Sequence record: OR352938.1
Reading direction: 5' to 3' (one strand)
Length of the DNA: 64,000 nt
From: Escherichia phage AV108
Shown here: piece by piece, positions 1-64,000 of the stretch
How the letters are laid out: every line of letters starts with the position of its first letter
Numbering within the stretch: the stretch's first letter is position 1
The notes under the pieces: model-generated
What the model was told of the DNA's origin: nothing
Database searches by the model: none
Seen by the model: the letters and a program-made list of their open reading frames with translations, nothing else
Position numbers and translations under genes: made by a program

Positions 1-1365
1 GATTGTTTCGTTAAACTCTTCATCTAGCGTAAAGATATAATCCGCTTCCATGATATCTAGATAATACGCAATCCGATCATTGAAATATGGAATATATTTC
101 TTGACGATAGACGCCTTAACACCGGAATCCTTCAACATTTCTGTTACAAATCCACGATGATATTTTTCAAGAACTAGCTTTGATTTTTCATTAGTAATCT
201 CTACCAGTTCGTGTTCCAGTTTAGCAAGTTCTTCGGAATTGTCAACCCTTTCTTTTTGTAATTCCTGAATTGCTTTCTGGATCTGTTTAGCCCGACCTAC
301 AGATGCCGTTAAATTCGCTCTCAGTGACTCTATAGCGCGTTTAATTTCCAAGACCTTAGTTTGTGCTGTCTGGAAAGAATTGGCTTTCTCTGCGTATTCT
401 ACGCGTTTCTCGTCAATCAGAGACAGTTTATGTTCTGCTTGTGCTTTTTGTTCGCGTACAGCTTGATCATTACCCTGAATGATCGGTTGTGTGCACGTAG
501 GACAGATCCCGCCTTTCTCGTGCATATGGATAACACGATCAAAGTTCTGGATCTGTGCACCAATCTGTGCGATAGCCGTATTAATTTTAGCCAATGTCGC
601 GCTAGGATCTTCCGGCATAACAGCAGCCAATAGCTCATCGGTCAAGCGCGTTTCTTCGGCTTTAAACGCTTTAGCTGATTCTACTTCTTTCTCGTACATA
701 TTCTGCAAACGCTGTAGATTCTCGGCACTCGCCTTGCTAGCGTCTTCTATGTACTTTTTATGAGTGTTGATTTGTTGCTGAACGTGATTAGCTTTCATTT
801 CCTGCATTTGGATATTCTGGGTAATCTCGCGCACATACGCTTTATTCAGTTTATCCATTTCGCCTAGCGTAGCAATATCAAGCAAATCCTCGACCAGTTT
901 ACGGCGACCCGCTGCCGGAAGACTCATAAACGGAACATAACCAGCAGTGCCTAAAACAACGATCTGTTTAAAGCTGGCTAGGTTCATGCCTATGATACCT
1001 TCAAAATATTCCTGAAAGTCTTTGGTGCTTGCGCTCTCGTCGATCTTTTGACCGTCGCGATGCACTTCGAATACTTCCGGTTTTTGACCACGTTTGATAT
1101 AAAACTCTTTCCCGTCCAGTTCAAACCAGACTTCGACTAACAGTTTCTTTTTGTTGACGCTGTTAATCAATTGGCCTTTCTTGATACTACGAAACGGTTT
1201 ACCGAACAACACAAAGCAAAGCGCCTCAATCATGGTCGATTTACCAGCACCGTTAACACCAGTGATTAGTGTCTTTTTGAATCCGTCTAGCTGAATCTCT
1301 ACAGGTTCAGCACCCACGCTCATTATATTTTGATAGCGCAAGGTTTTAAAATTTAACTTTGCCAT
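1..1365 (-). CDS. 46: recombination endonuclease subunit gp46 (SbcC/Rad50-like ATPase), N-terminal ~455 aa; gene continues beyond window start
   Basis: Minus-strand ORF starting at ATG ~1365 and running off the window (so absent from ORF track). Translation MAKLNFKTLRYQNIMSVG...ITGVNGAGKST (Walker A)...KYIPYFNDRIAYYLDIMEADYIFTLDEEFNET closely matches T4 gp46 as recalled. Confidence 0.85.
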   Translation of the reverse strand, partial: MAKLNFKTLRYQNIMSVGAEPVEIQLDGFKKTLITGVNGAGKSTMIEALCFVLFGKPFRSIKKGQLINSVNKKKLLVEVWFELDGKEFYIKRGQKPEVFEVHRDGQKIDESASTKDFQEYFEGIIGMNLASFKQIVVLGTAGYVPFMSLPAAGRRKLVEDLLDIATLGEMDKLNKAYVREITQNIQMQEMKANHVQQQINTHKKYIEDASKASAENLQRLQNMYEKEVESAKAFKAEETRLTDELLAAVMPEDPSATLAKINTAIAQIGAQIQNFDRVIHMHEKGGICPTCTQPIIQGNDQAVREQKAQAEHKLSLIDEKRVEYAEKANSFQTAQTKVLEIKRAIESLRANLTASVGRAKQIQKAIQELQKERVDNSEELAKLEHELVEITNEKSKLVLEKYHRGFVTEMLKDSGVKASIVKKYIPYFNDRIAYYLDIMEADYIFTLDEEFNETI

Positions 1366-1609
1366 TAATCCACTCCGCAATCACACATTCCATAATATTA
1401 AATGCTAACACATCTTCATCAATGTTGTAAACACTTGCCGCCTTCACTTTAACTAATGTGTCTCTGCGATCTGGCAGCATGATCACATAATCCAGTGTCG
1501 CCGGATCATATGTCATAAAGGGATCAATGTAAATCCCTTTATTCAATGCCAGATATTCGCGAAGACCTTCTATAACCCTGTGTCTAAGGTAGGTCATCGA
1601 TAGAATCAT
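1346..1609 (-). CDS. hypothetical early protein (87 aa)
   Basis: ORF track; sits between gene 47 and gene 46 as the T4 46.1/46.2 ORFs do; no recognisable motif. Confidence 0.5.
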   Translation of the reverse strand: MILSMTYLRHRVIEGLREYLALNKGIYIDPFMTYDPATLDYVIMLPDRRDTLVKVKAASVYNIDEDVLAFNIMECVIAEWINGKVKF

Positions 1610-2178
1610 TTTAGTTTATGTTCCTCTAAAAATTCTTCAATTTCACCTTGCAGGTCTTCCGCTTGTTGTTCCAGAATATCGCGAAATTCACCTACAGTCA
1701 AGCGGTAATCACACTTCACCAGTCGATGCGGGAGAATATACCCTTTATACATTGTCTCTGACGCTTCCAGGAATACCCCACTATGCATGACAGAGATCCA
1801 ACCTGTTAACGTCAATGGAGTATTCGGAAAATAATACTTGCTGGATTGTTTCCACTGGACGAAAGCACCATATACAATAGGATTATATTCACCAACCACA
1901 CTCTTAATAATGGATTCTACTTTGTCTTTTACAAAGTCGCCAATGTCCATAGTTATCATCAACTCTTTTGGATTAATGATTTTAAGGTAACGACGATAGT
2001 CATCATCATAATACAGCTTAACTACTGGTTCACCCCACATAGACGAAATATTCGCTTTCAGATATCCATAAATCGGATTCTTATCATAGGATTGTTTTAG
2101 CGTGTAGTTATGCAACAGCGTAATAAAATGTCGCATTACCAGTTTATCTGGATCAACCGCGCCCATAGTCGTATTCAT
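1606..2178 (-). CDS. hypothetical early protein (~190 aa; start uncertain)
   Basis: ORF track 1606..2196; ATG at 2178 or 2166 is the likely start; no recognisable motif. Confidence 0.5.
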   Translation of the reverse strand: MNTTMGAVDPDKLVMRHFITLLHNYTLKQSYDKNPIYGYLKANISSMWGEPVVKLYYDDDYRRYLKIINPKELMITMDIGDFVKDKVESIIKSVVGEYNPIVYGAFVQWKQSSKYYFPNTPLTLTGWISVMHSGVFLEASETMYKGYILPHRLVKCDYRLTVGEFRDILEQQAEDLQGEIEEFLEEHKLK

Positions 2179-2470
2179 AATATGTTCCTTTCTCAATGGC
2201 TTCTTGTTTCAGGTCTTCTAACATTTCATCAATAGCTTGTTTCAGCATATGACGCAGAGTAAAGTAGTAGTGTTCATCAAATTCTATTTCCGCGCGAGGA
2301 ATAGAGCGAAACTTACACTTAACGGTAGTATCAGTGAGTCGCTTTTCGACCATCATCCGAACTTCTTCATGCTCTTTGGAATACCATACATCAACGGTGA
2401 TCCCCTTACGTCGAGCAAACATAGGCAATGCCGCATTAAATTCCATTACCTTTTGTGCAAGTGTTTTCAT
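2153..2470 (-). CDS. hypothetical early protein (105 aa)
   Basis: ORF track; stop/start overlap with neighbours suggests translational coupling. Confidence 0.5.
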   Translation of the reverse strand: MKTLAQKVMEFNAALPMFARRKGITVDVWYSKEHEEVRMMVEKRLTDTTVKCKFRSIPRAEIEFDEHYYFTLRHMLKQAIDEMLEDLKQEAIEKGTYYEYDYGRG

Positions 2471-2718
2471 CGTACAGACTCCGTAGATCCACGCGCAATA
2501 ACATTCTGGGTAATATCAGCAACCTTACGGGATACGATGTTTGTAAGCCCCTCTTTGGTGATATTTTCACGATCAAATGGGATTTCGTCATGAGTCCACA
2601 AACCATAGTTAGATCGAAATGATAGCATATACTGACCATCTCGCACAACCTCAAATACATGGATCTTAGTGAATTTCGATAAACCTTCGTTGATTTCTTT
2701 CAGTGCATTAGTAATCAT
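2467..2718 (-). CDS. hypothetical early protein (~83 aa)
   Basis: ORF track 2467..2730; ATG at 2718 preceded by GGAGG RBS. Confidence 0.5.
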   Translation of the reverse strand: MITNALKEINEGLSKFTKIHVFEVVRDGQYMLSFRSNYGLWTHDEIPFDRENITKEGLTNIVSRKVADITQNVIARGSTESVR

Positions 2719-2771
2719 AACAACCTCCAATCAATTTTAGATAGTATAACGGGGATTTCTCCCCGCGTCAA

Positions 2772-3797
2772 CTAACTTTTTGCGCTATTTACTTCGGCTA
2801 AAAGTTCATCAGAAATACGCTTGACCGCCGCAAGTTCTTCCGGTTCTAGGTTTTGTTCTTCCAGATATTCATAGACCATCTGAATAGTGCTTTTAACTTC
2901 AATAACACCTGTTTCCTGTGATGCGCTACTCTCCAGCTTATGGACCACTTTTAGCTTGTGCACAACGGCCTCTAACGCGCTTTCTAACTTAGTTAACCCA
3001 TTATCAGCAACCGTTGCGATAAGACGCACACTAAGCCCCTTAAAGCGTTCTACATCGATCTTATCATCTGACGGGTAAGTGATACGCACATGATAAGTTT
3101 TGTCATTCTGGATAAACTCTTTTTTGTGTGTATCGGTATCGAATACCCAAAACCCACGCGGATCGTTTTCGTCACCCGCCGTTAGTGTGTATGGTGTACC
3201 AATATACGTTACGTTACCGCCATCGCTGATAGTATGAAAATGACCAGAAAACACTTCACGGTATTTCTTGAGAAAGTCCGCGCTATAACCTTCGGATTTT
3301 AGCCCTTTATAGAAATAGTAACCGGACAATTCCCAATGGCCTACACAATATTCGCTGAATGAGTTTTGAATAAACTCTAAAATCTCTGATTTATTGTCAT
3401 CGCAAAACCACGGAAACAGATCAAATGATACACCATCAAAGGTAACTGTTTCCGGCTTATCAATAACTTTAATACAATCATATTGGCTTAACACTTCACG
3501 CGGTGCGTTAGGCTGGATCTTGTTTCGTTTAAACATATCATGGTTCCCGACCGTGATATAACAAGTAATACCAGCCTCTTCCAGTAGCGGGATGACCTTA
3601 GTACGGTTAAATTTCATGGTTTCATGGGTAATTGCTTTTCGGCAATCAAACCAATCCCCTGTTTGAATCCATGTCTTAATATTATGCTCTTTGGAGTATT
3701 CAACCGCCTTCTTGATGGTATCAAGAATATACTCATGCACCCACGGATCATCGCCACCGATACCAGTATGCAGATCACCTAAAAGCAAAATTTTCAT
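2772..3797 (-). CDS. 47: recombination endonuclease subunit gp47 (SbcD/Mre11-like phosphoesterase)
   Basis: 341 aa; MKILLLGDLHTG..., GNHD, GHWEL, GHFHT metallophosphatase motifs; near-colinear with T4 gp47 (339 aa) as recalled. Confidence 0.9.
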   Translation of the reverse strand: MKILLLGDLHTGIGGDDPWVHEYILDTIKKAVEYSKEHNIKTWIQTGDWFDCRKAITHETMKFNRTKVIPLLEEAGITCYITVGNHDMFKRNKIQPNAPREVLSQYDCIKVIDKPETVTFDGVSFDLFPWFCDDNKSEILEFIQNSFSEYCVGHWELSGYYFYKGLKSEGYSADFLKKYREVFSGHFHTISDGGNVTYIGTPYTLTAGDENDPRGFWVFDTDTHKKEFIQNDKTYHVRITYPSDDKIDVERFKGLSVRLIATVADNGLTKLESALEAVVHKLKVVHKLESSASQETGVIEVKSTIQMVYEYLEEQNLEPEELAAVKRISDELLAEVNSAKS

Positions 3798-3844
3798 AGT
3801 CTCTTCCTCTCTTCGTTTTCGATGCTCTCACTATATCACAGAAA

Positions 3845-3885
3845 AATAAAAAGGGAAACCCCTTTCAGAGTCTCCCTTATAAAGC
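3845..3885 (-). terminator. rho-independent terminator-like hairpin plus T-run between the 95-aa ORF and gene 47
   Basis: Minus-strand reading aaaggggtttcccttttt followed by atttttctg. Confidence 0.45.
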
Positions 3886-3887
3886 CA

Positions 3888-4175
3888 TTACAGCATACTT
3901 AATACCGTTTGCCGTGTACTAATCCACATAGCAGAAAGCAGTTCTGGCGTGTGTGGCTGTTTGTAGATATCACGTAATTTTCCGATAGCGTAGATATACG
4001 CATCACGATTATCATCGATGATAGCTTGTTCAGCCCACCGCTTAAGTCGTGCAATCTCTCGCGAGTTCTTACGCAAGATCTTTTCCGCTTTCTTAGCGGC
4101 TTTAGCCTCTAGTTCTGCTTGTACTTTGTCTACTTCATTCACTGCAATCTTGTCATGCTGTTCATCGTAAGTCAT
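3888..4175 (-). CDS. hypothetical early protein (95 aa, charged/coiled-coil)
   Basis: ORF track; KAAKKAEKILRK... basic helical segment. Confidence 0.5.
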   Translation of the reverse strand: MTYDEQHDKIAVNEVDKVQAELEAKAAKKAEKILRKNSREIARLKRWAEQAIIDDNRDAYIYAIGKLRDIYKQPHTPELLSAMWISTRQTVLSML

Positions 4176-4176
4176 G

Positions 4177-4410
4177 TTATTTTACCTCTGGGATATAATC
4201 AATTATTAAAGAAAATTCATCTTCTGATACATTATAGCTATGTGAGATTGTACCCGTCAAGACCTCAAGATCCGGTGATTTGATATTGCACGGATCGATA
4301 ATCACCGGAACGCCGCAATCTCTCAAAAATAATTTGGCGAAATACGGCACGAGGTCAGTTTCAAACTCTGCTTCTTCCAGCAAACGGGAAATGTTAATTT
4401 TCAATCTCAT
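4177..4410 (-). CDS. hypothetical early protein (77 aa)
   Basis: ORF track; overlaps the 3' end of gene 55 by 17 nt. Confidence 0.45.
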
Positions 4411-4927
4411 AAAATTGGTCCAGGCTAGGCAATTCCTCGGTCAATACATCTTCAACCTTTGGCGCTTTCGGTTTATTGACCGATTCCTCGTAGTTGTTGA
4501 TTTTATCGTAAATGTCCTGTATGAATGCCTCATCAGCAATCTGGCACATATCAGCGTCGCGTTCGTCATATACATGATGCACAAAATATTTGTATTTTGC
4601 GGCTGTCGCTGTTCTCTCTTTTTTAATGCGCTGTACAAAAGCATTAAAGCACGCTTGCGTGATGTAAGCATGAGGATTTTTATACTTTGTCTCGTCAAAA
4701 TTAATCAAACCCTTGACCGCCGCTTCGATTCCGTCGTCGATCATTTCTTCGCGCCATGTTTGACTATAACCAGAAAAGTTAAAACGACGTGATAGATTTT
4801 TAGAGATTTGCATAATTGCTAGGCCGATTTGATCGCTCATTGGAACTTGCCGACCTTCTGCTGCAATTTGTTGTTTCCAACGGCAAATTTCTTCGTAAAG
4901 CTCTTTATTGTTTACATAATCAGACAC
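4394..4927 (-). CDS. 55: late-transcription sigma factor gp55
   Basis: 177 aa; ...[59 protein letters not shown]... nearly identical in its core to T4 gp55 as recalled. Confidence 0.92.
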
Positions 4928-4967
4928 TTCGCACCCTCGCTATTATTTAGGAAATAACCCGTTCGGG

Positions 4968-6437
4968 CTATTCCCCATTACCATTATACTTTCTTTGCTT
5001 AGTTATCCACACTCTAACCATCTCTACAGATTCGCCGTCAGACGGATCAAGAGTTTTTCCTTTTTTCTTCATGCGGTACTTAAATCCGTTAAATCTTGCA
5101 TTCTCTTGCTCGTTAAAGTCGAACATCTTTTTAAATGATTTTCGCCCTTTACGCTCACCGCATTCTAGCGGAATCATTCGGTCTGTTATTACATTGGCAT
5201 TAGGCAGAAACGTTTTTAGATAATCAACCAACGCCCAATCAGGAACATATAGATTAACATTCTCCTTGCTCTCGTTGTCTCTCAGGTTACAACGCAAACA
5301 TAATTGAAATGCTGGTTCCAGATAATCAGACACATGACGCGCTTTCAAAAACTCGTTTGTCGGGAGATCGCAACTATTAGCAAGACCTTTTAAAATATCA
5401 ATCTCCCATCGTTGAGGGTTAAAGCTGAACATCACAGCAACATTTTTATGATGAATGTAAGAGTTAAGACCATAAGATCCGTAAGGTATCCGCTCACCAA
5501 TACCATTTGTGCACGCTTCACGGTCCCGATTCACGGTATAAATGAAGTCATCACCACATTCATTTTTAACCATATCAACAAGACGTTCAAAGGTATTGTT
5601 TGTTTCTGACTGGTGACGCGACCATCGTTCGGAGTCCGTCATAAGGATGATATTAACTCTATCTGTATTTTTATACTCTTTGAAATATAGTCTGGATTCT
5701 AGCGCACTAGGAACAAAATCGCAATTTGCATAGTATCGTAGATACTTCCCACTATATGTATCAAAGAGATTTGCACATGCTATCGTAACCTTTTTAAAGT
5801 CTCCCCACGTACCGTGTTTGTTATCGTTCAAGAAAACAATTTTCGACCCATTCTTCCGGTGTCCTTCGTTATGTTTTACCATAACGTTGATTTTCTTCTC
5901 TAATAACGCCTCATAAAGCCCTCTAAGAGAAGAATCGATCATATCAGTACCATCCTTTGCACTTTCTATCTTTTCTTTGATAGCGGCCTTCTCAGAGTCT
6001 TTTAGAACTAAGTTCTGTAGGCATTCCGATTCGTCGGCGATTGGTTCGCAATGCTTCGTGATAAGTTCAAGATTAGACTTAAACGGATACTCATTAAATT
6101 CAACCAGTTGAGGAACTTCATCAATGTAAAGAGCATATTCACCAAACATTTTTGAACGTTCCATATTAGATAACGCTGTATGTGTAATGAATATCACATC
6201 AGCACCATCTTTAACTGATTGCATTATAGACGCTTGCACTGTCTTAAGGCTTCTTAGTCTTGTGCTATCAATCAAGACAGCACGACCGCCCATTCTTTTA
6301 AACTTATTGTAAGATTGTTCACTTAAAACACGAGATGGCGAAGCAATAACCGCTTTTTCTTTTGTCTCTAGGACGTGGGAAAGTATAGCATCAGTTTTCC
6401 CCGCCGCTGGCAATGCGATTAATGTTTCAATCTTCAT
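4968..6437 (-). CDS. P-loop NTPase with helicase-like motifs (489 aa), function unknown
   Basis: Walker A LPAAGKTD (aa 8-15), PTRxL-like ASPSRVLSEQ, Walker B/DExx-like ALYIDEVPQ about 90 aa downstream; start overlaps stop of upstream 101-aa ORF. Confidence 0.6.
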   Translation of the reverse strand: MKIETLIALPAAGKTDAILSHVLETKEKAVIASPSRVLSEQSYNKFKRMGGRAVLIDSTRLRSLKTVQASIMQSVKDGADVIFITHTALSNMERSKMFGEYALYIDEVPQLVEFNEYPFKSNLELITKHCEPIADESECLQNLVLKDSEKAAIKEKIESAKDGTDMIDSSLRGLYEALLEKKINVMVKHNEGHRKNGSKIVFLNDNKHGTWGDFKKVTIACANLFDTYSGKYLRYYANCDFVPSALESRLYFKEYKNTDRVNIILMTDSERWSRHQSETNNTFERLVDMVKNECGDDFIYTVNRDREACTNGIGERIPYGSYGLNSYIHHKNVAVMFSFNPQRWEIDILKGLANSCDLPTNEFLKARHVSDYLEPAFQLCLRCNLRDNESKENVNLYVPDWALVDYLKTFLPNANVITDRMIPLECGERKGRKSFKKMFDFNEQENARFNGFKYRMKKKGKTLDPSDGESVEMVRVWITKQRKYNGNGE

Positions 6438-6742
6438 TAGAAACCCTTACGTCGTGCTTTCTGGCATTTCTTGATCATTTTATCAGAAATTTCGCGCTTA
6501 GGTGCAATCTCTTTCACACCGAAAGCACTAATGCCAAATTCAGAGAGAATATATTCAACCAACAATTCACGCACACGCGCTTTACCGATATTCACGCCGT
6601 TATTTTTCAGATATGTCTGACCTTCGACTTGCATCAGATCTAAGTCTGCGTCGGTAATATTGATTTCTTCCATGCGCCCAAATCGAGAATAAACCATGTG
6701 TGCGATTGCATTGTGTACTAACATAATATATTCCTCACTCAA
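6437..6742 (-). CDS. hypothetical protein (101 aa), translationally coupled to the P-loop NTPase
   Basis: ORF track; stop overlaps start of 4968..6437. Confidence 0.5.
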   Translation of the reverse strand: MSEEYIMLVHNAIAHMVYSRFGRMEEINITDADLDLMQVEGQTYLKNNGVNIGKARVRELLVEYILSEFGISAFGVKEIAPKREISDKMIKKCQKARRKGF

Positions 6743-6744
6743 GA

Positions 6745-6903
6745 ATTACTTAATGATACTTACTTTACCAGATCCGTGACAATGAGCGCAACACCCATCA
6801 CCACGCAATCCTGTTCCGTTACAGTGTTTACACTTCTTCAAAGGTAAAGCCATTATAGCAAATAAAGCAATAATGAATACCGAAACTAAATTCTCAATAA
6901 TCA
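6745..6903 (-). CDS. small membrane-anchored zinc-finger peptide (~52 aa; coordinates approximate)
   Basis: Hand translation MIIENLVSVFIIALFAIMALPLKKCKHCNGTGLRGDGCCAHCHGSGKVSIIK: N-terminal hydrophobic helix then two CxxCxGxG motifs (DnaJ-type); below ORF-track size cut-off. Confidence 0.35.
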
Positions 6904-7163
6904 TAAATCGCCCTCAGTTCTTTATAGCCTCCAATGTGCTCGTTGTCAATGAATATCTGGGGGTATACAAACCGGAGGCTCTTTGAGTTCAGCCTCCCCG
7001 CCAGTTCTTCAATCATATCACGGTCGGGAATAATGTCAACCCCGACCTGCTTGAATACTGGTTTAAGTGTATACGGAATACCCAGATCATCCAGTAGCTT
7101 CATTGCACTAATACAACCATAACAATGATAAGCCTCTTTCGGTATGCCGTATATCTCGATCAT
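6894..7163 (-). CDS. nrdH: glutaredoxin/NrdH-like redoxin
   Basis: 89 aa; CYGC active-site CxxC near N-terminus; C-terminal IFIDNEHIGGYKEL glutaredoxin motif; near nrdG as in T4. Confidence 0.65.
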   Translation of the reverse strand: MIEIYGIPKEAYHCYGCISAMKLLDDLGIPYTLKPVFKQVGVDIIPDRDMIEELAGRLNSKSLRFVYPQIFIDNEHIGGYKELRAIYDY

Positions 7164-7660
7164 TTCTCAGCCTTTAATCTTTCTAGTTCTTCTTCCAGTT
7201 CCTTGATCCGTTGGTCACGTTCAAAGTCACGCTGCAACTTAGTGGCAAATACTCGTTTAAACTGTTTGTAATCATCGATTTTAAACACTTCTTCTTCGCC
7301 ATAGCGACGCACAGAAACTTCGTAGTTATTGAAGAATTGTTGCATCATTGCTTCGGATGATAGTTCTGCTGATACCACTTTAAAATATTGATCTTCGGTC
7401 GGTGAAAACCAATTACAAGCATAAAGATAAACCTTTTCATTGTCTGGACACTGGTAAGCCTTACCATCGATTTCAATCACAGAAACATATTCAGGTATAG
7501 TCGATGAATCAATAGCTAAGACTTTAAACTGACGGTCCCCGATAAACTCGGAGATCACACGATTCGCATCACTGGTTGCAAAGGCTTTACGCGCTTGTTC
7601 GCTTTTCCACTGATAGGTCATACCAACAACAAACATATTACCAACCTCGCTCTTTACCAA
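7160..7660 (-). CDS. paralog-family protein D (166 aa; WF-xxR-xFF domain plus C-terminal coiled coil)
   Basis: GMTYQWKSEQA, VIEIDGK, NWFSPTEDQYFKVV, tail RDQRIKELEEELERLKAEK; related to 7638..9189 and 13006..15643 ORFs. Confidence 0.55.
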   Translation of the reverse strand: MVKSEVGNMFVVGMTYQWKSEQARKAFATSDANRVISEFIGDRQFKVLAIDSSTIPEYVSVIEIDGKAYQCPDNEKVYLYACNWFSPTEDQYFKVVSAELSSEAMMQQFFNNYEVSVRRYGEEEVFKIDDYKQFKRVFATKLQRDFERDQRIKELEEELERLKAEK

Positions 7661-8171
7661 TCAAAAATTCAACTTCACGACGTTTAATATCTTCTTGAAG
7701 GTCTTTAATCTTCTGTCGATCTTGCATGATTTCATCCATCTTGTCAAGTGCTGCAATGAAATCATCGAAACGTTCAAAGGTTTTACCTTCATTTGCTTCG
7801 CTAAATTTAACCATAGTCAGACCGTAACGACTACTAAACAGACGTTTCAACTGTCCAACGATCTTAGAATCAGTGGTTATAACTTCCAATTCTTCTACTT
7901 CTTGAAAGAATTTTCTATCAGAATCAATAAACCAGCTAGTTCCTTTATGGTTGCTATCTTCGGTTGCACTCATTAGAGTATGGTCTTTACCATCAATTTC
8001 AATTACATCAATTTGCCCACATGGACTAACCTTTTTAACAGTAAAAGGTCTATAATTTATTGCTCGTGCAATAACATAATTAAGGTTAGATACGTTTTCA
8101 GCATAATGGCAGAAGTCGGTCATAGCATTCGCATCTTTCCAGGTGTAAGTTTTACCAATTTCCCATTTCAT
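7638..8171 (-). CDS. paralog-family protein C (177 aa)
   Basis: MKWEIGKTYTWKD, VIEIDGK, SWFIDSDRKFFQEV, charged C-terminal tail. Confidence 0.55.
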   Translation of the reverse strand: MKWEIGKTYTWKDANAMTDFCHYAENVSNLNYVIARAINYRPFTVKKVSPCGQIDVIEIDGKDHTLMSATEDSNHKGTSWFIDSDRKFFQEVEELEVITTDSKIVGQLKRLFSSRYGLTMVKFSEANEGKTFERFDDFIAALDKMDEIMQDRQKIKDLQEDIKRREVEFLIGKERGW

Positions 8172-8183
8172 AATATATTCCCC

Positions 8184-8663
8184 TTAACCGATTTTATCAA
8201 GTTCGTTTAATGCTTTCTCTGCTTCCTGTATAGCTTGCACCCTTTCCGGCATTTTGTCAAGAAAATCTTTCAACTCTTCAAAACTGGAGATATGACGCAA
8301 GGCGTTAGCACCGATAGCCGCATGTGATTTGCATTCAAAGCGGATTTTATAATTATCCATCGCCAACTTGAGAAGATCAATTAATTTAGATTCTTCTGGA
8401 ATAATAATTTCTTCAAATCTGCTACGGTCATGATCCAGAAACCAACAAGATAGACCTACATCGGTTGAACTCATATAAGTTCCATCATGAAGATAAACAG
8501 ACCGCACGTATCCTTTTTTCGCATCAACCGACGCAACTTTAAACGGTAATCGCAGATATTTCAAATAATCAACATCATACCATTTAAAAAATTGGTTTGC
8601 ATCTTTTACATCTTTCCACGCATAGGTCTTACCAGCTTCCCATTTCATAATATCATCTCTCAT
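8184..8663 (-). CDS. paralog-family protein B (159 aa)
   Basis: MKWEAGKTYAWKD, CWFLDHDRSRFEEI, helical C-terminus. Confidence 0.55.
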   Translation of the reverse strand: MRDDIMKWEAGKTYAWKDVKDANQFFKWYDVDYLKYLRLPFKVASVDAKKGYVRSVYLHDGTYMSSTDVGLSCWFLDHDRSRFEEIIIPEESKLIDLLKLAMDNYKIRFECKSHAAIGANALRHISSFEELKDFLDKMPERVQAIQEAEKALNELDKIG

Positions 8664-9189
8664 TTTTGATACGTGATTCTAATTGGATCATACGGTCGCG
8701 CGTTTGTTTGTATTCTCGGATAGCACCGATCCGGCTAGGCATACCATCCAGTACGCTCTTAATACCTTCTAGGGTAGTAATTTTGGCAATGCTATTATGT
8801 AACCCCATCTTATCGATCAACTGAATGTCGTAGGCTTCCATAAGCAGACCCAAGCGTTCTAAAGTTAGGTCTTCTTCTTTTTCTTCCGAATCTGGAATCT
8901 TAGGTTCAATAGTAACTTCGGTAAAGAAACGACGCTCACCCGACCAAAACCACACGCCGGAACAACCAATAGGGGATTCTTTTAACGTCATAGAGTCGAA
9001 ATTACTACCAATAATAGTAATTTCTCTAACATCACCATCATCGTCAAGGTCTTCTACCCTAAACGGGCGACCAGCCAACAGGTCAACAATACATCTGTTA
9101 ATAGACGACGAAAATTTAGTCAGTTCGGCTTTCGACGCTTCACATTCAATCTTGTAAGTTTTACCAACTTCCCATTCCATAATAATCAC
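8653..9189 (-). CDS. paralog-family protein A (178 aa)
   Basis: MEWEVGKTYKIE, VWFWSGERRFFTEV, C-terminal IREYKQTRDRMIQLESRIKNER. Confidence 0.55.
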   Translation of the reverse strand: MIIMEWEVGKTYKIECEASKAELTKFSSSINRCIVDLLAGRPFRVEDLDDDGDVREITIIGSNFDSMTLKESPIGCSGVWFWSGERRFFTEVTIEPKIPDSEEKEEDLTLERLGLLMEAYDIQLIDKMGLHNSIAKITTLEGIKSVLDGMPSRIGAIREYKQTRDRMIQLESRIKNER

Positions 9190-9190
9190 C

Positions 9191-9700
9191 TCAAATAATT
9201 TTCACTGGAATACTATTAACAATCTTGTATTGTACTTGATTGTCAGACCCCCGCCACGGCTTCTTCGTTGGCATATCTTTAATATAACGCCCATCGATGA
9301 ACATGTCAACTGATTCTACAATTTTTCTTTGCTCATCATTCAATTGGTCAAGGGTATAACCAGACCATAGCCAAATATCTTTATTTGGCATCCATGATTT
9401 TACTTCATCGATGATCCGCTGTACACCCTTTAAATTGCGTTTATACAGTGGATCACCACCTAAGAATGTTAGCCCCTGAATAAAATCAGGTCTAAGCAGA
9501 TCCAGAATCAATCCCATTGTATCATCGGTGAATGGTTCCCCGTTCTTAGGATTGAGTATACTGGAATTAAAGCAACCATCACATGCGTGTGAACATCCGG
9601 TAACGTAAAGGGAGACTCTCACTCCCTCACCGTTAACCATATCACAATCTTTAATATCGGCATAGCGTAGTTTGCCGTATGTATCAGAACTCATATTCAA
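9191..9700 (-). CDS. nrdG: anaerobic ribonucleotide reductase activating protein NrdG (radical SAM)
   Basis: 169 aa; CSHACDGC (Cx3Cx2C) cluster motif; immediately downstream of nrdD region as in T4. Confidence 0.85.
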   Translation of the reverse strand: MNMSSDTYGKLRYADIKDCDMVNGEGVRVSLYVTGCSHACDGCFNSSILNPKNGEPFTDDTMGLILDLLRPDFIQGLTFLGGDPLYKRNLKGVQRIIDEVKSWMPNKDIWLWSGYTLDQLNDEQRKIVESVDMFIDGRYIKDMPTKKPWRGSDNQVQYKIVNSIPVKII

Positions 9701-9836
9701 TTACCCCGAACTCGTTTACAATCTGCGCTTTATAGTAACCACCGCGAGATGCTAATAGATAAGCTGGGCTTAGGTATTCGTATTCACGGATTTCTACTTG
9801 TGCGTTTTCAGTTTCCCAAATCAGTAAAGTCCACAT
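9684..9836 (-). CDS. small hypothetical protein (~50 aa)
   Basis: ORF track 9684..9911, but the first 25 codons overlap the promoter cassette; ATG at 9836 directly follows the conserved aggagaatcaaa leader. Confidence 0.4.
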   Translation of the reverse strand: MWTLLIWETENAQVEIREYEYLSPAYLLASRGGYYKAQIVNEFGVIEYEF

Positions 9837-9910
9837 ATTTGATTCTCCTGTAAAGTTGTATCTCGTCTTGATGAATATAGTATAGGGGATCTCGCGATCC
9901 CCGTCAAGCA
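9837..9910 (-). promoter_or_regulatory. PeSL-like early promoter-leader cassette
   Basis: Minus strand: TTGAC(G) -35, GGGGATC..GATCCCC palindrome (two GATC), TATACT -10, leader ...caggagaatcaaATG. Confidence 0.55.
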
Positions 9911-9911
9911 T

Positions 9912-10439
9912 TTATTTTAAATTTTTTCGAATGTAGTCAGACCATTCCTTCCCTGTCAGTTCGGTCCCATTCTGGAAACTGAAATATTCATACGGCATCG
10001 AGTCAAGATAAAACAGGATCATACATCGCGCCATATAATACCAATCACGATTAAAGTAAACTACGTTATCACCAGTACCATCAACCCCTTTATCATAACC
10101 ATCGCGGGTACGGGCAACCCATTGAATAGTATCATTTTTCTCACGGATAGTAACAGGTTCCCAATATCCAGCACATCCAGCATGACCACACGAACAAGTA
10201 AGGAAATATTGTCCTTTTGCTTTGTTGTCATCCCATTCACGATGGATCGGTTTGATTTCGTGAAACATTGCCAAACAATCATGATTATGCAACACCGGCT
10301 TACCATCAATCAATGCATGGAATGTATACAAACGACCCGTAGACAAATAGCTATCCTCACGCTCAACCAGTTCAATAGCAATCTTTTTAGCTCGTTCTTT
10401 GTGTCGTTGTGCTTTACGCTTACGGTTTAATGATTTCAT
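9912..10439 (-). CDS. hypothetical early protein (~175 aa)
   Basis: ORF track 9912..10460; ATG at 10439 preceded by GAGGTG RBS; Cys/His-rich (CSCGHAGCAGYW). Confidence 0.5.
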   Translation of the reverse strand: MKSLNRKRKAQRHKERAKKIAIELVEREDSYLSTGRLYTFHALIDGKPVLHNHDCLAMFHEIKPIHREWDDNKAKGQYFLTCSCGHAGCAGYWEPVTIREKNDTIQWVARTRDGYDKGVDGTGDNVVYFNRDWYYMARCMILFYLDSMPYEYFSFQNGTELTGKEWSDYIRKNLK

Positions 10440-10456
10440 ATTCACCTCACACATTA

Positions 10457-10996
10457 TCAAAGGTCGCGATATAGTACATTATGAAAATGAGAACTTGCAT
10501 TACCAATATTGTAGATAATAAATTCTTCATCCGGCGCTTGCGCTACAAATTGAGTATGAGCAACCGCCACAACCTTAAAAATACGATCCGTGATCTTGTG
10601 TTTAATTTCTGCCCCTACTTCCATAGGAACATATTCATTTGTTTCTGTTTCAGTCGCAAAACAGCCATCTTCTTCATAAGCACGAACAAATCTGTCGCAA
10701 TCAGTACGCTTAACAAATTCAAGAGTATATAATTCTCGTGAATTGTCGGTATAGACCAATACAGAATTATTATGATAGCGAATCACATACAGGTTATTAT
10801 CATCGTCAATTACGCAAAAGCTACGGATTCCTTCGCCTTGACTCCAGCAGATATTAACCACCGTTCCTCTAATAAAAAAACTTTCCTTTAAATTAAAACT
10901 AGTCAATGTGCTAGCGTGCATTTTAACAACAACACCATCGCCAATTTCCAGTTTACGAATTTTAACTTCTTTGCTCAGTACACAAAACATCATCAT
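10457..10996 (-). CDS. hypothetical early protein (179 aa)
   Basis: ORF track; first gene after a promoter cassette; MMM start. Confidence 0.5.
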   Translation of the reverse strand: MMMFCVLSKEVKIRKLEIGDGVVVKMHASTLTSFNLKESFFIRGTVVNICWSQGEGIRSFCVIDDDNNLYVIRYHNNSVLVYTDNSRELYTLEFVKRTDCDRFVRAYEEDGCFATETETNEYVPMEVGAEIKHKITDRIFKVVAVAHTQFVAQAPDEEFIIYNIGNASSHFHNVLYRDL

Positions 10997-11056
10997 GTTG
11001 TCCTCTCGTTGTTTTCGATGTGAGCATTATACATTAGCTAATCATGTTGTCAACAC
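10997..11056 (-). promoter_or_regulatory. PeSL-like early promoter-leader cassette
   Basis: Minus strand: GTTGACA -35, ~16 bp spacer, TATAAT -10, leader ...aacgagaggacaacATG. Confidence 0.6.
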
Positions 11057-11059
11057 CCC

Positions 11060-11095
11060 AAAACGAAAAAGCCGACCCTTTCGGATCGGCTAAAA
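11060..11095 (-). terminator. rho-independent terminator after nrdD
   Basis: Minus strand hairpin agccgatccgaaagggtcggct followed by ttttt. Confidence 0.6.
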
Positions 11096-11096
11096 A

Positions 11097-12959
11097 TTAC
11101 ATGTGCTTAACGCGGTTTACCATCTCGGAGTGTTTCCCGTGGTTAAATGGACGCAGATCAACAGATCCAAGATATCCACTAACGCGACGGATAACATTCA
11201 TCTTTTCCAGATTGTCGTTGCCGCAATCAGGACAAACAAAACCAGACTCGGTCGCTCTCATTTCCTTATTAGACCCGCATACATGACATACATCAGAAGG
11301 AGTATTAACACCGAAGTAGTGCAATTTATCCATTGCATAGTCTACTACAGTTTCAAGACCTTTCAGGTTGTTTTTCATGTCTGGGAACTCAACATAAGAG
11401 ATCATGCCACCGGACGCCAGCCAGTGATAATCTTTCTCAAAGTCAATTTTCTCAAACGGTGTAACCTTCCGGTCTACGTCAAGGTGGAATGAGTTGGTGT
11501 ACCAGTCTTTATCGGTAGCACCCTTAACAATACCAAATTGCTCTCTGTCCAGTCGATTAAATCGATAGCAAAGGCTCTCGGCTGGCGTACCGTAAAGACT
11601 AAACCCAAGTCCGGTTTCGTCCTTCCATTTTTCAGTATAATGACGCAAGATCTTAAGAATATGTTTACCGTATCGCTGCGCATCTTCCGAATCAAACGGA
11701 TGAACATCAAACAGGACGCTCAATACCTCATGTAAACCAATATATCCAAGAGAGATACTAGCGCGACCATCTTTCAACACTTCCAAAATTTCATCGTTTT
11801 GATGAATACGGAAAAATGCACCTTCGGTATATAGTACAGGAGCAACATTGGCTTTAGCGCCTTTTAAAGCGTCTACGCGACTCATGAGCGCATCAAAACA
11901 AATAGGCATACGATTAGCTAGCTCTTGTTCGAATAGCTCAATTCTGCGCATTACAGACGCTTTACCAGCACGACGCGCGGCAATAAGAGCAATACGCGGA
12001 AGATTCAGAGTCACAACACCCAAGTTATTACGTCCGTCTAATACTTCTTCGCCTTTCTCATTATGCCATACACCCAGGAAGCTACGACAACCCATCGGGC
12101 TAACCGGAACACTAGATCCAGTGATGCTACGGTTATTCTTCGCAGAGATATAATCAGGGTAAAGACGCTTACTAGAACATTCCAATGCAAGTTGCTTAAT
12201 GTCGTAGTTCGGATCTTCCGGTTTAAGGTTTAATCCTTCTTCTAAGAACATCACCAGCTTAGGAAACACCGGAGTTATACCGTCTTTACCTAAACCTTTA
12301 GTTCGAACTTTCAGGATCGCTTTCTGAATCAGTTTTTCTTCCCAGCTAGTACCCATACCAAAGGTTAAAGTCACAAAAGGCGTTTGACCGTTGGTGGAGA
12401 ACAAAGTGTTGATTTCATATTCCAACGCTTGATACCCGTCTAGCGTTTCTTTTTCTGTCTTCTCTTGTGCATAGAGAGTATCAGCTTTGATTCCGTAGGT
12501 TTCGGCATCAGCAAGGTGTTTATGATATGTTTTCTCAACGTATGGCGCTAAAACCTGATCGATGTTTGCAATTGTGGTCCCGCCATATTGATGACTTGCC
12601 ACCTGTGCGATAATTTGAGCGGTTACAGCACAAGCAACGCCGATCGATTTCGGACTTTCGATTTGTGCGCTACCCAATTTAAAACCATTCTCTAACATGT
12701 CTTTGAGATTAACAAGACAGCAGTTAGTAAACGGCATAGCGGGTGCATAATCCATATCATGATAATGAATATCACCGTCTACATGCGCTTTATAGATGTG
12801 CTCAGGTAACACGGTTTTAGCAATCTGTTTAGACACAGCGCCAGCAATCAGATCTCGACGTGTCGGGAATGTTCGCGCGTCTTTGTTCGCGTTCTCTTTA
12901 CTTACTTCGTTTTCTTTACCCGTTGCGATCTCTGTAATGTCTTTGATTAGTTTTTCCAT
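11097..12959 (-). CDS. nrdD: anaerobic ribonucleoside-triphosphate reductase NrdD (glycyl radical enzyme)
   Basis: 620 aa; C-terminal Zn-ribbon CHVCGS...CPDCGN; intact ORF with no intron-like interruption. Confidence 0.92.
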   Translation of the reverse strand: MEKLIKDITEIATGKENEVSKENANKDARTFPTRRDLIAGAVSKQIAKTVLPEHIYKAHVDGDIHYHDMDYAPAMPFTNCCLVNLKDMLENGFKLGSAQIESPKSIGVACAVTAQIIAQVASHQYGGTTIANIDQVLAPYVEKTYHKHLADAETYGIKADTLYAQEKTEKETLDGYQALEYEINTLFSTNGQTPFVTLTFGMGTSWEEKLIQKAILKVRTKGLGKDGITPVFPKLVMFLEEGLNLKPEDPNYDIKQLALECSSKRLYPDYISAKNNRSITGSSVPVSPMGCRSFLGVWHNEKGEEVLDGRNNLGVVTLNLPRIALIAARRAGKASVMRRIELFEQELANRMPICFDALMSRVDALKGAKANVAPVLYTEGAFFRIHQNDEILEVLKDGRASISLGYIGLHEVLSVLFDVHPFDSEDAQRYGKHILKILRHYTEKWKDETGLGFSLYGTPAESLCYRFNRLDREQFGIVKGATDKDWYTNSFHLDVDRKVTPFEKIDFEKDYHWLASGGMISYVEFPDMKNNLKGLETVVDYAMDKLHYFGVNTPSDVCHVCGSNKEMRATESGFVCPDCGNDNLEKMNVIRRVSGYLGSVDLRPFNHGKHSEMVNRVKHM

Positions 12960-12964
12960 TGTAT

Positions 12965-12995
12965 CACCTATGAAAAAGCGGGATTTTCTCCCGCT
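12965..12995 (-). terminator. rho-independent terminator between 13006..13500 and nrdD
   Basis: Minus strand gcgggagaaaatcccgc hairpin followed by ttttt. Confidence 0.5.
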
Positions 12996-13005
12996 CGTTG
13001 ATAGT

Positions 13006-13500
13006 TTATTTTACCAGTTCTGCTAATTCTTTTTCTTTAGCTTCTAGTTCAGCTTTAAGCTGTTTAATCTCTTGTCGCTTCTTATTAGCGGCTTCTTGCT
13101 TACTATTTCGGATAACCTGATCTAGATACAACTCCCAATCCTGAATATTTTTGATAATGTATCCGTCAACATTAATTGGTCGGAGATTCAGTACAGCTTC
13201 CAGTTTAGTCGCAAAAACTTTAATTGCTGGTGTGAAGTATTCATATTCGTTATCTTCAAACCAATAACCTAGACTTGCATTATCAATACGAAGACGAAGT
13301 TCAAGATCAAGGTCTTTATCTTCGGTGTAAAGATCTTTCACCTGACCCAGCGAACTAACAACAACTTTAAAACGAATTTTATCTACACCACCAAACACAT
13401 CAGTAAGTATATCAGCAATTGAGCTATTAGCGCAAGATTGGTCGCTGAATGCGTCAAGGTTTTCTTTAGTTACAGTATACCAAACATCTTGTACCCACAT
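13006..13500 (-). CDS. paralog-family protein H (164 aa)
   Basis: GYWFEDNEYEYFTPAIKVF motif; C-terminal coiled coil KQEAANKKRQEIKQLKAELEAKEKELAELVK. Confidence 0.55.
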   Translation of the reverse strand: MWVQDVWYTVTKENLDAFSDQSCANSSIADILTDVFGGVDKIRFKVVVSSLGQVKDLYTEDKDLDLELRLRIDNASLGYWFEDNEYEYFTPAIKVFATKLEAVLNLRPINVDGYIIKNIQDWELYLDQVIRNSKQEAANKKRQEIKQLKAELEAKEKELAELVK

Positions 13501-13560
13501 AATATAATCCTCTCGTTGTTAAGTGGGAGTATTATAGCATACTCCCTTCGCATGTCAAGC
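13501..13560 (-). promoter_or_regulatory. PeSL-like early promoter-leader cassette (variant with gaggattatattATG leader)
   Basis: Minus strand: TTGACA -35 overlapping stop of upstream gene; TATAAT -10 inside inverted repeat gggagta..tactccc; RBS GAGGA. Confidence 0.55.
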
Positions 13561-14733
13561 ACTAACTTTTTTCTTTACTGCTTTCACCTTCTGGCGAATT
13601 GCTCGAATCTCTTCGATCTCTTTTTCAGTATCTTTAACAATTTCTTTGCGATTCTGAATATCTTTATCGAGATTATCATCAAGTTTAGGCAGCATGTCAA
13701 TCAAGAACTTTTTAAGGTCTTTCAGGTTGCGAATAACAGTACCTTCACCCATTACCGCCACGCCTACACCATCCGGCAGATCACCAAACAGTTTAACCAG
13801 TTCAGACAGATGATCATGATCTTCTAGTGCTTCTTCCGGTTCAGATGGCAGTTCAACAAAGTAATAACGTTCATCATTGCTGATCAGGTGATACCAGCAA
13901 AGCCCAAAAGATTTAGGAGTATATTCTACACCACCAACTTCAACTGCGTCAACACTTCCGAAAGAATCTACTTTAGTTACCTTAAATCCATGTTCCAGCG
14001 TTTTAATAATTTCAATAACATGACTGGATACGGTTTCAGTATTAAACCAATGAGGCAAATTATGTGGATTTGGCTTGTATCGTTCGCCTACTTTAAATCT
14101 CTGACCACGCTCTTGCATACGGACATATTCAACTCGCGTGATTTCCGCGAAGTATTCAAATTCGCTACCGTCAAACAAGCAATTCCATTGATCACAAAAA
14201 CGATCCGCCTTGACGGTTTCACCTTTCGCGGTGATCATGGTAGCTGATCCGTGCAATTCTTCTTCAACTAAAAAGCCATATTCGACAAAATCAACAAGTT
14301 TCATGGCTTCTTTGTGCTCTGGGTCATGCTCTCCCCAGAATCGCTTAAATTCTTGCAAACCTTCTGGGGTAAACGAATAACATTTACCTTTTTCAAAGTA
14401 AGTCGGCATTGCATCCTCTTTCTTGTTCATCGCTTCGTATGCCTCTTTTGAGATACGTTTAAAGTATTTGCGCTCATTGTGCATAATCATAGTAGACCAA
14501 TAATAAACGATATCCTCAGCGGAATAAACTACATCTCCAGCTTCAATAGTAATAACATGACCGTGGTCATCTTTTTCTAATACTTTAAAGCCCTTTTCTA
14601 CGATTTCAGCAACCCGAATATGACCACGGCGCGAAGCATCGGTCAGAATAATTGAATAGCGAGAAAAGTCTAGAAACTCATCTTTACCGCCTTCACGGAA
14701 TGCATAGTAATGACCTTCAAAGAATTTAGCCAT
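13555..14733 (-). CDS. paralog-family protein G (392 aa; three tandem copies of the family domain)
   Basis: Three repeats: YYWSTMIMHNERKYFKRI, QWNCLFDGSEFEYFAEI, CWYHLISNDERYYFVEL; KGFKV/HGFKV motifs; charged C-terminal tail. Confidence 0.55.
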   Translation of the reverse strand: MAKFFEGHYYAFREGGKDEFLDFSRYSIILTDASRRGHIRVAEIVEKGFKVLEKDDHGHVITIEAGDVVYSAEDIVYYWSTMIMHNERKYFKRISKEAYEAMNKKEDAMPTYFEKGKCYSFTPEGLQEFKRFWGEHDPEHKEAMKLVDFVEYGFLVEEELHGSATMITAKGETVKADRFCDQWNCLFDGSEFEYFAEITRVEYVRMQERGQRFKVGERYKPNPHNLPHWFNTETVSSHVIEIIKTLEHGFKVTKVDSFGSVDAVEVGGVEYTPKSFGLCWYHLISNDERYYFVELPSEPEEALEDHDHLSELVKLFGDLPDGVGVAVMGEGTVIRNLKDLKKFLIDMLPKLDDNLDKDIQNRKEIVKDTEKEIEEIRAIRQKVKAVKKKVSA

Positions 14734-14805
14734 AATATAATCCTCTCGTTGTTTAGATGGGAGTATCTTACTACTCCCGTTTCATCATGTCAAGCGTTAA
14801 ATGAC
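14734..14805 (-). promoter_or_regulatory. PeSL-like early promoter-leader cassette
   Basis: Minus strand TTGACA -35, inverted repeat gggagtagtaagatactccc around the -10, gaggattatattATG leader. Confidence 0.55.
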
Positions 14806-15374
14806 TTTTGGATCTCTTTCAGTTCAGCTACTTTATCGGCGCTGAATTTAGCGTAGGTATCATGTCGAATAATTTCACTTTCAAGAAAGGTTTCCAGCCG
14901 AGATCTATTTTCAATAAGGAACTCTTTCAGGTCTTCCGCGTTCTTGATAAAGATTTTATTGTCAGTAATGTCATCTTCAATCGCAAAGGAGATAGAGCGA
15001 ACTTTACCAAACAAGTTAATCAGATCTTCCAGAGATTCTTCTTTCTTAACTGGTTTCATTTCTTCAAACTGCTTTTTAGTGATGCGTTTAAAGTATTTGC
15101 GCTCGCTTGCATCAATCATGATTGATGCACCCTCATAATCATGAGTTTCTACCAAATACACTTTACCCATAACATTAACCGTAAGAACTTTAAAGCCCCT
15201 GTGAAGCACACCATACAGGAACTTGTTATGTTGTGGGTAGCGTTTAACAAATTCCTCTGCGGACTTAGCATTACGGAAAGTGTAATAACGACCTCGTTCA
15301 AAAACAGCATCATTTGAAGACTTAGCCGGATACAATTTATACGTTTTCTGTACCATAATATAATCCTCTATCAT
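14790..15374 (-). CDS. paralog-family protein E (194 aa)
   Basis: RGFKVLTV, IMIDASERKYFKRITKKQ; helical C-terminus. Confidence 0.55.
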   Translation of the reverse strand: MIEDYIMVQKTYKLYPAKSSNDAVFERGRYYTFRNAKSAEEFVKRYPQHNKFLYGVLHRGFKVLTVNVMGKVYLVETHDYEGASIMIDASERKYFKRITKKQFEEMKPVKKEESLEDLINLFGKVRSISFAIEDDITDNKIFIKNAEDLKEFLIENRSRLETFLESEIIRHDTYAKFSADKVAELKEIQKSFNA

Positions 15375-15382
15375 TTCACTAA

Positions 15383-15643
15383 TTAAACAGCACGGAACAG
15401 AATGCGCTCACACGGAAGCAGCATAAATTCCCAACGCGGGTCAAAGTCTTTAGCGGTGTATGTTTTCCCATCAACCGCTATTTCACTTACATAACCAACA
15501 GGTGACACTTTAAGAACAGTAAACCCGTTCTTGATGACTTCGTAGGTATCTTTCACCCCTTCGTATTCATCATCTAAGAAGTCTTTATGTGCTTGCTCAG
15601 ATTTAAAAACATAGGCCACACCGGATTTAAACATCTTACGCAT
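15383..15643 (-). CDS. paralog-family protein F (86 aa; single domain, no tail)
   Basis: GVAYVFKSEQAHK, NGFTVLKV, AVDGKTYT, RWEFMLLPCERILFRAV. Confidence 0.5.
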   Translation of the reverse strand: MRKMFKSGVAYVFKSEQAHKDFLDDEYEGVKDTYEVIKNGFTVLKVSPVGYVSEIAVDGKTYTAKDFDPRWEFMLLPCERILFRAV

Positions 15644-15706
15644 TGTTGATTCTCCTTCTTGATTAGATGGGAATATTTTACTACTCCCATTTCATGTTTG
15701 TCAACT
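15644..15706 (-). promoter_or_regulatory. PeSL-like early promoter-leader cassette
   Basis: Minus strand GTTGACA -35, hairpin gggagtagtaaaatattccc containing TAAAAT -10, leader aggagaatcaacaATG. Confidence 0.55.
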
Positions 15707-15707
15707 A

Positions 15708-16181
15708 CTATCTTAATCTTTGTATGAATTGTTTCTTATACTTCTTCGTGATTTCTTCTCGTGTATCAGCGTCGCAGTAATCGAAACCTTCTGCGTCCAT
15801 AATATCAACCATCTCCGCGCGTGTCAAGCGTGAAAATCGTTTTACTTTATCAACAGCATATTGAGGATGTAAATGATTGTTGGTGTAGTCTCCTTTGATG
15901 TAATTAACATAGTTTGTAGCCCAAACAACGAAATCAGCACCTAAAGCACCAACACCAAACCGTTTAAAGTCTCCGGTCAACGATCCTTCTAGGCGGTTGC
16001 AACACGAATGAAGCAATCCCCTTACGCGGCCTTGCCCTTTCCCATCTAGATCATGATCATGGTCAAGATGGTTTTTGCTCATATCCTCAAAAAGTGGCAA
16101 TTGACAAAGGGGGCAAATGCCCCCCTGTTTTTCGAATAGTTCTTGTTTGTACTCTTTAGCACTCTTAGCAGTCAGTAACAT
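15708..16181 (-). CDS. 49: endonuclease VII (Holliday-junction resolvase gp49)
   Basis: ATG at 16181 gives 157 aa MLLTAKSAKEYKQ...CPLCQ...NHLDHDHDLDG...VRGLLHSCCN..., matching T4 gp49 (157 aa) as recalled; GGAGGGTG RBS. Confidence 0.85.
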   Translation of the reverse strand: MLLTAKSAKEYKQELFEKQGGICPLCQLPLFEDMSKNHLDHDHDLDGKGQGRVRGLLHSCCNRLEGSLTGDFKRFGVGALGADFVVWATNYVNYIKGDYTNNHLHPQYAVDKVKRFSRLTRAEMVDIMDAEGFDYCDADTREEITKKYKKQFIQRLR

Positions 16182-16205
16182 AAATTCACCCTCCAAAGAA
16201 GGTAT

Positions 16206-16487
16206 TTAACCATTAATCTTGTTTTTGACTACAAAGGATCTGAACTCATCAAAACCACCTATATAATCACCATTATAGAAAATCTGCGGCATGGTGGCAA
16301 TAACTTCTACCCCTGCGCGATCCTGAATGTCGGCAATGATAGAATCAATCTTTACCGGACGACCGTTTTCGTCTACACCATCATTAACCGGAATGTAGAT
16401 GTAAGGGATCTTACGCGATTCACAAAGGCGCTTTGCATTCTGGCAATACTTACAGTTGTAACCTTCAAAACCAAAAATTTCTACCAT
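16206..16487 (-). CDS. nrdC: NrdC-like thioredoxin/glutaredoxin
   Basis: CKYC CxxC active site; ...MPQIFYNGDYIGGFDEF... glutaredoxin signature; resembles T4 NrdC. Start at internal ATG (track start is TTG). Confidence 0.8.
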   Translation of the reverse strand: MVEIFGFEGYNCKYCQNAKRLCESRKIPYIYIPVNDGVDENGRPVKIDSIIADIQDRAGVEVIATMPQIFYNGDYIGGFDEFRSFVVKNKING

Positions 16488-16495
16488 ATTATACC

Positions 16496-17308
16496 TCAAT
16501 CTACGTTAGTTACATAAACTTCTTGCGTATCAGAAGACTTGCCACCTGAACGATCTAGGCAATAGGTCTTATTCAACAGGACGCAGTTTAGATCATTCCG
16601 CTTGATAAAGTCAAGAAGATGATCATTTACCTTTCCCTTATGATGCGTGACATTACTGATACCAAACTGAAAACCACGCGCCATAATAGATTCTACCCAC
16701 TGATAGAATTTAATCTCTTCCTCGTCACTCCAGAACTTATTATATTCCGCAGAAGTGATAAGATACGGCGGGTCCAAATAAACGAAATCACCTGGCAAGA
16801 TCTCGATCTCGTCATATCGTCCAGAAGTAAAAATGATTCGACCGTCTTTGTTTTCTTCCTTAAAATTCAGGACACGCTCTACCGCGTTTTCGTTAAAAGT
16901 CCGGCGACCAAAATTAGCATTAAATTCTCCCTTTCGGTTATGGCGGTTAATGTTGCTAAAACTGTGCTGAATCAACACAAACAGCGATAGCGGATCTGGA
17001 TTCTCGTTATACTTCTTACGAAATGTCATGTAAGCGTCTTTATCTTCGCGAGACAAATCATTTTCGGCAATAATCCGCTTGATCGTAGAAACCGGATCAG
17101 GACACTCGTCAATCGCTTTGTACGCGTCAATTAAGCGGTGATCATAGTCATTAGCCAGCACATCCCCTTCGACGTACAGAGACACGCTCAAGCCTCCACA
17201 AAAGGCATCAACAAAGCGGTTATAGTGCTTAGGGAAATACTTACTAACACCTGGCAATAGCTTTTCCTTATTGCCAGTATAGGGAATTAAACCTAATGCT
17301 TTCTTCAT
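16496..17308 (-). CDS. dam: DNA adenine methyltransferase Dam (GATC, D12 class)
   Basis: 270 aa; FVDAFCGGLSV (AdoMet motif I) ... DFVYLDPPYL (motif IV DPPY); colinear with T4 Dam as recalled. Confidence 0.88.
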   Translation of the reverse strand: MKKALGLIPYTGNKEKLLPGVSKYFPKHYNRFVDAFCGGLSVSLYVEGDVLANDYDHRLIDAYKAIDECPDPVSTIKRIIAENDLSREDKDAYMTFRKKYNENPDPLSLFVLIQHSFSNINRHNRKGEFNANFGRRTFNENAVERVLNFKEENKDGRIIFTSGRYDEIEILPGDFVYLDPPYLITSAEYNKFWSDEEEIKFYQWVESIMARGFQFGISNVTHHKGKVNDHLLDFIKRNDLNCVLLNKTYCLDRSGGKSSDTQEVYVTNVD

Positions 17309-17739
17309 TATCCCTTCCTCAAATAAGTTCGCTCAATCTCTACCAGTTCGAAAAATTCCTGCCAATCACACGGAAAATTGCAGTTTCCGAAATGATCCTC
17401 TTTGTAAAGTTCTTTACCGGATGGCAGCTTAATATCTGTTACGCTGTAGTATCCGCAACAATCGCAATCACCCTCTGTATATTCTGTTTTAGTCGGAATA
17501 TCCAACATTGCCAGATACAAAGGTACATCGTCTTGCTCAAAGTTCATGTAACCTTCATGGTCAAACGAGACAAAGTTATCATCGCCACCGAAAGGGATAT
17601 AATGGTCATAATCTGTTACAGGTTGACCGTGTAATTCCCATTCTACAATTTTAACATTACCGCTAAACTTGATACCCATAATTTCAACAAGAAAATGAGT
17701 ATCGTCAATGTAAATCTTACTAGGGGTTGGATAAACCAT
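17308..17739 (-). CDS. hypothetical early protein (143 aa, Cys-rich C-terminus)
   Basis: ORF track; gaggattatataATG start context; CDCCG...CNFPCDW. Confidence 0.5.
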   Translation of the reverse strand: MVYPTPSKIYIDDTHFLVEIMGIKFSGNVKIVEWELHGQPVTDYDHYIPFGGDDNFVSFDHEGYMNFEQDDVPLYLAMLDIPTKTEYTEGDCDCCGYYSVTDIKLPSGKELYKEDHFGNCNFPCDWQEFFELVEIERTYLRKG

Positions 17740-17749
17740 TATATAATCC

Positions 17750-18046
17750 TCATATCTCAGAGAATAGAATCTCTGTTAGCTTAACTGACTGCTCTCTGAA
17801 TGTTAGCGTATACTCGAAAGGAAAGTCAACACCCAACTTCAAAAGAGAATAGCCTACAGCCTCTTTATGCTTATCGGTTAGAGCAATCCTAACCAATTCC
17901 CGTTGAATCTCTTTAGGCGGTGAATGGATAGTAACACGGGTATCATGCAATGTCCAGTCACCATTTCGAATTAAGATTAACGGTTTATCATCATTGAAGA
18001 TCACCGACCCCTTTCCGGTAGGTGAGTGTTTTAGACTAATCATCAA
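17750..18046 (-). CDS. hypothetical early protein (98 aa)
   Basis: ORF track. Confidence 0.45.
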   Translation of the reverse strand: MMISLKHSPTGKGSVIFNDDKPLILIRNGDWTLHDTRVTIHSPPKEIQRELVRIALTDKHKEAVGYSLLKLGVDFPFEYTLTFREQSVKLTEILFSEI

Positions 18047-18275
18047 ATTCTAAGAAATATTCTGGAACGATATACCCGTTAAAGTCATTACACTTATAAA
18101 AATGTGGTGCATTCAATGCTGGATGAGCATTAGTAAAGAGTTTACCCTCTAGAAACAGAATGTAATTAATAGGTCTAATACCGACAGAATCAGGGTCTAA
18201 ACCTTTTTCTTTCAGTTCAGCCAGCGTTAAAACTCGTCCAGATCGTAACTTAGCCATGATTTGCCCCCAATTCAT
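18036..18275 (-). CDS. hypothetical early protein (~79 aa; start uncertain)
   Basis: ORF track 18036..18278 (TTG start); ATG at 18275 or 18257. Confidence 0.4.
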   Translation of the reverse strand: MNWGQIMAKLRSGRVLTLAELKEKGLDPDSVGIRPINYILFLEGKLFTNAHPALNAPHFYKCNDFNGYIVPEYFLEFDD

Positions 18276-18543
18276 CAAGATTGTGTCGCAGCATTTCAGA
18301 GTATTTTTCTACTTCCTTAATCTTAGTGTGGATATCCACGATCTCATCCACACTATCAGAAATTTTAATGGCATTCGCGAGCGTGCTTTTACCCGCTTTC
18401 ACAGTCTCTTTCATTTCAACCAACATGTCCGCGTGTTTCAATAGTAATTCTTCACGTCGAACATAAGCGGCGGTCAAAGCCTCATCAGCGATTTCTAAAG
18501 CATTTTCAGCGACACCAACAACCATTTTACGAGTAGACAGCAT
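18250..18543 (-). CDS. hypothetical early protein (97 aa, helical)
   Basis: ORF track. Confidence 0.45.
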   Translation of the reverse strand: MLSTRKMVVGVAENALEIADEALTAAYVRREELLLKHADMLVEMKETVKAGKSTLANAIKISDSVDEIVDIHTKIKEVEKYSEMLRHNLDELGANHG

Positions 18544-18557
18544 AAATTCACCTCACA

Positions 18558-18866
18558 TTATTTCACGTTAACGCCGTCATCAATCCAGCCGACGCTATTG
18601 GGTTTAACAGTTTTACCATAGGATGCATACTTAATCAAGCATGGTTTAACATCATTATCAAATCTTCCTAAACGTACTCCCAAATCAGGAATATCCATGT
18701 ATGCGGCTTTATATCCCCATGTACCGTATTCAGAATCAATCTCAACCGGACGGCCTTTAAAAGCATACACTACACCGTGACGGTCAACGATAACATAGCA
18801 ATAACCAGCCGGAAGATACACAGTTTCGCCGTAAACTTTAACTGGAGTAGCAGAAGAGATAAACAT
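18558..18866 (-). CDS. hypothetical early protein (~102 aa)
   Basis: ORF track 18558..18902; ATG at 18866 directly follows the gaggattatatt leader of the promoter cassette. Confidence 0.5.
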   Translation of the reverse strand: MFISSATPVKVYGETVYLPAGYCYVIVDRHGVVYAFKGRPVEIDSEYGTWGYKAAYMDIPDLGVRLGRFDNDVKPCLIKYASYGKTVKPNSVGWIDDGVNVK

Positions 18867-18932
18867 AATATAATCCTCACATCGTTCATTTGATGCGGTC
18901 ATTATATGATAACCGCATTTTCATGTCAACAG
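18867..18932 (-). promoter_or_regulatory. PeSL-like early promoter-leader cassette
   Basis: Minus strand TTGACA, 17-bp spacer, TATAAT flanked by inverted repeat gcggt..accgc, gaggattatattATG. Confidence 0.6.
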
Positions 18933-18936
18933 TTTT

Positions 18937-19275
18937 TTAAAAATCTTCTTCCGGTTTATATCGACCGTCATCGACTGGTTTTGGACTGAATCCTTTATGC
19001 GTGCGCGGCTTCGCTTCCGGTTTACCAGCAATCATCAAACCAAAACATTTCAGCCCCTTATAACACATAACAATATCAACCACGGTCCACGTTATAGGCC
19101 ATACGATTGCAGCAATACAAAATGCTCCTGTATCGACCTCTTTGGTGTCCTTGTCGAATCTGGCGTACAAGCAGAATACTAGATACGAGATCATTGCACC
19201 AGTAGTCCAGATATAAAGCACATTAACAATATCTTGTGTTGTCACATTATCCTCCTTACATGTCTTGCAGTGCAT
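18937..19275 (-). CDS. small membrane protein (start uncertain)
   Basis: ORF track 18937..19359; hydrophobic segments AMISYLVFCLY and FCIAAIVWPITWTVV; several candidate ATGs. Confidence 0.4.
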   Translation of the reverse strand: MHCKTCKEDNVTTQDIVNVLYIWTTGAMISYLVFCLYARFDKDTKEVDTGAFCIAAIVWPITWTVVDIVMCYKGLKCFGLMIAGKPEAKPRTHKGFSPKPVDDGRYKPEEDF

Positions 19276-19537
19276 AAAAGCATTTTTCTTCATAGTCATA
19301 GAAAATGTCAAAGTATGCCTTTTCCACATACTCGCCATTAATCCAAGCGGCAGTAACAATCAGAGTGGTCCAGTTAGATCCGCTCTCAACGGTAAAGGTT
19401 TTAATACCCAGCTTCGCTGCCAAGTCGAACGCAAACCGGACGCAACCACGACAGGAAGTGATATTGGAAGTTTTGATTTTAAAGCCACCGCGAGTTTTAG
19501 AAATTTCTACTTTAGCGAAAGACAGGTTGCTCATTTT
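19256..19537 (-). CDS. hypothetical early protein (93 aa)
   Basis: ORF track 19256..19591; ATG at 19537 directly follows aggagaatcaaa leader. Confidence 0.5.
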   Translation of the reverse strand, partial: KMSNLSFAKVEISKTRGGFKIKTSNITSCRGCVRFAFDLAAKLGIKTFTVESGSNWTTLIVTAAWINGEYVEKAYFDIFYDYEEKCFYALQDM

Positions 19538-19607
19538 GATTCTCCTTAAAAAAGTGTGTTTCGTTTTGATGTGTGTAGTATAGGGGATCACCGATCCCCT
19601 GTCAACA
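19538..19607 (-). promoter_or_regulatory. PeSL-like early promoter-leader cassette
   Basis: Minus strand GTTGACA, palindrome ggggatcggtgatcccc (two GATC), -10 TATACT, leader cgaaacgaaacacac...aggagaatcaaaATG. Confidence 0.6.
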
Positions 19608-19613
19608 ACTTTT

Positions 19614-19943
19614 TTATGATTTTAGTGAATTAACCACTACATCAAAATGATGTACAGAGCACACCTTACGAAACACATACTCATCATGTTTAGGGGTCGC
19701 CCCCAACCTCTCTATTTCGCTCGCCATAACGACAAACTGTTTATCTGGTGCATATGCCTTGTGTGCTTCAACAACGCACGGAAAACGCGTTTTAGAGAGT
19801 TCTGGATAGTTTTCTGAATCCAGAAGGACGATGAATACCCTATTACATTGATTGTAGAATCCGGTTTTTGATTTCATCAAGTTTTCTTCTCTGTGCAATT
19901 CGTGCAATCTTCCTTTCATGATTTCGTTGGTTCCTGTCTTCAT
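19614..19943 (-). CDS. hypothetical early protein (109 aa; overlaps upstream ORF by ~100 nt)
   Basis: ORF track; long out-of-frame overlap with 19843..20181. Confidence 0.4.
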   Translation of the reverse strand: MKTGTNEIMKGRLHELHREENLMKSKTGFYNQCNRVFIVLLDSENYPELSKTRFPCVVEAHKAYAPDKQFVVMASEIERLGATPKHDEYVFRKVCSVHHFDVVVNSLKS

Positions 19944-20181
19944 AGTCTACCCACTCAACAAGATCTTTACCTAACTCGAAAGCCCATTCTCGATCCTGCT
20001 TTACGTTTTGTAGGTATGAGCTTTCCGACACTCGACGAAGTGATGTTGTCGTAACAAGAATGATCTCAGGAATGGTCGGATGTTCTTTTCCATATACAAT
20101 AGGACGCGAGTCACTATCAATACCTTGTAAGAAGGTGTATCCTGAATCACTTAGAATCATATACTTTTTCATTTCACACAT
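19843..20181 (-). CDS. hypothetical early protein (~112 aa)
   Basis: ORF track 19843..20184; ATG overlapping the stop of the upstream gene; GAGGAA RBS. Confidence 0.45.
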   Translation of the reverse strand: MCEMKKYMILSDSGYTFLQGIDSDSRPIVYGKEHPTIPEIILVTTTSLRRVSESSYLQNVKQDREWAFELGKDLVEWVDYEDRNQRNHERKIARIAQRRKLDEIKNRILQSM

Positions 20182-20438
20182 CACAGTTTCCTCAACCAGT
20201 TATTCAAGCGAGTAAACCATGATGCTTTTCGTGCTTCTTTTACTTTATGTGCACGTAAACCACTGAAACACCATTCATAATCATCACTGAAACATGATTC
20301 AACAGGAACACCCGCATTTCGTAGTTCTCTGGTCTTTATCATGAATCCTTGACATAAGGGGCGACCTTCAACAATGATAGGAAGTTTAACTTTTTCCATG
20401 AAAGTATACCCAGCACGGTCAATAATTTCAATTTTCAT
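20181..20438 (-). CDS. hypothetical early protein (85 aa)
   Basis: ORF track. Confidence 0.45.
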   Translation of the reverse strand: MKIEIIDRAGYTFMEKVKLPIIVEGRPLCQGFMIKTRELRNAGVPVESCFSDDYEWCFSGLRAHKVKEARKASWFTRLNNWLRKL

Positions 20439-20682
20439 TTACATTATCTCCATAGATCTTTCCAGCAATATCAATTTCACCAGCGCGAACATCTAGGATA
20501 AGATGCGGTAGGTGTATGCAGTTTTCCCACCCTACGCGCTTCATTTCTTCTACGGTAACGTAAGCCCACCCGTTCGCTGTAATAAAGTCTACTTCAACCT
20601 TGAGAGGAAAGCAAGACTTTTCTATGTCTTCGAATCCGACAATATGTTTTGTTGTTGAATATGGAATATATCCGGTGATCAT
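20428..20682 (-). CDS. hypothetical early protein (84 aa)
   Basis: ORF track. Confidence 0.45.
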   Translation of the reverse strand: MITGYIPYSTTKHIVGFEDIEKSCFPLKVEVDFITANGWAYVTVEEMKRVGWENCIHLPHLILDVRAGEIDIAGKIYGDNVNEN

Positions 20683-21113
20683 TTTGTGATCTCCTTATAC
20701 TCAACACACCATAAGCGGGTAGCCCATGATAAACGCTCATAACGCTGGCAGAAATCGGACCATAGATATTGTGCACCGTTCGGCATAGTTGAAATATGCG
20801 TTTTCTCTCCAACTTTCACGAAAGAAGTATTCGATTTTGTGATCTCGACCGGAGTATATCCGAAAGCGGGTTCCAAGCCAACATCTGAACTAAATGCCAA
20901 TTTAACAGAATTTGTTTTTCTGACCGCTGTCCGGTTTCCTTCTGGGTATAGCACAGCAGGTTTAGCGCCTAAGCGGATAAACTCAGTATTTTTAATGAAC
21001 AGAATATCATGATAACCGTCATATTCTGACACTTCCATAGTAACAGGAAAATCGACATGTGCTAAACCTGGTAGATCTCGCATATCATGAAAGGTCGCCA
21101 TCAACTTTTTCAT
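20679..21113 (-). CDS. hypothetical early protein (~144 aa)
   Basis: ORF track 20679..21185; ATG at 21113 with GAGGAA RBS just after the stop of the upstream ORF. Confidence 0.45.
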   Translation of the reverse strand: MKKLMATFHDMRDLPGLAHVDFPVTMEVSEYDGYHDILFIKNTEFIRLGAKPAVLYPEGNRTAVRKTNSVKLAFSSDVGLEPAFGYTPVEITKSNTSFVKVGEKTHISTMPNGAQYLWSDFCQRYERLSWATRLWCVEYKEITK

Positions 21114-21123
21114 TCTATATTCC

Positions 21124-21321
21124 TCACTCTTCTGTTTCATTTCTTTTATATGGTACGATAACAGGATTAATACAGCAAGCACCAATTACGTTATGAGCAC
21201 CACAATTTAAACATTTATAGTCATGGAACTTATTAAGGAATCGACCAAACTCATAACCGACTAGCGCCGCATGTACTTGAGTCTCGATCTCATCCATATC
21301 AGCCAATGTTTTAACCTTCAT
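21124..21321 (-). CDS. small zinc-ribbon protein (~65 aa)
   Basis: ORF track 21124..21360; ATG at 21321 with GAGGATTATACT leader; CLNCGAH...GACCINP Cys cluster. Confidence 0.45.
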   Translation of the reverse strand: MKVKTLADMDEIETQVHAALVGYEFGRFLNKFHDYKCLNCGAHNVIGACCINPVIVPYKRNETEE

Positions 21322-21331
21322 AGTATAATCC

Positions 21332-21622
21332 TCAAATGGTAGTTTTGCGAAGATGGTCATTACATGCTTTTAATGCATCAGTCGCGGTGTCATAGCGAGT
21401 ATTATCATAGCACCAATAACCATCTGTCAACTGATAAATTAATCCATCCTTTTTAGCTTCGATGAAAGATAACTCTTTGAAAGTTTCTACTTTCTTTGCT
21501 GATACTCCACGGTCACGGCGTTTATAGAGTTTAGCTAAAATGCGTTCAGCTTGTTCCTCTTTATCACCTGACAGATCCCAGATGATGTTTCGGATATGCT
21601 TGATTAATTGTTCAGTGGTCAT
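21332..21622 (-). CDS. hypothetical early protein (96 aa)
   Basis: ORF track; first gene after a promoter cassette. Confidence 0.5.
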   Translation of the reverse strand: MTTEQLIKHIRNIIWDLSGDKEEQAERILAKLYKRRDRGVSAKKVETFKELSFIEAKKDGLIYQLTDGYWCYDNTRYDTATDALKACNDHLRKTTI

Positions 21623-21681
21623 CTTTGATTCTCCTTAGTTGGTATGCGTGCATTATAGCATTGTGATTATCTTTGTCAACA
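21623..21681 (-). promoter_or_regulatory. PeSL-like early promoter-leader cassette
   Basis: Minus strand GTTGACA -35, CATAAT-like -10 (tatagcataatgc), leader ...aggagaatcaaagATG. Confidence 0.6.
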
Positions 21682-21689
21682 CCCAAAAA

Positions 21690-21717
21690 CAAAAAAAGGC
21701 TACCCCGAAGGATAGCC
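21690..21717 (-). terminator. rho-independent terminator after the Gly-rich gene
   Basis: Minus strand ggctatccttcggggtagcc hairpin followed by tttttttg. Confidence 0.6.
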
Positions 21718-21725
21718 CATAAAAA

Positions 21726-22502
21726 TTACACGCGAGCACCGTAGATCGTGCCTACTTTATCCCAGCGAGGGGCATTGCCAGTAACAGCCTTACCAGCCGC
21801 TCCGCCATTATACTCTGTACCGTTCCCCTGAGTATTACATCTTCCTCCAGCAGCACCAACGTTACCGCCCGCACCGCCTGTATATGCACTAAGAGACCCC
21901 GAACCAACAGATCCTTTACCCGGAGCGGAAATGGAGCCAGCGGTTGCACCAGAACCCATATTAGAGGAAGACCCGGCAGCACCGAATGGGCGACCACCGC
22001 CACCACCAAATACTAGTCGACCCCTGTTACCTCCACCGCCGCCACCGCCGCCACCAGCGATAGCACCGTTATTTGTAATTCGTAGACGTGTACCGATAGC
22101 GTTATTGATTGCGTTTCCACCAGCAGCGCCAGCAGCGTTACTACCACCATTACCCCCACGTCCGTAGACAGTCACACCGGAGTTAATGATCAATGTTACA
22201 TATTCGTTTGTTAACGAGCTAGGGAAGTCAAGACAAGGAACGCCAGTAGATTGGGAAACAATATCACCCGTGATAGTAATTACTACAGGAGTAGATCCTT
22301 GTGCTTTCATCCAGTTAATAAGAGTGTCTTTATTGTAAGAGTTACTAGCACCAATGCTATAATGAATCTCTTTAGAGCGTCCGACCATTGCCGACATATA
22401 CGCCGGACGACCTAAGCGTACAGCTTGCATTGCGGCGCTCATCCACCGTTGACCAGTCTCGGACACAGCAGATGATCCTACCCATCCAGAAGATATTGCC
22501 AT
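21726..22502 (-). CDS. glycine-rich protein resembling T2/T6-type gp38 long-tail-fibre adhesin (258 aa)
   Basis: N-terminus ...GWVGSSAVSETGQRWMS...; C-terminal ~150 aa dominated by Gly-rich motifs (GRGGNGG, GGGGGGGGGN, FGGGGGRPFGAAG, GGAGGNVGAAGG) separated by short variable segments; ends ...GTIYGARV. Size and motif layout match gp38 adhesins as recalled, not searched. Confidence 0.55.
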   Translation of the reverse strand: MAISSGWVGSSAVSETGQRWMSAAMQAVRLGRPAYMSAMVGRSKEIHYSIGASNSYNKDTLINWMKAQGSTPVVITITGDIVSQSTGVPCLDFPSSLTNEYVTLIINSGVTVYGRGGNGGSNAAGAAGGNAINNAIGTRLRITNNGAIAGGGGGGGGGNRGRLVFGGGGGRPFGAAGSSSNMGSGATAGSISAPGKGSVGSGSLSAYTGGAGGNVGAAGGRCNTQGNGTEYNGGAAGKAVTGNAPRWDKVGTIYGARV

Positions 22503-22556
22503 AAAATTTCCTCACAAGAAAAGCCCCATTTAAGGTGCATTGATTGATAATATTAC

Positions 22557-22779
22557 TTAGATGATCTCTGCTTCACCATTCAGGAAGAAAGACCATGTTT
22601 TGTTAGGATAGCGAAGCGCCCATGATTCAGCAGTTTTAACACCCGCTTCGAACAATTGACGGCTGGTTACTTTAGCCATACCATCGAAGATGGCAACGTT
22701 TTCAATAATCATCGGGTACTTAGCGCCACGCATGAAACCGAAACCAGCGGAAGATTTGATAATTTTAACAGTTGCCATT
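22557..22779 (-). CDS. hypothetical early protein (~74 aa)
   Basis: ORF track 22557..22850; ATG at 22779 directly after aggagaatcaaa leader. Confidence 0.5.
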
Positions 22780-22849
22780 TTGATTCTCCTAGAAAGTGTA
22801 TCTCGTTTCGATGGGTGTATTATGCAATAACACCGGATCGCTGTCAACA
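22780..22849 (-). promoter_or_regulatory. PeSL-like early promoter-leader cassette
   Basis: Minus strand GTTGACA, one GATC in spacer, -10 CATAAT-like, leader cgaaacgagatacac...aggagaatcaaaATG. Confidence 0.6.
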
Positions 22850-22864
22850 CTTTCTAAGAAATTT

Positions 22865-23149
22865 TTAAACTAATCGAATATAACCCAGAATTTCAGCACT
22901 TTTAGCCAGATCTAAAACTTCCCATTCAAGGTCTCCATAGTCATAATTTGCAACCATCAACTGACCATTTTTCATGCAGCAATCATGAGAGAAAATTTGC
23001 CCCGCATAAACTACGATAGTGATAAACTTTCCTGATTCTGGCGGTGTGGAAGACAAAGCGGCCATATGACCATTCAGCTTAGTCACCAGTGATGGAACAA
23101 TAAAATTCGGGCTTACCTTAATACCGTTAAATTCGTTTGTGTCTTTCAT
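22865..23149 (-). CDS. hypothetical early protein (94 aa)
   Basis: ORF track. Confidence 0.45.
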   Translation of the reverse strand: MKDTNEFNGIKVSPNFIVPSLVTKLNGHMAALSSTPPESGKFITIVVYAGQIFSHDCCMKNGQLMVANYDYGDLEWEVLDLAKSAEILGYIRLV

Positions 23150-23496
23150 GCCAGACCTCGCAAAACACTAATAGCATAATCATGCTGGTTATTCATAATA
23201 TCAATTGCATTGTGATAACGAGCTAAACCATCAAGGATAAATTCTTGTTTATCTTGTTTCAGTTTGGTATCACGCGCAGCCATAAGAGCATCAAGAACAG
23301 GTCCAAAGTGATTATCTAATTCATCTTCGGTTGCAATGTTTCCTATTGCCTCGTCGATCCGTGATTCTAATGCTTGCTTTTCGTTGATCACTTGCTGGGT
23401 ATATTCCAACACATCAAGAATATCGCGGGTAACATCGCCATGATAAGGTATTCCCGCATGAAGATGATCAATTAGTCGTTGAATGTCAATGTTCAT
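23146..23496 (-). CDS. hypothetical early protein (116 aa)
   Basis: ORF track; overlapping stop/start with neighbours. Confidence 0.45.
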   Translation of the reverse strand: MNIDIQRLIDHLHAGIPYHGDVTRDILDVLEYTQQVINEKQALESRIDEAIGNIATEDELDNHFGPVLDALMAARDTKLKQDKQEFILDGLARYHNAIDIMNNQHDYAISVLRGLA

Positions 23497-23831
23497 TTGT
23501 AACCCTCCTCTGAAAGCACATCCCAGATCGTTGAGTCAAGGTGCATTAAATTCCACATAATAGAGTCATAACTACCGAAGCCAGAAGTAAAAATTACATC
23601 ACACTGGCGATAGGTCTTATGAAAATCGGTGGCTGTCTCTGCATCAATAGGCATATCGTCACCGGAAAGCACCAGACATTTAAGAATCATAACTCTGTTA
23701 GCCGTTGGCGCTTGCTTAGTCTTTTCAGCATATTTTTCGATGATCCGTTTTGCCTTTTCTTCTTTGATACGTCCAGACCAAATCCGGTTTCGGTATTGAT
23801 TCATAATAATTTCAATCACATCATTTTGCAT
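23493..23831 (-). CDS. hypothetical early protein (112 aa)
   Basis: ORF track. Confidence 0.45.
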   Translation of the reverse strand: MQNDVIEIIMNQYRNRIWSGRIKEEKAKRIIEKYAEKTKQAPTANRVMILKCLVLSGDDMPIDAETATDFHKTYRQCDVIFTSGFGSYDSIMWNLMHLDSTIWDVLSEEGYK

Positions 23832-24030
23832 TCTTCACGGTCTCCATAATTGTTTTGTAAGCCAGTTTAAGATGATCACCGAAAAACTTTGCGGTGTTAC
23901 CCTTCGGATCGCGGAGCATGGTTTCTACGATCTCATCGGCAGTAACAATTTCTCCTTTCTTTGCTGCATGTTCTACCATATACTTCAAAGTTTCTTCGGA
24001 AGCAAGTGCTGCCGCTACTGGATTAATCAT
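23821..24030 (-). CDS. hypothetical early protein (69 aa)
   Basis: ORF track; first gene after a promoter cassette. Confidence 0.5.
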   Translation of the reverse strand: MINPVAAALASEETLKYMVEHAAKKGEIVTADEIVETMLRDPKGNTAKFFGDHLKLAYKTIMETVKNAK

Positions 24031-24091
24031 TTTTGATTCTCCTTTGTTGTCGATATGTGCATTATGCTATACCCTATTCCGGTTGTCAACA
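24031..24091 (-). promoter_or_regulatory. PeSL-like early promoter-leader cassette
   Basis: Minus strand GTTGACA, tatagcataatgcac -10 region, leader ...aaaggagaatcaaaaATG. Confidence 0.6.
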
Positions 24092-24097
24092 CCTAAA

Positions 24098-24130
24098 AAC
24101 GAAAAAGCCACCCTTTCGGATGGCTTTTTG
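24098..24130 (-). terminator. rho-independent terminator downstream of the Dps-like gene
   Basis: Minus strand agccatccgaaagggtggct hairpin followed by ttttcgttttt. Confidence 0.6.
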
Positions 24131-24359
24131 ATTATATTTTATTCACGTCCATTTGTATAGTAGTGTTTGAATCGACCTTTGCTAAACTAGTTAAACATAG
24201 TAACCAATTCACCATCCCTTTCCAATGATAACCCTTCCTCATCTTAGACGGGTCTTCCGATTCGGTAGTAATTGAACACGCGAAAGTATGAGGAAGCCAA
24301 ATAGTTGTGTTAATGCTAGTATTCTTTTACTTCTGGTATGCATCCCACAGTGACTAACA

Positions 24360-24758
24360 TTAATCCAGTCGAGTGAGTTTATAAATTGTTTTAAAGCATA
24401 GAGCTTTGATATCGTCTAAAACGCTCTGTAACGAGCTATCAACATCATTATAAATCTCACTAGCCATTTGCGTTAACTCTTGCAAATAGGCAATTTCGCT
24501 AATCTCCTTGCGGACGACCAACTTTGGCTGATAACGACCAGTGATCCCAATATTGGTTTCAGTGAAATTATCAACCAATTCTTGCATTTCAAGATAGAAC
24601 TCTTCTAGAGCCTTATGTTTTGCATAAGATCCAGGACCAGTTACCCCAAAATGCGCAGAATGCATATAAGTAACACTCATCAGACATTCACCGATAAAGC
24701 GGTCAACTTTATTAGCCTTTCCCTCTTCGGACGTCTTTAGAAAATCACTGAATTTCAT
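24360..24758 (-). CDS. Dps-like mini-ferritin (ferritin-like four-helix-bundle protein, ~133 aa)
   Basis: ORF track 24360..24857; likely start ATG at 24758. AHF-(x11)-H-(x14)-D-(x3)-E has the same spacing as the E. coli Dps ferroxidase ligands H51/H63/D78/E82. Confidence 0.6.
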   Translation of the reverse strand: MKFSDFLKTSEEGKANKVDRFIGECLMSVTYMHSAHFGVTGPGSYAKHKALEEFYLEMQELVDNFTETNIGITGRYQPKLVVRKEISEIAYLQELTQMASEIYNDVDSSLQSVLDDIKALCFKTIYKLTRLD

Positions 24759-25047
24759 GTTCTCGATTCTCCATATTATGCAACAGAACAAATTGTTGTG
24801 CGGCATATCCCCCCATAATAAAACACTGCCTAGAATCCATACATTTACTACGAGCATACATCTTCATAATATGGGCATGAAATTTCTGGCTGGTTTCAAT
24901 GGAAGGAGATATTTTGTTTACATATACTATCATTGCGCCGTCGAAATAATCAGTAAAGTCACCAGTTGGATCATATTGATCAGCACTGACACTTCCGACC
25001 GCAGTCAAGCATATTGCCGCTGTTAGAGTTTTACGAATAAATGACAT
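24745..25047 (-). CDS. exported protein with N-terminal signal peptide (100 aa)
   Basis: MSFIRKTLTAAICLTAVGSVSA-DQ: basic N-region, hydrophobic core, AxA-like cleavage site. Confidence 0.55.
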   Translation of the reverse strand: MSFIRKTLTAAICLTAVGSVSADQYDPTGDFTDYFDGAMIVYVNKISPSIETSQKFHAHIMKMYARSKCMDSRQCFIMGGYAAQQFVLLHNMENREHEIQ

Positions 25048-25080
25048 AAGTCATTCCCCCAGATTGAAAATATTCAGTTA

Positions 25081-25088
25081 TATTTATA
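25081..25088 (-). promoter_or_regulatory. T4-type late promoter motif TATAAATA
   Basis: Plus-strand tatttata, i.e. TATAAATA on minus, ~35 nt upstream of the 25047 start codon in the tk-downstream intergenic region. Confidence 0.4.
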
Positions 25089-25115
25089 ATCCGGGGCTTT
25101 ATTTATGATTAACTC

Positions 25116-25712
25116 TTATTTGGTAGTACCATCAATAAAATGTTTACGACACACAGAAACATATTTATCCTCTGCACCAACTTCTATTTGAGCACCATCG
25201 CGAATAACATTACCATCTTTATCTACGCGAAGGACCATAGTCGCTTTCTTGCCACAATGACAAATACCCTTCATTTCGACCAGTTTATCAGCAAATGCCA
25301 TTAATGCCGCAGATCCTTCAAATAGATTGCCCTGAAAGTCAGTGCGAAGGCCATAGCACAGTACAGGGATATTAGCATCATCAACAAGCGCACACAAGCC
25401 TAAAACATGCTCTTTAGTCATAAATTGGGCTTCATCTACAAATACAGCATCAGGACGCCAGCGATCCGTTCTACGCTTACCTAGTGATTCACGATAAACC
25501 AAGTCGAAAAGATCATCCGATTTAGTGAAGGTGATCGCTGGAGCACTTAGACCAATTCGGGAAACGACTTCACTTTCTGAATCTCGATTATCAATCGCTG
25601 GTTTAAGAATTAATACTCGCATATCACGTTCGGTATAGTTATAAGCACTTTGTAACAGAGAAGTTGATTTGCCAGCGTTCATAGATGCATAGTAGAAATA
25701 TAATTGCGCCAT
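25116..25712 (-). CDS. tk: thymidine kinase
   Basis: 198 aa; YYASMNAGKSTSLLQ P-loop, VFVDEAQF, GLRTDFQG, CHCGKKA zinc motif; colinear with T4 Tk as recalled. Confidence 0.92.
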   Translation of the reverse strand: MAQLYFYYASMNAGKSTSLLQSAYNYTERDMRVLILKPAIDNRDSESEVVSRIGLSAPAITFTKSDDLFDLVYRESLGKRRTDRWRPDAVFVDEAQFMTKEHVLGLCALVDDANIPVLCYGLRTDFQGNLFEGSAALMAFADKLVEMKGICHCGKKATMVLRVDKDGNVIRDGAQIEVGAEDKYVSVCRKHFIDGTTK

Positions 25713-26005
25713 TAATTAATCTCCAAAAATCCAACAAGACCTAAACCGATATAAGTCCAGATACAAAGGAAAAAGAAGCAAACACCCATAGCAAAGATAA
25801 ATCCGCGTAGTGTCTTTGGATAACCTACCCAATATTCCCGACCATCTTCTAACCGGATCAACTTATTGCCTTGCGAGTCCATATCAACTACAACATGTTT
25901 ATTTCGAGATTGCAATAGATATTGTTTTACAATCTCTACACCCGCCATAATAACAATAACGAAAATAAAAGTCCACACAACAAGATTAATGATAGTCTCA
26001 AGCAT
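25712..26005 (-). CDS. small membrane protein (97 aa, two predicted TM helices)
   Basis: Hydrophobic N- and C-terminal segments (LVVWTFIFVIVIMAGV; FIFAMGVCFFFLCIWTYIGLGLVGF). Confidence 0.5.
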   Translation of the reverse strand: MLETIINLVVWTFIFVIVIMAGVEIVKQYLLQSRNKHVVVDMDSQGNKLIRLEDGREYWVGYPKTLRGFIFAMGVCFFFLCIWTYIGLGLVGFLEIN

Positions 26006-26216
26006 TTTCTATCACCTCCACCCAATCAGGTGTTTCCTGAAAGACTCCTTCACCTTCATGATGGTCGCAACCTTTATTGCTGCAATACATCCACCAATCC
26101 CACATTCCCCACGGTAAACGCTGCATATCGTCGTTACAGCAAGTGAAGATAATAGGCCAACCACATCTAACACATCGGCAGTTTTCCTTCATGTGTGCGG
26201 TATTAGGCTTCTTCAT
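25998..26216 (-). CDS. Cys/Trp-rich small protein (~72 aa)
   Basis: ORF track 25998..26240; ATG at 26216 overlaps stop of upstream ORF; CRCVRCGW...TCCND...CSNKGCDHH. Confidence 0.45.
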   Translation of the reverse strand: MKKPNTAHMKENCRCVRCGWPIIFTCCNDDMQRLPWGMWDWWMYCSNKGCDHHEGEGVFQETPDWVEVIENA

Positions 26217-26407
26217 AGATGACTCCAATATAATCGACATTTACATTTAGGGCAATGCGGTTCTTTAATATAATACCCGTCTGTCTTTGGAACACTAACA
26301 GGAGCGGTTTTTATATTGTATTCAGTGAAACAACGAAAACAAGTTACGTTTTCTACAGACTGACGTTTCACCCAATCACCGGAATATAGATCATTTTTAT
26401 TTGTCAT
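26213..26407 (-). CDS. zinc-ribbon protein (~64 aa)
   Basis: ORF track 26213..26443; ATG at 26407; CFRC...CPKCKC. Confidence 0.45.
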   Translation of the reverse strand: MTNKNDLYSGDWVKRQSVENVTCFRCFTEYNIKTAPVSVPKTDGYYIKEPHCPKCKCRLYWSHL

Positions 26408-26852
26408 ATTCAACCACCACAATGTTAATGTCTGGAGTAGCAATATTAATAATCTCTTCTACACACTCCCACTCAAGGCCACCGATACCGCAACCGATTT
26501 TAGGAATATAGAAAGGCTGTATAGCACCCTCAAAAACATCATTGAGAGACTCAAATCCTTTCAGGATAGCACCATATTCAGCATTTGGACCCGGTCGGAA
26601 TTGGGTATAGAGATTCACCCCGCACCAGTTATAACCATTAACTTGATGCGTCCAGATACTAAACCCACCCAGCTTTTCTACCTTACCGCGAGAAGTTTGC
26701 TTGTCAATCTCTAACGCTTGCGGGAACTCTTTCGCGATCTTTGCAGCAATACCAGCACCCATAGTATGAAAACAATTACAACCATGAATTAAATGACCGT
26801 TTCCTTGTTTAAACAGGGCGATGAGATCGCCCTTTACAGTATCAATAATCAT
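26397..26852 (-). CDS. macrodomain protein, TARG1/OARD1/DarG-like (ADP-ribose binding or hydrolase)
   Basis: 151 aa; VKGDLIALFKQGNGHLIHGCNCFHTMGAGIAAKIAKEF and PKIGCGIGGLEWECVEEI match the TARG1-type signatures (VKGDLFA..LAHCIS..MGAGIA..F and PRIGCGLDRLQWENV) as recalled. Confidence 0.75.
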   Translation of the reverse strand: MIIDTVKGDLIALFKQGNGHLIHGCNCFHTMGAGIAAKIAKEFPQALEIDKQTSRGKVEKLGGFSIWTHQVNGYNWCGVNLYTQFRPGPNAEYGAILKGFESLNDVFEGAIQPFYIPKIGCGIGGLEWECVEEIINIATPDINIVVVEYDK

Positions 26853-26867
26853 AATATAAACCTCTCA

Positions 26868-27227
26868 TTAGTCACGGGAAGACAACCCAGCCATAAAACG
26901 GCTTAACAGTGTGTCGCGATAAGCAAAGCATAATTGCTTATCAGGGGCAGTATCACAAAGGTTGCGTTTTGTTTTAGCAAAGCTGGCAATACTCAGATCC
27001 CACGCTCGATTTTTTCGTTTTTCGTCTCGACCTTGTTTGTATGCTTCGTCGAGTTCAAGTGCGATAAAATCACTACACATGTTATCATCATCACAGAAAG
27101 TTTTAATGATCTTTTTGTTGATCTCAAATCCTTTGTATTCGAACTTTGGATAAGGGCGCTCATTACTAGCAAGCGCACCAGCCGAGAACATCATAGCAAT
27201 CATAGCAATTATTGTCAACTTTTTCAT
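26868..27227 (-). CDS. secreted/periplasmic protein with signal peptide (119 aa, 4 Cys)
   Basis: MKKLTIIAMIAMMFSAGALA-SNE signal peptide. Confidence 0.55.
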   Translation of the reverse strand: MKKLTIIAMIAMMFSAGALASNERPYPKFEYKGFEINKKIIKTFCDDDNMCSDFIALELDEAYKQGRDEKRKNRAWDLSIASFAKTKRNLCDTAPDKQLCFAYRDTLLSRFMAGLSSRD

Positions 27228-27234
27228 ATATTCC

Positions 27235-35552: not shown

Positions 35553-35630
35553 AATTTGATTCTCCGTTTAAGAAAGTGTGTTTCGTTTCGATGTGTGTAT
35601 TATGCTATAGGCCGGATCTGGTGTCAACAA
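35553..35630 (-). promoter_or_regulatory. PeSL-like early promoter-leader cassette
   Basis: Minus strand GTTGACA, one GATC in spacer, tatagcataatacacac -10 region, leader cgaaacgaaacacac...cggagaatcaaattATG. Confidence 0.6.
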
Positions 35631-35657
35631 CTTTTTTTTAAAAAATTTTAGGCAATA

Positions 35658-35685
35658 AAAAAGCCACTCCGAAGAGTGGCTTATA
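35658..35685 (-). terminator. rho-independent terminator
   Basis: Minus strand gccactcttcggagtggc hairpin followed by ttttttatt. Confidence 0.6.
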
Positions 35686-35832
35686 GGGAAGGTAGCGAAT
35701 CTTCCTTGTCTCCAACCTGCTAGCGGCCTAGCAAGTTAATGCTTTAGCGTACCGGATCGCCCACATACGCTGTAATAAATGCGGCTAGGTGACGTCCAAA
35801 TCATTCTAACCGCGCTGTCTTTAGTTCACTAT
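35686..35832 (-). ncRNA. candidate small non-coding RNA (between a TATAAATA motif and a terminator; no ORF)
   Basis: ~150 nt minus-strand interval with internal hairpins (TGCTAG-gccg-CTAGCA; GGAAG..CTTCC) and no plausible ORF with an RBS; bounded by late-promoter-like TATAAATA (35833-35840) and the terminator at 35658-35685. Confidence 0.3.
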
Positions 35833-36050
35833 TATTTATATCGCTTTCTCTCGCGACGTTTTTGATCTTCTTCCTTGATAGAGTTAAATGCATCAAAAAG
35901 ACACATGACACTAATAATAAACATAACCGTATTTTCTACGATATCCCACGGCTTCGCATCAGTACAGATCCCCCAAACGGTAAGAAATGCAAATAAGGCA
36001 GAAGAGATCACAAGCAGGATACTTGCTAAGATATAAAAAGTCATTTTCAT
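35832..36050 (-). CDS. small membrane protein (72 aa)
   Basis: Two hydrophobic helices; basic C-terminal tail QKRRERKRYK. Confidence 0.45.
   Translation of the reverse strand: MKMTFYILASILLVISSALFAFLTVWGICTDAKPWDIVENTVMFIISVMCLFDAFNSIKEEDQKRRERKRYK
35833..35840 (-). promoter_or_regulatory. T4-type late promoter motif TATAAATA
   Basis: Plus-strand tatttata, i.e. TATAAATA on minus, overlapping the stop of 35832..36050 and facing the ORF-free gap. Confidence 0.35.
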
Positions 36051-36241
36051 GGTTTTACCTCAATTCTTCGATATTCATCACACATCCACGCAGTAAGCAA
36101 GAATCCCAACACATAAGCAACAAAATACGTTAATGCTTCTTCTGGTTCGGTGCTATGCGCCATCATCAGACCAGCGAGAAAGGTCTTAACAATTACATTT
36201 AAAATAATTAGCCACGCAAATAATTTCATCGTTTGCCCCAT
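36047..36241 (-). CDS. small membrane protein (64 aa)
   Basis: Two hydrophobic helices; stop/start overlap with neighbours. Confidence 0.45.
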   Translation of the reverse strand: MGQTMKLFAWLIILNVIVKTFLAGLMMAHSTEPEEALTYFVAYVLGFLLTAWMCDEYRRIEVKP

Positions 36242-36465
36242 TTCGGTCGAGTCTTTTCAAACTTATACATTCCGTAACAATCTCGAATCATCCACGTAAC
36301 AAGAGCACCAGTCAACACAGACAATACACAGAAGAAGTAAAACGGTCCGGTTGCATTATCAACATGAGCAAGCCAGGTAAAGAAAACACATGCAAGGAAT
36401 GTAAAGAACATCATAAAGCACAAGAAAGCGAAATATTTTATACTACTCATAGCGCCACCATACAA
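36226..36465 (-). CDS. small membrane protein (79 aa)
   Basis: Two hydrophobic helices; basic C-terminus. Confidence 0.45.
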   Translation of the reverse strand: MYGGAMSSIKYFAFLCFMMFFTFLACVFFTWLAHVDNATGPFYFFCVLSVLTGALVTWMIRDCYGMYKFEKTRPKWGKR

Positions 36466-36739
36466 CAGATCATAAGAAACCCCAACGCAATAAGAATTGC
36501 GTCAAATTTAGTGAACTCCGGTCCACCTATCAACATCATTCGTTCCTGTTCATTCATAGATCACAGAGCCATCTGAAAGCACCACATAAAGCGAGCAGAA
36601 TACTAGGTATAAACGAGACTAAAACAAGTTGGCAAAAATCATCTAAGGTAACACCGGAATAGCTACCTACTGTAACAACACCGATCATCAGACACAGAAA
36701 GAAAACAAATGCAATCAGAAACAAAGTATTGCTAAACAG

Positions 36740-36943
36740 TTAGTGATCATTAGACACCCCACGACGATCAATTTCAAAAACTTTTTTATCATCAACGAAG
36801 CATGTCACAACTGCCTCGTTGACTTCCGCAAATTGTTGTGTTACCCACTTAAGGTCAGAGCGAAACAATGTTCTATTAATAACAAATGTTTTACCGCTCT
36901 TATCCTTACCCATAAATTTTGCTTTAACCATATCCAATTCCAT
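36740..36943 (-). CDS. hypothetical early protein (67 aa)
   Basis: ORF track. Confidence 0.4.
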   Translation of the reverse strand: MELDMVKAKFMGKDKSGKTFVINRTLFRSDLKWVTQQFAEVNEAVVTCFVDDKKVFEIDRRGVSNDH

Positions 36944-36952
36944 ATTATCACC

Positions 36953-37111
36953 TTATTTGCTAATCGCTAAACCCAATCCGAAGAGAGCACCCGATGCTAC
37001 AGTATACCCGAAAGTTTCAAAGGCAGTAAAGATATCTAAGCCACCAGCTAACAGAGTTGCAGTAAACAGAGTACCAGCTACGAACATAAAAGTTTTACCG
37101 ATAAATTTCAT
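36953..37111 (-). CDS. small hydrophobic peptide (~52 aa; coordinates approximate)
   Basis: Hand translation MKFIGKTFMFVAGTLFTATLLAGGLDIFTAFETFGYTVASGALFGLGLAISK; ATG directly follows the aggagaatcaaa leader. Confidence 0.4.
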   Translation of the reverse strand: MKFIGKTFMFVAGTLFTATLLAGGLDIFTAFETFGYTVASGALFGLGLAISK

Positions 37112-37173
37112 TTTGATTCTCCTTTCGTTTGTTTGTGGGGGTATCTTACTACCCCCGTTTCATGTTGTCAACT
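37112..37173 (-). promoter_or_regulatory. PeSL-like early promoter-leader cassette
   Basis: Minus strand GTTGACA, hairpin gggggtagtaagataccccc containing TAAGAT -10, leader ...cgaaaggagaatcaaaATG. Confidence 0.55.
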
Positions 37174-37177
37174 GTTT

Positions 37178-37552
37178 TTAAGAAAATTTTACTTCGTCTA
37201 CAATGTCTTTCATGACATTGATTTCCATTCCGGTCAGAACACGTTGGAACATGTGCTGCACATACGCTTTCAGGTATTCATTTGATGGCTTACTATCGAA
37301 AGTCTTTTTAGTGTAGTAGTCATCACCGAAAGCTACTGTAATTACATTTTCGTCGTCGTTCCAAGCGATATAAGCAAATTTGCCGTTATCCCAGAAGCGA
37401 GCACTAATTGCTACTTTTGTTGAATCGAATCCTACTTCGCTGTGAGATTCAAGAACTACTTGCGTGCCAGTTTCTTTATGAATGTAGTAGCGGGATACTA
37501 AGTCAAAGTTACGGGTGTAGTGACATTCGAATTTATCTTTAAACATCATCAT
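37178..37552 (-). CDS. hypothetical early protein (~125 aa)
   Basis: ORF track 37178..37621; ATG triplet (MMM) at 37552 directly follows aggagaatcaaa leader. Confidence 0.5.
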   Translation of the reverse strand: MMMFKDKFECHYTRNFDLVSRYYIHKETGTQVVLESHSEVGFDSTKVAISARFWDNGKFAYIAWNDDENVITVAFGDDYYTKKTFDSKPSNEYLKAYVQHMFQRVLTGMEINVMKDIVDEVKFS

Positions 37553-37610
37553 TTTGATTCTCCTAAGTGTGTTTCGTTTCGATATGTGCATTATGCTATA
37601 GTCGTTTATG
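37553..37610 (-). promoter_or_regulatory. PeSL-like early promoter-leader cassette
   Basis: Minus strand GTTGACA - 17 bp - CATAAT, leader cgaaacgaaacacacttaggagaatcaaaATG. Confidence 0.6.
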
Positions 37611-37624
37611 GTTGTCAACACCTA

Positions 37625-37655
37625 AAAACAAAAAACCCCGAAAATTTTTCGGGGT
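37625..37655 (-). terminator. rho-independent terminator after 57B
   Basis: Minus strand ccccgaaaaattttcgggg hairpin followed by ttttttg. Confidence 0.6.
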
Positions 37656-37661
37656 ATAAAA

Positions 37662-38132
37662 TTACAGTTTGGTCGTCCACTCCAGGTCTAGATCTTCGAC
37701 ATACTCATGAGATCGGACAATCTCTAAATCGAACTCTAGGTCAGTGCCAAATTTACGCGCACCAACATCATAAGAAAGCGTGATATGCGGTACATATTCA
37801 GGATAATCCCACGTCGCACCTAAAGCAGTGCCGATATCGTGTCTGAATTGCATGTAGTCGCTTTCAAATGCCAACACAAGTGCATTAGTACCGGATTGAG
37901 TTTCAAACACTTTCAGATGACACAGAGAGCCTAAGAACTTCTCCCCTTCTTCTGGGATAAACGGAACATAGACACGAGAATATAAGATAGTGCTATGCAG
38001 TTTATCACGAGGAACGGCATTAGGCAGATCGTAGAACTCCTGCAATTTTTCAATGCGGTCTAGTGTATCCTCAGTGAATTTAACCGCCGCATATGTACCT
38101 TTAACGGATTCTCTAAACGGGGTCATAATCAA
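37662..38132 (-). CDS. 57B: 2H-phosphoesterase (LigT-like), T4 gp57B/Acb1-type
   Basis: 156 aa with two H-x-T/S motifs (HSTIL, HITLS) typical of the 2H fold; sits upstream of 57A and gene 1 as T4 57B does. Confidence 0.7.
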   Translation of the reverse strand: MIMTPFRESVKGTYAAVKFTEDTLDRIEKLQEFYDLPNAVPRDKLHSTILYSRVYVPFIPEEGEKFLGSLCHLKVFETQSGTNALVLAFESDYMQFRHDIGTALGATWDYPEYVPHITLSYDVGARKFGTDLEFDLEIVRSHEYVEDLDLEWTTKL

Positions 38133-38395
38133 GCCTCCGTGATCAGTTCTACTTCCTCTTCTGCGTCTTCCGCTGCTTCGTCTTTAGGGAGAAGTGCTTT
38201 CACTTCTTCGACAATAGCATCAAGGGAAACAGTCCCGTTTTCGTCTGGCTGAATACCCAGAATGCGTACCAGTTCCATCAATACACGCTCACGATCTTTC
38301 AGTTGGCCTTCTAAGAATGCGGCCTTTTCTTGAGTGTCAAACAGACGTACTTTCAGGACATTAATCATTTGTTCATGCTGATTGGACATATTCAC
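38129..38395 (-). CDS. 57A: tail-fibre assembly chaperone gp57A-like
   Basis: 88 aa coiled-coil protein with acidic C-terminus (DEAAEDAEEEVELITEA), adjacent to gene 1; resembles T4 gp57A. Confidence 0.6.
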   Translation of the reverse strand: MNMSNQHEQMINVLKVRLFDTQEKAAFLEGQLKDRERVLMELVRILGIQPDENGTVSLDAIVEEVKALLPKDEAAEDAEEEVELITEA

Positions 38396-38421
38396 ATCTC
38401 CTATTTGTTGATAACTTTTTA

Positions 38422-39078
38422 TTAAATGTTCGCGAGAATCGCGCTTTCAAATTCTTCTAATGTACCATTATTTATGATAATGGTTTCACCGTCAATAGGC
38501 AAAATTCCTTTTTCGGTGGAGTGAGTCGATACAATACCAGTATCACGCTGAATATGCAACACCTTAGCACCCATAGCACGCATGAGAGCAATTTCAATAG
38601 GCTGACGCACATCAACCACTACAAAATAACCTTCTTCATTTTTGCGCTTCATAAACTCATTCACGAAGAGATTACACCAATAAAGCGGATTGATCAAGTT
38701 AACCATTATATCAGTACCGAGAGTGGTTAACATGAGACGAATAGACCAGACGTTATTATGTTTTTCGCCGATCTCATTAACGACCTTGTAAATCTCAGCC
38801 AGACAATCACAAGTAAAGGAACTACCGCCATACTTCGAATCTAGCATAAGCAGACACTGAATAAACCACTTATGCGCGGTATAGGTATCAATACCTAGAT
38901 CGGCTTCTCTGTCACGCCCTAACCCGTCAAAGTCAAGATAAGTCAGACCTAAGTCTGGTTGGCATTCGCACAATATTTCTTTGATCGGTGCTGCCAGTTG
39001 ATAACTATGTCCATCAATGATTAACGCGGCAGTGTCTTTTCCTACTCGCTTTTTACCACAAAGTGCAATCAATTTCAT
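38422..39078 (-). CDS. 1: deoxynucleoside monophosphate kinase (gp1)
   Basis: 218 aa; N-terminal P-loop LCGKKRVGKDT; position between 57A and gene 3 as in T4. Confidence 0.8.
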   Translation of the reverse strand: MKLIALCGKKRVGKDTAALIIDGHSYQLAAPIKEILCECQPDLGLTYLDFDGLGRDREADLGIDTYTAHKWFIQCLLMLDSKYGGSSFTCDCLAEIYKVVNEIGEKHNNVWSIRLMLTTLGTDIMVNLINPLYWCNLFVNEFMKRKNEEGYFVVVDVRQPIEIALMRAMGAKVLHIQRDTGIVSTHSTEKGILPIDGETIIINNGTLEEFESAILANI

Positions 39079-39093
39079 TATATAAGCCTCTTA

Positions 39094-39684
39094 TTACTTT
39101 CTAAAAGCAGGGTGCATAGCTTTAATACCTTCCACCCTCTGACGATCCGCCGCCTGAATTGCTGGGCGAGGAACGATCAGTTGACCATCACGTTCAATGC
39201 TCATTGTTTTAAAGGGAAGAATTGCAGTACACACCAGAGATTCATGCATATCATCGGTGTATGTTAACTCAAGTTCCCCCAATTGTGAACACCAACAACC
39301 ATAAAAGTTAAAAGTGCACACAATGTTACGTCGTTCGTTGTCCATCATGTGAACTTGAACGGCTTCCGGCATTGAATCCTTCCACGCTGTGGAGTTACCG
39401 TTATTGTAGTCTACTATAGAAAGCATCCATGTGTAAAGGTTTAGATAGCTTTCCAAATGCTCATCAACGATAAACCGGACTACCAACGGGTCAAACTCCA
39501 CATGACTAGACGGATAATCAGCGACCGCCAAACCATATTGACCAGCAACTTGCTTAGTCGGTGGAATGGTTATAGCCGGAAGTGTAACACCTTGACAGTT
39601 TAAAGTAAAGCCTTTTGTTAGTTGACCATCTGGAATGGCAATCTGCCAGTTGCTAGGGTTAGCATAGTTAAAGAGATTGGACAT
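39094..39684 (-). CDS. 3: tail completion / sheath stabiliser protein gp3-like
   Basis: 196 aa ORF in the position of T4 gene 3 (between gene 1 and gene 2); assignment by synteny and size only. Confidence 0.55.
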   Translation of the reverse strand: MSNLFNYANPSNWQIAIPDGQLTKGFTLNCQGVTLPAITIPPTKQVAGQYGLAVADYPSSHVEFDPLVVRFIVDEHLESYLNLYTWMLSIVDYNNGNSTAWKDSMPEAVQVHMMDNERRNIVCTFNFYGCWCSQLGELELTYTDDMHESLVCTAILPFKTMSIERDGQLIVPRPAIQAADRQRVEGIKAMHPAFRK

Positions 39685-39714
39685 TACGATTCCTTAAATG
39701 AAAATATTTATCAA

Positions 39715-40248
39715 CTAAAAATTTAAACTAGCATAATCTCCAAAATGTTCCTTTGCTGCTTCGTCATAAGCCTTTGCAGCATCAACTTCGTCAAGAAAGA
39801 CGCCCAAATGGACCTTTCTACGATTGATTGATATCTGAGCACACCATTTGTTATTCTGTGTTCTAATCACTCCTTTATACTTACTCTTACAACCATCAAG
39901 TTTTCCGCGATTGAACGCATTTTCCTGAGAAGTGGATTCTCTCAAGTTATCCGGTGCATTATTTTCTCGGTTTCTATCTACATGGTCGATCATTTTAACT
40001 TGCGTACCATGTTCAAGATACCAAACAACCCTATGAACTTTAATGACCAAAGAATAGCCATCACTGCGCCAAAACTTAAAACATAGATAACCTCGACTAT
40101 TTTTATAAACTTTAACCGGGTCTCCTGCCTTATACCATCGACCATTCTTTCCACTATCTTTCAAATGATACAATATACCATTAACGTGTTTATACTTATC
40201 TCTAATTTCTTTTTGTGTAAAATCATCCCACATCTTAAAACCAGACAT
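39715..40248 (-). CDS. HNH homing endonuclease with C-terminal AP2 DNA-binding domain
   Basis: MIDHVDRNRENNAPDNLRESTSQENAFN (HNH) and YKGVIRTQNNKWCAQISINRRKVHLGVFLDEVDAAKAYDEAAKEHFG (AP2-like); inserted between gene 3 and gene 2. Confidence 0.75.
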   Translation of the reverse strand: MSGFKMWDDFTQKEIRDKYKHVNGILYHLKDSGKNGRWYKAGDPVKVYKNSRGYLCFKFWRSDGYSLVIKVHRVVWYLEHGTQVKMIDHVDRNRENNAPDNLRESTSQENAFNRGKLDGCKSKYKGVIRTQNNKWCAQISINRRKVHLGVFLDEVDAAKAYDEAAKEHFGDYASLNF

Positions 40249-40465
40249 ACATTTTCTCCTGATATTATTAATAACAACATCAATCTAACACATCCAGTAT
40301 ATAATGTCAATTGTCGCTTTGCGACGTGCCGTAGGCACTGACTACTTTTTAACCGAAACAAATTTTTATTATTCTAAAGATCTTTCTTCGTTTTGGTTAT
40401 GTTTTAACCAATAACTATATTTTTATACAGTAATAAATAAAACTGGTACTATACGAGGACTTCTT

Positions 40466-40720
40466 ATGACAGAAGACATTTTGTTAAAACTCTATGATCG
40501 TTTGGATAACGAATTAGCAACATTGCGGGGTGAAGTTCTCTATTTGTCTAAATGCAATACAGATCTGCTTAAGCAGATTGCAGAAAGGGATGATCAAATA
40601 AAATCCCTTTCAGGTGCATTACGTGATCGCGACAAGGCATTAGAGATTTTACAGCGTGTTACCAATAAGGAAGAATTAAAAGACTTCTTACATGGTTATG
40701 CTCATGCTATCGATCTATAA
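40466..40720 (+). CDS. hypothetical coiled-coil protein (84 aa), lone plus-strand gene in the early region
   Basis: ORF track; GAGGA RBS; upstream late-promoter-like TAATAAATA; followed by hairpin terminator. Confidence 0.5.
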   Translation: MTEDILLKLYDRLDNELATLRGEVLYLSKCNTDLLKQIAERDDQIKSLSGALRDRDKALEILQRVTNKEELKDFLHGYAHAIDL

Positions 40721-40723
40721 TAA

Positions 40724-40752
40724 AAAAAGCCCGTCATTGACGGGCTTAATCT
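40724..40752. terminator. bidirectional hairpin terminator between convergent genes
   Basis: agcccgtcattgacgggct hairpin flanked by A/T runs on both sides. Confidence 0.55.
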
Positions 40753-41894
40753 TAACTATTGATCATATCAATGACGTTTTGTAGCTCTGATATGGATAGC
40801 GTTTCTGTATATCCATCGGGCATATCTTCTTTACTAACATAGAAACCTTTATACTTTTTCTTTATTGCACATTCCATAGAAAGAGCATCATCACCGTTAT
40901 CGTATTTTTTATAAAATGTCAACTCATGACGAAATATAGATTTTGAAGATTGGTTTTGTATTCTTTTTATTAATCTGTTGTTGGTTATACCAAATTTTAT
41001 AGCAACCGCAACATCTTCTTTGTATAAAGTTTGTACATAAATGTATGCAGGTTTATTCCTCTTAAATCCATGATTGCTACACATAGGGCAACCGCTATTT
41101 TTTGATACGTAGTCTCCTAAGTTTGGCGTAAATTCATGTCCGCTACTACAACGCATTACCAATTTTGTTTTTAGCATTCCTCTATACTCACCGCCAACAA
41201 AATCAACAAATGTATCACCTTTATCAATCGCCTTATCTGTTATTTCCTTTACTACTTGCTCAGTTGACTTCTTGTTTTTACCTGAACATAGTTTACATCT
41301 AGATCCATTAACTAAAAACGAGTGACCGGATGCAGTATATTCATGTCCATTAGGGCATTTAACTAAGATATTTCTTTCATAAAAATCTTTATAATCAGAC
41401 ACATAGCCAATGACTTCGTGGTCTTTTTGGTTATTCCTCATCTCTGTTAGCAACTCTTCGCTATTCCAGCGTTTACCCTTAACGCAGAGACAACCATGAC
41501 CTTGATAAAGATATATAAATTTCTTAGTAAAGTTTTTGTTGCAATCAGGACAATGCATTAGTAATTCTGTCATTTGACCTGTATATCCTTTAGGAATATC
41601 GATCAATGTGTATTTTCCGCATATTGTCTTTAATGCATCATCTATTCTTTCTTTGGTCCAGCGTAAGCGACCAGTGCATTCATGACATTTTACACCCAGT
41701 CTAAGAGTATCTAAACTAAATATAGTTGACGTATGTCCTTTATCACATTTTAACTTAAATCTAGTATCCTTTGCGTTGGTGTATTCTCCGACTAGACCAT
41801 ACCATTCATAACCACATGGGATATGTTCTTTTACCTTCTCTAGATATACACCGAACGGTCTAGGAACTGAATTAGGTTTTCTTTCTTTAGTCAT
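40752..41894 (-). CDS. protein with four zinc-ribbon repeats and C-terminal T5orf172/GIY-YIG-like domain (putative homing endonuclease or mobile-element protein)
   Basis: 380 aa; repeats KCDKGH..VKCHECTG, HCPDCNKNF..GCLCVKG, KCPNGHEY..RCKLCSG, RCSSGHEF..GCPMCSN; C-terminus KPAYIYVQT...AIKFGITNNRL...FRHE resembles the T5orf172 domain. Confidence 0.55.
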   Translation of the reverse strand: MTKERKPNSVPRPFGVYLEKVKEHIPCGYEWYGLVGEYTNAKDTRFKLKCDKGHTSTIFSLDTLRLGVKCHECTGRLRWTKERIDDALKTICGKYTLIDIPKGYTGQMTELLMHCPDCNKNFTKKFIYLYQGHGCLCVKGKRWNSEELLTEMRNNQKDHEVIGYVSDYKDFYERNILVKCPNGHEYTASGHSFLVNGSRCKLCSGKNKKSTEQVVKEITDKAIDKGDTFVDFVGGEYRGMLKTKLVMRCSSGHEFTPNLGDYVSKNSGCPMCSNHGFKRNKPAYIYVQTLYKEDVAVAIKFGITNNRLIKRIQNQSSKSIFRHELTFYKKYDNGDDALSMECAIKKKYKGFYVSKEDMPDGYTETLSISELQNVIDMINS

Positions 41895-41904
41895 ATTTTT
41901 ATAT

Positions 41905-41940
41905 CCTGTAAATTAAAGCGCCGTCACCAGCGGCGCTATT
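41905..41940 (-). terminator. hairpin downstream of gene 2
   Basis: agcgccg-tcaccag-cggcgct inverted repeat. Confidence 0.4.
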
Positions 41941-41950
41941 TTTATAATCA

Positions 41951-42772
41951 TTAAAACAATTTCCACACCTTACGAGCATCATATTTCTTGTCTTTGCTCA
42001 TAAACTGGTAGGTCGGAAGATACACAACCGTGCCCCAATCTTTTGGTGCGATCTCAATCAGTTTTGTTTGGATGTGTCCAGGCAAATATGCTTTGATCAT
42101 GTGGTCTGCGCCTCTCATACCTTTAACATCACTCCATTTAATTTTTAAACGAGTTTTATTACTAAGAGTAGGTGTACTCGCGTATTGTCGCAACAACGCT
42201 TCTAAGAACTGCTGGCGAGCTTTAGGTGGCGCATAGTGCAAGTTCAAACCTAGCATAATCTCGTTTCCCGCTTTAGATGTACCAAATCCTAGACAGATAA
42301 TCAAGGGGTATCGGTCAAAGAATGGCAAAGAATCCCGATATTTTGGGTTATACGCATAAGTATAGATCCGTCCCACTTGTGGTTTTACTACCTGATGACC
42401 TTTTACACCATCCTTGATGGTCTTCATAAACCACTCCTGTGATTTTTCTTTAGGACGACTCTTTGATACAGCACGCATAGACGCACGAAAATCATTAATC
42501 ATCATCATTGCGCGTTGCTGCTTATTGAGACCCTTTGCACTTTTCCCTTTTAGTTTTTCAACTTCTATTGCTGTTTTAATTTCGCTGGCATAACGAGACA
42601 TACTTTTAGTGAAAGTCGCATAAGCAATACCCTTAGAATCTGCAAATGCTTTAGCTGTCATGCCTTTGGCTTTTGCTTTCGCAAATTCTACACCCAATTC
42701 GACCCACTGTTTAGACTTTCGTTTTTGGGGAGACGGCTTTTCGTCTTCGGTGATTATTTCAAATACGCTCAT
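41951..42772 (-). CDS. 2: DNA end protector protein gp2-like
   Basis: 273 aa (T4 gp2 is 274 aa), basic protein, located between gene 3 and gene 4. Confidence 0.6.
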   Translation of the reverse strand: MSVFEIITEDEKPSPQKRKSKQWVELGVEFAKAKAKGMTAKAFADSKGIAYATFTKSMSRYASEIKTAIEVEKLKGKSAKGLNKQQRAMMMINDFRASMRAVSKSRPKEKSQEWFMKTIKDGVKGHQVVKPQVGRIYTYAYNPKYRDSLPFFDRYPLIICLGFGTSKAGNEIMLGLNLHYAPPKARQQFLEALLRQYASTPTLSNKTRLKIKWSDVKGMRGADHMIKAYLPGHIQTKLIEIAPKDWGTVVYLPTYQFMSKDKKYDARKVWKLF

Positions 42773-42783
42773 AATATTATCCT

Positions 42784-43257
42784 CTATTTGTTAAGCCCTT
42801 TAAAGCCAAACACTTTCTTTAATGCATGTTCGGTTATGATCTTAAACTCCATGTTATGCTTTTGGCATAATTTCACGGCAGCTAACCATTTTTCAGTATT
42901 TTTTGTGTATGTCCATACTTCATGCATATATCGTTGCTTTGTCTTCGCGGTCATTCTTTTTGGCTTTTCCGGTGGCCTTGTCTCTTTAGCTGGTTTAACT
43001 TCCCATAAATGCTCCTTGCCATCATCAAACTTAACGTAAAAATCCATAAAGTATCTGTGTCTTTTTCCGTCTGTTGATGACTCATAAGGAATTACTACGG
43101 TCTCAGATCCCCATTTTGCAACTCTAGGATTGCGGTCTAGCCACTGCATGATCCATCTTTCCCAGCTTGAACGGTATGTGATCTTACGTATATCCCCTTT
43201 ATACTTTTCCTTATTCTCAGGAACATACTTGCCCTTATAAGTGTTAGATCCTCCCAT
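42784..43257 (-). CDS. 4: head completion protein gp4-like
   Basis: 157 aa; YRSSWERWIMQWLDRNP... motif family recalled from T4 gp4/gp50/gp65; divergent from gene 53. Confidence 0.7.
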   Translation of the reverse strand: MGGSNTYKGKYVPENKEKYKGDIRKITYRSSWERWIMQWLDRNPRVAKWGSETVVIPYESSTDGKRHRYFMDFYVKFDDGKEHLWEVKPAKETRPPEKPKRMTAKTKQRYMHEVWTYTKNTEKWLAAVKLCQKHNMEFKIITEHALKKVFGFKGLNK

Positions 43258-43272
43258 TTTAGCACCCTTTAT

Positions 43273-43280
43273 TATAAATA
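43273..43280 (+). promoter_or_regulatory. T4-type late promoter TATAAATA upstream of gene 53
   Basis: Exact TATAAATA ~33 nt upstream of the gp53 ATG in the divergent 4/53 intergenic region. Confidence 0.6.
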
Positions 43281-43312
43281 CATAATACTATTTATCAATT
43301 GAGGGTGATAAA

Positions 43313-43867
43313 ATGCTCTTTTCTTTCTTCCCTGCCATTGAATACAACGGCAAGATGATTACTGACATTGTGCGCAATTACCGCGCATATTTCAACGCAA
43401 TAATTTCTGATTATAACATACAAACATATTACATTCAAGGTAGTCCACGACCGGAACAAGTTGCATATGAAGTATACGGAAACCAACAACTTTATTGGAT
43501 CTTGCTGATGCTTAATGACGTATACGATCCGTTCCATGACTGGATCACCGATCAAGAGACAGCATATGAATCAGCCGAACAGCGATATGCAAGTGTAGGA
43601 GGAAATCAAGTATTATACCACGTTGATATTGACGGAAACAAGTATTGGAATCTTACCGAATATCCGAAAGGATCAAGCAATTGGTATGATAAAGGGGATA
43701 TTCATCATCGTCATTTGCAGTTTCAAGGTGCACTATCGGCAGTAGACACACTGGAAGATGCGATCCTCCGTAATGAGGAACGACGCAAGATCAAGATCAT
43801 AGATCCTACACAAATTAAACAATTTATTAACGCATTCATTCGAGAAATGGAAAAGGCTGATGTGTAA
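43313..43867 (+). CDS. 53: baseplate wedge protein gp53
   Basis: 184 aa, immediately upstream of gene 5; synteny and size. Confidence 0.75.
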   Translation: MLFSFFPAIEYNGKMITDIVRNYRAYFNAIISDYNIQTYYIQGSPRPEQVAYEVYGNQQLYWILLMLNDVYDPFHDWITDQETAYESAEQRYASVGGNQVLYHVDIDGNKYWNLTEYPKGSSNWYDKGDIHHRHLQFQGALSAVDTLEDAILRNEERRKIKIIDPTQIKQFINAFIREMEKADV

Positions 43868-43878
43868 GGTGATTAATT

Positions 43879-45678
43879 ATGCTAATGTTTAATAACTCCG
43901 TTAAATGGTTTACCGGAATTGTAGAAAACAGGGAAGACCCATTAATGCTGGGGCGTGTTCAGGTTAGGATTCATGGTATACATCCCTCGCTATCCGCACA
44001 CGGTGACATTCAAGGTCTCCCAACCGAAGATCTATTATGGATTACGCCAGTACAAGATATTACAAGCGCGGCGATCTCCGGTATAGGTCAAAGCCCTACT
44101 GGTATTGTTGAAGGTTCAATGGTATTTGGTTTGGCTTTAGATGAACGTTATTTAAACTGCGTTATTCTGGGTACTATTGCCGGACAATATACAGAGAAAC
44201 CACTCACTACAGAGGGTTTTTGTGACCCTTCTGGTGCATATCCTCGTTATATTGGTAATGATGTTAATATTCTTGCTCGTGGCGGTATTAACCCAGAAAC
44301 CGGACAAACAACAAAACCTGATAGTGTCTATATTCGAGATGAAAATACTGGAGTTGCAGTAAATCCAGACGACGAGCCATTAGACCAAATTCCGGTTGAT
44401 GATAATCCTGATTTTACAATAGAAAAAATGCTGCGTGGAGATGAGGGGTATCGCGAGAAATGGTATCTTGATTCAGAAGGATATCCGACAATAGGCATCG
44501 GGCATTTGATCATTTATAAGAAAACCAGTGATCTTGGTATTATCAATAATGAACTTTCTAAGCTGGTAGGGCGTGAAGTTACAAACGGAAGACTTACCTC
44601 CGAAGAAGTTAGTAAAGTATTTGCTGACGATATAGAAAAGACTCGTCGTGATATGCGCAAACATCCACGAATTGCACCTGTCTATAATAAATGTAATGCC
44701 TCACGTCGTATGGCATTAGAAAATATGGCGTTTCAAATGGGTGTTGGAGGATTGGGTAAATTTAAGAATAGTCTTGCTGCGATGTTAGCGGAAGAATGGA
44801 AACAAGCCTATGATGGATTACGTCAATCGGTATGGGCTAACCAAACTCCAGGACGCTCCAGCCGTGTTTCTAAAATTATTTTAACTGGTAACTTAGAATC
44901 ATATGGCGTAATTGCTCCAAAGAAAGAGGAATCAATTTCGGATGATCCGCGAGCACGTTTGAGAAATGCCCGTATTGCTGCCTATAAGACGCAGAGAGCA
45001 GAAGAAGACCCAGAAGCACCGTTTACCCCACAAGACACACGAATCATGTTTAAAGAGCCTAAGAGTTCGTATTCTGCAAGGTATCCATATAACCATGTGT
45101 ACGAGTCAGAGAGCGGTCATATTATCGAGATTGATGATACTCCTTCTCATGAGCGATATCATCGTAAACATCCTTCTGGTACATTTGAAGAAACCAGACC
45201 GGATGGAACGAGGGTAGAAAAGATTGAAGGCGATGATTATCTGATCGTTAAACAAGGCCGGAAAGTAAACGTCAAGGGTAATTTGCAAGTTGTTGTTGAA
45301 GGTGACGCGCAAGTTTATTATATGGGTAATGTGATGCAAACCGTTGATGGTAACGTCACTGAATTTATTCGTGGCAATGTTAATCAGACCGTTGAAGGTA
45401 CTGCTAACATGCATGTTGTTGGTGATGTTATCGCACAGCTTGACGCTAATTTGACGGCTAACGTCAAGGGTAATGCTGAATTAATGATCGATGGTAACAC
45501 TACCGAAACAATTAAAGGTAACTATGATTTAACCGTTGAGGGTAATTTTAATATGACAGTCAATGGCACTAAATCAGATCAGGTTAATGGTGACTGGTCC
45601 CGTAATTGTGGTGCAAGCGTTAAAGATATTGCAACTGGTACAGTTAAAATTGATGGTAGCCGTATTGATCTTGGGTGA
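43879..45678 (+). CDS. 5: baseplate hub / cell-puncturing device with lysozyme domain (gp5)
   Basis: 599 aa; N-terminal MLMFNNSVKWFTGIVENREDPLMLGRVQVRIHGIH...; central lysozyme domain GYREKWYLDSEGYPTIGIGHLI; C-terminal VxGNxx beta-helix repeats. Confidence 0.9.
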   Translation: MLMFNNSVKWFTGIVENREDPLMLGRVQVRIHGIHPSLSAHGDIQGLPTEDLLWITPVQDITSAAISGIGQSPTGIVEGSMVFGLALDERYLNCVILGTIAGQYTEKPLTTEGFCDPSGAYPRYIGNDVNILARGGINPETGQTTKPDSVYIRDENTGVAVNPDDEPLDQIPVDDNPDFTIEKMLRGDEGYREKWYLDSEGYPTIGIGHLIIYKKTSDLGIINNELSKLVGREVTNGRLTSEEVSKVFADDIEKTRRDMRKHPRIAPVYNKCNASRRMALENMAFQMGVGGLGKFKNSLAAMLAEEWKQAYDGLRQSVWANQTPGRSSRVSKIILTGNLESYGVIAPKKEESISDDPRARLRNARIAAYKTQRAEEDPEAPFTPQDTRIMFKEPKSSYSARYPYNHVYESESGHIIEIDDTPSHERYHRKHPSGTFEETRPDGTRVEKIEGDDYLIVKQGRKVNVKGNLQVVVEGDAQVYYMGNVMQTVDGNVTEFIRGNVNQTVEGTANMHVVGDVIAQLDANLTANVKGNAELMIDGNTTETIKGNYDLTVEGNFNMTVNGTKSDQVNGDWSRNCGASVKDIATGTVKIDGSRIDLG

Positions 45679-45686
45679 GGTAACTA

Positions 45687-46253
45687 ATGGTTGAAATTCT
45701 TCCGATGAGTTCAAAATTGGAGGATATCAGCGAGCGAGAAATCTTTGAGGTGGTGTTCTCTTATAAAGCAACGCCACCGGATGCAAATACCACATACACG
45801 ATTAAAGAGTTTAAGATCAGCGAGTATCGCCCTAATAAGGGCGTTACCGTTGAAGAAACTAAAATATCTGGTGAGTATCGGGATAGTTTTTCGCTTGGCG
45901 CGGATTCTCTTAAATATATAACGAAAGATAGAATTAAAAAATCTGCCGGAAGTTTTGATGATTTACCAGATCCAACTACCGCAGATCTATATTATTTTAA
46001 CGCTCCTACACGTCTACAGGAGGTTTATACTTATAAAGTAACCCTAACCTATATCCAATCTGTTTCAGAGTCTTCTGGTGGTTCTGATGAAGGAAATAGT
46101 GGTGGTTCCAATAGCCGAGAGGGTGCTGGTGAAACTAATCCGCCTCCGGTAGTAACCGAGCACACAATAGAGAAAGTTTATACTCAAACCGTTTTTGGAA
46201 ATTGGGATGTGTGGGCGCAGCAACTAAGAGATTATGTACATAGGGGTGTTTAA
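45687..46253 (+). CDS. 5.1: gp5.1-like baseplate-associated protein
   Basis: 188 aa between gene 5 and the PAAR gene; synteny. Confidence 0.6.
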
Positions 46254-46546
46254 TGGCTGGATTATCCTACGATAAAGCTAAAACTACAGGGCACGGAAAC
46301 TACCCACCTACGGTAATTAATGCAACTCAATCTAAGGTATTTGTTGAGGGTATCCCTGTATTAGTCGAAGGAGACCCAATTACACCACATACAAAAACAA
46401 CAAAGCCTTATGATACACACGGGGGAACTACGGTCGCCAGTACCCCGAAAGTATTTGTTACCGGAAAGAAAGCAATTCAAATGGCAGATCGTATTAGCTG
46501 TGGCGATACCGTCGCTATGGCATCACCGAAGGTATTCATAAAATGA
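46253..46546 (+). CDS. 5.4: PAAR-repeat spike-tip protein (gp5.4)
   Basis: 97 aa (same length as T4 gp5.4); PAAR-like conical-tip pattern; directly after 5.1. Confidence 0.7.
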
Positions 46547-48447
46547 CAAAGCAAAAGATTACACAAATTCCTGATATTTTTAATGCTGCTACGTTTGATG
46601 AAATTAAAAGCGCATTAACAGACTGGATGAGAAACCAGGAAGAATTTAAAGATTTTGATTTTAATGGTGCTGGCATTAACGTATTGATGGACTTGCTCGC
46701 ATATAACACTCTGTATATTCAGCAATTCGCTAACGCCGCGCTATATGAATCTTTTATCAGAACGGCAATTAAGCGTAGTTCAGTTGTTCAAGCCGCGCAA
46801 GATTTAGGATATTTGCCAGCAAGTAAAACTAGTGCATCGACCACAATTATGTTGCACGTATCACATCCGCGAAATCCGGCAAGTATTCGAATCCCACGAG
46901 GAACTAAATTTATTGCAAGTGTGGATCGCCAGACTTCTTACCCGTTTGTGACTACAGAAGACGTTGTGAGCGTTTTAGGTTCAAATGGTTTATATACGCC
47001 TATGCTTAAAGTCGCACAAGGTCGTATTGTTCGTACAGAAATGTTATTTGATCCGAAGAAACAAATTCTGATCCGTGATCCTGATATTGACCGCGCTCAG
47101 GTTAAGTTGTGGGTAGATGGTGCTGAATGGAAAGACTGGACACGAGAAAGCATTGTTAACGCAACTGGCGCTAGTAATATTTTCTATATGCGTGAAACCG
47201 TAGACGGTCATACAGAAATCTTCTTTGGTGAAGGTGAATCAACTTTATCTGCTGCTGGCGGGGCGCTGGAAGCAAATTATATTGGTGGACTTAAGCCGTC
47301 AACTGGTGCTAATATTGTTATCGAATATATTAGCACTAAAGGCGCGGAAGCAAACGGTTCAGTTAATTTTACATATGCGGATACCCTTGCATCTATCTCT
47401 ATTGTTAAAATTATTGAGAATCCGACAAATGATCGTGATTATGTCGGTGCAGATGGTGGTGGTGATCCTGAATCAATCGAACGTATCCGTGAACTTGCTC
47501 CGGTAATGCGTGAATCTCAGCGTCGTTGTGTTACTGCTTCTGACTATGAGGCTTTTGTATCTAGCCGTTTTGGTAGTATTGTTCAGGCGGTACAATGTTT
47601 CACCGACCGAGAAAAACCGGGTTATGCTTTTGTTGCGGTTAAGCCTAAATCTGGCTTGCGCTTGACAACTGTTCAAAAAGAAGATATGAGGGATTATCTG
47701 GCAAAATATAATCTTGCCCCTATCACGCCGAGCATCATTGACCCTAACTATCTGTATATTAAACAGAATATTAAAGTTTCCTATTCAATCAATGACTTGT
47801 CAGAATCAGAGCAGTGGTTGCGAGGTGCGGTTATTGATCAGATAGATGCATATTATACCGACGAAGTGGAAATTTTTAACCAGACCTTTAGTAAGTCTAA
47901 AATGCTTGCTCGTATTGACAAAGCTGACGTGTCTGTGATAGGTTCTAGTGCAGAAATCGAGATGGTGCGAGAGATCGACAACTTCTATAAAGCACCTATG
48001 GCTGGAATCAAGTTTTTAAACCAGTATAAGAGCGGAATCAAGTCTAGTTCGTTCAACTTCGAAAAGGACGACAAGCAATATCCGATCCATTATGTAAGTA
48101 CAGAAATGAACAAAGAATCAGGTTTAGCTAAATTGTTGGTTGGACCTTTCCCTGTTGATTCTACAATCGCTTTACCGCACTATTCCGGCACTGATTTTGA
48201 TAAAGAGGTTATTGACGGGGCGGACCTATACTTTGAGGTTGGAGAAGTTCAGCATTATGACGACCTTATTTCATGGGATCTGGGTAAACTGAATATCAAT
48301 AGCGATCGCTTTACTGGTTCATATATTGAGTTGACAGCTAAACCGATTGCTGATAACATCTTTACTAAAGACGGTTCTTTGATCGTGTTTGAAAACGATC
48401 TCCGTCCTCAGTACACAACTATTAGTCTGGAGGCAATTGCTCAATGA
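46543..48447 (+). CDS. 6: baseplate wedge protein gp6
   Basis: 634 aa (T4 gp6 is 660 aa); synteny 5-6-7-8; overlapping stop/start. Confidence 0.8.
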
Positions 48448-51400
48448 TTAAAGCGCCTAGTGTAACTAGCTTGACAATAGAAAAATTGTCTGCTAATCAG
48501 GCGTATATCACATGGGATGACGTAGGCGAAAACTTCTTTTATTTTGTGGAGTTAGCCGAAACCAGAACACGAGACGGGGAGATCATCCCCGTCGATGAGT
48601 TAAGCTGGGTAAACCTGGGATATACTGCCGACCAAAACTGGTTTGAGGATAAAAACCTTTTTCCAGAATATTATTACAAATTTCGTGTAGCAGTAGCCGC
48701 AGAAGGATTTGAACAAAGTAAATGGATTGAAACCGAAGAGTTTCAGACATTTAAAACAAACGCATATAATTTTTCTATGATGCGAGAGTTCAACCTTGCA
48801 AACGAATTTGTTAAGCAAAAGTTTACATATGATAATCGTGATTATATTAAATTCAATACTGATTTAATTCAAGCATCATTGATGCAGGAAGATTTTGTCT
48901 TTAGTCCTGAATATGCAAACATCACAAATATTTCTAACAAAATTATTGTTGATGAAAACTTTCATGAAATACAGGATCACATAGAAAAAGTTTGTACTGA
49001 TATAAACCGCACTATGTTAGCGGAAATGAACGGTGTTTTGTACCTTTTCGAACGGTTCCAGCCGATCGTGAAAGTGTCAAATGATAAAGGTCAATCATGG
49101 AAAGCATACAAGGCTTTTAATGATCGTGTAGGCAATCCGGTTTCCCGCACATGCGTTTATCAGTCTAAAACCACTACTTACGTTTTAGGATATGACCGAA
49201 TCTTTTACGGACGACAAGCGAGCGATACTCGATGGAGCGCGGACGATGTTCGATTTAGTGATGATACGATCACTTTTGCAAAGGTTGGTGACGAGAACGA
49301 TTTAGGCTTTGACGTTGAGGTCTTTGGTGTATTTTCCAGATTAACAGGGGACACCACAAAATACGCCGAAGCTATGGCGTGCAGTGATGACTATTTGTGG
49401 GTTGGTGCTAAAGATGTTATTCGCCGGATTCGTCTTAAGAATACTCCAGTTGATACCGTACAGGGTTCGCCTACGTTTGGCGAAAAAATATTCGATCCTG
49501 ATGTTATCCGAGTAACAGGAAATGATAAAGCTGTCATTCAGAAAATGGATGTGATCGACGGTAAATTGCTTGTATTTGTTACTGGTGAAGTTAAACAGCG
49601 TTATCAAGATCCAACCAAACCAGAAAACGTTGTTCCGTCAGATGATGCGGGTGTATACTTAATAGGGAGTGATGGTCTGTCTTTTCAGAGAGTATTTGGC
49701 AACACTCCGCAGGAAAGGGAATATATTCAGCATGGGTTCAGTAATATGTCAACCAATGGTGATGAGGTGTTTATAAGCCATTATAATCATCACTTCGAAA
49801 GCATTTTACCTGATCCAGAAACTGCCGCGAAATATGAATTGGGCGAAGCTGTAAAATATTCTCAGGAGCCAACTTATCTAACTGATAAGAAAATACATCA
49901 AACTACTTTCAGAGCAAGTTATGATGATTTGCGTATTTGGGAGTTAGGACCGCAAGCGTATTATAATGAGGCCGACTATACATGGATGCGTCGAAACGGT
50001 GTTCGTGTATGGATCACAAATGATAATCGCCCGTTGGTTGTTTATCCAGAAGTTGTCTATACGCAGGAAGTTGATACTTCCGGCATTCTTGATAAAAACA
50101 GAATTAACCGTGAAGTTTATGATAAAGGGACCGTGACCTGTTATCTTAACAATGTTAAATTTGAAGGATTCAAACAATATGCATCCGGTGTAATGTTCCA
50201 TAAAAACACGGGAGAGATCATTGGATTCTATCAATTTAATTATCGTGTTCGTGACCAAGTTGGTGTATATTGGAAACCTACAAATGTAGCATTTGTTGCT
50301 GAATTGCAAAATCAGGTTCGAGAGGTTCCCTGGGTTCCGGTTCACTACGATCGAGAGCAAGATCCAGATTTGCGACCTTTACTGAATAAGATGACACCTG
50401 ATAGCTTTTTACTTGAGAACGAAAATTTCAGAAAATTCTCTGAATATTATCTGCAATTCTTAAGTGATGGTTCAGGAACATATTATAATAAACTAAAAAA
50501 TCTGATTAAAAACAAATATCCACGCGAGCAAGATGCATATGAGTATCTTTGGTCAGAGATGAACAAACGAAACATCTATGCAGATAAAAACAAGCGAGAT
50601 GCGGTCGTAAGATTCTTTGAATCCCGCAAATCAGATTTTTATTCCACTAAGGGCGTGGAGGCTTCTTATAAGTTCTTGTTTAAGTTACTTTATAATGAAG
50701 ATGTGGAAATTGAGGTTGAATCACAAGCCGGACTAGAGTATGATATTGTTGTTAGTTCAACGAACATTGACGAGGATATCGTAGGTCGCACGATTTATAC
50801 CCCGACCGGACGGGCTAACGTGACTTATCTTGAAAGGGAATATGAAGGTGGACGTCTACGCTGGCGAGTAACCATTCATAACCTGATCGGGCGGTTCGAA
50901 GAAGGTCAAGTGATCAAATCAGAGAAAACAGCGTTTGAAGGGATGATCCTTGTTGGTGTGCGTGGTAAAGAGTTGTTGAGTAGTTCAATCGACTATATCA
51001 ACCGCTCACGAAGCCAATACACCATGAAGATTAAAAGTGCATTGCCAGTTTCGCGCTATGCAAATGATGTAATGCGATTCGTTCATCCTGTCGGCTTTGG
51101 GTTTATCGGTGTTACCCTGCTTACGATGTTCATTAACAGCGGGTTGAGCATGAAGCACACCGAGACGATAATTCAATCTCTGAAAAATTATAAGTTTGAC
51201 AGCGGATTGCCTAGCGTGTATCCTGATCGGGTGGCAGACCTTGACGTTGACGGAAACATTAAGAAAGACCCACTAACAGGGAAACCATTATACTTAACGT
51301 CACCGACAATGGGCGAAGAGTTCCCCGTTCCTCCTGAATATGATCAGGAGAACAGCGAATTGTTCCACGGACTTAAAGCAAGCGAACGAAGATTTGCAAT

Positions 51401-51530
51401 GAGTCCACTGTTTGACCAGTCGGCGGTAACATTCTCTATGTTCCGTGAACTTGTAGATAAACGGTTGAAGGATAATATAGGGAGTCCACGCGATCCGAAG
51501 AATCCGACACAGAGGAAAATTAATGGCTAA
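48444..51530 (+). CDS. 7: baseplate wedge protein gp7
   Basis: 1028 aa (T4 gp7 is 1032 aa); synteny. Confidence 0.8.
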   Translation: MIKAPSVTSLTIEKLSANQAYITWDDVGENFFYFVELAETRTRDGEIIPVDELSWVNLGYTADQNWFEDKNLFPEYYYKFRVAVAAEGFEQSKWIETEEFQTFKTNAYNFSMMREFNLANEFVKQKFTYDNRDYIKFNTDLIQASLMQEDFVFSPEYANITNISNKIIVDENFHEIQDHIEKVCTDINRTMLAEMNGVLYLFERFQPIVKVSNDKGQSWKAYKAFNDRVGNPVSRTCVYQSKTTTYVLGYDRIFYGRQASDTRWSADDVRFSDDTITFAKVGDENDLGFDVEVFGVFSRLTGDTTKYAEAMACSDDYLWVGAKDVIRRIRLKNTPVDTVQGSPTFGEKIFDPDVIRVTGNDKAVIQKMDVIDGKLLVFVTGEVKQRYQDPTKPENVVPSDDAGVYLIGSDGLSFQRVFGNTPQEREYIQHGFSNMSTNGDEVFISHYNHHFESILPDPETAAKYELGEAVKYSQEPTYLTDKKIHQTTFRASYDDLRIWELGPQAYYNEADYTWMRRNGVRVWITNDNRPLVVYPEVVYTQEVDTSGILDKNRINREVYDKGTVTCYLNNVKFEGFKQYASGVMFHKNTGEIIGFYQFNYRVRDQVGVYWKPTNVAFVAELQNQVREVPWVPVHYDREQDPDLRPLLNKMTPDSFLLENENFRKFSEYYLQFLSDGSGTYYNKLKNLIKNKYPREQDAYEYLWSEMNKRNIYADKNKRDAVVRFFESRKSDFYSTKGVEASYKFLFKLLYNEDVEIEVESQAGLEYDIVVSSTNIDEDIVGRTIYTPTGRANVTYLEREYEGGRLRWRVTIHNLIGRFEEGQVIKSEKTAFEGMILVGVRGKELLSSSIDYINRSRSQYTMKIKSALPVSRYANDVMRFVHPVGFGFIGVTLLTMFINSGLSMKHTETIIQSLKNYKFDSGLPSVYPDRVADLDVDGNIKKDPLTGKPLYLTSPTMGEEFPVPPEYDQENSELFHGLKASERRFAMSPLFDQSAVTFSMFRELVDKRLKDNIGSPRDPKNPTQRKING

Positions 51531-52518
51531 TGAAAATAGTGTGATCTATCGCTCAATCATTACTAGTAAATTCAGAACGGAAAAACTTCTGAATTTCTAT
51601 AATTCTGTAGGCGATGAGGCAAATCAAATTACAATTTATGGAACGTTTGGACGTTCGGAGCCGTGGTCAGAAAACGAAAAAGAGGTGGGCTTTGCCCCAC
51701 CTTATCCGACCGATTCAACAGCTGGTGTTGTTGACATGTGGACCCATATGATGGGGGCGGTTAAGATTAACAAATCACTTCTTGATGCGGTTATCCCTCG
51801 TAAAGATTGGGGTGATACCGGACAGGATAACCCGCGCACATTCTTTATCAATGACATTGTTGTTGTCAACTCAGCACCATATAACCGAACTGATGTTGGT
51901 AGCGGCTGGATGGTGTATCGCGTAACCGATGTTCCTGATCGCGGTTACTGCTCGATTTCAAGCATTGACGCTAAAGTAGAGTGTTTGAAGTTGGGCGGAA
52001 AGTGGACACCCACTCATGAATCAATTGCGCCACCTGTAGGAAAGGGCGATTCTATTGATATGGGTGATGGGTATCGTTGGGAATATCTGTACACAATTCC
52101 ACCTGATGCGGCGATCAACCGTTGCACCAATGAACATATTGTTGTACCGTTCCCCGATGAACTGCGACAAGATCCGGCGCGTTGGGGCTATGACAATGCG
52201 ATCACATGGTATAATGACTATAATCTTCTTTATCGGCTGAAAGTAGTAACTTTGCGTTTTCAGGCTTATATGGACTCTGCGCAATTCCCAACTACCGCGT
52301 TAGTGGGTAATACTGGTTTCCGTCAGTTAAGCATTATCCTTAACCCATTGGAAAAGAAAGCACGCCCTAGCGATCCAGACGTTAAAGCGGTCAAAGATAA
52401 GTACCGACCGCAAGACTTAGAGCCACACTCAGGCGAAATGATCTACATGGAAAACCGACAACCTATCGTTCGGTCATTAGATCAAACAGAACTTGTTTCT
52501 GTATTGTTTGAGTTCTAA
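51523..52518 (+). CDS. 8: baseplate wedge protein gp8
   Basis: 331 aa (T4 gp8 is 334 aa); synteny. Confidence 0.8.
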   Translation: MANENSVIYRSIITSKFRTEKLLNFYNSVGDEANQITIYGTFGRSEPWSENEKEVGFAPPYPTDSTAGVVDMWTHMMGAVKINKSLLDAVIPRKDWGDTGQDNPRTFFINDIVVVNSAPYNRTDVGSGWMVYRVTDVPDRGYCSISSIDAKVECLKLGGKWTPTHESIAPPVGKGDSIDMGDGYRWEYLYTIPPDAAINRCTNEHIVVPFPDELRQDPARWGYDNAITWYNDYNLLYRLKVVTLRFQAYMDSAQFPTTALVGNTGFRQLSIILNPLEKKARPSDPDVKAVKDKYRPQDLEPHSGEMIYMENRQPIVRSLDQTELVSVLFEF

Positions 52519-52524
52519 GTGTAT

Positions 52525-52560
52525 GATTTTAAAAGCCAATTCGAGAGAGTTGGCTTTTTC
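52525..52560 (+). terminator. rho-independent terminator after gene 8
   Basis: agccaattcgagagagttggct hairpin followed by ttttctatttt. Confidence 0.6.
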
Positions 52561-52571
52561 TATTTTGAGTG

Positions 52572-52628
52572 TTGACAATCTTATTTGGTAAGGTATAATA
52601 CACACATCTAAACAACGGAGGATAAATT
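52572..52628 (+). promoter_or_regulatory. near-consensus sigma70 (early-type) promoter plus RBS inside the late baseplate cluster
   Basis: TTGACA (52572-52577), 16-bp spacer, TATAAT (52594-52599), GGAGGA RBS, ATG at 52629. Confidence 0.65.
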
Positions 52629-52886
52629 ATGGCACGTCGTAAATTTACAGATAATTGTGAAGCAATTCAGGTATCCCCTTGCGGTTGGGATGTGATCGCG
52701 AACGGTGAAAAGATCGGAGAGATCATCGATCATACTCATTCATCATTAGCCGATTACACCGATGAACTGTGGGAGGGTATCAACTTCATGAATGACACTA
52801 AACGATTCAAGACTATCGACGAAGCTATCTATTTTGTGTATAATCCAACTTTCGGTATGTGGGGAACTAGAAAATGGCACGCGTAA
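52629..52886 (+). CDS. hypothetical protein (85 aa), first gene of inserted cassette
   Basis: ORF track; MARRKFTD...; no motif. Confidence 0.5.
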   Translation: MARRKFTDNCEAIQVSPCGWDVIANGEKIGEIIDHTHSSLADYTDELWEGINFMNDTKRFKTIDEAIYFVYNPTFGMWGTRKWHA

Positions 52887-53206
52887 ATATTAAATTGCAT
52901 TACACAATGAATAAAGCTAAGTTCCCAATGCAAAAGCATTACTATGGTCTACGTGCACAAGATCCTAAACTCTATGGTACTCATTGGTTTTGTAAACATG
53001 ATAACCAATGGCACACATACGAAGAAATGCACGAGATGATGAAACAGGGTATTGAATTTAGTTATTCTAATTATGACCATCGTATAACTTGCATTCGAAA
53101 ATTGAAACGATGGATTCGTAAGAATCCGCAATTTAAAAACTTTGTGTTCTTTATGTCTCATGTTTATTTGGGACATAGCGTTACCGTCACAGCAAAGGTT
53201 AAATAA
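52874..53206 (+). CDS. hypothetical protein (110 aa), second gene of inserted cassette
   Basis: ORF track; His/Trp-rich (HWFCKHDNQWHTYEEMHEMM). Confidence 0.5.
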   Translation: MARVNIKLHYTMNKAKFPMQKHYYGLRAQDPKLYGTHWFCKHDNQWHTYEEMHEMMKQGIEFSYSNYDHRITCIRKLKRWIRKNPQFKNFVFFMSHVYLGHSVTVTAKVK

Positions 53207-54045
53207 TGGCACGACTTTCTAAACAAGAACAAAAATTACACGATCGGGTGATGGAGTTGATTAATTCAGATCGCCCATTGACATATGAAGAAAAAGAATT
53301 TTGCTATAATAACTATCATGGCGATGGTCTAGGCGGTTCAGGTGCATTCTTTACCCCAGAAGGGCTTGCATGGGATTTTACCATCGATGCACATTGCACA
53401 GGAAAAGTATTAGATCTTTGTGCTGGGATCGGTCGCTTATCTTTTTGTATGTTACATCGTTGTAAGCCAGAAAAGATCGTATGCGTCGAACTCAATCCAG
53501 AATTTGCGCGTATTGGCAAGCGACTATTACCGGAGGCAGAATGGATCACCAGCGATGTATTCGAATTTGAGTCAAACGAAAAATTCGATGTTGTAATTAG
53601 CAATCCACCTTTCGGGAAAATCAACACAACCAACACAAAGGATGTATTTGAATATACTGGCGGTGAGTTTGAATTTAAGGTTATGACATTAGGCCAGAAG
53701 TTTGCCGATGTAGGTTATTTTATTGTTCCTTCTGGTTCCGCTGGTTTTGCTTATTCCGGCAGACCTTATTATGACGGGACCATGAAGTCCAATAAATATC
53801 TAAAATGGAGCAAACAAACTGGTTTGGTGACTTATGCCGGATGTGGGATCGATACATCAATCTATCGCGATGAATGGCACAGTACCAACGTTTTAACAGA
53901 AGTGGTTGAGGTTCGGTATTACGAGAAAGAAGCCGTAGAAGCGCCTAAATCACGCCCTAACGAACAAATAGAAGAAAGTAAGGAGATTACCTTACCGAAA
54001 CAGGAAAGCGAGTCTGGGACGCTCTCAGATTTGTTTGACATTTAA
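53206..54045 (+). CDS. SAM-dependent amino-methyltransferase (N6-adenine/N4-cytosine class, gamma-type motif order)
   Basis: 279 aa; motif I VLDLCAGIGRLS followed ~75 aa later by motif IV VISNPPFGK. Confidence 0.7.
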   Translation: MARLSKQEQKLHDRVMELINSDRPLTYEEKEFCYNNYHGDGLGGSGAFFTPEGLAWDFTIDAHCTGKVLDLCAGIGRLSFCMLHRCKPEKIVCVELNPEFARIGKRLLPEAEWITSDVFEFESNEKFDVVISNPPFGKINTTNTKDVFEYTGGEFEFKVMTLGQKFADVGYFIVPSGSAGFAYSGRPYYDGTMKSNKYLKWSKQTGLVTYAGCGIDTSIYRDEWHSTNVLTEVVEVRYYEKEAVEAPKSRPNEQIEESKEITLPKQESESGTLSDLFDI

Positions 54046-54047
54046 TT

Positions 54048-54078
54048 ATAAGCCGTCCTCGTGGGCGGCTTTTTTGTA
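54048..54078 (+). terminator. rho-independent terminator after the methyltransferase
   Basis: agccgtcctcgtgggcggct hairpin followed by tttttg. Confidence 0.6.
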
Positions 54079-54085
54079 TGTATTT

Positions 54086-54093
54086 TATAAATA
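54086..54093 (+). promoter_or_regulatory. T4-type late promoter TATAAATA upstream of gene 9
   Basis: Exact TATAAATA ~28 nt upstream of the gp9 ATG, after the terminator. Confidence 0.6.
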
Positions 54094-54120
54094 ATACATC
54101 ATAACATGAGGAATTAAACA

Positions 54121-54975
54121 ATGGCACAAGTTCCAAAGAAAAGAATAGACACAGGTACTGTCGGCAATCCATCGACTGGCGATATCTTATATGATGGCGG
54201 TAATAAAATTAACGATAACTTTGATTCAATATATGACGCATTTGCTGATCAGCGGTTTAAAGACGTAGACCACGGCGTGGGAAGAATGGTTATTCATGCA
54301 ACCGGATACTATCAGAAGCATCCACGTCAAAGCTACGCTGGTTCCGCTGTTGAGATTGGGAGTCTACACGATATCGATACAACTCAAGGCGCACTTATTG
54401 CTATTCTACCTAAAGCAAAGGTCGGTGAGGGTGTTGTATTCATAAATAGTAACGGTAGCCTTTCAACGACGACACCGCTCAATATTCGAACTCAAGCAGG
54501 TGATTCTATTAGCGGTTATTCCGGTGATGCTACAATAACACAACCATTTTCAAAAGTCACTGTTTGGTGTACTGCCGTTGAAGGTAGTCGCGTAACATGG
54601 CGATTGGGTATCGAAAGTATGTTTACCGATACAACAACGCCATTAGATAAAACAGTTAACGTAACTGGAGTAGCAACAAACGTTGCTATTGCCGCAAAAA
54701 CAGAATACGTTTCCATCAAATTATTAACTACCGCTAGCAATACATCCGGTTCAAAAATGCGTTCAAGTGAAACGCTACTGATGATTGATTCTAAAGCCGG
54801 AAAAGTTTATGCGACGGAATATGCAGTTTTGCAGAAGACAGAAGATGAACTATACACGGTTCATTATTTCATCGGTTCCGGCGATAAAGTATATGCAGAG
54901 TATAAGGCTACTGGCGAAAATATTCGTTTAGCAGTTAAAGCCGTAGACACTATTAAAATCGGGGTTGCTACATGA
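54121..54975 (+). CDS. 9: baseplate wedge / long-tail-fibre socket protein gp9
   Basis: 284 aa (T4 gp9 is 288 aa); synteny with 10-11-12. Confidence 0.75.
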   Translation: MAQVPKKRIDTGTVGNPSTGDILYDGGNKINDNFDSIYDAFADQRFKDVDHGVGRMVIHATGYYQKHPRQSYAGSAVEIGSLHDIDTTQGALIAILPKAKVGEGVVFINSNGSLSTTTPLNIRTQAGDSISGYSGDATITQPFSKVTVWCTAVEGSRVTWRLGIESMFTDTTTPLDKTVNVTGVATNVAIAAKTEYVSIKLLTTASNTSGSKMRSSETLLMIDSKAGKVYATEYAVLQKTEDELYTVHYFIGSGDKVYAEYKATGENIRLAVKAVDTIKIGVAT

Positions 54976-56774
54976 AACAATTAATTAATATCGGTAACGT
55001 TGTTGATGACGGTACAGGTGATTATCTAAGAAAAGGCGGTCAAAAGATTAATGACAACTTTTCTGAACTTTATACTAAGCTGGGGGATGGTGATATCCCT
55101 CATGCATCCGGCGCGTGGAAAACTCACACACAACCAGTATTAAAACCAAATTTTGGTGATGCATGGGCGATTAATACAACGAACAACGCTGTTTCTGTTG
55201 AATTGCCTAAAGGAAGCGCGAGTGATTATAATAAAACAATTAAACTTCGTGATGTTTGGCGCTCATGGGCTGCACATAACGTAACGTTGAAGCCAGCGCA
55301 AGGTGATACCATTAAGGGATCTCCAATCGACCGTGAGTTGTATAAAGATTTCATGGATGTTGAATTGGTTTATTGTGCGCCCGGACGTTGGGAATATGTC
55401 GAAAATAAACGAGTAGATACTATCACCACTTCCGATTTAAGCACAGTCGCTAAGGAAGTTTATATTGCAACCGAAGGACAAACAGACTTCCCTAATGTGT
55501 TTGGTTCCAATACTTACAATATTCGAAATGTTGAAGTGTATTATCGCGGTAACTTGCTTTATTATGGCAAGGATTTAACCGATGATTCTAACTATGGTTC
55601 AATCGGTGAAAACGGTGATATTGTTCCTCTGGACGGTAAAAGCATTAAATTACGCTTCCCTTGTTCGGCGGGTGATACCATTCAAATCATCACTTATATG
55701 GACGGTATCGCATCCTTCCGGTCAAGCTATATTACTCATACAATCCGCGTTTATGAAACAGGAATGACCACTTTGGAATCCATCCCTGGTGAAGTTTGGG
55801 TCGGTGAACTTGCTAATAAGAAAGAGTTTACTAATGCTGAATTAGGCGTAAGTAAGCGAGATCTTATTAATCCAAATTCATTTGAATTGCTGATCAACGG
55901 CACACAAATGATTAAAGCGGGTGATGCGGATTTACCTTCCTTTATTTGTGAAGGTGCTGACGGTGAAACGGAAGAAACCTGCGTACTTGCTGGCGGTCAA
56001 TGGGTGGAATCTGGTGAAGATTATTCATTAATGTTTGACGAAAACAGCGTGGTGACTGGTATTAAATTATCTAAAGCACTAGATAACAGAGACACTATCA
56101 CAATTCGCTGGTTTAATAATGATATCGGAACATTAATGGAATGGGATGGTGTAGGCGGTATTAAAGAAAAAGCAGATAAAATCTATCTTAATAACGAAGA
56201 TGAAGTTACTCTGACAAATCGAATTGAATATACCGATTTCCAGAATCCAAGCCAAGCAACTAAACGCCCAATGGAAGATTATACAGGTCGTGTGATGGAT
56301 ATCTATTCCATCTTTGATATTTTCCATCCTATAGGCACAATTTATGAAAACGCGCATAACCCAGCTAACCCGGCGACATATATGGGAATTGGTACATGGG
56401 TACGTTATGCGGAAGGAGAATTTCTGGCTGGTTGGTCTTCTGACGCAAGCGATCAAAACTTCGCACTAAACAACAACGATCTTGATACACATGGTCAACC
56501 TACACACACCGCAGGTGGTAACGGTGGTGATGTTGCATACCAGATCAAGAAAAATATGATTCCTGAATTACAGAGCAACGATCGAGTTCTTGTAAAAGAT
56601 GATAACGGAAATATTATTATCGGTGGTTGTCAGGTAGACCCTGATGCAGTAGGTCCAGCGTTTACCAAATATCGAGAAGATAATGTTAAAGTTAATCAGG
56701 GAAATACCGATCCATCAATGATGGGTATTCTTCCTCCATACAGAACTGTCTATCGTTGGCTAAGGGTAGGTTAA
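54972..56774 (+). CDS. 10: baseplate wedge protein gp10
   Basis: 600 aa (T4 gp10 is 602 aa); N-terminus shares an MKQ..NIG...DDGTGD..RKGG.KINDNF motif with gp9. Confidence 0.8.
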   Translation: MKQLINIGNVVDDGTGDYLRKGGQKINDNFSELYTKLGDGDIPHASGAWKTHTQPVLKPNFGDAWAINTTNNAVSVELPKGSASDYNKTIKLRDVWRSWAAHNVTLKPAQGDTIKGSPIDRELYKDFMDVELVYCAPGRWEYVENKRVDTITTSDLSTVAKEVYIATEGQTDFPNVFGSNTYNIRNVEVYYRGNLLYYGKDLTDDSNYGSIGENGDIVPLDGKSIKLRFPCSAGDTIQIITYMDGIASFRSSYITHTIRVYETGMTTLESIPGEVWVGELANKKEFTNAELGVSKRDLINPNSFELLINGTQMIKAGDADLPSFICEGADGETEETCVLAGGQWVESGEDYSLMFDENSVVTGIKLSKALDNRDTITIRWFNNDIGTLMEWDGVGGIKEKADKIYLNNEDEVTLTNRIEYTDFQNPSQATKRPMEDYTGRVMDIYSIFDIFHPIGTIYENAHNPANPATYMGIGTWVRYAEGEFLAGWSSDASDQNFALNNNDLDTHGQPTHTAGGNGGDVAYQIKKNMIPELQSNDRVLVKDDNGNIIIGGCQVDPDAVGPAFTKYREDNVKVNQGNTDPSMMGILPPYRTVYRWLRVG

Positions 56775-56775
56775 T

Positions 56776-57420
56776 ATGATTTCTAAAACACGTTCAAAAG
56801 CTAGTGTATTTTCCAGCGATGCGGCGTTTATTTCATACGATCCAGGATCGAAAGATCCTGTTATCGGTGGTTCTCGTCCAATTGGTGGCGTTAATGTCGA
56901 TCAATCAAGAAAAGGTTCCTATGTAAACAACGTTCAATCTGCAATTGATGACCTTTATTCATTGTCAATGATCCGAATTGGTGATGTGTTGGTTACAACC
57001 AACTCAACTCCACCACAAGCCGCAGGACAGATTGAAACTCTGTCATTTTCTGGTTCTGTTAACAATCAGCATAATCCAGACACAAACAAAGTATTAATTG
57101 ATGTTTTGGGTTATCCATTTATTGTTGATGTTGGGTCTTCCGGCGTTTCTCTATGTGAGAAAGTAACGGAAAAATTTACCGAACTAATGAATAAAAACAT
57201 TATGTTCAAAGAAGTAAAAAGAAAAGGAAGTAGCAACGACCAATTAGAAATTCATTATATCGATTCTCTTGAACACCCACCAACCGATATTAACAAGTAC
57301 GGAATTACAATCACAGGAAATGTTGATTCTCCTGCTCGTGTTGGTTATGGTTCATGGTCTCGAATGGGTACAGAAGAGAAATTTGGAACTACCCTATATT
57401 ATTTCAAACGTATTGCATAA
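56776..57420 (+). CDS. 11: baseplate wedge protein gp11 (short-tail-fibre attachment)
   Basis: 214 aa (T4 gp11 is 219 aa); synteny. Confidence 0.75.
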   Translation: MISKTRSKASVFSSDAAFISYDPGSKDPVIGGSRPIGGVNVDQSRKGSYVNNVQSAIDDLYSLSMIRIGDVLVTTNSTPPQAAGQIETLSFSGSVNNQHNPDTNKVLIDVLGYPFIVDVGSSGVSLCEKVTEKFTELMNKNIMFKEVKRKGSSNDQLEIHYIDSLEHPPTDINKYGITITGNVDSPARVGYGSWSRMGTEEKFGTTLYYFKRIA

Positions 57421-57431
57421 GGTGATGTATA

Positions 57432-58832
57432 ATGGCAAACAATACTATTAACCATGTAAAAGACGATGCTCAATACGTCAAGTTTAACCCTGTAAATGAT
57501 TGGCCTCAAAGCATTACCAACGTACAAGCGGCTTTAGCCGCTATTAATGGCTTTGCCGTAAATGGATTACCGGACGCTACGGAAGATACAGCCGGGATCG
57601 CTGCAATCGCAACTCAGGAAGAAGTAAACGACGGCACTGTAGACAATAAGATCGTGACTCCAAAAACACTAGCTGTTAAAATGTCACGTCCAGATGCTAC
57701 AAAAGAAGTAAAAGGCATTACCCGATTTGCCACGATGGAAGAATCGCTGCAAGAGAGCAACGAGAACATGGCAATCGGTCCAGACACACTAAACCATTAC
57801 TTCACCACTAAAAAGGCGTCAGAGAGCGTTCAGGGGACTATTAAGATATGTTCTCTTGAGGCGGCAAAGATTGGCAGCGATGACACAATGGCAGTAACAC
57901 CGAAAAAGATGCACACTGCCATTGCACAGATTGTGCCGGGATTAATTCCAGATCAAAACACAGCAACCGAAAGCGCACAGGGTTTAGTTCAGTTAGCAAC
58001 TAATGCGCAGGTTTTACAAGGCCAGATTCGAGAAGGTTTTGCAATTAGCCCTTATGCATTTGCAAATGCTCGCGCCAATGAGAATCAGGCGGGTACTGTT
58101 AAGATCGCCAGCCAGTCACAGATGAATGCTGGTTCAGATGATACTGTAGTTGTTTCTGCTAAGAAGTTTGCAAGCACTAAGGCAACAACGTCTCAATACG
58201 GCATTGTTAAACTACGAGACACCGTAGGAAGTGAGGCTAACGCTGCACTATCAGCAAATGCTAAGGTTCTTCCGAGCACTGGCGGTACGGTAAGCGGAAA
58301 CGTCTATAAAGGTTCTAACTCAGACGGCAACCAGTTTGTTACTAAAAATGAATTAGCGAATCACGCAATGCCAATTGGTGGTATTATCCTTTCTGGATTC
58401 AATGCCGATCGAGGTGACTTTCTGATCTGTAATGGTCGTTCACTGAATAAAAATCAATATCCGCAATTATTTTCTGCGATTGGTTATACCTTTGGTGGTT
58501 CAGGTGACAATTTTAATCTTCCTGATATGCGCGGTTTAGTTGCTCGTGGTTGCGATCATGGAAGAAACCTTGATCCAGGTCGTCGATTTGGTTCTTATCA
58601 AGAAGACGCAATGCAGAGAATTACTGGTAAATTCCCTGTAGCTGACCGCTGGCGCGGTTGGTATGGTGGAGCATTTACTGCACAGCGCGGTCAATGGAGC
58701 ACGAACTATAAAAACGGTGGTGGTGATGATTGGGGTACTACTGTTAACTTTGACTCAGGAAGATCCGTAAGAACGGCTAACGAGACTCGCGTCAAGAGTC
58801 TGGCATTAAACTATATCATAAGGGTGCGCTAA
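57432..58832 (+). CDS. 12: short tail fibre protein gp12
   Basis: 466 aa; repetitive central region (GxxKIAS..AGSDDTxxVTPKK repeats); C-terminal phage-tail-collar-like domain (CNGRSLNKNQYPQLFSAIGYTFGGSGDNFNLPDMRGLVARG). Confidence 0.8.
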   Translation: MANNTINHVKDDAQYVKFNPVNDWPQSITNVQAALAAINGFAVNGLPDATEDTAGIAAIATQEEVNDGTVDNKIVTPKTLAVKMSRPDATKEVKGITRFATMEESLQESNENMAIGPDTLNHYFTTKKASESVQGTIKICSLEAAKIGSDDTMAVTPKKMHTAIAQIVPGLIPDQNTATESAQGLVQLATNAQVLQGQIREGFAISPYAFANARANENQAGTVKIASQSQMNAGSDDTVVVSAKKFASTKATTSQYGIVKLRDTVGSEANAALSANAKVLPSTGGTVSGNVYKGSNSDGNQFVTKNELANHAMPIGGIILSGFNADRGDFLICNGRSLNKNQYPQLFSAIGYTFGGSGDNFNLPDMRGLVARGCDHGRNLDPGRRFGSYQEDAMQRITGKFPVADRWRGWYGGAFTAQRGQWSTNYKNGGGDDWGTTVNFDSGRSVRTANETRVKSLALNYIIRVR

Positions 58833-60601
58833 TGATTGAACAATTAAACATCCACGAGATCCCACATGTTGACGGTGTACCAAGCGAAGGACAGCACCGT
58901 ATTAACTGGATCAAGAATGGCGAATGTTTAAGCGCAGCAACGACACAGACTGGCAATGACGGGACGCTTAACCGCGCCCCGGTTGCAATTCAAGAAAACG
59001 TTGCACGCGTAAACGAAAACGCAAAATCAACCGTCGCTAAAGTTAACGAGGTTGTAACGGCGGTTAACGATATTAAAACAACTTTAGGGGTAATTTCTGA
59101 CGGAAGTATCATTGATGTGGTTAACCAGACTGTCGCAAAAGTTGAATCCGTCGAAGATAACTTAGGAGAAACAGCAAGAACTCTACAAACAACGGTAGAC
59201 GCTGTATCAGAACTTAACATCAAGATTGGTGATCGCCCCGCTGCCGATCCTAGCACAAGAACAATCTATGATGACATTTCTTTCATCAAACAAGAAATGG
59301 GTTCTTATCCTAACTTTAATATCAATGGTTCCCCTGATGCTGGCAGTTCCGGTTCTGGCATCAAATACCGAGTTATTCAGAATACCGCAGCATTAAATGA
59401 CCACGGTCGCCGAATCATTCAGCTTGAAAACGACTGGCAAGATTCTGACGTAGGCGAGTTAACAAAACAAGTTAACAAAATGCGCAGTGAGATCGGCGAC
59501 ACGTCTCTTGCAACACAAGAAAATGTGTATGTTCGTCTCCGCACCAACGCAAGAAACATTGCTAACTTATCAAACGAAGTTCTAGAAGTCAAGAAAGCAA
59601 TTTTGTTTGATTCAATCCCTGATATCGGGACTAAAGTCACTACGCTGGGAACTAATTATGAACGTCTAAACAATGATGTTAATGGTGTAGATTCCGGTAT
59701 TCGTCCTCGTCTTCTGGCTGTCGAGAATAAGATCGGAACGCCTCAATCGGCTGGAAGCATTGACTATCGATTAACCAACACAGAGCGAGAATTTTTAGAT
59801 CTTAAACAGGTTGTTGGTGTAAGCGGTGCTGACGGTTTGCGCGGTGAAGTTGTTCGACTTTCCAATGAGATTGGCACTGACAGCGATCGACATACTCTAG
59901 CCGGACGTCTTAAAGTTGTAGAAAACACTCAGGGTCGGTTAGAAGCAAGCGTACAGGACATGGAACAGATTGTAGGTGATCGCGAATCAGGTTTGACCGC
60001 TGGCGTTATTAAACTATCAAGTGATATCTATGGCGATGATGGTTCAGAAGATCCATTTACTCAGAAAGGCGTGATTAAAATCGTCAAAGAGCTACAAACA
60101 TCTAACGGAAACAAAGTAGATGATGTACCTGATGACGGTTTCCATTATCTGCGTAAGCGCGGAGAATGGGTGCAAGTTGCATATGCTGCTGGAGCATTTA
60201 AAAATACCGCAGATATTACGGTTGAACTTGACGAACAGGATGTTTATAAACCGATTCCGCTTAACGACATGGCGGAAGAAGTTAATGCTCGTCAAATGGT
60301 GAAAAGTGAATCTGTTGTTACCGTTCAGGACAAAGGTTTATTCCGTTGTGTATTCCGTTGTGATGTACAAGCTCAACATAATGCAACATTCATTGTTGCG
60401 ATTTTCAAAAATGGACAGATGGTACATGAAGCGAAAAATGGTCATTACGGAACAGACGAATTGATCAGCTATTCTACCAGTGCTTTCCTAAATATTGAAA
60501 CGGGAGATCAGATTAACATCAGTATTAAGGGTGTATCTGCCGAAGCAGTAGCACAGCCAGTACAAATTAAAGAGTTCCTCTTTGGGATTTCTCCGGTATA
60601 A
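58832..60601 (+). CDS. wac: fibritin (whisker antigen control, wac) with additional C-terminal domain
   Basis: 589 aa; N-terminus IPHVDGVPSEGQHRINWIKNGE matches T4 fibritin as recalled; coiled-coil body; foldon-like DGFHYLRKRGEWVQV followed by ~130 extra residues. Confidence 0.75.
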   Translation: MIEQLNIHEIPHVDGVPSEGQHRINWIKNGECLSAATTQTGNDGTLNRAPVAIQENVARVNENAKSTVAKVNEVVTAVNDIKTTLGVISDGSIIDVVNQTVAKVESVEDNLGETARTLQTTVDAVSELNIKIGDRPAADPSTRTIYDDISFIKQEMGSYPNFNINGSPDAGSSGSGIKYRVIQNTAALNDHGRRIIQLENDWQDSDVGELTKQVNKMRSEIGDTSLATQENVYVRLRTNARNIANLSNEVLEVKKAILFDSIPDIGTKVTTLGTNYERLNNDVNGVDSGIRPRLLAVENKIGTPQSAGSIDYRLTNTEREFLDLKQVVGVSGADGLRGEVVRLSNEIGTDSDRHTLAGRLKVVENTQGRLEASVQDMEQIVGDRESGLTAGVIKLSSDIYGDDGSEDPFTQKGVIKIVKELQTSNGNKVDDVPDDGFHYLRKRGEWVQVAYAAGAFKNTADITVELDEQDVYKPIPLNDMAEEVNARQMVKSESVVTVQDKGLFRCVFRCDVQAQHNATFIVAIFKNGQMVHEAKNGHYGTDELISYSTSAFLNIETGDQINISIKGVSAEAVAQPVQIKEFLFGISPV

Positions 60602-60603
60602 GA

Positions 60604-60632
60604 AATTAAAGGGGCGTTAAGCCCCTTTTTCG
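60604..60632 (+). terminator. rho-independent terminator after wac
   Basis: aaaggggcgttaagcccctttttcg. Confidence 0.65.
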
Positions 60633-60647
60633 TTTATAGGTGATATT

Positions 60648-61580
60648 ATGTCAGGATATGTAACCAATAACCCAAGAGAATTAAAAGACGCTATTCTGCG
60701 TCGTTTAGGCGCACCAGTAATTAACGTAGAAGTAACAGAAGACCAGATTTACGATTGTATTCAGAGAGCATTAGAACTCTATGGGGAATATCATTTCGAT
60801 GGGGTGAATAAAGGATATAAAGTATTTCGTGTTAGTGCAGAGCAAGCGCAACACGGGGTATTTGATTTAAGCGATTCTGGAGTATTCGCAGTAACTAAAA
60901 TAATTCGAACAAACGTAGGTAGCGCGGCTACGATGGATGGTACTGCCGTTTATCCGTGGTTTACTGACTTTCTGTTGGGTTTAGCTGGTGTAAATGGCGG
61001 TTTAGGATCTGGCTGTAGTAAATTTTATGGTCCAAATGCAATGGGTGGTGATCTAGGATATTTCGAACAGCTTATGAGCTATAGAGCCACTATGCAAAAT
61101 ATGCTCAATCCGCTGCCAGATTATTGGTATAACAGCGCAAACGGACAACTTAAGATAACAGGAAACTTCCGAGAAGGTGATCTCATTGTTGTTGAATTAT
61201 ATGTTAAAAGCTATGTAGACGTTCCTGATATGATCGGCGCGGTTGCTGGTTATGCTCATGCGGGAGGATGTTCTACCGCTGGCGGGATTAGCGCCGTTTA
61301 TGATAATCCAACTGCTGGTTTAAGCGGGATTGTTGCTGGCATGGGACCGATCAGTGAGAACAAGCAGGGCGCATATAATAACCGTTGGGTTAAAGACATG
61401 GCAACCGCTTTCACTAAGGAGGTGTGGGGGTCCATCATGGCTAAACATCAAGGTCTGCAATTACCCGGCGGTGTCACTGTTGATGGTATCCGAATCATTG
61501 AAGAAGCACGCGCCGACATTGAGAAATTGCGACAAGAACTAGAATTATTAGATCCTCCGTTCGGCATCCTCATGATTTGA
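60648..61580 (+). CDS. 13: neck protein gp13
   Basis: 310 aa (T4 gp13 is 309 aa); synteny wac-13-14-15. Confidence 0.75.
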
Positions 61581-61616
61581 TTTATTGGGGGAGTATTCCC
61601 CCATTTGGAGTAACAT

Positions 61617-62357
61617 ATGTTTAACAACACTCTTTTTGCTCGCCTTGAATCGCAAAAGGATTATGAGAATACACGACAAACAGAGATTCTTAATCCTTAT
61701 GTGAACTTTCACAAATATACAAATACTCAGACGTTAGCCGACGTTATGGTCGCCGAAGCTATTCAGATGCGAGGTGTAGAATTATATTACATCCCTCGTG
61801 AATTTGTCAAACCAGATATGATCTTTGGTGAGGATGTTCAAAGCAGATTTACTAAAGCATGGAAATTTGCGGCGTATATTAACTCATTTGATGGGTATGA
61901 AGGAGCGGGTAATTTCTTCTCTAGTTTCGGGTATCAAGCTAATGATGAATTAACTTTTACGGTTAACCCCAACCTATTCAAGCATCAAGTAGATGATCAA
62001 GAGCCAAAATCAGGTGACTTAATTTATATTCCAATGAGTAATGATCTCTTTGAAATTAATTACGTCGAGCCATATCAGCCGTTTTTTCAGGCTGGAAAAA
62101 ATGCCATGCGTAAAATTATTGCAGAGAAATTCGTGTATAGCGGTGAGGAATTGCGACCAGAATTACAACGCAATGAGGGAATTAATGTTGATGAGTTTGC
62201 GGATCTGGATCTTGCACCGATCACTAATCTGGACGGGTTAACAGATATCAACTTAGATCAGTACAAAGAAGATAAGCAATTCAGAAGCGAAGGACAAGAT
62301 TTTATTGATCCGTTTGATCCTATTAATGGCAAGGGTTCACCTTTCGCCGATTTTTGA
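61617..62357 (+). CDS. 14: neck protein gp14
   Basis: 246 aa (T4 gp14 is 256 aa); synteny. Confidence 0.75.
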
Positions 62358-62397
62358 TAAATACTTGTATTGATATAATATAAGGATCTAATGACTT

Positions 62398-63153
62398 ATG
62401 AAAAACTATTATCTATACGAAATAAAGAACAATATAAATGGTAAGATATATGTTGGCATTCGTGGGTATGATGGTGACATAAGTCAAGATCCTTATATGG
62501 GTAGTGGATTGACTCTTAAGAGGTCTATTAAAAAGAACGGGATAGAAAACTTCACAAAAACAATTCTCAAAACGTTTGACTCATGGAAAGAGGCAAGGAA
62601 AGCAGAAAGAGAAATAGTTACAGAGGAATTTGTAAAAAGAGAAGATACCTATAATGTTTCGGTTGGTGGACAAGGTGGAAATACTCACGCTGGGATGAGC
62701 GAAGAACGAAGAAAACTTGCAAGCGAAAGACACGCAGAAGCAAACCGAAATAGAGTATGGAAGCAAGAATCTAGAGATAAGGTTAGCGCAAGATTCAAAG
62801 GTCATAAGCTATCACAGAAGCAGATAGACGCGCTAAAGAAGGCAAACACAGGAAGAAAGTTCACAGAAGAACACAAGTTCAAAATAGGTAAAACGTGGCG
62901 AGGAAAGAAACGACCAGATATAGGAGAGAAGGTTGCGGCAAAATTAACAGGAAGAAAACTACCCCCAGAACATGTGGCAGCAATAACGCAAAATACACCG
63001 AGAGGAAAACAACACTTTAGGGCAAAAAGATTCTTCATCGACGATATGGAATTTTATATTTTGAGTGACGCAGCTAAAATGTTTGGTATAAGTTATAAAA
63101 CGGTTAAAGCTAGACTTCTCTCAGATAAGTTTCCTACATGGAGATATGAATAA
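62398..63153 (+). CDS. GIY-YIG homing endonuclease (Seg-like) with NUMOD3-type repeats
   Basis: N-terminal YLYEIKNNINGKIYVGIRGY (GIY-YIG); repeated ...K.S.E...KI... helix motifs; inserted between gene 14 and gene 15. Confidence 0.75.
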   Translation: MKNYYLYEIKNNINGKIYVGIRGYDGDISQDPYMGSGLTLKRSIKKNGIENFTKTILKTFDSWKEARKAEREIVTEEFVKREDTYNVSVGGQGGNTHAGMSEERRKLASERHAEANRNRVWKQESRDKVSARFKGHKLSQKQIDALKKANTGRKFTEEHKFKIGKTWRGKKRPDIGEKVAAKLTGRKLPPEHVAAITQNTPRGKQHFRAKRFFIDDMEFYILSDAAKMFGISYKTVKARLLSDKFPTWRYE

Positions 63154-63987
63154 ATGTTTTCACATTTTTACAATTCGTCAATTAGACGGTATATTGTATT
63201 GCTGGGTAATTTATTCTCCGGCGTACAAATTAAAAGGGTGCGTAGCGACGGTGAGAGTTTTATTAAAGTTCCTATCACCTACGCAAAGAAAGAAAAATTC
63301 ATGATGAGTCTGGACAAATATAACAATATCTCAAGTGAGGAAGACGTAGCAAAGGTAGAAACTATTTTACCGCGTATGTGTCTTTCTTTGATTGATATGA
63401 CATACGCCCAGAACTTTAAAACAAATATTGCAAATAAGACAGTACCAAAATATACGGCTGATGGAATCAGGAGCGTAACACAATATAATCCTGTACCATA
63501 TAAGTTTACTTTCGAGTTAGGGATTTATACGCGTAACGAAGATGATATGTTTCAGATAATTGAACAGATTCTTCCTTACTTCCAGCCTCATTTTAACTGT
63601 AAGATTAAAGAACTACACGGTAATGATGTATGGATTGATCGAGATATTCAGGTCACTATTAGTTCTATTACTCCAGATGAACAGGTAGGCGAAGATAAGT
63701 TTTCTCGTCGTCGTCTTGAGTGGACCATTATGTTCGAATTTATCGGCTTTATATATCCTCCAGCTACCGACGTTAAGGGGGAAATTAGAACGATTTATCT
63801 TGATTTTCATGCTAATTCTCGTGAATTAAATCCTAGCGGTAATTTTGAATCAGTGGATCACGAGGTCGTTAAACGTGACGTCGAGCAAGAAGATTGGGAC
63901 GGAACAATCAAAGAATCATATTCTAGTGATATTCCAATACCAGTTGCACCAACTCCACCGGGTCCACGTATTGTAAGAGAATTTTAA
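63154..63987 (+). CDS. 15: tail sheath stabiliser / tail terminator gp15
   Basis: 277 aa (T4 gp15 is 272 aa); synteny. Confidence 0.7.
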   Translation: MFSHFYNSSIRRYIVLLGNLFSGVQIKRVRSDGESFIKVPITYAKKEKFMMSLDKYNNISSEEDVAKVETILPRMCLSLIDMTYAQNFKTNIANKTVPKYTADGIRSVTQYNPVPYKFTFELGIYTRNEDDMFQIIEQILPYFQPHFNCKIKELHGNDVWIDRDIQVTISSITPDEQVGEDKFSRRRLEWTIMFEFIGFIYPPATDVKGEIRTIYLDFHANSRELNPSGNFESVDHEVVKRDVEQEDWDGTIKESYSSDIPIPVAPTPPGPRIVREF

Positions 63988-64000
63988 GAGGTAATTTATT

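Follow-up and report, generated by a model that had tools for sequence, protein, structure and literature searches.

A putative accessory SF2 helicase with XPD/DinG-like topology beside gene 55.2 in Escherichia phage AV108 and related T4-like phages

Between the genes 55.2 and 55 of Escherichia phage AV108 lies an open reading frame for a protein of 489 amino acids, raising the question of what this protein does and whether it acts together with its small upstream neighbour. The window analysed comprised 64,000 nucleotides of the phage genome (OR352938.1). Both reading frames reported in the first-pass annotation were present on the minus strand, the large one at 4968..6437 with an ATG start, the small one at 6437..6742, and all genes around them share this orientation. 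The 489-aa protein matched phrog_2467 (E 8.8e-175) and Pfam DEAD (E 3.3e-6, 27.4 bits at a cut-off of 26, residues 11-130 only), and tblastn retrieved homologues from 243 phage records; a chance ORF is thereby ruled out and the gene is genuine. Its product is 100 % identical to RB49ORF044c (AAQ15319.1), annotated as hypothetical protein, and the surrounding 2.9-kb region had 99.2-99.3 % identity to the Escherichia phages ECD7 and RB49 and to other Krischvirus genomes. An NTPase without a named T4 match had been suspected from the sequence, and indeed tblastn gave no T4 counterpart. Phage T4 is the reference model of phage DNA replication, with gp41, Dda and UvsW as well-studied helicases. Because T4 lacks the gene, the additional helicase of its relatives has never been studied. 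Literature searches with the locus tags, the PHROG number and DUF7570 yielded no functional study of the family, only a comparative-genomics table in which RB49ORF044c is credited with a weak Pfam match to DEAD/DEAH (E 0.069; Nolan et al. 2006, PMC1524935). UniRef and NCBI PGAP name the copies "DEAD/DEAH-box helicase domain-containing/family protein", one phage record labels a homologue "putative helicase", and in PHROGs the family has no assigned function.

An alignment of 28 homologues with 33-74 % identity to the window protein (A1) revealed the full SF2 motif set I, Ia, Ib, II, III, IV, V and VI on two tandem RecA-like domains. The first part of RecA-like domain 1 (residues 1-109, 6111..6437, minus strand as all following features, checked by translation) starts with motif I or Walker A, LPAAGKT (residues 9-15, 6393-6413; consensus PAAGKT, residues 10-15). 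It is followed by motif Ia, ASPSRVLSEQS (residues 32-42, 6312-6344; consensus ASxSRxLSxQS), which contains the PTRxL-like SPSRVL, by motif Ib, FITH (residues 83-86, 6180-6191), and by motif II or Walker B, YIDEVP (residues 104-109, 6111-6128; DEVP at 106-109). The helicase-like motifs given in the first-pass annotation were thus recovered. Thirteen residues of this part are invariant in A1: P10, G13, K14, T15, S33, L38, Q41, S42, F83, T85, D106, E107 and P109. Motifs II and III are separated by an insert of about 105 residues (110-215, 5793..6110) with C130, D165, L178, D205, W211 and F214 as invariant positions. The end of RecA domain 1 and RecA-like domain 2, delimited with A1 and the structural model, occupy residues 216-420 (5178..5792) and carry motif III, TIACAN (residues 218-223, 5769-5786; consensus TIAxAN), motif IV, FIYTVNRDR (residues 298-306, 5520-5546; consensus FIYTxNxxR), motif V, YGSYGLNSY (5457-5483; consensus GLNxY, residues 323-327), and motif VI, QLCLRCNLR (residues 378-386, 5280-5306; consensus QLCxRxxxR). 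The C-terminal 300 residues had initially been described as free of recognisable motifs. This has to be withdrawn because the motif set is complete and Q378, R382 and R386 of motif VI are invariant in A1: besides motifs III to VI, the region holds the Arch-like insert, the second RecA domain and a basic helical tail. An alignment of distant, longer relatives (A2) likewise shows an invariant Q-x3-R-x3-R pattern. The tail (residues 421-489 with the stop codon, 4968..5177) consists of a low-confidence linker and two helices, contains 17 K/R against 10 D/E and has E445 and W477 as invariant residues. Its weak alignment to an IclR HTH in the comparison of the profile with PDB sequences was not significant; that the tail resembles a small helical module for DNA binding is speculative.

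The AlphaFold2 model of the 489-aa protein, built on A1, reached a mean pLDDT of 87.7 and a pTM of 0.76, with values below 50 confined to residues 426-431 and the last three residues. The insert at residues 110-215 was modelled with mixed strand/helix secondary structure. In a Foldseek search of the PDB, structures of XPD, DinG and CasDinG took ten of the eleven top ranks, led by XPD (3crw, rank 1, E 5.9e-10), CasDinG (8s35_M), S. tokodaii XPD (2vl7) and E. coli DinG (6fwr). TM-scores were modest (0.43-0.52). The XPD/DinG structures aligned over 311-368 residues, as against about 240-260 for generic SF2 matches spanning both RecA domains, an excess of 60-110 residues. The XPD/Rad3/DinG family of SF2 DNA helicases with 5'-3' polarity, including S. 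aureus DinG and CasDinG, which are devoid of an Fe-S cluster, shares with the phage protein two RecA domains, an insert in RecA1 between motifs II and III, and a motif VI of the type Q...R...R. The Arch domain of XPD sits between motifs II and III; by its position and the excess of aligned residues, the phage insert would be its counterpart, although, with about 105 residues, it falls well short of the size of a full Arch domain. An Fe-S domain helps XPD to split the duplex. In the phage protein the stretch from motif Ia to motif II spans only about 60 residues, and C130 and C380 are the only invariant cysteines in A1; neither an Fe-S domain nor a vestige of one is present at this place, nor a conserved cysteine cluster. 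Due to this absence, mechanism and polarity may differ from those of XPD. The phage protein also differs from XPD/DinG in the lack of a Q motif and in having DEVP instead of DEAH as motif II, and most of the XPD/DinG/CasDinG matches are larger, 551-896 aa as compared to 489 aa, with S. tokodaii Xpd4 at 459 aa.

Membership in the XPD/DinG family at the sequence level was rejected. The 489-aa protein had no match to Pfam DEAD_2 (PF06733) or Helicase_C_2 (PF13307) at E <= 1, the single sequence retrieved nothing from the PDB sequences, the A1 profile found no DinG or XPD chain among them, and hhalign of the family profile against the single E. coli DinG sequence returned a probability of 0.6 %, in line with the lack of detectable sequence similarity to DinG. 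Against the single E. coli RhlE sequence just the expected alignment of motifs I to II was obtained, and the NCBIfam search of the helicase gave nothing meaningful. The protein is best regarded as forming an SF2 family of its own, XPD/DinG-like in topology and lacking an Fe-S domain.

The small ORF had been presented as an anonymous, dedicated partner of 101 aa. It turned out to be a homologue of T4 gene 55.2: the match to Pfam DUF7570 was strong (E 1.4e-28, 99.2 bits at a cut-off of 27), the gene lies between nrdH and gene 55 as in T4, alignment with gp55.2 from RB14, RB32 and other T-even phages gives about 42 % identity, and its counterpart is annotated as 55.2 in RB49 and RB43. The 101 aa (6437..6742, minus strand) are counted from a TTG. 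A product of 95 aa from the ATG at 6724 is more likely, because a GAGG Shine-Dalgarno sequence is located 8 nt upstream; the same start is annotated in RB49. T4 gp55.2 inhibits E. coli topoisomerase I and provides a small fitness advantage (PMC4396842). This activity was shown for the T4 protein, whereas the Krischvirus copy is assigned to the family by sequence. Homologues of 55.2 were found by tblastn in 1092 phage records as compared to 243 for the helicase, and most phage records with 55.2 are without the helicase; gp55.2 thus works without it in T4 and most relatives.

The proposed translational coupling of both genes was supported by a stop/start overlap, TAATG at 6435-6439, in which the stop codon of 55.2 overlaps the helicase ATG; AAGGG sits 6 nt upstream of this ATG. 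According to the ORF list, overlapping stop and start codons also occur at three to four other junctions of the same gene run. The locus had been placed in the interval of the alpha-glucosyltransferase gene (a-gt) and the 55.x ORFs of T4, but a-gt is found beyond gene 55. The T-even phage RB14 has the order nrdH-55.6-55.5-55.4-55.3-55.2-55.1-ORF-55-a-gt.5-a-gt.4...a-gt, the window and RB49 have nrdH-ORF046c-55.2-helicase-55-a-gt.5-a-gt.4-(HNH in RB49)-47. The helicase occupies the slot between 55.2 and 55 that is the site of 55.1 in T-even phages, so that 55.2 adjoins 55.1 there and the helicase in Krischvirus.

Apart from Krischvirus copies of 95 % identity or more, the relatives that tblastn retrieved with the helicase all came from non-T-even T4-like phages and stayed below 60 % identity. 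Across 33 loci of T4-like phages infecting Escherichia, Aeromonas, Proteus, Morganella, Serratia, Erwinia, Cronobacter, Citrobacter and Enterobacter, the order nrdH-55.2-helicase-55 was kept, apart from intervening ORFs and the RB43-like phages. In 32 of the 33 loci the helicase was preceded, at a distance of up to about 2.3 kb, by an ORF of the 55.2 family (HMM E 1e-12 to 1e-40), which directly abutted or overlapped it in about 23, representing several genera. Between one and five other ORFs intervene in the Aeromonas phages 25/44RR/Aes508 (two to five), Erwinia phage Cronus and Serratia-type loci. The helicase start is overlapped in Aeromonas phages by a 190-aa ORF named "DprA-like" in RefSeq, an identity that neither Pfam nor NCBIfam confirmed. 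Gene 55 comes after the helicase in all loci whose range extends to it, except for RB43-like phages, which have gene 34 at this place. The identity of the helicases to the window protein tracked the identity of the corresponding gp55 proteins (r = 0.87, n = 20, loci not phylogenetically independent). Because of this parallel divergence, the pattern is consistent with a gene that an early T4-like ancestor already had, that was passed on vertically and that the T-even lineage lost. An obligate pair of helicase and 55.2 is contradicted by the 1092 versus 243 records and the variable spacing; the coupling seen in the sequence appears to be explained by a conserved, tightly packed gene order. Bacterial genomes contained only two close relatives of the helicase, each with a 55.2 homologue directly upstream and one of them on a stretch of 178 kb, the span of a T4-like phage genome. 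For these reasons both look like phage contigs inside bacterial assemblies.

A consensus scan detected a candidate early promoter of the sigma-70 type on the minus strand at 7012..7039 (TTGACA-16-TATGAT with extended TG, 11 of 12 matches), which is located inside nrdH and upstream of the run ORF046c-55.2-helicase. The number of sigma-70-like sites in the region was not above the shuffled expectation. The T4-type late promoter TATAAATA had no match near these genes, and an Rfam search found nothing in the window. The helicase is probably expressed as a pre-late gene together with the genes nrdH to 55.2, and expression early in infection would be expected from this sequence context.

The family extends beyond T4-like phages. 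An exhaustive profile search collected 1327 cluster representatives at E 1e-3 or better, of these 766 at 1e-10 or better, in two size classes of 450-550 aa and 750-890 aa; the long forms made up about 40 % of the best 150 of the 1327 representatives. They keep the helicase core with the same invariant motif residues (A2). The model of a 799-aa relative (P0043, about 23 % identical; pLDDT 84.3) had DinG, XPD and CasDinG as top fold matches. The C-terminal extension of the long forms comprises about 330 residues with conserved LDxDGG, NxxS...RYRVxIP and SGxDxSK...FYLPC, i.e., motifs of the types DxD, RYRV and GxDxSK, and ends in four helices with G.RN..FF.L. Pfam PriCT_1 weakly matched two of twelve long-form members (best E 8.4e-4), a PDB profile search with the C-terminal domain remained empty, the fold search with the whole protein gave helicase matches only, and a plasmid search gave three partial matches. 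By its motifs, the extension may represent an archaeo-eukaryotic-primase-like domain with a PriCT domain.

Three long forms were located in bacterial DNA. On two metagenomic bacterial contigs, almost identical to each other, the long form comes directly after a P4-type integrase and an HTH_17 gene and is followed by cargo genes. The slot behind integrase and HTH gene is the usual place of the replication protein of genomic islands. The third long form is encoded on a Bradyrhizobium chromosome without an integrase within 10 kb. The Agrobacterium jumbo phage Atu_ph07 carries a long form, too, a distant relative of the helicase without a 55.2 homologue within 6 kb, and the annotations around the bacterial long forms show no 55.2 either. 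Primase-like fusion and integrase-adjacent positions suggest that the probable ancestral setting of the helicase module was the replication of mobile-element DNA. The P4 alpha-type primase-helicases of integrative elements and satellites have the same position after an integrase and an AlpA-like HTH gene as the long forms on the two contigs, and likewise join a helicase to a primase or primase-like domain. In known P4 alpha-type proteins, however, the primase is N-terminal and the helicase belongs to SF3 or SF4, whereas the long forms have an N-terminal SF2/XPD-like helicase; the 489-aa phage protein is without any primase-like domain. Taken as a whole, the family could conceivably constitute a class of replication proteins, so far undescribed, in which integrative elements combine an SF2 helicase with a primase.

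Which role follows for the phage protein? The vicinity of 55.2 could reflect a functional module in which gp55.2 binds or inhibits host topoisomerase I, while the helicase handles hyper-negative supercoiling and R-loops or uses the captured topoisomerase, similar to RecQ-Topo III or reverse gyrase, in which a helicase is combined with a type IA topoisomerase. E. coli DinG unwinds R-loops and defects in topA promote R-loops, both of which speak for a module. So do the TAATG overlap, the close spacing in most of the 33 loci and the experimentally shown inhibition of topoisomerase I by T4 gp55.2 (PMC4396842). The excess of 55.2 over helicase records, however, argues against a module, and the T-even phages keep 55.2 in place with 55.1 in the helicase slot; due to this constant place of 55.2, its adjacency to the helicase is explained by ancestral gene order. 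Intervening ORFs in the Aeromonas, Erwinia and Serratia-type loci, the lack of 55.2 around the Atu_ph07 gene and the bacterial long forms, and the frequency of overlapping stop and start codons in these genomes weigh in the same direction. Such a module is unlikely, and it is very unlikely that gp55.2 and the helicase form one phage-built machine which controls DNA topology and origin R-loops by capture of topoisomerase I or removal of R-loops.

A factor for host interaction or counter-defence, which strips, titrates or evades a defence protein or another DNA-bound host protein, would suit the location in the variable accessory region between nrdH and 55, home of the host-modulating T4 genes 55.1 and 55.2. 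Absence from T-even phages marks the gene as dispensable for the T4 core programme, and CasDinG, Hna and DdmD, which are defence helicases, rank among the structural neighbours. However, the PADLOC families gave just one match, at chance level, and position and sequence are conserved across phages of Escherichia, Aeromonas, Proteus, Erwinia, Cronobacter and other hosts with a divergence parallel to that of gp55, unlike fast-turnover anti-defence genes. The relatives fused to a primase-like domain at replication positions of mobile elements also disagree with this role, which we regard as improbable. The database names would suggest a DEAD-box-type RNA helicase acting on phage or host RNA, and Pfam DEAD/DEAH is the sole match to a curated family. 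Yet a Q motif is absent, as just 8 residues precede LPAAGKT, motif II reads DEVP and not DEAD, motif III CAN and not SAT, and the 105-residue insertion separates both motifs. The nearest structures are DNA helicases, DEAD-box proteins scored lower in Foldseek with one RecA domain aligned, and relatives carry the fused primase-like domain. Action on RNA is very improbable.

We consider it fairly likely that the 489-aa protein is an ATP-driven SF2 nucleic-acid motor with XPD/DinG-like topology which serves as accessory DNA helicase or translocase in replication, recombination or repair. It consists of RecA domain 1 with the Arch-like insert, RecA domain 2 and a short basic helical tail, without an iron-sulfur domain, and would use ATP to act on intermediates of phage DNA. 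DNA rather than RNA would be the substrate, a role in replication and repair would be expected, and a 5'-3' polarity is suggested by analogy with XPD/DinG. Plausible tasks are the opening of forks, D-loops or R-loops and the clearing of obstacles. RB49 also encodes dda and gene 41, so the helicase would supplement gp41 and Dda there. Like UvsW (SF2) and Dda (SF1B) of T4, it would belong to the non-replicative helicases of T4-like phages. The gene is an ordinary accessory gene of DNA metabolism, not a new kind of system. As a practical gain, the large ORF can be annotated as "SF2 helicase, XPD/DinG-like fold" and the small one as "gp55.2-family protein". Many non-T-even relatives of T4, among them RB49, RB43 and phages of Aeromonas, Proteus, Erwinia and Cronobacter, hold this further conserved helicase of a different architecture. 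The protein would offer a minimal model of the XPD fold free of an Fe-S cluster, and knowledge of its role would clarify in what way these phages, of which some are candidates for therapy, deal with R-loops, recombination or replication stress.

The minus-strand spacer between the stop codon of the helicase-like gene and gene 55, whose start codon is GTG, is 40 nt long (window 4928-4967); in it, a short hairpin, AGCCCGAACGGGTT, precedes the sequence ATTTCC. This hairpin could act as a weak terminator or as an RNA-processing signal; a terminator scan of the minus strand did not report it. Further along the same gene order, a-gt.4 (3888..4175, minus strand) and gene 47 (2772..3797, minus strand) are 90 nt apart (window 3798-3887). 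In RB49, a 555-nt gene for an HNH/AP2 homing endonuclease, RB49ORF040c, is located between these two genes, whereas the window phage lacks this mobile endonuclease and has the 90-nt gap at the site.

Between nrdH and 55.2, the small ORF whose stop overlaps the helicase start, the minus strand encodes a 52-aa counterpart of RB49ORF046c (window 6746-6904). A hydrophobic N-terminal helix precedes two CxxCxGxG repeats (CKHCNGTG and CAHCHGSG), which resemble the zinc-finger module of DnaJ. All Pfam matches were weak, the E-value for DnaJ_CXXCXGXG being 0.041. Four paralogous ORFs of 166, 177, 159 and 178 aa lie in tandem at 7160-9189 (minus strand). Identities to the first member are 22-27 %, and the motifs WExGKTYxWK (N-terminal) and WF recur in the paralogues, whose C-terminal end is coiled-coil-like. 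None of the four was assigned to a Pfam family. Their counterparts in RB49 are RB49ORF048c-051c, that of the 177-aa paralogue being longer (274 aa).

In the Aeromonas phages Aes508 (L002, 2429-3004) and 44RR2.8t (L037, 1941-2504), an ORF of 187-191 aa with a GIGSRETP motif takes the place of 55.2 and overlaps the start codon of the helicase gene. RefSeq labels it "DprA-like DNA recombination-mediator protein", a name that is unconfirmed because Pfam and NCBIfam searches gave no match. Close helicase homologues, both with a 55.2 homologue immediately upstream, were also present in two genome contigs (L035, L036) of assemblies labelled "Bacilli bacterium MAG" (43 kb) and "Flagellimonas marina" (178 kb). 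Most likely these are contigs of T4-like phages, mis-binned or co-assembled with bacterial genomes.

Relatives of the helicase with 750-890 aa include the modelled protein P0043 and those of the loci L040, L041, L042 and L034. Their C-terminal domain, which carries the motifs DxD, RYRV and GxDxSK, has a helical end that resembles PriCT_1. At L041 and L042, genes for a P4-type integrase and an HTH_17 protein precede the helicase gene; no such integrase was found near the gene in the Bradyrhizobium chromosome (L040) or in Agrobacterium phage Atu_ph07 (L034). Possibly, these long forms represent an undescribed replication protein of mobile elements that combines an SF2 helicase with a primase.

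Follow-up and report, generated by a model that had tools for sequence, protein, structure and literature searches.

The repeated promoter-like cassettes of a Krischvirus genome are PeSL units, each with a single stem-loop

Introduction

What are the short units, each resembling a strong promoter and often carrying an inverted repeat, that recur in front of genes on one strand of this phage DNA, and what does the repeat in them do? Here, we address these questions in the 64-kb stretch analysed (hereafter, the window). The original prediction was that the units are cassettes of the promoter-early-stem-loop (PeSL) type and that hairpins and GATC palindromes at the -10 element form an additional layer of control, either an operator or a methylation-sensitive switch. 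PeSLs were defined in phages phi1 and RB49, with 52 and 51 copies, respectively, and were sorted by stem-loop position into 5 subclasses, the commonest of which have the stem-loop between -35 and -10 or overlapping the -10 box (Arbiol et al. 2010, PMC2839356). In the same study, PeSL206/205 yielded ~13,000 Miller units, and the stem-loop of PeSL211/210 cut lacZ expression about as much as rrnB T1. For RB49, the predicted early-promoter consensus agrees with 5′-end mapping (Nolan 2006). We are highly confident that the cassettes in the window are the PeSLs of a Krischvirus (RB49/phi1/JSE-like), combining a promoter, an insulating stem-loop and a RegB-matching leader that are proposed to work as modules.

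Results

The window contains 17 cassettes, of which 16 are minus-strand (9834-37632) and the last is plus-strand (52558-52631). The same set was recovered by a regular-expression scan, by nhmmer and by a covariance model trained on nothing but the sequences of the aligned copies. The model returned matches at E values from 1e-9 to 1e-16 (the weakest, 1.4e-9), with conserved flanks extending beyond the sigma-70 hexamers, and no further match at E<=0.01 across the whole window. The expectation of at least 16 copies was borne out, the plus-strand copy lying outside the range originally considered; the minus-strand copies lie within that range, although the -35 (37618-37613) and terminator (37655-37635) of the first fall just past its end at 37610.

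All cassettes are intergenic and cover the ~75-90 bp between the stop codon of the preceding gene and the ATG that follows, each terminating at the start codon of a phi1-annotated gene. They consist of TTGACA/G, a 16-18 nt spacer, a TATAAT-like -10, the start region CATCGAAAC and a Shine-Dalgarno leader reaching the gene start. The 20 nt 3′ of the -10 read ACaC.CATC.AAAc, with 12-17 of the 17 copies agreeing per conserved column, the predicted +1 is an invariant A across the 17 aligned copies, and the 20 nt 5′ of the -35 are 74% A+T compared to 60% window-wide. The sequence GGAGAATCAA occurs exactly 11 times, 10 of them inside cassettes. The conserved leader that had been predicted holds insofar as all copies carry a Shine-Dalgarno leader, but GAGGATTATATTATG is not specific to cassettes: it has 13 occurrences at <=2 mismatches, mostly at promoterless genes, and is thus a general ribosome-binding region of this phage. 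That region, and the fact that the hexamers are the best-conserved blocks, are what one would expect if unrelated sigma-70 promoters had merely converged on a strong consensus. We give this scenario virtually no credence: columns outside the hexamers are conserved too, GGAGAATCAA is nearly exclusive to cassettes, and the model finds exactly 17 matches in 64 kb with nothing intermediate, unlike a generic consensus scan, which gives 80 sites per 20 kb. The model matches and the conserved flanking columns refute convergence.

The Krischvirus phages JSE, RB49 and phi1 are 97-98% identical to the window (20000-30000 compared), and, judged by sequence, its source is a Krischvirus genome, that is, an RB49-like T4-type coliphage. 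Model search and locus comparison place the same cassettes at matching positions in phi1, RB49, GEC-3S and JK32, most of them already annotated as promoter, -35, -10 or terminator in the GenBank record of GEC-3S, and the stem-loop of PeSL211/210, the palindrome GGGGATCggtGATCCCC, is identical to that of window copy 19605. Given the shared positions, these are orthologues rather than look-alikes, so that the identification as PeSLs of RB49-like phages was correct; the repeated units are the published cassettes, and the observation, although right, is ordinary and already known.

The position of the stem-loop divides the cassettes into 3 classes. In 6 of the 17 (class A), an upstream terminator, canonical in the 5 minus-strand copies, takes the place of a hairpin. 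On the minus strand, cassette 37618 (37550..37632, 56.8 bits; -35 at 37618-37613, -10 CATAAT at 37595-37590, predicted +1 at 37583, ATG of the phi1 ORF125 homologue at 37552) lies directly downstream of an intrinsic terminator at 37635..37655 (ACCCCGAAAAATTTTCGGGGT, then a T run), and RNA folding detects no internal hairpin in it (z -0.39). Cassette 35627 (35550..35641; -35 at 35627-35622, -10 CATAAT at 35604-35599, ATG at 35552; z +1.05), with a long leader and one spacer GATC, follows a terminator at 35661..35682 (AAGCCACTCTTCGGAGTGGCTT, then a T run), and cassette 24089 (24028..24103, 57.1 bits; -35 at 24089-24084, -10 CATAAT, ATG at 24030; z -0.41) one at 24102..24129 (GCCATCCGAAAGGGTGGC, then a T run). 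Cassette 21679 (21620..21693; -10 TATAAT, predicted +1 at 21645, ATG at 21622; z +0.19), downstream of the gp38 adhesin gene, has its terminator at 21697..21718, and cassette 11053 (10994..11067; -10 TATAAT, ATG at 10996; z -0.07), downstream of nrdD, at 11070..11091 (AGCCGATCCGAAAGGGTCGGCT, then a T run). The plus-strand cassette (52558..52631, 51.8 bits), located after baseplate gene 8 and before two small ORFs and a methyltransferase-like gene, has a terminator-like hairpin, AAGCCAA...TTGGCTT, and a T run just upstream, where a terminator is annotated in the record of phage G2494.

The inverted repeats originally noted at or around the -10 are real: 8 straddle the hexamer (class B) and 3 lie in the spacer (class C), all on the minus strand. 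In class B, GGGGGTA/TACCCCC encloses the -10 of cassettes 37171 (37109..37185; hairpin 37156-37137, -10 TAAGAT at 37148-37143, predicted +1 at 37136, ATG at 37111; RNA fold -14.0 kcal/mol, z -3.13) and 28734 (28671..28748; hairpin 28718-28699, -10 TAATAT, 18-nt spacer with one GATC, ATG at 28673; z -2.18). Cassette 34665 (34592..34679) has an 8-bp hairpin, GGGTGTAT/ATACACCC, at 34652-34631 around CATAAT (ATG at 34594; -14.8 kcal/mol, z -3.15), and cassette 15704 (15641..15718) has ATGGGAGTA/TATTCCCAT, with one G·U, at 15690-15667 around TAAAAT (ATG at 15643; z -3.01). Three further members carry GAGG-type leaders: cassette 18929 (18864..18943; ATGCGGTTAT/ATGACCGCAT, with one U·G, at 18918-18893 around TATAAT, ATG at 18866; -14.7 kcal/mol, z -4.06), cassette 14793 (14731..14807; GGGAGTA/TACTCCC at 14778-14759 around TAAGAT, ATG of the frd.2 homologue at 14733; z -3.28) and cassette 13558 (13498..13572; GGGAGTAT/ATACTCCC at 13546-13525 around TATAAT, ATG at 13500; z -3.22). 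Cassette 22847 (22776..22861; one spacer GATC, ATG at 22778) is a degenerate member with a bulged hairpin, GGTGTtAT/ATACACC, at 22834-22814 that folds weakly (-8.3 kcal/mol, z -0.25). Class C comprises cassettes 35358 (35298..35372; AGGGGAG-gataa-CTCCCCT at 35353-35335, -10 TACAAT, ATG at 35300; -19.4 kcal/mol, z -5.39), 19605 (19532..19619; palindrome AGGGGATC-ggt-GATCCCCT with two GATC at 19600-19582, -10 TATACT, ATG at 19534; z -1.98) and 9907 (9834..9921, 35.9 bits; -35 TTGACG, palindrome GGGGATC-gcga-GATCCCC with two GATC at 9902-9885, -10 TATACT, ATG at 9836; z -2.43).

Each cassette thus has a single stem-loop, which is an upstream terminator or else a hairpin embedded in the promoter, and never both (Fisher p=5.7e-4). 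The cores of class A are unstructured (z -0.41 to +1.05 for the 5 minus-strand copies; MFE -3.3 kcal/mol for the plus-strand copy), and 10 of the remaining 11 copies fold at -12 to -19.4 kcal/mol with z of about -2 to -5.4; the exception, 22847, combines its weak hairpin with the lack of an upstream terminator. A perfect stem of >=6 bp is found in 7% of random 40-mers of this genome and in 10 of the 11 cassettes (binomial p=4e-11). The right arm of most class B hairpins stops 1 nt short of the predicted +1.

The stems are under selection for base pairing. Among 5 genomes, 5 of 150 stem columns vary, compared to 27 of 142 in the rest of the spacer, 9 of 22 in loops and 1 of 84 in the -10 (p=1.8e-5), that is, the arms are conserved among relatives as strongly as the -10 itself, and the changes that occur are compensatory or produce G·U pairs. 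Paralogous arms vary and yet stay complementary (GGGGGTA/TACCCCC, GGGAGTA/TACTCCC, GGGTGTAT/ATACACCC, GGGGATAT/ATATCCCC), with 95% of cells paired compared to 62% in column shuffles and with compensatory differences. Within the core stems, 5 interior pairs are G·T and none is A·C, a bias suggesting that the folding form is the sense strand or RNA.

The leaders fall into two types. Of the 16 minus-strand leaders, 12 contain GGAG without GAGG, and 9 of these 12 read GGAGAATCAAA; the remaining 4 of the 16 are GAGG leaders without the RegB motif. A GGAG-only Shine-Dalgarno is enriched at cassette genes (12/16, compared to 14/54 other genes; p=7.6e-4). The strong-site consensus of T4 RegB/S1 is GG*AGRAYARAA (Uzan & Miller 2010, PMC3014915), and GGAGAATCAAA agrees with this T4-derived consensus at 10 of 11 positions, with one mismatch. 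The window encodes regB itself (PF10715, E=1.5e-48); the RB49 enzyme is a diverged family member whose own Shine-Dalgarno is GGAU (PMC3014915). Judging from the motif match, the leaders with this sequence are putative targets of RegB cleavage.

Discussion

We propose that the early promoter of each module, which is close to consensus and consists of an A-rich upstream tract, TTGACA and a TATAAT-like -10, would attract host RNA polymerase carrying sigma-70, and that the conserved A of CATCGAAAC would be the first base transcribed. For this genome, promoter use and +1 positions are predicted by analogy; the literature is the source for the activity of the promoters, for termination at the spacer-type stem-loop and for mini-circles. 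Because the right arm mostly stops 1 nt short of the +1 of its own cassette, the single G+C-rich stem-loop would form only in RNA reading through from the upstream gene. Insulation of the unit would come about either because read-through is terminated or attenuated at the stem-loop or because the stem-loop caps the upstream message at its 3′ end; the element is a canonical terminator in front of the -35 or, where intergenic space is minimal, a hairpin located within the spacer or enclosing the -10. The module would further supply a leader that is short, has little structure and bears a strong Shine-Dalgarno sequence, and, given how closely this leader matches the site of the RegB endoribonuclease, early messages could be switched off quickly. 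Finally, because ~80 nt are common to the copies, the cassettes may double as homology patches for recombination between gene modules. In this window such a role does not seem prominent, as gene-content differences from relatives are mostly homing-endonuclease insertions and other indels that do not end at cassettes. In Krischvirus LF73P4, a synteny break lies inside a cassette matching window copy 19605 and phi1 PeSL211/210; this junction is possibly an assembly artefact at a 90-nt repeat.

What the embedded hairpins do is the point at which other explanations deserve the most attention. None of the class B or spacer hairpins passes a standard hairpin-plus-U-run terminator scan, the sequence after the eight -10-straddling hairpins being AUCGAAAC (1 U in 8) and that after the spacer hairpins being UAUACUAC; given this result, and with the published experiment made only on a spacer-type stem-loop, a terminator role for class B is putative. 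It is conceivable, albeit not our favoured view, that embedded hairpins are RNA 3′-end caps or decay insulators rather than terminators, with RegB or RNase E cutting the downstream leader and 3′ exonucleases trimming back to the hairpin, such that the upstream message is stabilised independently of its neighbour. The lack of a U run in class B, the sense-only wobble pairs, the presence of one hairpin per cassette regardless of type and a RegB-like site 25-45 nt downstream all fit this possibility, whereas the drop in downstream lacZ expression caused by the spacer-type stem-loop, as large as with rrnB T1 (PMC2839356), fits termination or attenuation; moreover, capping refines the insulation model rather than truly competing with it, the class B case being putative in either. 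That the stem-loops instead act mainly as DNA hairpins or cruciforms, serving as recombination or template-switch sites that mobilise gene cassettes as mini-circles, with transcription secondary, appears unlikely. Exact loop inversions between orthologues, as expected from hairpin-templated switching, were observed at 9907 (gcga in the window, tcgc in RB49, OZ035808, with the other 84 nt identical) and at 19605 (ggt in the window, acc in JK32); the LF73P4 junction lies inside a cassette, one breakpoint falls at the +1 of cassette 21679, Endonuclease VII is encoded nearby, and mini-circles as well as sequencing blocks at stem-loops have been reported (Arbiol 2010, PMC2839356). However, with 7-8 bp the arms are short for extruding a cruciform, the wobble pairs (5 G·T, 0 A·C) favour one strand or RNA, cassettes are absent from most indels of the window, no dedicated recombinase is known, and homology across the whole ~80-nt cassette suffices for T4-type recombination without any hairpin.

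The remaining possibility, that the inverted repeats are operators of dimeric repressors and/or that the GATC palindromes make the promoters sensitive to Dam methylation, is the control layer of the original prediction, and we regard it as highly improbable. The palindromes do lie across the -10 or occupy the spacer, 5 of 17 spacers contain GATC where 0.9 would be expected (10 of 5000 spacer shuffles reach 5), the same part of the phage genome codes for a D12-class Dam methylase (16496-17308), and the GGGG...CCCC motif has been speculated to be a protein-binding site (Arbiol 2010, PMC2839356). Nevertheless, arms that change while keeping complementarity and tolerating G·T indicate a folded strand rather than a sequence-specific protein site, and the hairpins occupy 3 different registers relative to the hexamers, with an upstream terminator replacing them in 6 copies. 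As for methylation, none of the -35 or -10 hexamers of the 17 cassettes contains GATC, CATG is commoner than GATC in spacers (7/17), and the genome as a whole is rich in GATC, with 365 sites where base composition predicts 230. Across 6 genomes, GATC was gained or lost at 28734, 24089 and 22847 and halved at 19605 with stems intact, so that its presence is polymorphic at 3 of 6 loci, and partly at a fourth, among relatives >94% identical; furthermore, since phage and host each supply Dam, the sites are not expected to occur unmethylated. Variable arms, multiple registers and GATC turnover thus leave the operator or methylation layer unsupported, and a hairpin around the -10 is in itself not new, being among the commonest subclasses listed in PMC2839356.

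Within the insulated-module interpretation, the anatomy and number of the cassettes, their orthology to the published PeSLs, the selection acting on pairing and the match to the RegB site are observed here, and the function of the hairpins straddling the -10 and RegB cleavage of the leaders are inferred. To the published description we add the one-stem-loop rule, the conservation of arms with compensatory or G·U changes, the turnover of GATC and the match of the leader to the RegB consensus.

In the early promoters of coliphage N4, the DNA hairpin itself is recognised by the virion RNA polymerase; small promoter hairpins are common to both systems, but the -35 and -10 of the window cassettes are duplex elements of sigma-70 consensus type, and a promoter hairpin is missing altogether from one third of the copies. 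Composite promoter and stem-loop units also occur in T4/PST and KVP40/nt-1 and at the internal-protein loci of T-even phages, where they flank variable genes and a part in modular shuffling has been proposed for them (Comeau, Arbiol & Krisch 2014, PMC4122927); these authors consider the motifs analogues, not homologues, of PeSLs. The units have T4-type early promoters (GTTTAC) and weaker, A/T-rich stems, in contrast to the sigma-70 consensus, G/C stems and different leader of the window cassettes. Like T4 RegB/S1 sites, GGAGAATCAAA occupies the Shine-Dalgarno region of early genes, with cleavage here predicted. Lambdoid morons and integron gene cassettes, a likeness drawn by the PeSL authors themselves, are likewise small accessory genes travelling with their own expression signals and insulation; however, morons lack a conserved flanking repeat and integrons rely on an integrase and attC sites, whereas in the present case it is the conserved promoter cassette that is proposed to serve as the homology patch, with no known recombinase. 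The closest relatives are the PeSLs of phi1 and RB49 (PMC2839356), where RegB, Dam and the one-stem-loop rule are not discussed in these terms. They belong to the same genus, are found at orthologous sites of the same hyperplastic region (phi1 ORF053 to ORF125) and share one layout, in which an A/T-rich tract containing the stop codon is followed by a consensus sigma-70 promoter and then by the Shine-Dalgarno sequence and ATG, with a poly-G/poly-C stem-loop in one of several positions. Nothing essential separates the two sets, which differ by a few percent of sequence, loop flips, and gains and losses of GATC.

The cassette family and its genomic setting

Profile searches resolved a coherent family of early-promoter cassettes, in agreement with the original prediction of at least 16 units resembling promoter-early stem-loop (PeSL) elements. 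A simple regular expression for the -35 and -10 boxes returned ~17 similar units, and an nhmmer profile built from 15 seeds recovered these seeds together with a plus-strand copy at 52.6 kb and a weak copy at 9.9 kb. A sequence-only covariance model, derived from the aligned copies after trimming to their start codons and applied to the window at a cut-off of E<=0.01, yielded exactly 17 matches, every one with E<=1.4e-9: 16 within 9834-37632 on the minus strand and one at 52558-52631 on the plus strand.

The -35 element is TTGACA in 16 copies and TTGACG in the remaining one, and in all 17 a spacer of 16-18 nt leads to a TATAAT-like -10 that agrees with the consensus at 4-6 of its 6 positions, A2 and T6 always being kept, i.e., a sigma-70-consensus early promoter. 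Conservation extends beyond the hexamers. The 20 nt 3' of the -10 follow the pattern ACaC.CATC.AAAc, with 12-17 of the 17 copies agreeing at each conserved column and an invariant A at the predicted +1. On the other side, the 20 nt 5' of the -35 have an A+T content of 74%, against 60% for the window, with the recurring motif ...TAAAAAAGTTG TTGACA, and GGAGAATCAA occurs exactly 11 times in the 64 kb, 10 of them within cassettes. At their 3' ends, all 17 cassettes run into the Shine-Dalgarno sequence and start codon of a gene that has an annotated counterpart in phi1. Because the copies share so much besides the two hexamers, they cannot be reduced to generic sigma-70 promoters. By contrast, GAGGATTATATTATG, originally taken for a cassette leader, is found 13 times with <=2 mismatches (0.3 expected), mostly at promoterless genes, and is a general translation initiation region of the phage rather than a part of the cassette.

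By GC skew, the gene strand of the window is minus from 1 to ~44 kb and plus beyond. The interval 20000-30000 is matched by 75 phage records, the closest being Krischvirus JSE (98.0%), RB49 (97.1-97.8%), pEJ01 (97.3%) and phi1 (97.1%). Mapped via the phi1 annotation, the main cassette range corresponds to the accessory-gene region from nrdG to gene 57B, which contains nrdD, endonuclease VII, dam, gp38, rI, tk, vs, regB, dmd and ~60 small ORFs; by Pfam, 27911-28333 encodes RegB (E=1.5e-48) and 16496-17308 a D12-class adenine methylase. Sixteen cassettes lie in this region, among phi1 ORF053-ORF125 (a hyperplastic region of small ORFs), and the 17th is inside the baseplate module, ahead of two ORFans. 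A scan of the whole window against Rfam at gathering thresholds returned no family, and ARAGORN found no tRNA. Outside the genus Krischvirus, a scan of IMG/VR with a pattern combining promoter and start region returned 3 contigs with single weak model matches, and this way of searching detected no cassette family there.

The plus-strand cassette places an early-type promoter in the late baseplate module, ahead of two ORFs without a Pfam match and a gene for a methyltransferase-like protein of 279 aa (52629-54045, plus strand). The latter, which matches the MTS and Eco57I-methylase domains and contains an NPPF motif, would join Dam as a second methyltransferase.

One stem-loop per cassette

Copies are named here by the window coordinate of the first -35 base. 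A clear stem-loop is present in 16 of the 17, taking the form of an upstream terminator in 6 and lying within the spacer in 3 and over the -10 in 7; the exception is copy 22847, with a weak bulged stem straddling the -10. A canonical terminator, hairpin plus T run, precedes five minus-strand copies (37618, 35627, 24089, 21679 and 11053), and the plus-strand copy also has an upstream terminator, annotated at the same site in phage G2494. The promoter cores of the five terminator-preceded minus-strand copies are unstructured (z -0.41 to +1.05). The 11 remaining copies lack an upstream terminator and carry an inverted repeat inside the promoter itself. Eight of these hairpins straddle the -10. 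In seven of them the arms measure 7-10 bp, the loop is 6 nt long, and the stem takes in the final 1-2 bases of the hexamer; the eighth is the weak one of 22847. The other three fill the spacer, with GGGGAG..CTCCCC at 35358 and GGGGATC..GATCCCC at 19605 (cassette 19532-19619, minus strand) and 9907 (9834-9921, minus strand). Ten of the 11 embedded hairpins fold at -12 to -19.4 kcal/mol (z -2.0 to -5.4); 7% of random 40-mers of this genome contain a perfect stem of >=6 bp, compared with 10 of 11 here (p=4e-11). Upstream terminators and embedded hairpins are distributed in a complementary manner (Fisher p=5.7e-4), so that the logic of one stem-loop per cassette is strict.

Most of the -10-straddling hairpins stop exactly 1 base before the predicted +1, so that the transcript of the cassette itself cannot fold in this way; the structures are formable only in read-through RNA from upstream or in single-stranded DNA. 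A hairpin directly followed by a U run is found only in the five minus-strand upstream hairpins and in the one before the plus-strand copy, and a terminator scan of the coding strand returned none of the 11 embedded hairpins. The straddling hairpins are followed by AUCGAAAC; after the spacer hairpins comes UAUACUAC or UUAUAAU, a partial U/A tail that is provided by the -10 box. In favor of termination or attenuation, insertion of the stem-loop of phi1 PeSL211/210 reduced lacZ expression to an extent comparable to rrnB T1 (Arbiol et al. 2010, PMC2839356), and this stem-loop, GGGGATCggtGATCCCC followed by TTATAAT, is the same palindrome as in copy 19605. Extension of this result to the eight straddling hairpins is an extrapolation, because the published reporter used a stem-loop of the spacer type. 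For the straddling hairpins, pausing, attenuation or capping of the 3' end of the upstream message are at least as plausible as termination.

On the opposite strand, the -10-straddling hairpin of copy 37171 (37135-37158, plus strand) leads into a T-rich tract, TTTCATGTTGT, and scores as terminator-like in the scan, so that some embedded hairpins might also halt antisense transcription. Two more intergenic hairpins, both G+C-rich, have no cassette promoter: GGGGAGA..TCTCCCC at 31590-31648, ahead of an ORF starting at 31586, and a two-way terminator-like hairpin, GCGGGTAGT..ACTACCCGC, at 32873-32897.

Two non-coding stretches of the minus strand adjoin cassette terminators. One, of ~180 nt (35655-35840), is conserved, lies between the ORF 35832-36050 and the terminator 35682-35661, and is non-coding also in phi1, GEC-3S and JK32. 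It starts with TATAAATA, a T4-type late-promoter motif present 4 times in the window, always in intergenic positions, and its fold comprises three hairpins in addition to the terminator (-61.4 kcal/mol, z -3.38, a stability reached by 0 of 200 shuffles). It matches no Rfam family at threshold and is a candidate late small RNA. The other (24138-24353), upstream of the terminator of copy 24089, has an unusually strong fold (z -4.19), and its slot is occupied in relatives by the small ORF084.1 (phi1) or a 2139-nt gene (JK32).

Folded strand or protein-binding site

The original prediction interpreted the hairpin-embedded -10 and the GATC palindromes as an operator or a methylation-sensitive control layer, and the two possibilities can be weighed against the variation of the cassettes. 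For a Dam-regulated promoter speaks the presence of GATC in the spacers of 5 of the 17 copies, compared with a mean of 0.9 in shuffled spacers (a count of 5 was reached in 10 of 5000 shuffles). However, CATG is commoner, in 7 of the 17 spacers, GATC is abundant genome-wide (365 sites, with 230 expected from base composition), and two of the five GATC-bearing spacers have palindrome arms that happen to include the self-complementary tetranucleotide. None of the 17 copies has a GATC inside the -35 or -10 hexamer, all sites being confined to spacers, and the sites are polymorphic among orthologues: GATC is present in 3 of six near-identical genomes at locus 28734, in 2 of six at 24089 and in 4 of six at 22847, and at 19605 two sites are reduced to one in three of the six with the stem retained. 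Neither the spacers of the 17 copies nor the six genomes gave evidence of selection for the site, and for this reason the methylation switch is unsupported.

What is conserved is the pairing. Among five genomes, 5 of 150 stem columns and 1 of 84 positions in the -10 hexamer vary, against 9 of 22 loop positions and 27 of 142 other spacer positions (p=1.8e-5). The few stem changes among orthologues retain pairing via wobble pairs: opposite GGGAGTA at locus 15704, the right arm reads ATTCCC, GCTCCC or ACTCCC, and opposite GCGGTT at 18929 it reads GACCGC or AACCGC. Arms of paralogues differ with full compensation (GGGGGTA/TACCCCC, GGGAGTA/TACTCCC, GGGTGTAT/ATACACCC, GGGGATAT/ATATCCCC). The register of the hairpin is itself variable, differing by 1 nt between the 'tagTAAGAT' and 'tatagCATAAT' copies and by many bases in the spacer class; a MAFFT structural alignment of the straddling hairpins aligned them on the -10 and left two subgroups off by one column, a shift that persisted despite artificial anchors. 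Covariation was therefore counted on hairpin-centred sequences rather than on a single alignment. Paired cells amount to 95% in these sequences, against 62% in column shuffles, a figure that is partly circular because the hairpins had been pre-selected for stems; the enrichment of stems (10 of 11) and the pattern of orthologue substitutions are the non-circular tests. In the core stems, G·T pairs occur 5 times independently and A·C never (p about 0.03), which suggests that the sense strand is favored, most simply as read-through RNA. The substitutions thus point to purifying and compensatory selection on the stems. Together with the wobbles and the shifting register, selection on pairing argues for an insulating structure at the RNA level and against a sequence-specific operator, which would have to accommodate arms that vary while pairing is kept, tolerated G·T pairs, and a hairpin that is dispensable where a terminator sits upstream.

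Recombination and loop inversion

Comparison of the window with phi1, GEC-3S, RB49 (OZ035808) and JK32 showed that indels are mostly homing-endonuclease genes (29914-30511 in the window and JK32; others in GEC-3S, RB49 and JK32), the further cases being a 77-nt repeat-bounded ORF and the variable slot 24138-24353. No indel in this comparison ends in a cassette; the slot abuts the terminator of copy 24089. Contrary to expectation, differences in gene content mostly end outside cassettes, being HNH endonuclease insertions and the 77-nt direct-repeat indel. The 197-aa ORF at 29910-30503 (minus strand), annotated as an HNH endonuclease in JK32, is absent from phi1, GEC-3S and RB49 and thus represents a homing-endonuclease-type insertion between nrdC.11 and vs.6. 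A terminator (30546-30523) is directly followed by a ribosome-binding site with no promoter. RB49 and JK32 carry a 644-nt insertion at window position 31664-31688.

A different picture is offered by Krischvirus LF73P4 (OZ035795), where synteny with the second hyperplastic region of phi1, up to PeSL211/210, gives way to synteny with the window from 19531 onward. The large-scale switch takes place inside one 94-nt cassette that matches both sides (LF73P4 21846-21939) and leads from the alt/ORFan region to that upstream of window 19531. A second breakpoint lies at window position 21646, beside the predicted +1 of cassette 21679; here, 37 nt (LF73P4 23965-24003) stand in place of the gp38 segment (window 21647-22556). 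These junctions fit cassette-mediated exchange; an assembly error at a repeat could also explain them.

Finally, two hairpin loops are inverted between orthologues, each being the exact reverse complement of its counterpart: gcga in copy 9907 (9885-9902) vs tcgc in RB49 (OZ035808, 9636-9723), and ggt in copy 19605 (19582-19600) vs acc in JK32 (18533-18616). The rest of the cassette is identical or nearly so in both pairs, and the flips appear to be the footprint of hairpin-templated switching in DNA.

Leader sequences and a possible expression module

Strong sites of the T4 RegB/S1 endonuclease system conform to the consensus GG*AGRAYARAA and lie in the translation initiation regions of early genes, and RB49 regB has a GGAU Shine-Dalgarno that is cleaved in vivo (Uzan & Miller 2010, PMC3014915). 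Nine cassette leaders contain GGAGAATCAAA, which matches this consensus at 10 of 11 positions, and the regB gene of the window has GGATAATAAAA at 28343-28333. At 23-40 nt the leaders are short, and their structure is weak (MFE -1.6 to -9.6 kcal/mol, with 33 nt of coding sequence included); the unpaired probability of the leader GGAG, 0.2-0.8, is uninformative. A GGAG-only Shine-Dalgarno is found in 12 of 16 cassette-driven genes vs 14 of 54 other minus-strand genes (p=7.6e-4), which mostly have GAGG. We infer that most cassettes carry a built-in, putative RegB shut-off site.

These observations can be combined into a speculative scenario in which cleavage at GGAGAATCAAA would time the shut-off of the cassette-driven ORFan genes, the promoter-embedded hairpins would not truly terminate transcription but would serve as 3'-end caps or insulators of the upstream message, and extrusion of the palindromes in DNA would be frequent enough to account for the loop flips and to seed the recombination that moves cassettes. 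That all three hold jointly, making the cassette an 'on, insulated, then off' module, we consider rather unlikely. The PeSL paper makes no mention of RegB (Arbiol et al. 2010, PMC2839356), and none of the three components was found in the PeSL papers examined.

Relation to published PeSLs

PeSLs were defined from 52 copies in phi1 and 51 in RB49 and divided into five subclasses by the position of the stem-loop, which lies 5' of or over the -35, within the spacer, or over or 3' of the -10, the commonest positions being between the two boxes or overlapping the -10 (Arbiol et al. 2010, PMC2839356). They often have a poly-G...poly-C stem-loop, the upstream stop codon usually falls within an A/T-rich tract, and they are located mainly in hyperplastic regions, before small ORFs of unknown function; PeSL206/205 has a promoter activity of about 13,000 Miller units, and recombination between cassettes, including mini-circles, has been reported (Arbiol et al. 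2010, PMC2839356). The cassettes described here agree with this definition in promoter, A/T tract, stem-loop, Shine-Dalgarno and start codon, location, and homology. The covariance model matches the phi1 and RB49 elements themselves: each relative covering the region has 16 orthologous, nearly identical matches (15 parsed for phi1), the second hyperplastic region of phi1 has 18 more, and most of the orthologous sites are annotated as promoters and terminators in the GEC-3S record. The predicted early-promoter consensus of RB49, with T or C at -12 and C's at -3 to -1, fits 5'-end mapping, and this phage is without a middle-promoter system (Nolan et al. 2006).

Thus, the PeSL identification holds, by membership and orthology, and the hairpin-embedded -10 is real, yet already included in the published subclasses. 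The further idea of an operator or a methylation-sensitive layer is unsupported. Given that both the cassettes and this feature match those of Arbiol et al., the original prediction is a correct rediscovery of a published element. The one-stem-loop rule, the selection on pairing, the sense-strand wobbles, the RegB-like leader and the loop flips are incremental additions, possibly of interest for gene expression in T4-type phages and for the engineering of therapy-relevant coliphages. Ultimately, a published class of mobile regulatory cassettes proved recognizable from raw sequence, and the copies in the window are members of this class rather than a new kind of element.

Follow-up and report, generated by a model that had tools for sequence, protein, structure and literature searches.

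The gp38 adhesin that predominates is small and has no relation to the adhesin version of T4, in which the function is encoded differently (Trojet 2011, PMC3157838). In T2/T6-type phages, gene 38 has its canonical place in the late tail-fibre operon. In the RB49 group, a displaced gene 38 is the documented state (Trojet 2011, PMC3157838), and the displacement was reported by Desplats 2002 and restated in Trojet 2011. RB49 gp38 has been treated as the long tail fibre's receptor-binding protein, and host-range mutants of RB49 carried their sole changes in this protein, either E230K or E230K together with Y231S (Golomidova 2022, PMC9569957). The same protein was modelled on OmpA in a 2026 preprint, and published work gives OmpA and some O antigens as the receptors of RB49-like phages.

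We analysed a window of 64,000 nucleotides from Escherichia phage AV108 (OR352938.1), in which gene 38 differs from that of the T2/T6-type phages in position, flanks and regulatory signals. An earlier note, made from the sequence of the window, had described the gene as a gp38-like adhesin relocated to the early region, perhaps with a decoy or moonlighting function. With high confidence, we instead regard it as gene 38 of a Krischvirus, which encodes the sole gp38 of the phage, an ordinary fibre-capping adhesin that is most likely expressed from a short sigma-70 unit in which its gene stands second. The gp38 family of the protein, the displaced position of its gene and its host-range role in RB49-like phages are already known from publications or annotation.

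Identity and position of gene 38

The open reading frame for a 258-aa protein was present as the earlier note had described it, at 21726-22502 on the minus strand, with an ATG start and with the stop codon included in these coordinates. Its assignment to the T2/T6/S16 type of gp38 adhesin was borne out over the full length of the protein. The Pfam family GP38 (PF05268) matched with E=4.4e-72 and 242.9 bits (cut-off 25) across profile positions 1-218 of 218, and Gp38_N (PF21721) matched residues 1-40 with E=3.9e-18 and 65.6 bits (cut-off 25). PHROG 2056, annotated as "tail fiber protein; host specificity", was matched with E=2.3e-98. The comparison with known gp38 adhesins that the earlier note had proposed found S16 gp38 (PDB 6F45, chain 6f45_D), with residues 1-256 aligning to residues 1-247 at E=1.4e-49, where a lack of gp38 similarity would have counted against the assignment. 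Judged by these matches, the likeness to gp38 is far above chance, and the protein is predicted by homology to share the two domains of the structurally solved adhesin, one N-terminal and used for attachment, the other C-terminal, polyglycine-rich and used for receptor binding.

The gp38 of S16 shares its N-terminal attachment region and its glycine-rich motifs with the window protein, GGGGGRP(F/L)GA among them, whereas the hypervariable segments of the two proteins differ. The gp38 of the T2/T6-type phage Pu-Krd-SF3 was 76% identical overall to the window protein and had the same glycine-rich and hypervariable architecture. Within the genus, protein identity reached 98% with Phi1 and 99.2% with ELT3, and gene 38 was annotated at the same locus in Phi1, RB49, JSE and others. 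Compared with RB49, Phi1, JSE and ELT3, the window has the same gene, locus, neighbours, promoters and terminator, and differs only by allelic changes and by a C-to-A change at 22536 that was unseen in the eight other genomes checked.

The window phage is a Krischvirus, an RB49-like phage of the T4 type, and the window showed 97-98% identity to RB49, Phi1, JSE and KFS-EC. The 3.5 kb around gene 38 were 94-98% identical to RB49, Phi1, JSE, KFS-EC, ECD7, GEC-3S and other Krischvirus genomes, and 43 phage records spanned at least 80% of this region. A scan of IMG/VR for the context of gene 38 returned two loci only, one Krischvirus and one T-even. In RB49, Phi1, JSE, KFS-EC and the window, the gene lies between dam/nrdC and rI/tk. 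Its neighbours are all on the minus strand and are homologous to the T4 early-region genes 49, nrdC, dam, rI, tk, vs and regB; in Phi1, RB49 and others, the surrounding genes include 49, nrdC and dam towards one end and rI.-1, rI, tk, vs and regB towards the opposite end.

The window contained one copy of gp38 and no homologue of gp36 or gp37, and the distance to the fibre genes was taken from Phi1. In that phage, gene 38 lies at 44989-45765, genes 34-35-36-37 at 144965-154585 and gene 37 at 151643-154585, so that about 106 kb separate genes 38 and 37 on the linear map, and about 55 kb if the circular map is followed in the opposite direction. Thus, the earlier note was right that the gene sits on the early strand, far from genes 34-37. 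On the Phi1 map, gene 38 is absent from its canonical place directly 3' of gene 37, a location that is typical but does not define the protein family. Pu-Krd-SF3, by contrast, has the canonical order 36-37-38-t with gene 38 directly after gene 37. In S16, gene 38 also follows gene 37 directly.

The second gene 38 downstream of gene 37 that the earlier note had considered was not found in Phi1, in which gene 37 is followed by the 79-aa ORF252 and then by the holin gene t. ORF252 had neither gp38 similarity nor a Pfam match, which ruled it out as a remnant of gene 38 in the gene-38 slot. This ORF (L003:29628-29867), between gene 37 and t, encodes a protein that is hydrophobic at its N-terminus and has an acidic tail. 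In the window, a weak match to Phi1 gp34 (26-33% identity) at 57549-58313 on the plus strand belonged to the gp12/wac part of the late block; these genes, which encode the short tail fibre and fibritin, are at a distance of about 35 kb from gene 38. The displacement of gene 38 is real but genus-typical, and the novelty that the earlier note had implied for it is preempted by Desplats 2002 and Trojet 2011.

Modules of gp38 and exchange with T-even phages

Codons 1-45 of gene 38 (22368-22502, minus strand) make up the N-terminal gp37-attachment module, Gp38_N, and codons 113-258 (21729-22166, minus strand) the glycine-rich receptor-binding domain. Glycine accounted for 34% of residues 113-258 versus 9% of residues 1-112. 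The C-terminal part of the protein held eight Gly/Ala-rich runs with short segments between them, in agreement with the glycine-rich half and short separating segments of the earlier description. When gp38 proteins were aligned, invariant Gly-rich columns alternated with variable blocks in this half. E230 and Y231, the residues changed in the RB49 host-range mutants, were both wild type in the window protein.

A comparison of six Krischvirus genomes showed 93-100% nucleotide identity in the flanks and in the 5' half of gene 38. Identity fell to 49-75% in the 3' half (about 22180-21760) and recovered at the terminator. At the level of these alignments, the glycine-rich half appears as a sharply bounded hotspot of diversity in the receptor-binding domain. 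Over the N-terminal 45 residues, identity was 100% among the six Krischvirus alleles and 91% for a pair of T-even phages, but only 57-64% across the lineages, with 64% for Krischvirus versus the T-even phage Pu-Krd-SF3.

The remainder of the protein behaved differently across lineages. Residues 46-258 of the gp38 of Krischvirus 011D4 were 93-96% identical to those of Pu-Krd-SF3, and the range for the 011D4 and GEC-3S alleles together was 91-96%. In this part, some Krischvirus alleles were closer to T-even gp38 than to fellow Krischvirus alleles. Stretches of 60 nt were 100% identical between gene 38 of the window and that of Pu-Krd-SF3 (window 21729-22368 versus L006:4480-5265; the 011D4 locus was L007). 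Gene 38 was the sole DNA common to the Krischvirus and T-even loci, as a mosaic with stretches of 92-100% identity, whereas the adjoining proteins of Krischvirus and Pu-Krd-SF3 were far more diverged (48% identity for t, 34-44% in patches for gp37). These comparisons indicate an attachment module that stays with its own gp37 and a receptor-binding module that is still swapped with canonical adhesins, even though the gene has another position. Such modularity is the behaviour previously described for gp38. An invariant N-terminus joined to a hypervariable, exchanged C-terminal half argues against a decoy or a degenerate copy.

The partner protein was examined in Phi1, a 97%-identical relative, gene 37 being outside the window. 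Residues 872-931 of the 980 residues of Phi1 gp37 matched Peptidase_S74, an intramolecular-chaperone domain (E=1.2e-11). By this match, the C-terminus of Phi1 gp37 is predicted to be the self-cleaving intramolecular chaperone typical of gp38-capped fibres, not a receptor-binding needle of the T4 type. In the proposed mechanism, the gp37 C-terminal chaperone domain would cleave itself off, after which the N-terminal module of gp38 (about residues 1-45, extending to about residue 112) would dock on the trimeric gp37 tip. One gp38 monomer would cap each long tail fibre, and its glycine-rich C-terminal domain would expose hypervariable loops for binding to the receptor of the host.

Predicted transcription unit and time of expression

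All promoters and terminators of the gene 38 unit had been predicted earlier for RB49 (Nolan 2006). Downstream of the stop codon of the preceding ORF (22865, minus strand), our scan found a sigma-70-type early promoter, TTGACA-17-CATAAT, at 22819-22847 on the minus strand. It was conserved in six genomes and corresponds to RB49 Pe:46502 (Nolan 2006). Folding placed no stem-loop in front of this promoter, and the upstream sequence was unstructured. The first cistron, at 22557-22778 on the minus strand, is a homologue of Phi1 ORF080 and matched phrog_7345 (E=3.5e-33); a Pfam search with its product gave no match. The earlier note had counted 74 aa for this ORF, which encodes 73 aa in 74 codons including the stop. 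A spacer of 54 nt separates it from gene 38, which is preceded by a Shine-Dalgarno GAGG (22510-22513, minus strand) that lies 7 nt before the ATG and was conserved in nine genomes.

The spacer contains a stem-loop followed by a TTTTCTT tract (22516-22538, minus strand), identified in the alignment. It was predicted in RB49 as the 5-bp terminator "38<--RB49ORF080c" (Nolan 2006), and the region is annotated as a terminator in GEC-3S. A stem of GCCCC-loop-GGGGC was found in eight of nine Krischvirus genomes (RB49, Phi1, ELT3, KFS-EC, GEC-3S, ECD7, 011D4 and W115), whereas the window has GCACC, with A at 22536. The predicted folding energy was -13 kcal/mol in the relatives versus -6.5 kcal/mol in the window; thus, the single C-to-A change approximately halves the predicted stability of the stem. 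The change could increase the read-through that reaches gene 38 or, alternatively, reflect an error of sequencing. In the eight relatives with the intact stem, the stem-loop, which is 20 nt upstream of the ATG, might terminate part of the early transcript.

Gene 38 is followed by a strong intrinsic terminator at 21697-21718 on the minus strand, with a 9-bp stem, a TTCG loop and a T-run. It folded with a dG of -14.7 kcal/mol and a z-score of -4.15, and none of 200 shuffled sequences folded equally well. The terminator of its own that the earlier note had assigned to gene 38 is therefore present, and it has a counterpart in the 9-bp RB49 terminator "ORF078c<--38" (Nolan 2006). Beyond it, at 21652-21679 on the minus strand, lies a conserved and perfect sigma-70 promoter for the next unit, TTGACA-16-TGnTATAAT (12 of 12 matches, with TG), the counterpart of RB49 Pe:45336 (Nolan 2006). 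The small-ORF block that precedes gene 38 is bounded on its upstream side by an element at 24061-24129 on the minus strand, composed of a 12-bp terminator (24129-24102) and a promoter (24089-24061), with RB49 Pe:47746 and the terminator 47750-47767 as counterparts (Nolan 2006).

Transcription would run from the promoter at 22847-22819 through the 73-aa ORF, across the weak stem-loop and through gene 38 to the terminator at 21718-21697. The earlier note had proposed co-transcription of gene 38 with the small ORF from a PeSL-type early promoter. The unit itself broadly stood, in agreement with Nolan 2006, and the PeSL type did not, as no stem-loop lies upstream of the promoter.

First cistrons on the minus strand shared a near-identical leader, AGGAGAATCAAA(A/G)ATG, at 22776-22790, 21622-21641 and 24028-24042; the leader AGGAGAATCAAA at the first of these sites precedes the 73-aa ORF. 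From this repetition, the repeated cassette seems to include a ribosome-binding site besides the promoter and stem-loop. The shared leader contains GGAG, which is the RegB cleavage motif known from T4. The 73-aa ORF has a minus-strand paralogue less than 2.4 kb away, an 85-aa ORF at 20181-20438 that also matched phrog_7345 (E=6.3e-39). A role of the 73-aa protein as a gp38-specific partner was rejected, as it belongs to a paralogous small-protein family with this second copy, and by sequence the 73-aa ORF looks like an ordinary ORF of the hyperplastic region.

PeSL-type elements have been shown experimentally to recombine in RB49/phi1 (Arbiol 2010, PMC2839356). The features that define them, in an intergenic part of a hyperplastic region, are a stable GC-rich stem-loop, then a stretch rich in AT or T, then a sigma-70 promoter close to the consensus. 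These were found together at 21718-21652 and at 24129-24061 and, for want of a stem-loop, not at the 22847-22819 promoter. The element at 21718-21652, formed by the gene 38 terminator and the promoter of the next unit, resembles the PeSLs of Arbiol 2010 in its GC-rich stem-loop, T-rich spacer and consensus sigma-70 promoter, and in its location in an indel-polymorphic hyperplastic region. In contrast to those PeSLs, no mini-circle or recombination junction is documented with gene 38, and Arbiol 2010 does not mention the gene. Among the insertion, deletion and replacement polymorphisms of this region, ECD7 and 011D4 had an extra small ORF of about 180 nt at the junction near 21136, and a segment at about 20400-20480 was common to the window and ECD7 and different in Phi1, GEC-3S, 011D4 and W115. 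All Krischvirus genomes examined had gene 38 at this site, and no homology to the donor flanks of the canonical T-even locus was found around it. Because the gene sits among PeSL-type stem-loop/promoter elements and near indels, its insertion as a cassette is a plausible conjecture.

We infer the promoter used for gene 38 and the timing of its expression from these signals. The arrangement best supported by the sequence would be a joint transcript of the 73-aa ORF and gene 38 that starts at the sigma-70 promoter and may be attenuated at the small stem-loop. The same adhesin could alternatively be expressed late, by read-through from a distant late promoter or from an unrecognised non-consensus late promoter, in which case the early-strand location would be irrelevant to timing. 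We consider this unlikely. In its favour, gp37, the partner in the virion, is expressed late, early transcription in most relatives could be restricted by the small stem-loop just ahead of gene 38, and the canonical T4-type late promoter motif TATAAATA occurs on the same strand, at 25081-25088 (minus strand), 2.6 kb upstream of gene 38. This motif, which corresponds to RB49 Pl:48756, was the only exact occurrence on the gene 38 strand. However, the 12-bp terminator at 24129-24102 separates it from gene 38, and a further stem-loop lies between them. Nor was TATAAATA found closer with up to one mismatch on the minus strand at 22503-23189, the stretch of about 690 nt directly upstream of gene 38, and the published list of RB49 late promoters has none near gene 38 (Nolan 2006). 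The missing nearby late promoter is unusual for a virion protein.

In RB49, no MotA orthologue and no middle-promoter consensus were found, and AsiA orthologues are listed only in other phages (Nolan 2006). Neither asiA nor motA was annotated in the Phi1 stretches examined, including the stretch beside t, where Pu-Krd-SF3 has both. On these grounds, the sigma-70 promoters of RB49-like phages could plausibly be active later than those of T4. The Shine-Dalgarno sequence was also considered as a guide to timing. A proposal that gene 38 escapes RegB through its GAGG, where its neighbours have AGGAGA, was rejected, as GAGG-only leaders were common in both temporal classes. Among 166 Phi1 genes, GGAG was present in 37% of early versus 17% of late leaders (p=0.03), and GAGG-only leaders made up 35% versus 22%; the type of Shine-Dalgarno sequence is thus not diagnostic of the temporal class of gene 38. 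Literature searches found no report of transcript timing or of a virion proteome for Krischvirus.

In a more far-reaching version of early expression, the adhesin would be made from the sigma-70 early promoter only, through a tunable stem-loop attenuator, and the early pool would perhaps block OmpA or O-antigen receptors. We give this version very little credence. If true, the tip protein would accumulate before the fibre exists and could reduce superinfection or the number of progeny lost to cell debris, and the stem-loop mutation of the window would be an expression-level variant.

Function and annotation of gp38

The earlier note had suggested a decoy or moonlighting function, by which an early-region gp38 would mask receptors or exclude superinfecting phages, instead of or besides capping fibres. 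That the gene belongs to a transcription unit which looks early and has no late promoter speaks for such a function, and an extra role is compatible with the sequence. However, this is the only gp38 in the genome, as seen in the window and in Phi1, and host-range mutations of RB49 map to it (PMC9569957). Within the genus, the N-terminus that attaches to the fibre does not vary, the half that binds the receptor is hypervariable and exchanged with canonical adhesins, and the partner gp37, with its S74 domain, is of the gp38-capped type. Collectively, these observations make a decoy or moonlighting role highly improbable, and the suggestion was abandoned in favour of an ordinary fibre-capping adhesin.

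The protein of the window shares its gene number and a link to the distal long tail fibre with T4 gp38, a tail-fibre assembly chaperone, whereas it is itself of the adhesin type. In the GenBank records of RB49 (L009, 1525-2301), JSE and GEC-3S, gene 38 bears the name of the T4 chaperone, "distal long tail fiber assembly catalyst". That the protein is a non-virion chaperone of this kind, as the name would have it, can be dismissed as almost certainly wrong, because the homology results show the adhesin type, with a full-length match to the adhesin family and to the solved S16 adhesin, the RB49 record itself carries the note "similar to T2 and RB69 gp38 adhesin", the predominant gp38 adhesin is the small protein described above (Trojet 2011, PMC3157838), and gp37 has its own chaperone domain.

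Other records differ in further ways. The KFS-EC GenBank entry calls gene 38 hypothetical (L011, 1325-2101), and the ELT3 record begins it at an internal codon, giving 705 nt instead of 777 (L010, 673-1377). The result has little weight as a discovery; its value is practical, for annotation and engineering. In Krischvirus genomes, a search for the receptor-binding protein has to turn to the hyperplastic region of the early strand and not to the stretch that follows gene 37.

Follow-up and report, generated by a model that had tools for sequence, protein, structure and literature searches.

The rI.-1 product of an RB49-like phage, a compact member of the Dps branch of the ferritin superfamily

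For decades, gene rI.-1 of bacteriophage T4 has been known to be conserved and has had no assigned function. It belongs to the operon of lysis inhibition, a signalling problem that has stayed unsolved longer than most in phage biology. The question of what this gene encodes is raised by a 64,000-nucleotide stretch of DNA from Escherichia phage AV108 (sequence record OR352938.1; hereafter, the window), in which a first-pass annotation noted a short open reading frame with the metal ligands of a Dps ferroxidase site next to a gene for a secreted protein. Is the product of this open reading frame indeed a relative of Dps mini-ferritins, and what would a T4-like phage do with it? Recognition of rI.-1 as a compact relative of Dps with a strictly conserved ferroxidase-type site provides a concrete and cheaply testable biochemical hypothesis for this gene.

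The rI.-1 gene and its operon

The window comes from an RB49-like Krischvirus, and the DNA of the region is 97.6-98.5% identical to that of RB49-like phages. The open reading frame 24360..24758 (minus strand) is the counterpart of RB49p085, rI.-1, that is, the Krischvirus (RB49-type) orthologue of phage T4 rI.-1 (other gene name mobD.6; UniProt P13303; family Pfam DUF5856 / PHROG 858). Its product of 132 amino acids matches Pfam PF19174 with 75.1 bits (gathering score 34.6; E 9.8e-21) and PHROG 858 along residues 1-131 of the 132 (E 3.7e-43). As in T4, the gene is located downstream of rI and coupled to it, and rI itself is located downstream of tk; the T4 protein likewise starts with MKFSDF, falls into the same length class (129-132 amino acids) and has all four of the ligands discussed below. 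The T4-type protein is, however, only 36% identical to the one encoded here, and T4 RI.-1 lacks a three-residue Gly-x-Gly insert that the present protein has in its A-B loop.

A mechanically produced list of open reading frames offers a longer form of this gene, with an upstream start at 24857 and 165 codons. This form was dropped in favour of the start at 24758, because the N-terminus MKFSDF is common to T4-type orthologues (the same start is seen in RB6_107, of T4-type, and in the RB49 annotation), and because a start at 24857 would mean a 113-nucleotide overlap with rI.

Gene rI.-1 is the last in a unit of three genes on the minus strand, tk-rI-rI.-1, whose order is the same in RB49 and is also that of T4-type phages, save that RB49-type phages, unlike T4, have no rI.1 between tk and rI. 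The first gene, tk (25116..25712), encodes thymidine kinase (Pfam PF00265, E 6.3e-52; PHROG 592, E 1.2e-80) and is annotated as tk in RB49. The second, rI (24745..25047; RB49p086), encodes the RI antiholin of 100 amino acids (Pfam PF24205 Antiholin, E 3e-23; PHROG 1246 'lysis inhibition', E 2.7e-25). The N-terminus of RI, MSFIRKTLTAAICLTAVGSVSA-DQ, consists of a basic n-region, a hydrophobic core and a VSA motif, and resembles a signal peptide or a signal anchor. The secreted neighbour reported in the first-pass annotation is, then, an exported protein with a signal-like N-terminus, and it is none other than RI; the pairing of the two genes is that of the known rI operon and is lineage-specific, as homologues elsewhere occur without rI. 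The start of rI.-1 overlaps the end of rI by 14 nucleotides, and the gene is translationally coupled to rI. At the same junction, there is a 4-nucleotide overlap in T4-type phage RB6 and a 3-nucleotide gap in Klebsiella phage phi1_146002.

An exact match to the T4-type late-promoter consensus, TATAAATA (25081..25088, minus strand), is found in the 68-nucleotide spacer between tk and rI, 33 nucleotides upstream of the rI ATG. The motif occurs four times in the window, with 6.0 occurrences expected, so that it is not enriched and the support for this site is positional: TATAAATA is found in the matching place between tk and rI.1 in RB6, and the late promoter of the T4 rI operon has been placed at the tk-rI position (PMC2962797). 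A late promoter downstream of tk, as proposed from this motif at first pass, is plausible. Late expression of rI.-1 is only a part of the picture, however, because the T4 operon has an early promoter as well as the late one (PMC2962797), and in time-resolved omics of T4 both the RNA and the protein of rI.-1, the latter detected in infected cells, are classed as middle (PMC9697503 supplement 4).

Downstream of the rI.-1 stop codon lies a spacer of 230 nucleotides (24130..24359, minus strand), with two small open reading frames of uncertain status (24239..24343 and 24132..24242); a small CDS is annotated in this spacer in one related record. The tk-rI-rI.-1 unit is probably closed by an intrinsic-terminator-like hairpin with a 12-bp stem (24102..24129, minus strand), picked up by a consensus scan and read directly as AAAAAGCCATCCGAAAGGGTGGCTTTTT followed by a T-run. 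Beyond it, a sigma-70-type promoter-like site (24061..24089, minus strand), a consensus match only (TTGACA-17-CATAAT, 11 of 12 positions), would start the next unit. A scan of 23700..25300 against Rfam found no family near its gathering score.

Dps-type ligands and fold

The four ferroxidase ligands reported in the shortened open reading frame are in place, in a protein of 132 residues. H36, H48, D63 and E67 (codons H36 to E67 at 24558..24653, minus strand) form the pattern H36-x11-H48-x14-D63-x3-E67, which is seen once with 0.025 occurrences expected from residue shuffles in six frames of the 64-kb window; this figure and homology together rule out a chance motif. When the single sequence was compared to PDB with phmmer, nearly all matches were to Dps-family chains (best E 1.2e-4), and the four residues were aligned with the ligands of Dlp-2, B. 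brevis Dps and Dlp-1 (E 1.2e-4 to 2.4e-4). A profile made from 90 family sequences matched HP-NAP and Dps proteins at 1.7e-4 to 5e-3, again with the ligands in register; in HP-NAP (E 1.7e-4), the aligned residues are H25, H37, D52 and E56. The structures aligned in register by phmmer or the profile are 1jig, 1n1q, 1ji5, 4evd, 1ji4 and 2d5k. A MAFFT alignment with E. coli Dps has the ligands in register too, with helix D shorter in the phage protein (a 9-residue gap).

The ligands are conserved throughout the family. In a set of 172 sequences with mean identity of about 30%, which includes T4 RI.-1 as well as members from Ackermannviridae and crAss-like phages, H36 is kept in 170, H48 in 169, D63 in 170 and E67 in 171; loss of a ligand among full-length members is confined to one sequence. 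The spacing was initially described as exactly that of Dps. This holds family-wide for H-x14-D-x3-E, which sits within one helix, and it holds for H-x11-H in the protein at hand, but 162 of the 172 members, T4 RI.-1 among them, have H-x8-H instead. The longer spacing here is due to the Gly-x-Gly insert in the A-B loop, which is found in this protein and in about nine of the 172 members.

Further Dps motifs are also present, namely HxxH at the end of helix A (the H33 codon, 24660..24662 on the minus strand, is just upstream of the H36 codon), E-E-F-Y after H48, and Gly after helix B; Y55 is kept in 166 of the 172 sequences. The conserved Trp beside the first His ligand (W52 in E. coli) is missing, with Phe37 in its place; at this position, the family has Leu in 115 sequences, Phe in 45 and Trp in 9 of 172. 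A classical intrasubunit di-iron site of the ferritin/bacterioferritin kind (Glu in helix A, ExxH in helix B, Glu in helix C and ExxH in helix D) was considered and ruled out, because direct reading of the 132-residue sequence finds no ExxH motif and the conserved residues follow the Dps pattern.

Two AlphaFold2 models (pLDDT 86.7 and 93.9) have the same four helices. In a Foldseek comparison to PDB, the 15 best matches are Dps without exception, and few of the best 50 are anything else (probability 1.00, TM 0.6-0.77). The rI.-1 product, on the evidence of sequence, profile and structure searches, belongs to the Dps branch of the ferritin superfamily: the profile and structure comparisons that had been proposed at first pass find a ferritin-like, Dps-type fold, with the H/H/D/E pattern aligned to the ferroxidase ligands of Dps. 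Curated models of the superfamily are more distant, as the protein has no match to PF00210 (Ferritin) at E<=1 and scores 15.1 bits with NCBIfam PRK09448 Dps, where the cutoff is 114 (E 0.019).

Most similar are Dps proteins of the Bacillus/Helicobacter type (B. anthracis Dlp-1 and Dlp-2, Dps of B. brevis and S. aureus, and H. pylori HP-NAP). They share with the rI.-1 product the ferritin-like four-helix bundle, the HxxH that ends helix A and, on helix B, the H...EEFY...D-x3-E motif with identical H-x14-D-x3-E spacing. They are 144-167 amino acids long, versus 132 here. Unlike Dps mini-ferritins, the phage protein has no BC helix, residues 74-87 being non-helical and extended in both models (pLDDT 79-94); its helix C is only 16-18 residues long, which is about 10 residues shorter; and Phe or Leu follows the first ligand His where Dps has Trp. 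Since the BC helix, which caps the dimer interface in Dps, has been replaced, and helix C is short, assembly into a dodecamer and the existence of a mineral cavity are uncertain. Should this protein be active despite the missing BC helix and a helix C of half the length, it would be a minimal Dps scaffold, of relevance to protein-cage engineering.

The models also suggest that the metal site must form between subunits, as it does in Dps, because H48 is separated from D63 and E67 by 15-19 residues on one continuous helix (44-73), or by roughly 22-28 Å, too far within one chain. H36 at the end of helix A and H48 at the start of helix B may meet D63 and E67 from the middle of helix B of the twofold-related subunit, and the four residues together would make a Dps-like metal site at the dimer interface.

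The product name that has been propagated in PHROG 858 and RefSeq is 'starvation-inducible transcriptional regulator'. Taken at face value, these names imply a DNA-binding protein that regulates transcription, and some Dps proteins bind DNA via Lys-rich tails. The N-terminal 17 residues (4 Lys, 3 acidic residues, low pLDDT) belong to the least conserved segment, which is unaligned or absent in most relatives; the protein is acidic, with pI 5.2, and Pfam search of it detects no DNA-binding domain. We consider such a function most improbable and reject the regulator reading of the PHROG 858 name as a naming artefact; the label appears to have been inherited, in corrupted form, from 'DNA starvation/stationary phase protection protein Dps'.

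Distribution and genomic contexts

A Dps-like gene was initially thought unusual for a T4-like phage. In fact, T4 has the orthologue, and homologues are found in 1,413 phage records, among them those of T4-type phages; the family counts about 1,900 clusters at 50% identity, and rI.-1 is a common gene in phages. Other contexts, without rI, are seen for the homologues of Ackermannviridae, Crassvirales and RaK2, and for those of uncultivated phages that have a P22-type portal. A search of bacterial genomes with narrow patterns gave a single match, on a 178-kb contig that resembles a phage genome. Within the searches done, the family is thus confined to phages, unlike Dps mini-ferritins, although the narrow patterns make this restriction weakly supported.

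Several of the neighbouring genes are involved in nucleotide metabolism or replication: tk in the window, ligase and thymidylate synthase in cr127_1, and primase in Kuttervirus. Together with the middle kinetics of T4 rI.-1 RNA and protein, this recurrence would suit an iron store or chaperone that supplies Fe(II) to iron-dependent phage enzymes (ribonucleotide reductase subunits, for instance) or to virion parts that contain iron, with detoxification not its main role; the ligand set and the fold would serve equally in this capacity. However, genes of this kind account for most of the non-structural ones in large phages, which makes the neighbourhoods weak evidence, and the portal-linked clade described below does not fit. 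To our knowledge, no delivery function has been described for Dps proteins, and we regard iron delivery as doubtful.

In IMG/VR, the gene is directly 3' of the gene for a P22-type portal in 60 of the 71 loci with an upstream ORF, and in 56 of these 60 the two genes overlap or are at most 2 nucleotides apart; a scaffold gene is found a few genes downstream. The loci were recovered by a pattern search from a narrower family alignment, which is biased toward loci like it, and the 60 portal-linked ones collapse into about three clusters at 50-70% identity, so that they stand for one clade. Some other homologues are very large low-complexity proteins, of which the domain is one part. These fused or large proteins have no informative partner domains in Pfam or PHROG, the only extra match, on P0086, being to uncharacterised DUF3008 and to PHROGs of unknown function; the genomic context of a homologue of 1,934 amino acids is uninformative. 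Among viral proteins that bear the name 'prohead protease', Foldseek also detects domains similar to ferritin/Dps, with weak scores (E about 1e-2).

These contexts bring to mind a mini-Dps associated with the head or the genome, made with head-assembly proteins and either packaged with DNA or acting on DNA that is being packaged, for example, protecting encapsidated or ejected DNA. Portal coupling, the nearby scaffold gene, the large low-complexity proteins and the 'prohead protease' matches all agree with such a role. Yet the first of these comes from one clade and the last is weak, kinetics in T4 are middle and not late, the gene lies among early and middle genes, and we found no support in virion proteomics. 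We think this role quite unlikely for the product of rI.-1. Little credence is also due to a broader scenario, in which DUF5856/RI.-1 would be a widespread phage-specific minimal Dps that forms a small oligomer and not a 12-mer cage, is often tied to head assembly by portal coupling or by fusion into large putative internal proteins, and has been recruited to the rI operon in T4-like phages, where it would link iron/redox state to the duration of lysis inhibition. If true, it would put ferritin-like iron/peroxide chemistry beside packaged DNA, echoing the ferritin-like cargo of HK97-fold encapsulins.

Role in the infected cell

The best explanation, to which we give an even chance of being right, is that the rI.-1 product is a compact Dps-like protein with an intersubunit metal site of the Dps type, which deals with iron and peroxide during infection. 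The protein is a cytoplasmic, acidic four-helix bundle of 15 kDa, a phage-specific, shortened offshoot of Dps mini-ferritins (Pfam DUF5856). We infer that it acts as a dimer or higher oligomer, with iron as the metal and ferroxidase chemistry, to the physiological benefit of the infection. The site would bind Fe(II) and oxidise it with H2O2 or O2, thereby depriving Fenton chemistry of its reactants in a host whose own stress responses have been silenced by the phage. Co-expression with rI may, in T4-like phages, extend this protection to the drawn-out latent period that lysis inhibition brings. Iron sequestration or protection of DNA, as put forward at first pass, is a reasonable reading of the conserved ligands.

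The only genetic data, those for T4, point to lysis inhibition and interplay with RIII, and not to iron or oxidative stress. Overexpression of T4 RI.-1 slightly prolongs lysis inhibition, in synergy with RIII; RI.-1 also alleviates the toxicity of RIII, and in an rIII mutant it is without effect (PMC2962797). Plasmid-made RI.-1 is still active once host gene expression has been shut off (PMC2962797), which argues for a stable protein. One could see RI.-1 as a dedicated accessory of lysis inhibition, which tunes the timing of lysis through contact with RIII or with the cytoplasmic portion of holin T, with the Dps-like bundle being only a scaffold, or else a metal or redox sensor that feeds into the timing. 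The overlap or near-abutment of rI and rI.-1, kept in Krischvirus, Tequatrovirus and a Slopekvirus-like phage, speaks for the same. However, the T4 effects are modest phenotypes of overexpression, and a pure scaffold would not predict four near-invariant metal ligands. Moreover, the ligands are intact in homologues from phages that have no T, RI or RIII, namely Ackermannviridae, crAss-like phages, the portal-linked clade and RaK2 (for the last, PMC3622015). Such a dedicated function is, in our opinion, unlikely. Under the preferred reading, in which RI.-1 handles iron and peroxide, the modest prolongation of lysis inhibition on overexpression may be an indirect effect of the infected cell and phage DNA being kept intact.

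Proteins of the Dps superfamily have been proposed to act against iron/peroxide damage during infection in Lactobacillus plantarum myophages (PMC6669764) and in 'Gratiaviridae' and other gut phages (PMC8008677). Unlike rI.-1, these genes are recognisable as ordinary Dps homologues of host-like proteins. According to the 2021 paper, Dps-like enzymes had so far been seen only in seven Lactobacillus phages, in addition to its own gut phages, and T4 RI.-1/DUF5856 is not named there as a Dps relative (PMC8008677); this picture of rarity would change, as a family member is present in more than 1,400 sequenced phage genomes and the clusters formed at 50% identity number about 1,900. The literature that we searched has no mention of DUF5856, and the papers found under 'rI.-1' make no link to Dps or ferritin. 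In automatic annotation, the link to Dps is already implicit, both in the name of PHROG 858 and in the JGI product name 'DNA-binding ferritin-like protein'.

The rI.-1 gene and its transcription unit

The minus-strand ORF 24360..24758 and rI.-1 of phage T4, a gene with no assigned function, are orthologues. The region shares 97.6-98.5% identity with RB49-like phages (genus Krischvirus), and RB49 annotates this gene and its upstream neighbour as rI.-1 (RB49p085) and rI (RB49p086). T4-type phage RB6 has tk, rI.1, rI and rI.-1 in succession, the last two overlapping by 4 nt. The 132-aa product (N-terminus MKFSDF) matches Pfam family DUF5856 (75.1 bits, cutoff 34.6) and PHROG 858 (3.7e-43). The latter is named 'starvation-inducible transcriptional regulator', and a JGI product name reads 'DNA-binding ferritin-like protein', so that a relationship to Dps is already hinted at in databases. 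The gene is catalogued under all three names, T4 rI.-1, DUF5856 and PHROG 858, and because the existing annotation echoes Dps, the discovery value is modest.

The thymidine kinase gene tk (25116..25712, minus strand; Pfam TK, 6.3e-52) lies upstream of rI (24745..25047, minus strand) across a 68-nt spacer, and the rI.-1 ORF starts 14 nt ahead of the rI end, so that the two minus-strand genes overlap. The 100-aa rI product has an N-terminus that is basic, then hydrophobic (MSFIRKTLTAAICLTAVGSVSA), and the first-pass annotation had taken it for a secreted partner; matches to Pfam Antiholin (3e-23) and to a PHROG annotated 'lysis inhibition', together with the RB49 annotation, identify it as the RI antiholin. 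The rI.-1 stop is followed on the minus strand by a 230-nt spacer (24130-24359), a strong terminator-like hairpin (24129..24102) and a sigma-70-like promoter (24089..24061), which makes rI.-1 the last gene of the unit. The spacer holds small ORFs of 34 and 36 aa (24239..24343 and 24132..24242); one small CDS is annotated there in phage GoldenSnicker and nothing in RB49, and an Rfam scan of the spacer found no family up to threshold.

Late expression of the pair had been suggested. In T4, a late promoter has been placed between tk and rI.1, and an early one 3.3 kb upstream (PMC2962797); RB6 carries TATAAATA at the T4 late-promoter position, and the window carries it inside the tk-rI spacer (25081..25088, minus strand). 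However, time-resolved omics of T4 detected rI.-1 as a protein and classed both its RNA and its protein as middle (PMC9697503, supplement 4), so that, given the early promoter as well, late expression is at best part of the picture.

Two nearby genes, both on the minus strand, deserve mention. The homologue of RB49 'vs', the valyl-tRNA synthetase modifier (26868-27227), starts with a signal-peptide-like stretch (MKKLTIIAMIAMMFSAGALA), which is unexpected given that its reported target is cytoplasmic. About 1.9 kb past the 3' end of rI.-1, among small early-type genes, lies a gene for a Gly-rich, gp38-like adhesin of the tail fibre (RB49p079; 21726-22502).

Relationship to Dps and conservation of the ligands

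The four putative ligands form the pattern H36-x11-H48-x14-D63-x3-E67, which occurs once in six frames of the whole window, compared with 0.025 occurrences expected from residue shuffles; this and the other three sequence-level statements of the first-pass annotation all hold. The protein is Dps-like by three independent routes. A phmmer search of all PDB sequences returned almost exclusively Dps-family chains, led by Dlp-2 (1.2e-4) and followed by B. brevis Dps, Dlp-1, S. aureus Dps, MrgA and HP-NAP; the four residues align in register with the Dps ligand positions, and the flanking HxxH and EEFY motifs are shared. A family profile (90 sequences, mean identity 33%) matches HP-NAP and Dps with E of about 2e-4 and keeps that register. 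AlphaFold2 models from shallow and deep alignments (pLDDT 86.7 and 93.9) agree in topology, with predicted helices at about 17-37, 44-73, 88-105 and 108-130, and in a Foldseek search of the PDB the best 15 matches were all Dps and the best 50 nearly all (probability 1.00, TM 0.6-0.77, but E only about 1e-2). These concordant results uphold the proposal of a ferritin-like fold with a ferroxidase-type site and aligned ligands.

Searched exhaustively with HMMER, 1.84 billion representatives yielded 1,906 clusters at E<=1e-3, of which 279 reach E<=1e-10; the proteins are mostly 113-140 aa long. Among 172 aligned sequences, H36 is retained in 170, H48 in 169, D63 in 170 and E67 in 171, and ligand loss was seen in just one full-length sequence; all four persist in T4-type, Ackermannviridae, Slopekvirus-like and crAss-like members. 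Invariance to this degree, in a family with about 30% overall identity, points to selection on the putative metal site. Y126 (171), Y55 (166), D115 (161), T124 (161) and H33 (147) are also well kept. The 'exact' Dps spacing noted earlier is real in this protein, but on the alignment it is a feature of the lineage: 162 of the 172 sequences, T4 included, have H-x8-H, with a loop three residues shorter. Cys25 in helix A (codon 24684-24686) and Cys121 in helix D (codon 24396-24398) covary family-wide, with Cys/Cys in 34 sequences and Leu/Ile in 63, a pattern that points to contact between the two in the core of the bundle and, in the T4-like subgroup, perhaps to a disulfide or an additional pair of ligands.

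The differences from canonical Dps are considerable. The protein falls below the thresholds of curated Dps and ferritin models, and the solved Dps proteins that it matches are 12-35 residues longer. In the models, the B-C crossover (74-87) appears extended and devoid of a BC helix, and helix C spans just 16-18 residues; a MAFFT alignment with E. coli Dps has a 9-residue gap in helix D. Where Dps has a Trp following the first His ligand, this protein has Phe and most of DUF5856 has Leu. The N-terminal segment is weakly conserved and the pI of 5.2 is acidic, so that a Lys-rich DNA-binding tail like that of some Dps proteins is probably no family trait. A DNA-binding regulator, as the name of PHROG 858 has it, is accordingly very improbable, and that name looks like an artefact. 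A classic T4 gene and about 1,900 clusters of relatives thus apparently encode a Dps variant that is minimal and distinct in architecture, with a ferroxidase-type site predicted to be intact. Our literature search found no paper tying rI.-1 or DUF5856 to Dps; a 2021 survey (PMC8008677) knew of phage Dps-like enzymes only from seven Lactobacillus phages and its own gut phages (see also PMC6669764).

Predicted metal chemistry and lysis inhibition

H48 is separated from D63 and E67 by 15-19 residues of one continuous helix, or roughly 22-28 A, and a single chain therefore cannot bring them to the same metal. Dps completes the equivalent arrangement across a twofold axis, and we infer that the predicted site is likewise intersubunit. 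The protein would then be a compact Dps-type oligomer, at minimum a twofold dimer, whose His/His/Asp/Glu sites would take up Fe(II) and use H2O2 or O2 to oxidise it. Fenton damage would thereby be kept down while the cell's inducible defences are silenced by the phage, and linkage to rI would, in T4-like phages, make the protection available while lysis inhibition prolongs the latent period. The gene's identity, the fold and the conservation of the ligands are shown by the analysis; the oligomer, the metal, its chemistry and the benefit are inferred, and we give this account about an even chance. The protein might alternatively donate iron to phage metalloproteins, which we regard as unlikely.

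In the sole functional study that we found, Golec et al. 2010 (PMC2962797), T4 RI.-1 supplied from a plasmid made lysis inhibition slightly longer, in synergy with RIII, and relieved RIII toxicity; an rIII mutant was unaffected. As plasmid expression ceases soon after infection, the protein must be stable. These effects would suit a dedicated lysis-inhibition factor working through RIII, a reading no more probable than the iron donor; phage RaK2 has a homologue without T, RI, RI.1 or RIII (PMC3622015). Protection by the proposed Dps-type oligomer during lysis inhibition would itself explain the mild delay of collapse upon overexpression.

Distribution and genomic contexts

The gene had been thought unusual for a T4-like phage; in fact, of 50,697 phage records, 1,413 contain a homologue by tblastn, mainly those of enterobacterial Straboviridae and Ackermannviridae, and the gene is common in T4-like phages. 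Linkage to rI is seen in Krischvirus, Tequatrovirus and one Slopekvirus-like phage; the weight given to the 'secreted partner' was misplaced. Elsewhere the gene is placed differently: in a Kuttervirus it lies amid hypothetical genes with the DNA primase gene two genes downstream, and in crAss-like cr127_1 between DNA ligase and thymidylate synthase. A scan of 185,579 species genomes of bacteria and archaea gave one match, a protein sharing 57% identity with the query. It is encoded on a 178,077-bp contig of a Flagellimonas marina assembly (NZ_JBHSCL010000010.1), about as long as the genome of a 178-kb Klebsiella T4-like phage and probably itself a phage genome.

An unexpected context came from IMG/VR, where 75 loci have a detected homologue and 71 of these an upstream ORF. 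In 60 of the 71 (for example, L027 1755-4360 and L019 1851-4372) it is a P22-type portal gene (PF16510, 5.8e-172), which overlaps the DUF5856 gene or is within 2 nt of it in 56 loci (-4 nt in 41). The order is TerL, GroES-like Cpn10, portal, DUF5856, tail-fibre-like or ~100-aa small ORFs, scaffold, and the homologue in these uncultivated phages has 120 aa and intact ligands. The arrangement suggests a head- or DNA-associated role, which we consider improbable, somewhat more so than the iron donor; the loci reduce to about three clusters at 50-70% identity, recovered by a pattern-biased search, so the linkage describes one clade and no general rule.

DUF5856 is also embedded in very large, partly low-complexity proteins (P0071, 1934 aa, at 8001-13805 of locus L006, with all neighbours unannotated; P0145, 1439 aa; P0142, 832 aa; P0127; P0094), in which Pfam and PHROG recognised no other domain. 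Separately, Foldseek matched the query model to ferritin/Dps-like domains within viral 'prohead protease' proteins (BFVD A0A6J7XDU5, A0A6J7WIS1 and A0A6J7WPK9; TM 0.61-0.76, E about 1e-2), and these matches hint at capsid-targeted ferritin-like domains in some phages.

Follow-up and report, generated by a model that had tools for sequence, protein, structure and literature searches.

Two phage macrodomains have been described as acting against DarTG2. When T4 transposon mutants were screened on a host with DarTG2 (HIDEN-SEQ), tk.4 was the sole significant hit, and a clean T4 tk.4 knockout was sensitised to DarTG2; the gene was renamed adfM, for anti-DarT factor Macrodomain, according to the accessible text of a preprint of November 2025 (bioRxiv 10.1101/2025.11.20.689424). 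In the same text, Tk.4 is described as structurally similar to DarG of Mycobacterium tuberculosis (Mtb), and enzymatic removal of ADP-ribose is said to “seem likely” (worded there as “seems likely”); a comment on the catalytic residue of T4 AdfM was not found in it. Enzymology of the Tk.4 clade was likewise not found in the searchable literature on Tk.4 and ADP-ribosylation. The second protein, gp104 of phage PhiKZ (Cell Rep 2026), was independently named AdfM and was shown in vitro to clear DNA of the ADP-ribose added by DarT2; N23 and K78 form its putative active site, and the activity is reduced in N23A (PMC13309987).

Among cellular macrodomains, human TARG1 likewise cleaves thymidine-linked ADP-ribose on DNA (T-ADPr) (PMC9411070). 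SCO6735 of Streptomyces coelicolor (PDB 5E3B) has no equivalents of TARG1 Lys84/Asp125 or DarG Lys80 and carries Gln85 in the slot of the lysine; it undoes the thymidine ADP-ribosylation made by DarT, both in vitro and in cells, with a turnover higher than that of DarG or TARG1, and also removes protein mono-ADP-ribosylation (PMC9411070). Activity is lost in its Q85A and Q85E variants and almost lost in N27S, and an Asn mutant of DarG is impaired as well; in the proposal of that study, the Gln places the distal ribose and catalysis is started by an activated water (PMC9411070). A mobile loop that exceeds the one of TARG1 and DarG by five residues was said to mark the subclass formed by SCO6735 and BT1257 (PMC9411070). 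Robust activity of SCO6735 was later confirmed on synthetic substrates of both the T-ADPr and the U-ADPr kind, and TARG1 too cleaves U-ADPr on RNA.

The tk.4 locus of a Krischvirus-type phage

The window analysed here is a stretch of 64,000 nucleotides from Escherichia phage AV108 (OR352938.1). On its minus strand, positions 26397..26852 constitute an ATG-to-TAA open reading frame (stop codon included) for a stand-alone macrodomain of 151 residues, MIIDTVKGDLIALFKQGNGHLIHGCNCFHTMGAGIA...PKIGCGIGGLEWE..., in which all of the motifs quoted by the initial annotation were present. The 4-kb stretch around the gene showed 98–99% identity to Krischvirus phages (JSE, MIZ4, RB49 and others; 58 records), and the window is collinear with JSE, whose tk.4 lies at matching coordinates with the note “phosphatase; contains A1pp phosphatase motif”. 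Compared with T4 Tk.4, the protein exhibited 43.8% identity over its full length (E = 2e-34, 99% coverage). The order of the genes, regB, vs.1, vs, tk.4, three small ORFs, tk and rI, is identical in T4. The full-length identity and the shared gene order together indicate that the ORF is the RB49/JSE-group (Krischvirus) ortholog of T4 tk.4/adfM. The two proteins are of similar length (151 versus 155 residues), are encoded between vs and tk, and share the HGCN, NLYTQ and G-x-G-I-G loop motifs; they differ in 56% of residues and in genus (Tequatrovirus versus Krischvirus), and the anti-DarTG2 phenotype, which is genetic only, belongs to T4 only.

The gene is tightly arranged with its neighbors. 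A Shine–Dalgarno-like GAGAGG (26861..26866, minus strand) lies 8 nt 5' of the tk.4 ATG, and the vs stop codon (26868-26870, minus strand) is located directly upstream of it. On the other side, a small ORF encoding a phage zinc-binding domain (26213..26407, minus strand; Pfam PF23903, E = 1e-23, and JSE annotation) begins with an ATG (26405-26407) that overlaps the final tk.4 codons, which indicates tight packing of the two genes and may allow their translational coupling. These features are those of a normally packed gene within a long minus-strand array. The initial annotation had placed the gene in an early operon together with secreted proteins and tk. This was roughly right as regards the company of the gene, which is the regB–vs.1–vs–tk.4–tk–rI array on the minus strand, in which Vs, Vs.1 and rI have N-termini that look signal-peptide-like by eye; Vs.1 also contains an SLT domain. 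As regards early-operon timing, a scan for promoters and terminators was not informative: 28 promoter-like sites were counted between 24800 and 30600 against 19.2 ± 3.8 expected, and the best of them (11/12, at 27218..27190) falls within the coding region of vs and probably arose there by chance. Nearby nrdC.11 is a member of the RlaP family, and the JSE annotation has an RNA ligase in the same array. No darT gene adjoins the tk.4 ortholog, which is flanked by vs and the small zinc-binding ORF, and the JSE annotation shows no ADP-ribosyltransferase (ART) across the collinear 50 kb.

Homologs of the protein were detected by tblastn in 2,735 of 50,697 phage records, and the hosts of these phages include Escherichia, Klebsiella, Salmonella, Pseudomonas, Vibrio, Acinetobacter and Aeromonas. 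The initial annotation had set its reading against that of an ordinary gene, widely conserved in T4-like phages and of known function; the gene proved to be largely of the latter kind, being widely conserved in T4-like phages with a function that is now known, although the catalytic Lys and Asp are still absent.

Fold, class and active-site residues

A profile search placed the protein within the macrodomain family, not in a non-macrodomain one, as it matched Pfam PF01661 (Macro) at 29.9 bits (gathering cutoff 22) over profile positions 1–118 of 118; it also matched PHROG 335 (“phosphatase”) with E = 1.5e-62. The AlphaFold2 model constructed from 82 sequences (pLDDT 97.3, pTM 0.91) is a three-layer α/β/α macro fold with Gly-rich ADP-ribose-binding loops. 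The top Foldseek match of this model was human TARG1/OARD1 (PDB 4J5R/4J5S; E = 6.5e-11, TM 0.76–0.82, 27–29% identity), and hhalign with the family profile gave scores of 86.1 for SCO6735, 84.8 for Mtb DarG, 83.5 for TARG1 and 67.3 for PhiKZ gp104. The nearest neighbors in both structure and sequence are thereby of the ALC1-like class and not of the MacroD, PARG or viral X-domain types, which bears out the assignment to a TARG1/DarG-type class made in the initial annotation. From the Macro and PHROG 335 matches, the model and the hhalign scores, the protein is an ALC1-like macrodomain and a member of the Tk.4/AdfM phage clade (PHROG 335), which forms a clade of its own within the ALC1-like (TARG1/DarG/SCO6735) class.

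The initial annotation had further claimed that the canonical Lys and Asp are absent, with His (in SIWTHQ) at the position of TARG1 Lys84 and Gly at that of Asp125. To locate these slots, phmmer, MAFFT and hhalign alignments were used, and all three agreed. TARG1 T83-K84 and the DarG “PTK” motif align opposite T83-Q84 of NLYTQF, so that Gln84 (codon CAA, 26601..26603, minus strand) occupies the slot of TARG1 Lys84, DarG Lys80 and SCO6735 Gln85. TARG1 Asp125 aligns with Gly124 of GCGIGGLEW (codon 26481..26483, minus strand), which is situated in the phosphate-binding loop P117-K-I-G-C-G-I-G-G-L-E-W128. The hhalign comparison with TARG1 and DarG, which the initial annotation had called for, therefore confirmed Gln84 and Gly124 as the residues in the catalytic positions. 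The Gly was correctly named in the initial annotation, and the His was not: His69 (codon 26646..26648, minus strand) lies in model strand 64–71, one strand before that ending at Gln84, and only 18 of 121 family members carry a His there, Thr, Ile and Val being similarly frequent or commoner. His69 was thus ruled out as the equivalent of the catalytic Lys by the three alignments and by its lack of conservation. The statement that neither canonical residue is present stands, by way of a different residue.

The absence of both residues is not peculiar to this gene. In a family alignment of 120 sequences, consisting of the query and 119 homologs from a search of 5.8 billion proteins, Gln84 was retained in 118 members (98%), Asn26, Gly24, Asn80 and Tyr82 were each present in 120/120, and His23 in 116/120. 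The slot of Asp125 was occupied by Ala (60/120) or Gly (59/120) and never by Asp; this position is also Gly in DarG and Ala in SCO6735. T4 Tk.4 itself reads NLYTQFQPGPN. Eight homologs with 30–41% identity, drawn from eight phage lineages (Pakpunavirus, Felixounavirus, Kuttervirus, Demerecviridae, a Klebsiella jumbo phage, Certrevirus, Schizotequatrovirus and Tulanevirus), all retain the Gln, the Asn and the Ala/Gly. As for the two exceptions at Gln84, one (P0017) is a truncated chimera, and the other (P0020) has NLYTK against NLYTQ in the closely related P0021, a naturally occurring exchange of Gln for Lys that is consistent with the two sharing one slot. Judging from this alignment, the lack of the Lys and Asp is a signature of the whole family and not decay, and the Tk.4 active site (Q84, N26, G24, N80 and Y82) appears to be under purifying selection. 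The suggestion that the missing residues make the protein unusual or possibly inactive did not hold up, as the Gln in the Lys slot is 98% conserved and its counterpart is essential in the highly active SCO6735 (PMC9411070). With the same residues missing throughout the family and a biochemical precedent for this state, the gene can largely be accounted for as an uncharacterised ortholog of a known anti-DarTG2 gene, T4 adfM.

The protein differs from its described relatives in several respects. It shares with human TARG1 the loop length after the slot and the VKGDL, MGAGIA and PRIGCG...W motifs, but the Lys84/Asp125 dyad of TARG1 is replaced by Gln84/Gly124, and the Ser of TARG1 at the Asn slot is replaced by Asn26. 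It was not classed as TARG1, owing to the absence of the dyad. With respect to DarG of DarTG2 (T. aquaticus 5M31/5M3E and M. tuberculosis 5M3I), Lys80 is replaced by Gln84 in the alignment of the “PTKK” motif. The DarG models were matched over positions 3–141 of 329 (PADLOC) and 2–141 of 338 (NCBIfam equivalog), with 49.5 bits against a cutoff of 250, and they revealed no C-terminal DarT-binding domain in the 151 residues. An identity as DarG was hence rejected: only the macro half was matched, the score was far below the NCBIfam cutoff, the Lys is missing and no darT lies beside the gene.

PhiKZ gp104 resembles the Tk.4 protein in being a stand-alone phage macrodomain against DarTG2 with a conserved Asn (N23), and differs from it in being imported into a phage nucleus, a compartment that T4-like phages do not build. 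Translation of the published gp104 sequence gave FPTKDNW, which is DarG2-like and indicates a Lys-type slot. This protein was also the most distant reference from the Tk.4 family (hhalign 67.3 versus 84–86). These two observations indicate that the proteins named AdfM come from different clades of one class and carry different residues in the slot; the accessible text of the source papers does not mention this contrast between a Gln-type T4 AdfM and a Lys-type PhiKZ AdfM.

The active site resembles that of SCO6735: in an SCO6735 fragment, Q85 and H24-V-C-N27 align with Q84 and H23-G-C-N26 of the query (HGCN codons at 26775..26786, minus strand). SCO6735 and BT1257 (PDB 2FG1/2AFC) are cellular proteins, not phage ones, with 22–24% identity to the query. 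The mobile loop comprises 13 residues in SCO6735 and 14 in BT1257, whereas it has 8 in the Tk.4 clade (Gln84 to Tyr93), as in TARG1 and DarG; longer loops were observed in some distant phage homologs of Tk.4. Lys34 and Lys89, which position DNA in SCO6735, are replaced in the Tk.4 clade by Ala33 (Ala in 108/120) and Gly88 (Gly in 113/120), and Val25 is replaced by Gly24. Strict membership of the SCO6735 subclass was rejected for the short loop and the lack of Lys34/Lys89 equivalents, while the Gln/Asn/His core is shared.

Function of the Tk.4/AdfM clade

We prefer, and consider probable, a reading of the protein as an active DNA ADP-ribosylglycohydrolase that needs no lysine and would erase DarT2 marks from single-stranded phage DNA. 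In the proposed mechanism, DarT2 of the host would ADP-ribosylate thymidine N3 at TNTC motifs of single-stranded phage DNA and thereby block replication. The macrodomain would bind the ADP-ribose between its Gly-rich loops, G32-A-G34 and G120-x-G122-x-G-G125, and hydrolysis of the ribose–thymine N-glycosidic bond would restore the DNA. Such catalysis would proceed with neither the Lys/Asp dyad of TARG1 nor the Lys of DarG; Gln84, held by the invariant Asn26, may position the distal ribose or the transition state, and an activated water would carry out the chemistry, as for SCO6735. We infer the catalytic activity, the DarT2-modified DNA as its substrate and the SCO6735-type mechanism from the active-site residues and from the relatives described above, and the anti-DarTG2 role would be carried over from T4 at 44% identity and to another genus. 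That a phage macrodomain of this kind could reverse DarT-type ADP-ribosylation of DNA had been suggested in the initial annotation, and this agrees with the genetics of T4 tk.4 against DarTG2 in the accessible part of the preprint (bioRxiv 10.1101/2025.11.20.689424). Three features connected with the DNA activity of SCO6735 are missing, the loop being short, Ala33/Gly88 replacing the two lysines and Gly24 replacing Val25, and these count against the preferred reading.

An eraser whose main substrate is another one appears unlikely. Such an enzyme would act on uracil- or ribose-linked ADP-ribosylation of RNA or on ADP-ribosylated protein, the marks being made by further toxins of the host, or in the tuning of phage ARTs of the Alt/ModA/ModB type. 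The cleavage of U-ADPr RNA by SCO6735 and TARG1 and the removal of protein mono-ADP-ribosylation by SCO6735 speak for it, and the breadth of the homologs over 2,735 of 50,697 records and many hosts might suggest a role beyond one defence system. However, tk.4 of T4 was the only significant hit under DarTG2 selection, and the available text of that study describes no phenotype with other systems. Action on these substrates is in any case compatible with the DarT2 reading as an extra activity and does not replace it; it is more plausible as an additional role than as the main one.

We regard as still less probable that the Tk.4/AdfM clade is not a hydrolase but a stoichiometric sponge or inhibitor, which would bind and clamp DarT2, shield ADP-ribosylated or target single-stranded DNA, or sequester signals such as gcADPR of Thoeris, with the Gln serving in binding as in ALC1. 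The ALC1 macrodomain is a binder and is not known to be a hydrolase. Since ALC1 homologues conserve a Gln in the same slot (PMC9411070), the Gln alone is no proof of catalysis, and the absence of the Lys/Asp dyad points in the same direction. Moreover, catalytically dead SCO6735 Q85A remains a strong inhibitor of DarT through interaction (PMC9411070), which makes protection without hydrolysis possible in principle, and a survey argued from context that phage macro domains mostly target small ADP-ribose derivatives (PMC9503650). Against this, the residues most conserved in the Tk.4 family are the catalytic ones of SCO6735, namely the Gln, the Asn and the Gly loops, and the Asn is described as kept in nearly all enzymatically active macrodomains (PMC9411070). 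Furthermore, of the closest structural relatives, DarG, TARG1, Poa1p and BT1257 (the representative of the SCO6735 cluster), those that have been characterised are hydrolases or phosphatases, and the DarT-binding C-terminal domain is absent. The Thoeris sponge, which the initial annotation had offered for an inactive protein, gained no positive evidence, and no link between the Tk.4 family and Thoeris was seen. A milder alternative, likelier than a sponge, is that the clade may be active through a third Lys-independent layout, consisting of the Gln and a short loop, on both T-ADPr DNA and U-ADPr RNA.

Least probable of all is a Poa1p-like processor of small molecules (an ADP-ribose-1''-phosphate phosphatase or O-acetyl-ADP-ribose deacetylase for the clean-up of RNA-repair or NAD by-products), for which the H-x-C-N-C...G-G-G-I-A motif shared with yeast Poa1p, a top structural match, the RNA-repair-type genes nearby (nrdC.11 of the RlaP family and the JSE RNA ligase) and the “phosphatase / A1pp motif” label of GenBank and PHROG might be cited. 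That label, however, goes back to the former “A1pp” name of the domain rather than to any assay: the notes of the JSE and T4 records say no more than “contains A1pp phosphatase motif”. HMMER matched Poa1p to residues 15–75 and 110–140 of the query (P0106) only, which leaves the central part of Poa1p, with the Gln slot, unaligned. The 50 kb examined contain no annotated Tpt1/KptA-type enzyme as a source of Appr>p, and in the accessible text of the preprint the phenotype of the T4 ortholog is DarTG2-specific.

The preferred reading, that of a lysine-independent eraser of DarT2 marks, has consequences for annotation. Besides the “phosphatase / A1pp motif” of GenBank and PHROG, the records examined label such genes as “hypothetical protein” or “macro domain protein”; the most fitting description is that of anti-DarT2 macrodomains with T4 adfM as their ortholog, and annotating them correctly is a practical gain. 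They also serve as a warning that the absence of the TARG1 dyad is no ground for calling a macrodomain “inactive”. Two non-orthologous phage macrodomains now bear the name AdfM; the T4-type clade is by far the more widespread and lacks the lysine that defines the chemistry of DarG and TARG1. If the clade is active, phages would have broadly adopted an SCO6735-type, lysine-independent mechanism in a more compact form, which would bear on how the N-glycosidic bond between thymine and ADP-ribose can be cleaved and on the design of inhibitors for DarG-like enzymes.

Neighbouring genes and a promoter-like site

Two small ORFs follow tk.4 immediately downstream, and both match Pfam families described as "Phage zinc binding domain". 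The first (26213-26407, minus strand; PF23903, E = 1e-23) overlaps the tk.4 stop, and the second occupies 25998-26240 on the same strand (PF23895, E = 6e-34). In vs.1 (27235-27825, minus strand), a signal-peptide-like N-terminus (MLKVLKAIVLSLSLAVGATHA) precedes an SLT domain of lytic transglycosylases (PF01464; the match, at E = 8e-6, passes the cutoff). Signal-like sequences were also observed at the start of Vs (26868-27227) and of rI (24745-25047), the latter matching Pfam Antiholin. These three starts agree with the initial annotation, which had placed the macrodomain gene among secreted proteins.

The best sigma-70-like site in the region was located at 27190-27218 on the minus strand, consisting of TTGACA, a 17-nt spacer and TATGAT with a TG element (11/12). 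It falls within the first codons of vs (KLTIIAMIAMM) and is probably a coding coincidence, though transcription of tk.4 could be driven from it.

Variant and chimeric homologs

The slot aligned with the catalytic Lys84 of TARG1, which holds Gln84 in tk.4, is occupied by Lys (NLYTK) in P0020, a singleton homolog encoded on a 1,430-bp contig; its close relative P0021 keeps NLYTQ. Either the Gln-to-Lys switch is natural or the NLYTK reading stems from a sequencing error. Another homolog, the 140-aa metagenomic protein P0017, is a chimera, of which residues 1 to ~82 are the Tk.4 part, ending ...NLYV, and the remainder is the C-terminus of an NrdC.11/RlaP-like protein (REELKDLYERVK...DFWKDLLE...). 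This could reflect a rearrangement or an assembly artefact. The corresponding gene in the window, nrdC.11 (29193-29891, minus strand), matches PF10127 (E = 3e-14), the nucleotidyltransferase family of RlaP, described as "RNA repair pathway DNA polymerase beta family". It is encoded upstream of tk.4, at a distance of a few genes, and adjoins a homing endonuclease ORF (29910-30503).

The name AdfM and a distant homolog

Comparison of the literature with tk.4 (26397-26852, minus strand) shows that AdfM has been assigned by two groups to macrodomains from different clades: Tk.4 of T4 belongs to the Gln type (NLYTQ), whereas gp104 of PhiKZ belongs to the Lys type (FPTKDNW) and, of the references, lies farthest from the Tk.4 family (hhalign 67, versus 84-86 for the others). 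In Vibrio phage Cody (Demerecviridae; MT460515.1, 105560-106908; locus L007), a macrodomain homolog directly follows a ribose-phosphate pyrophosphokinase gene, a context resembling nucleotide/NAD metabolism, unlike that in T4-like phages.
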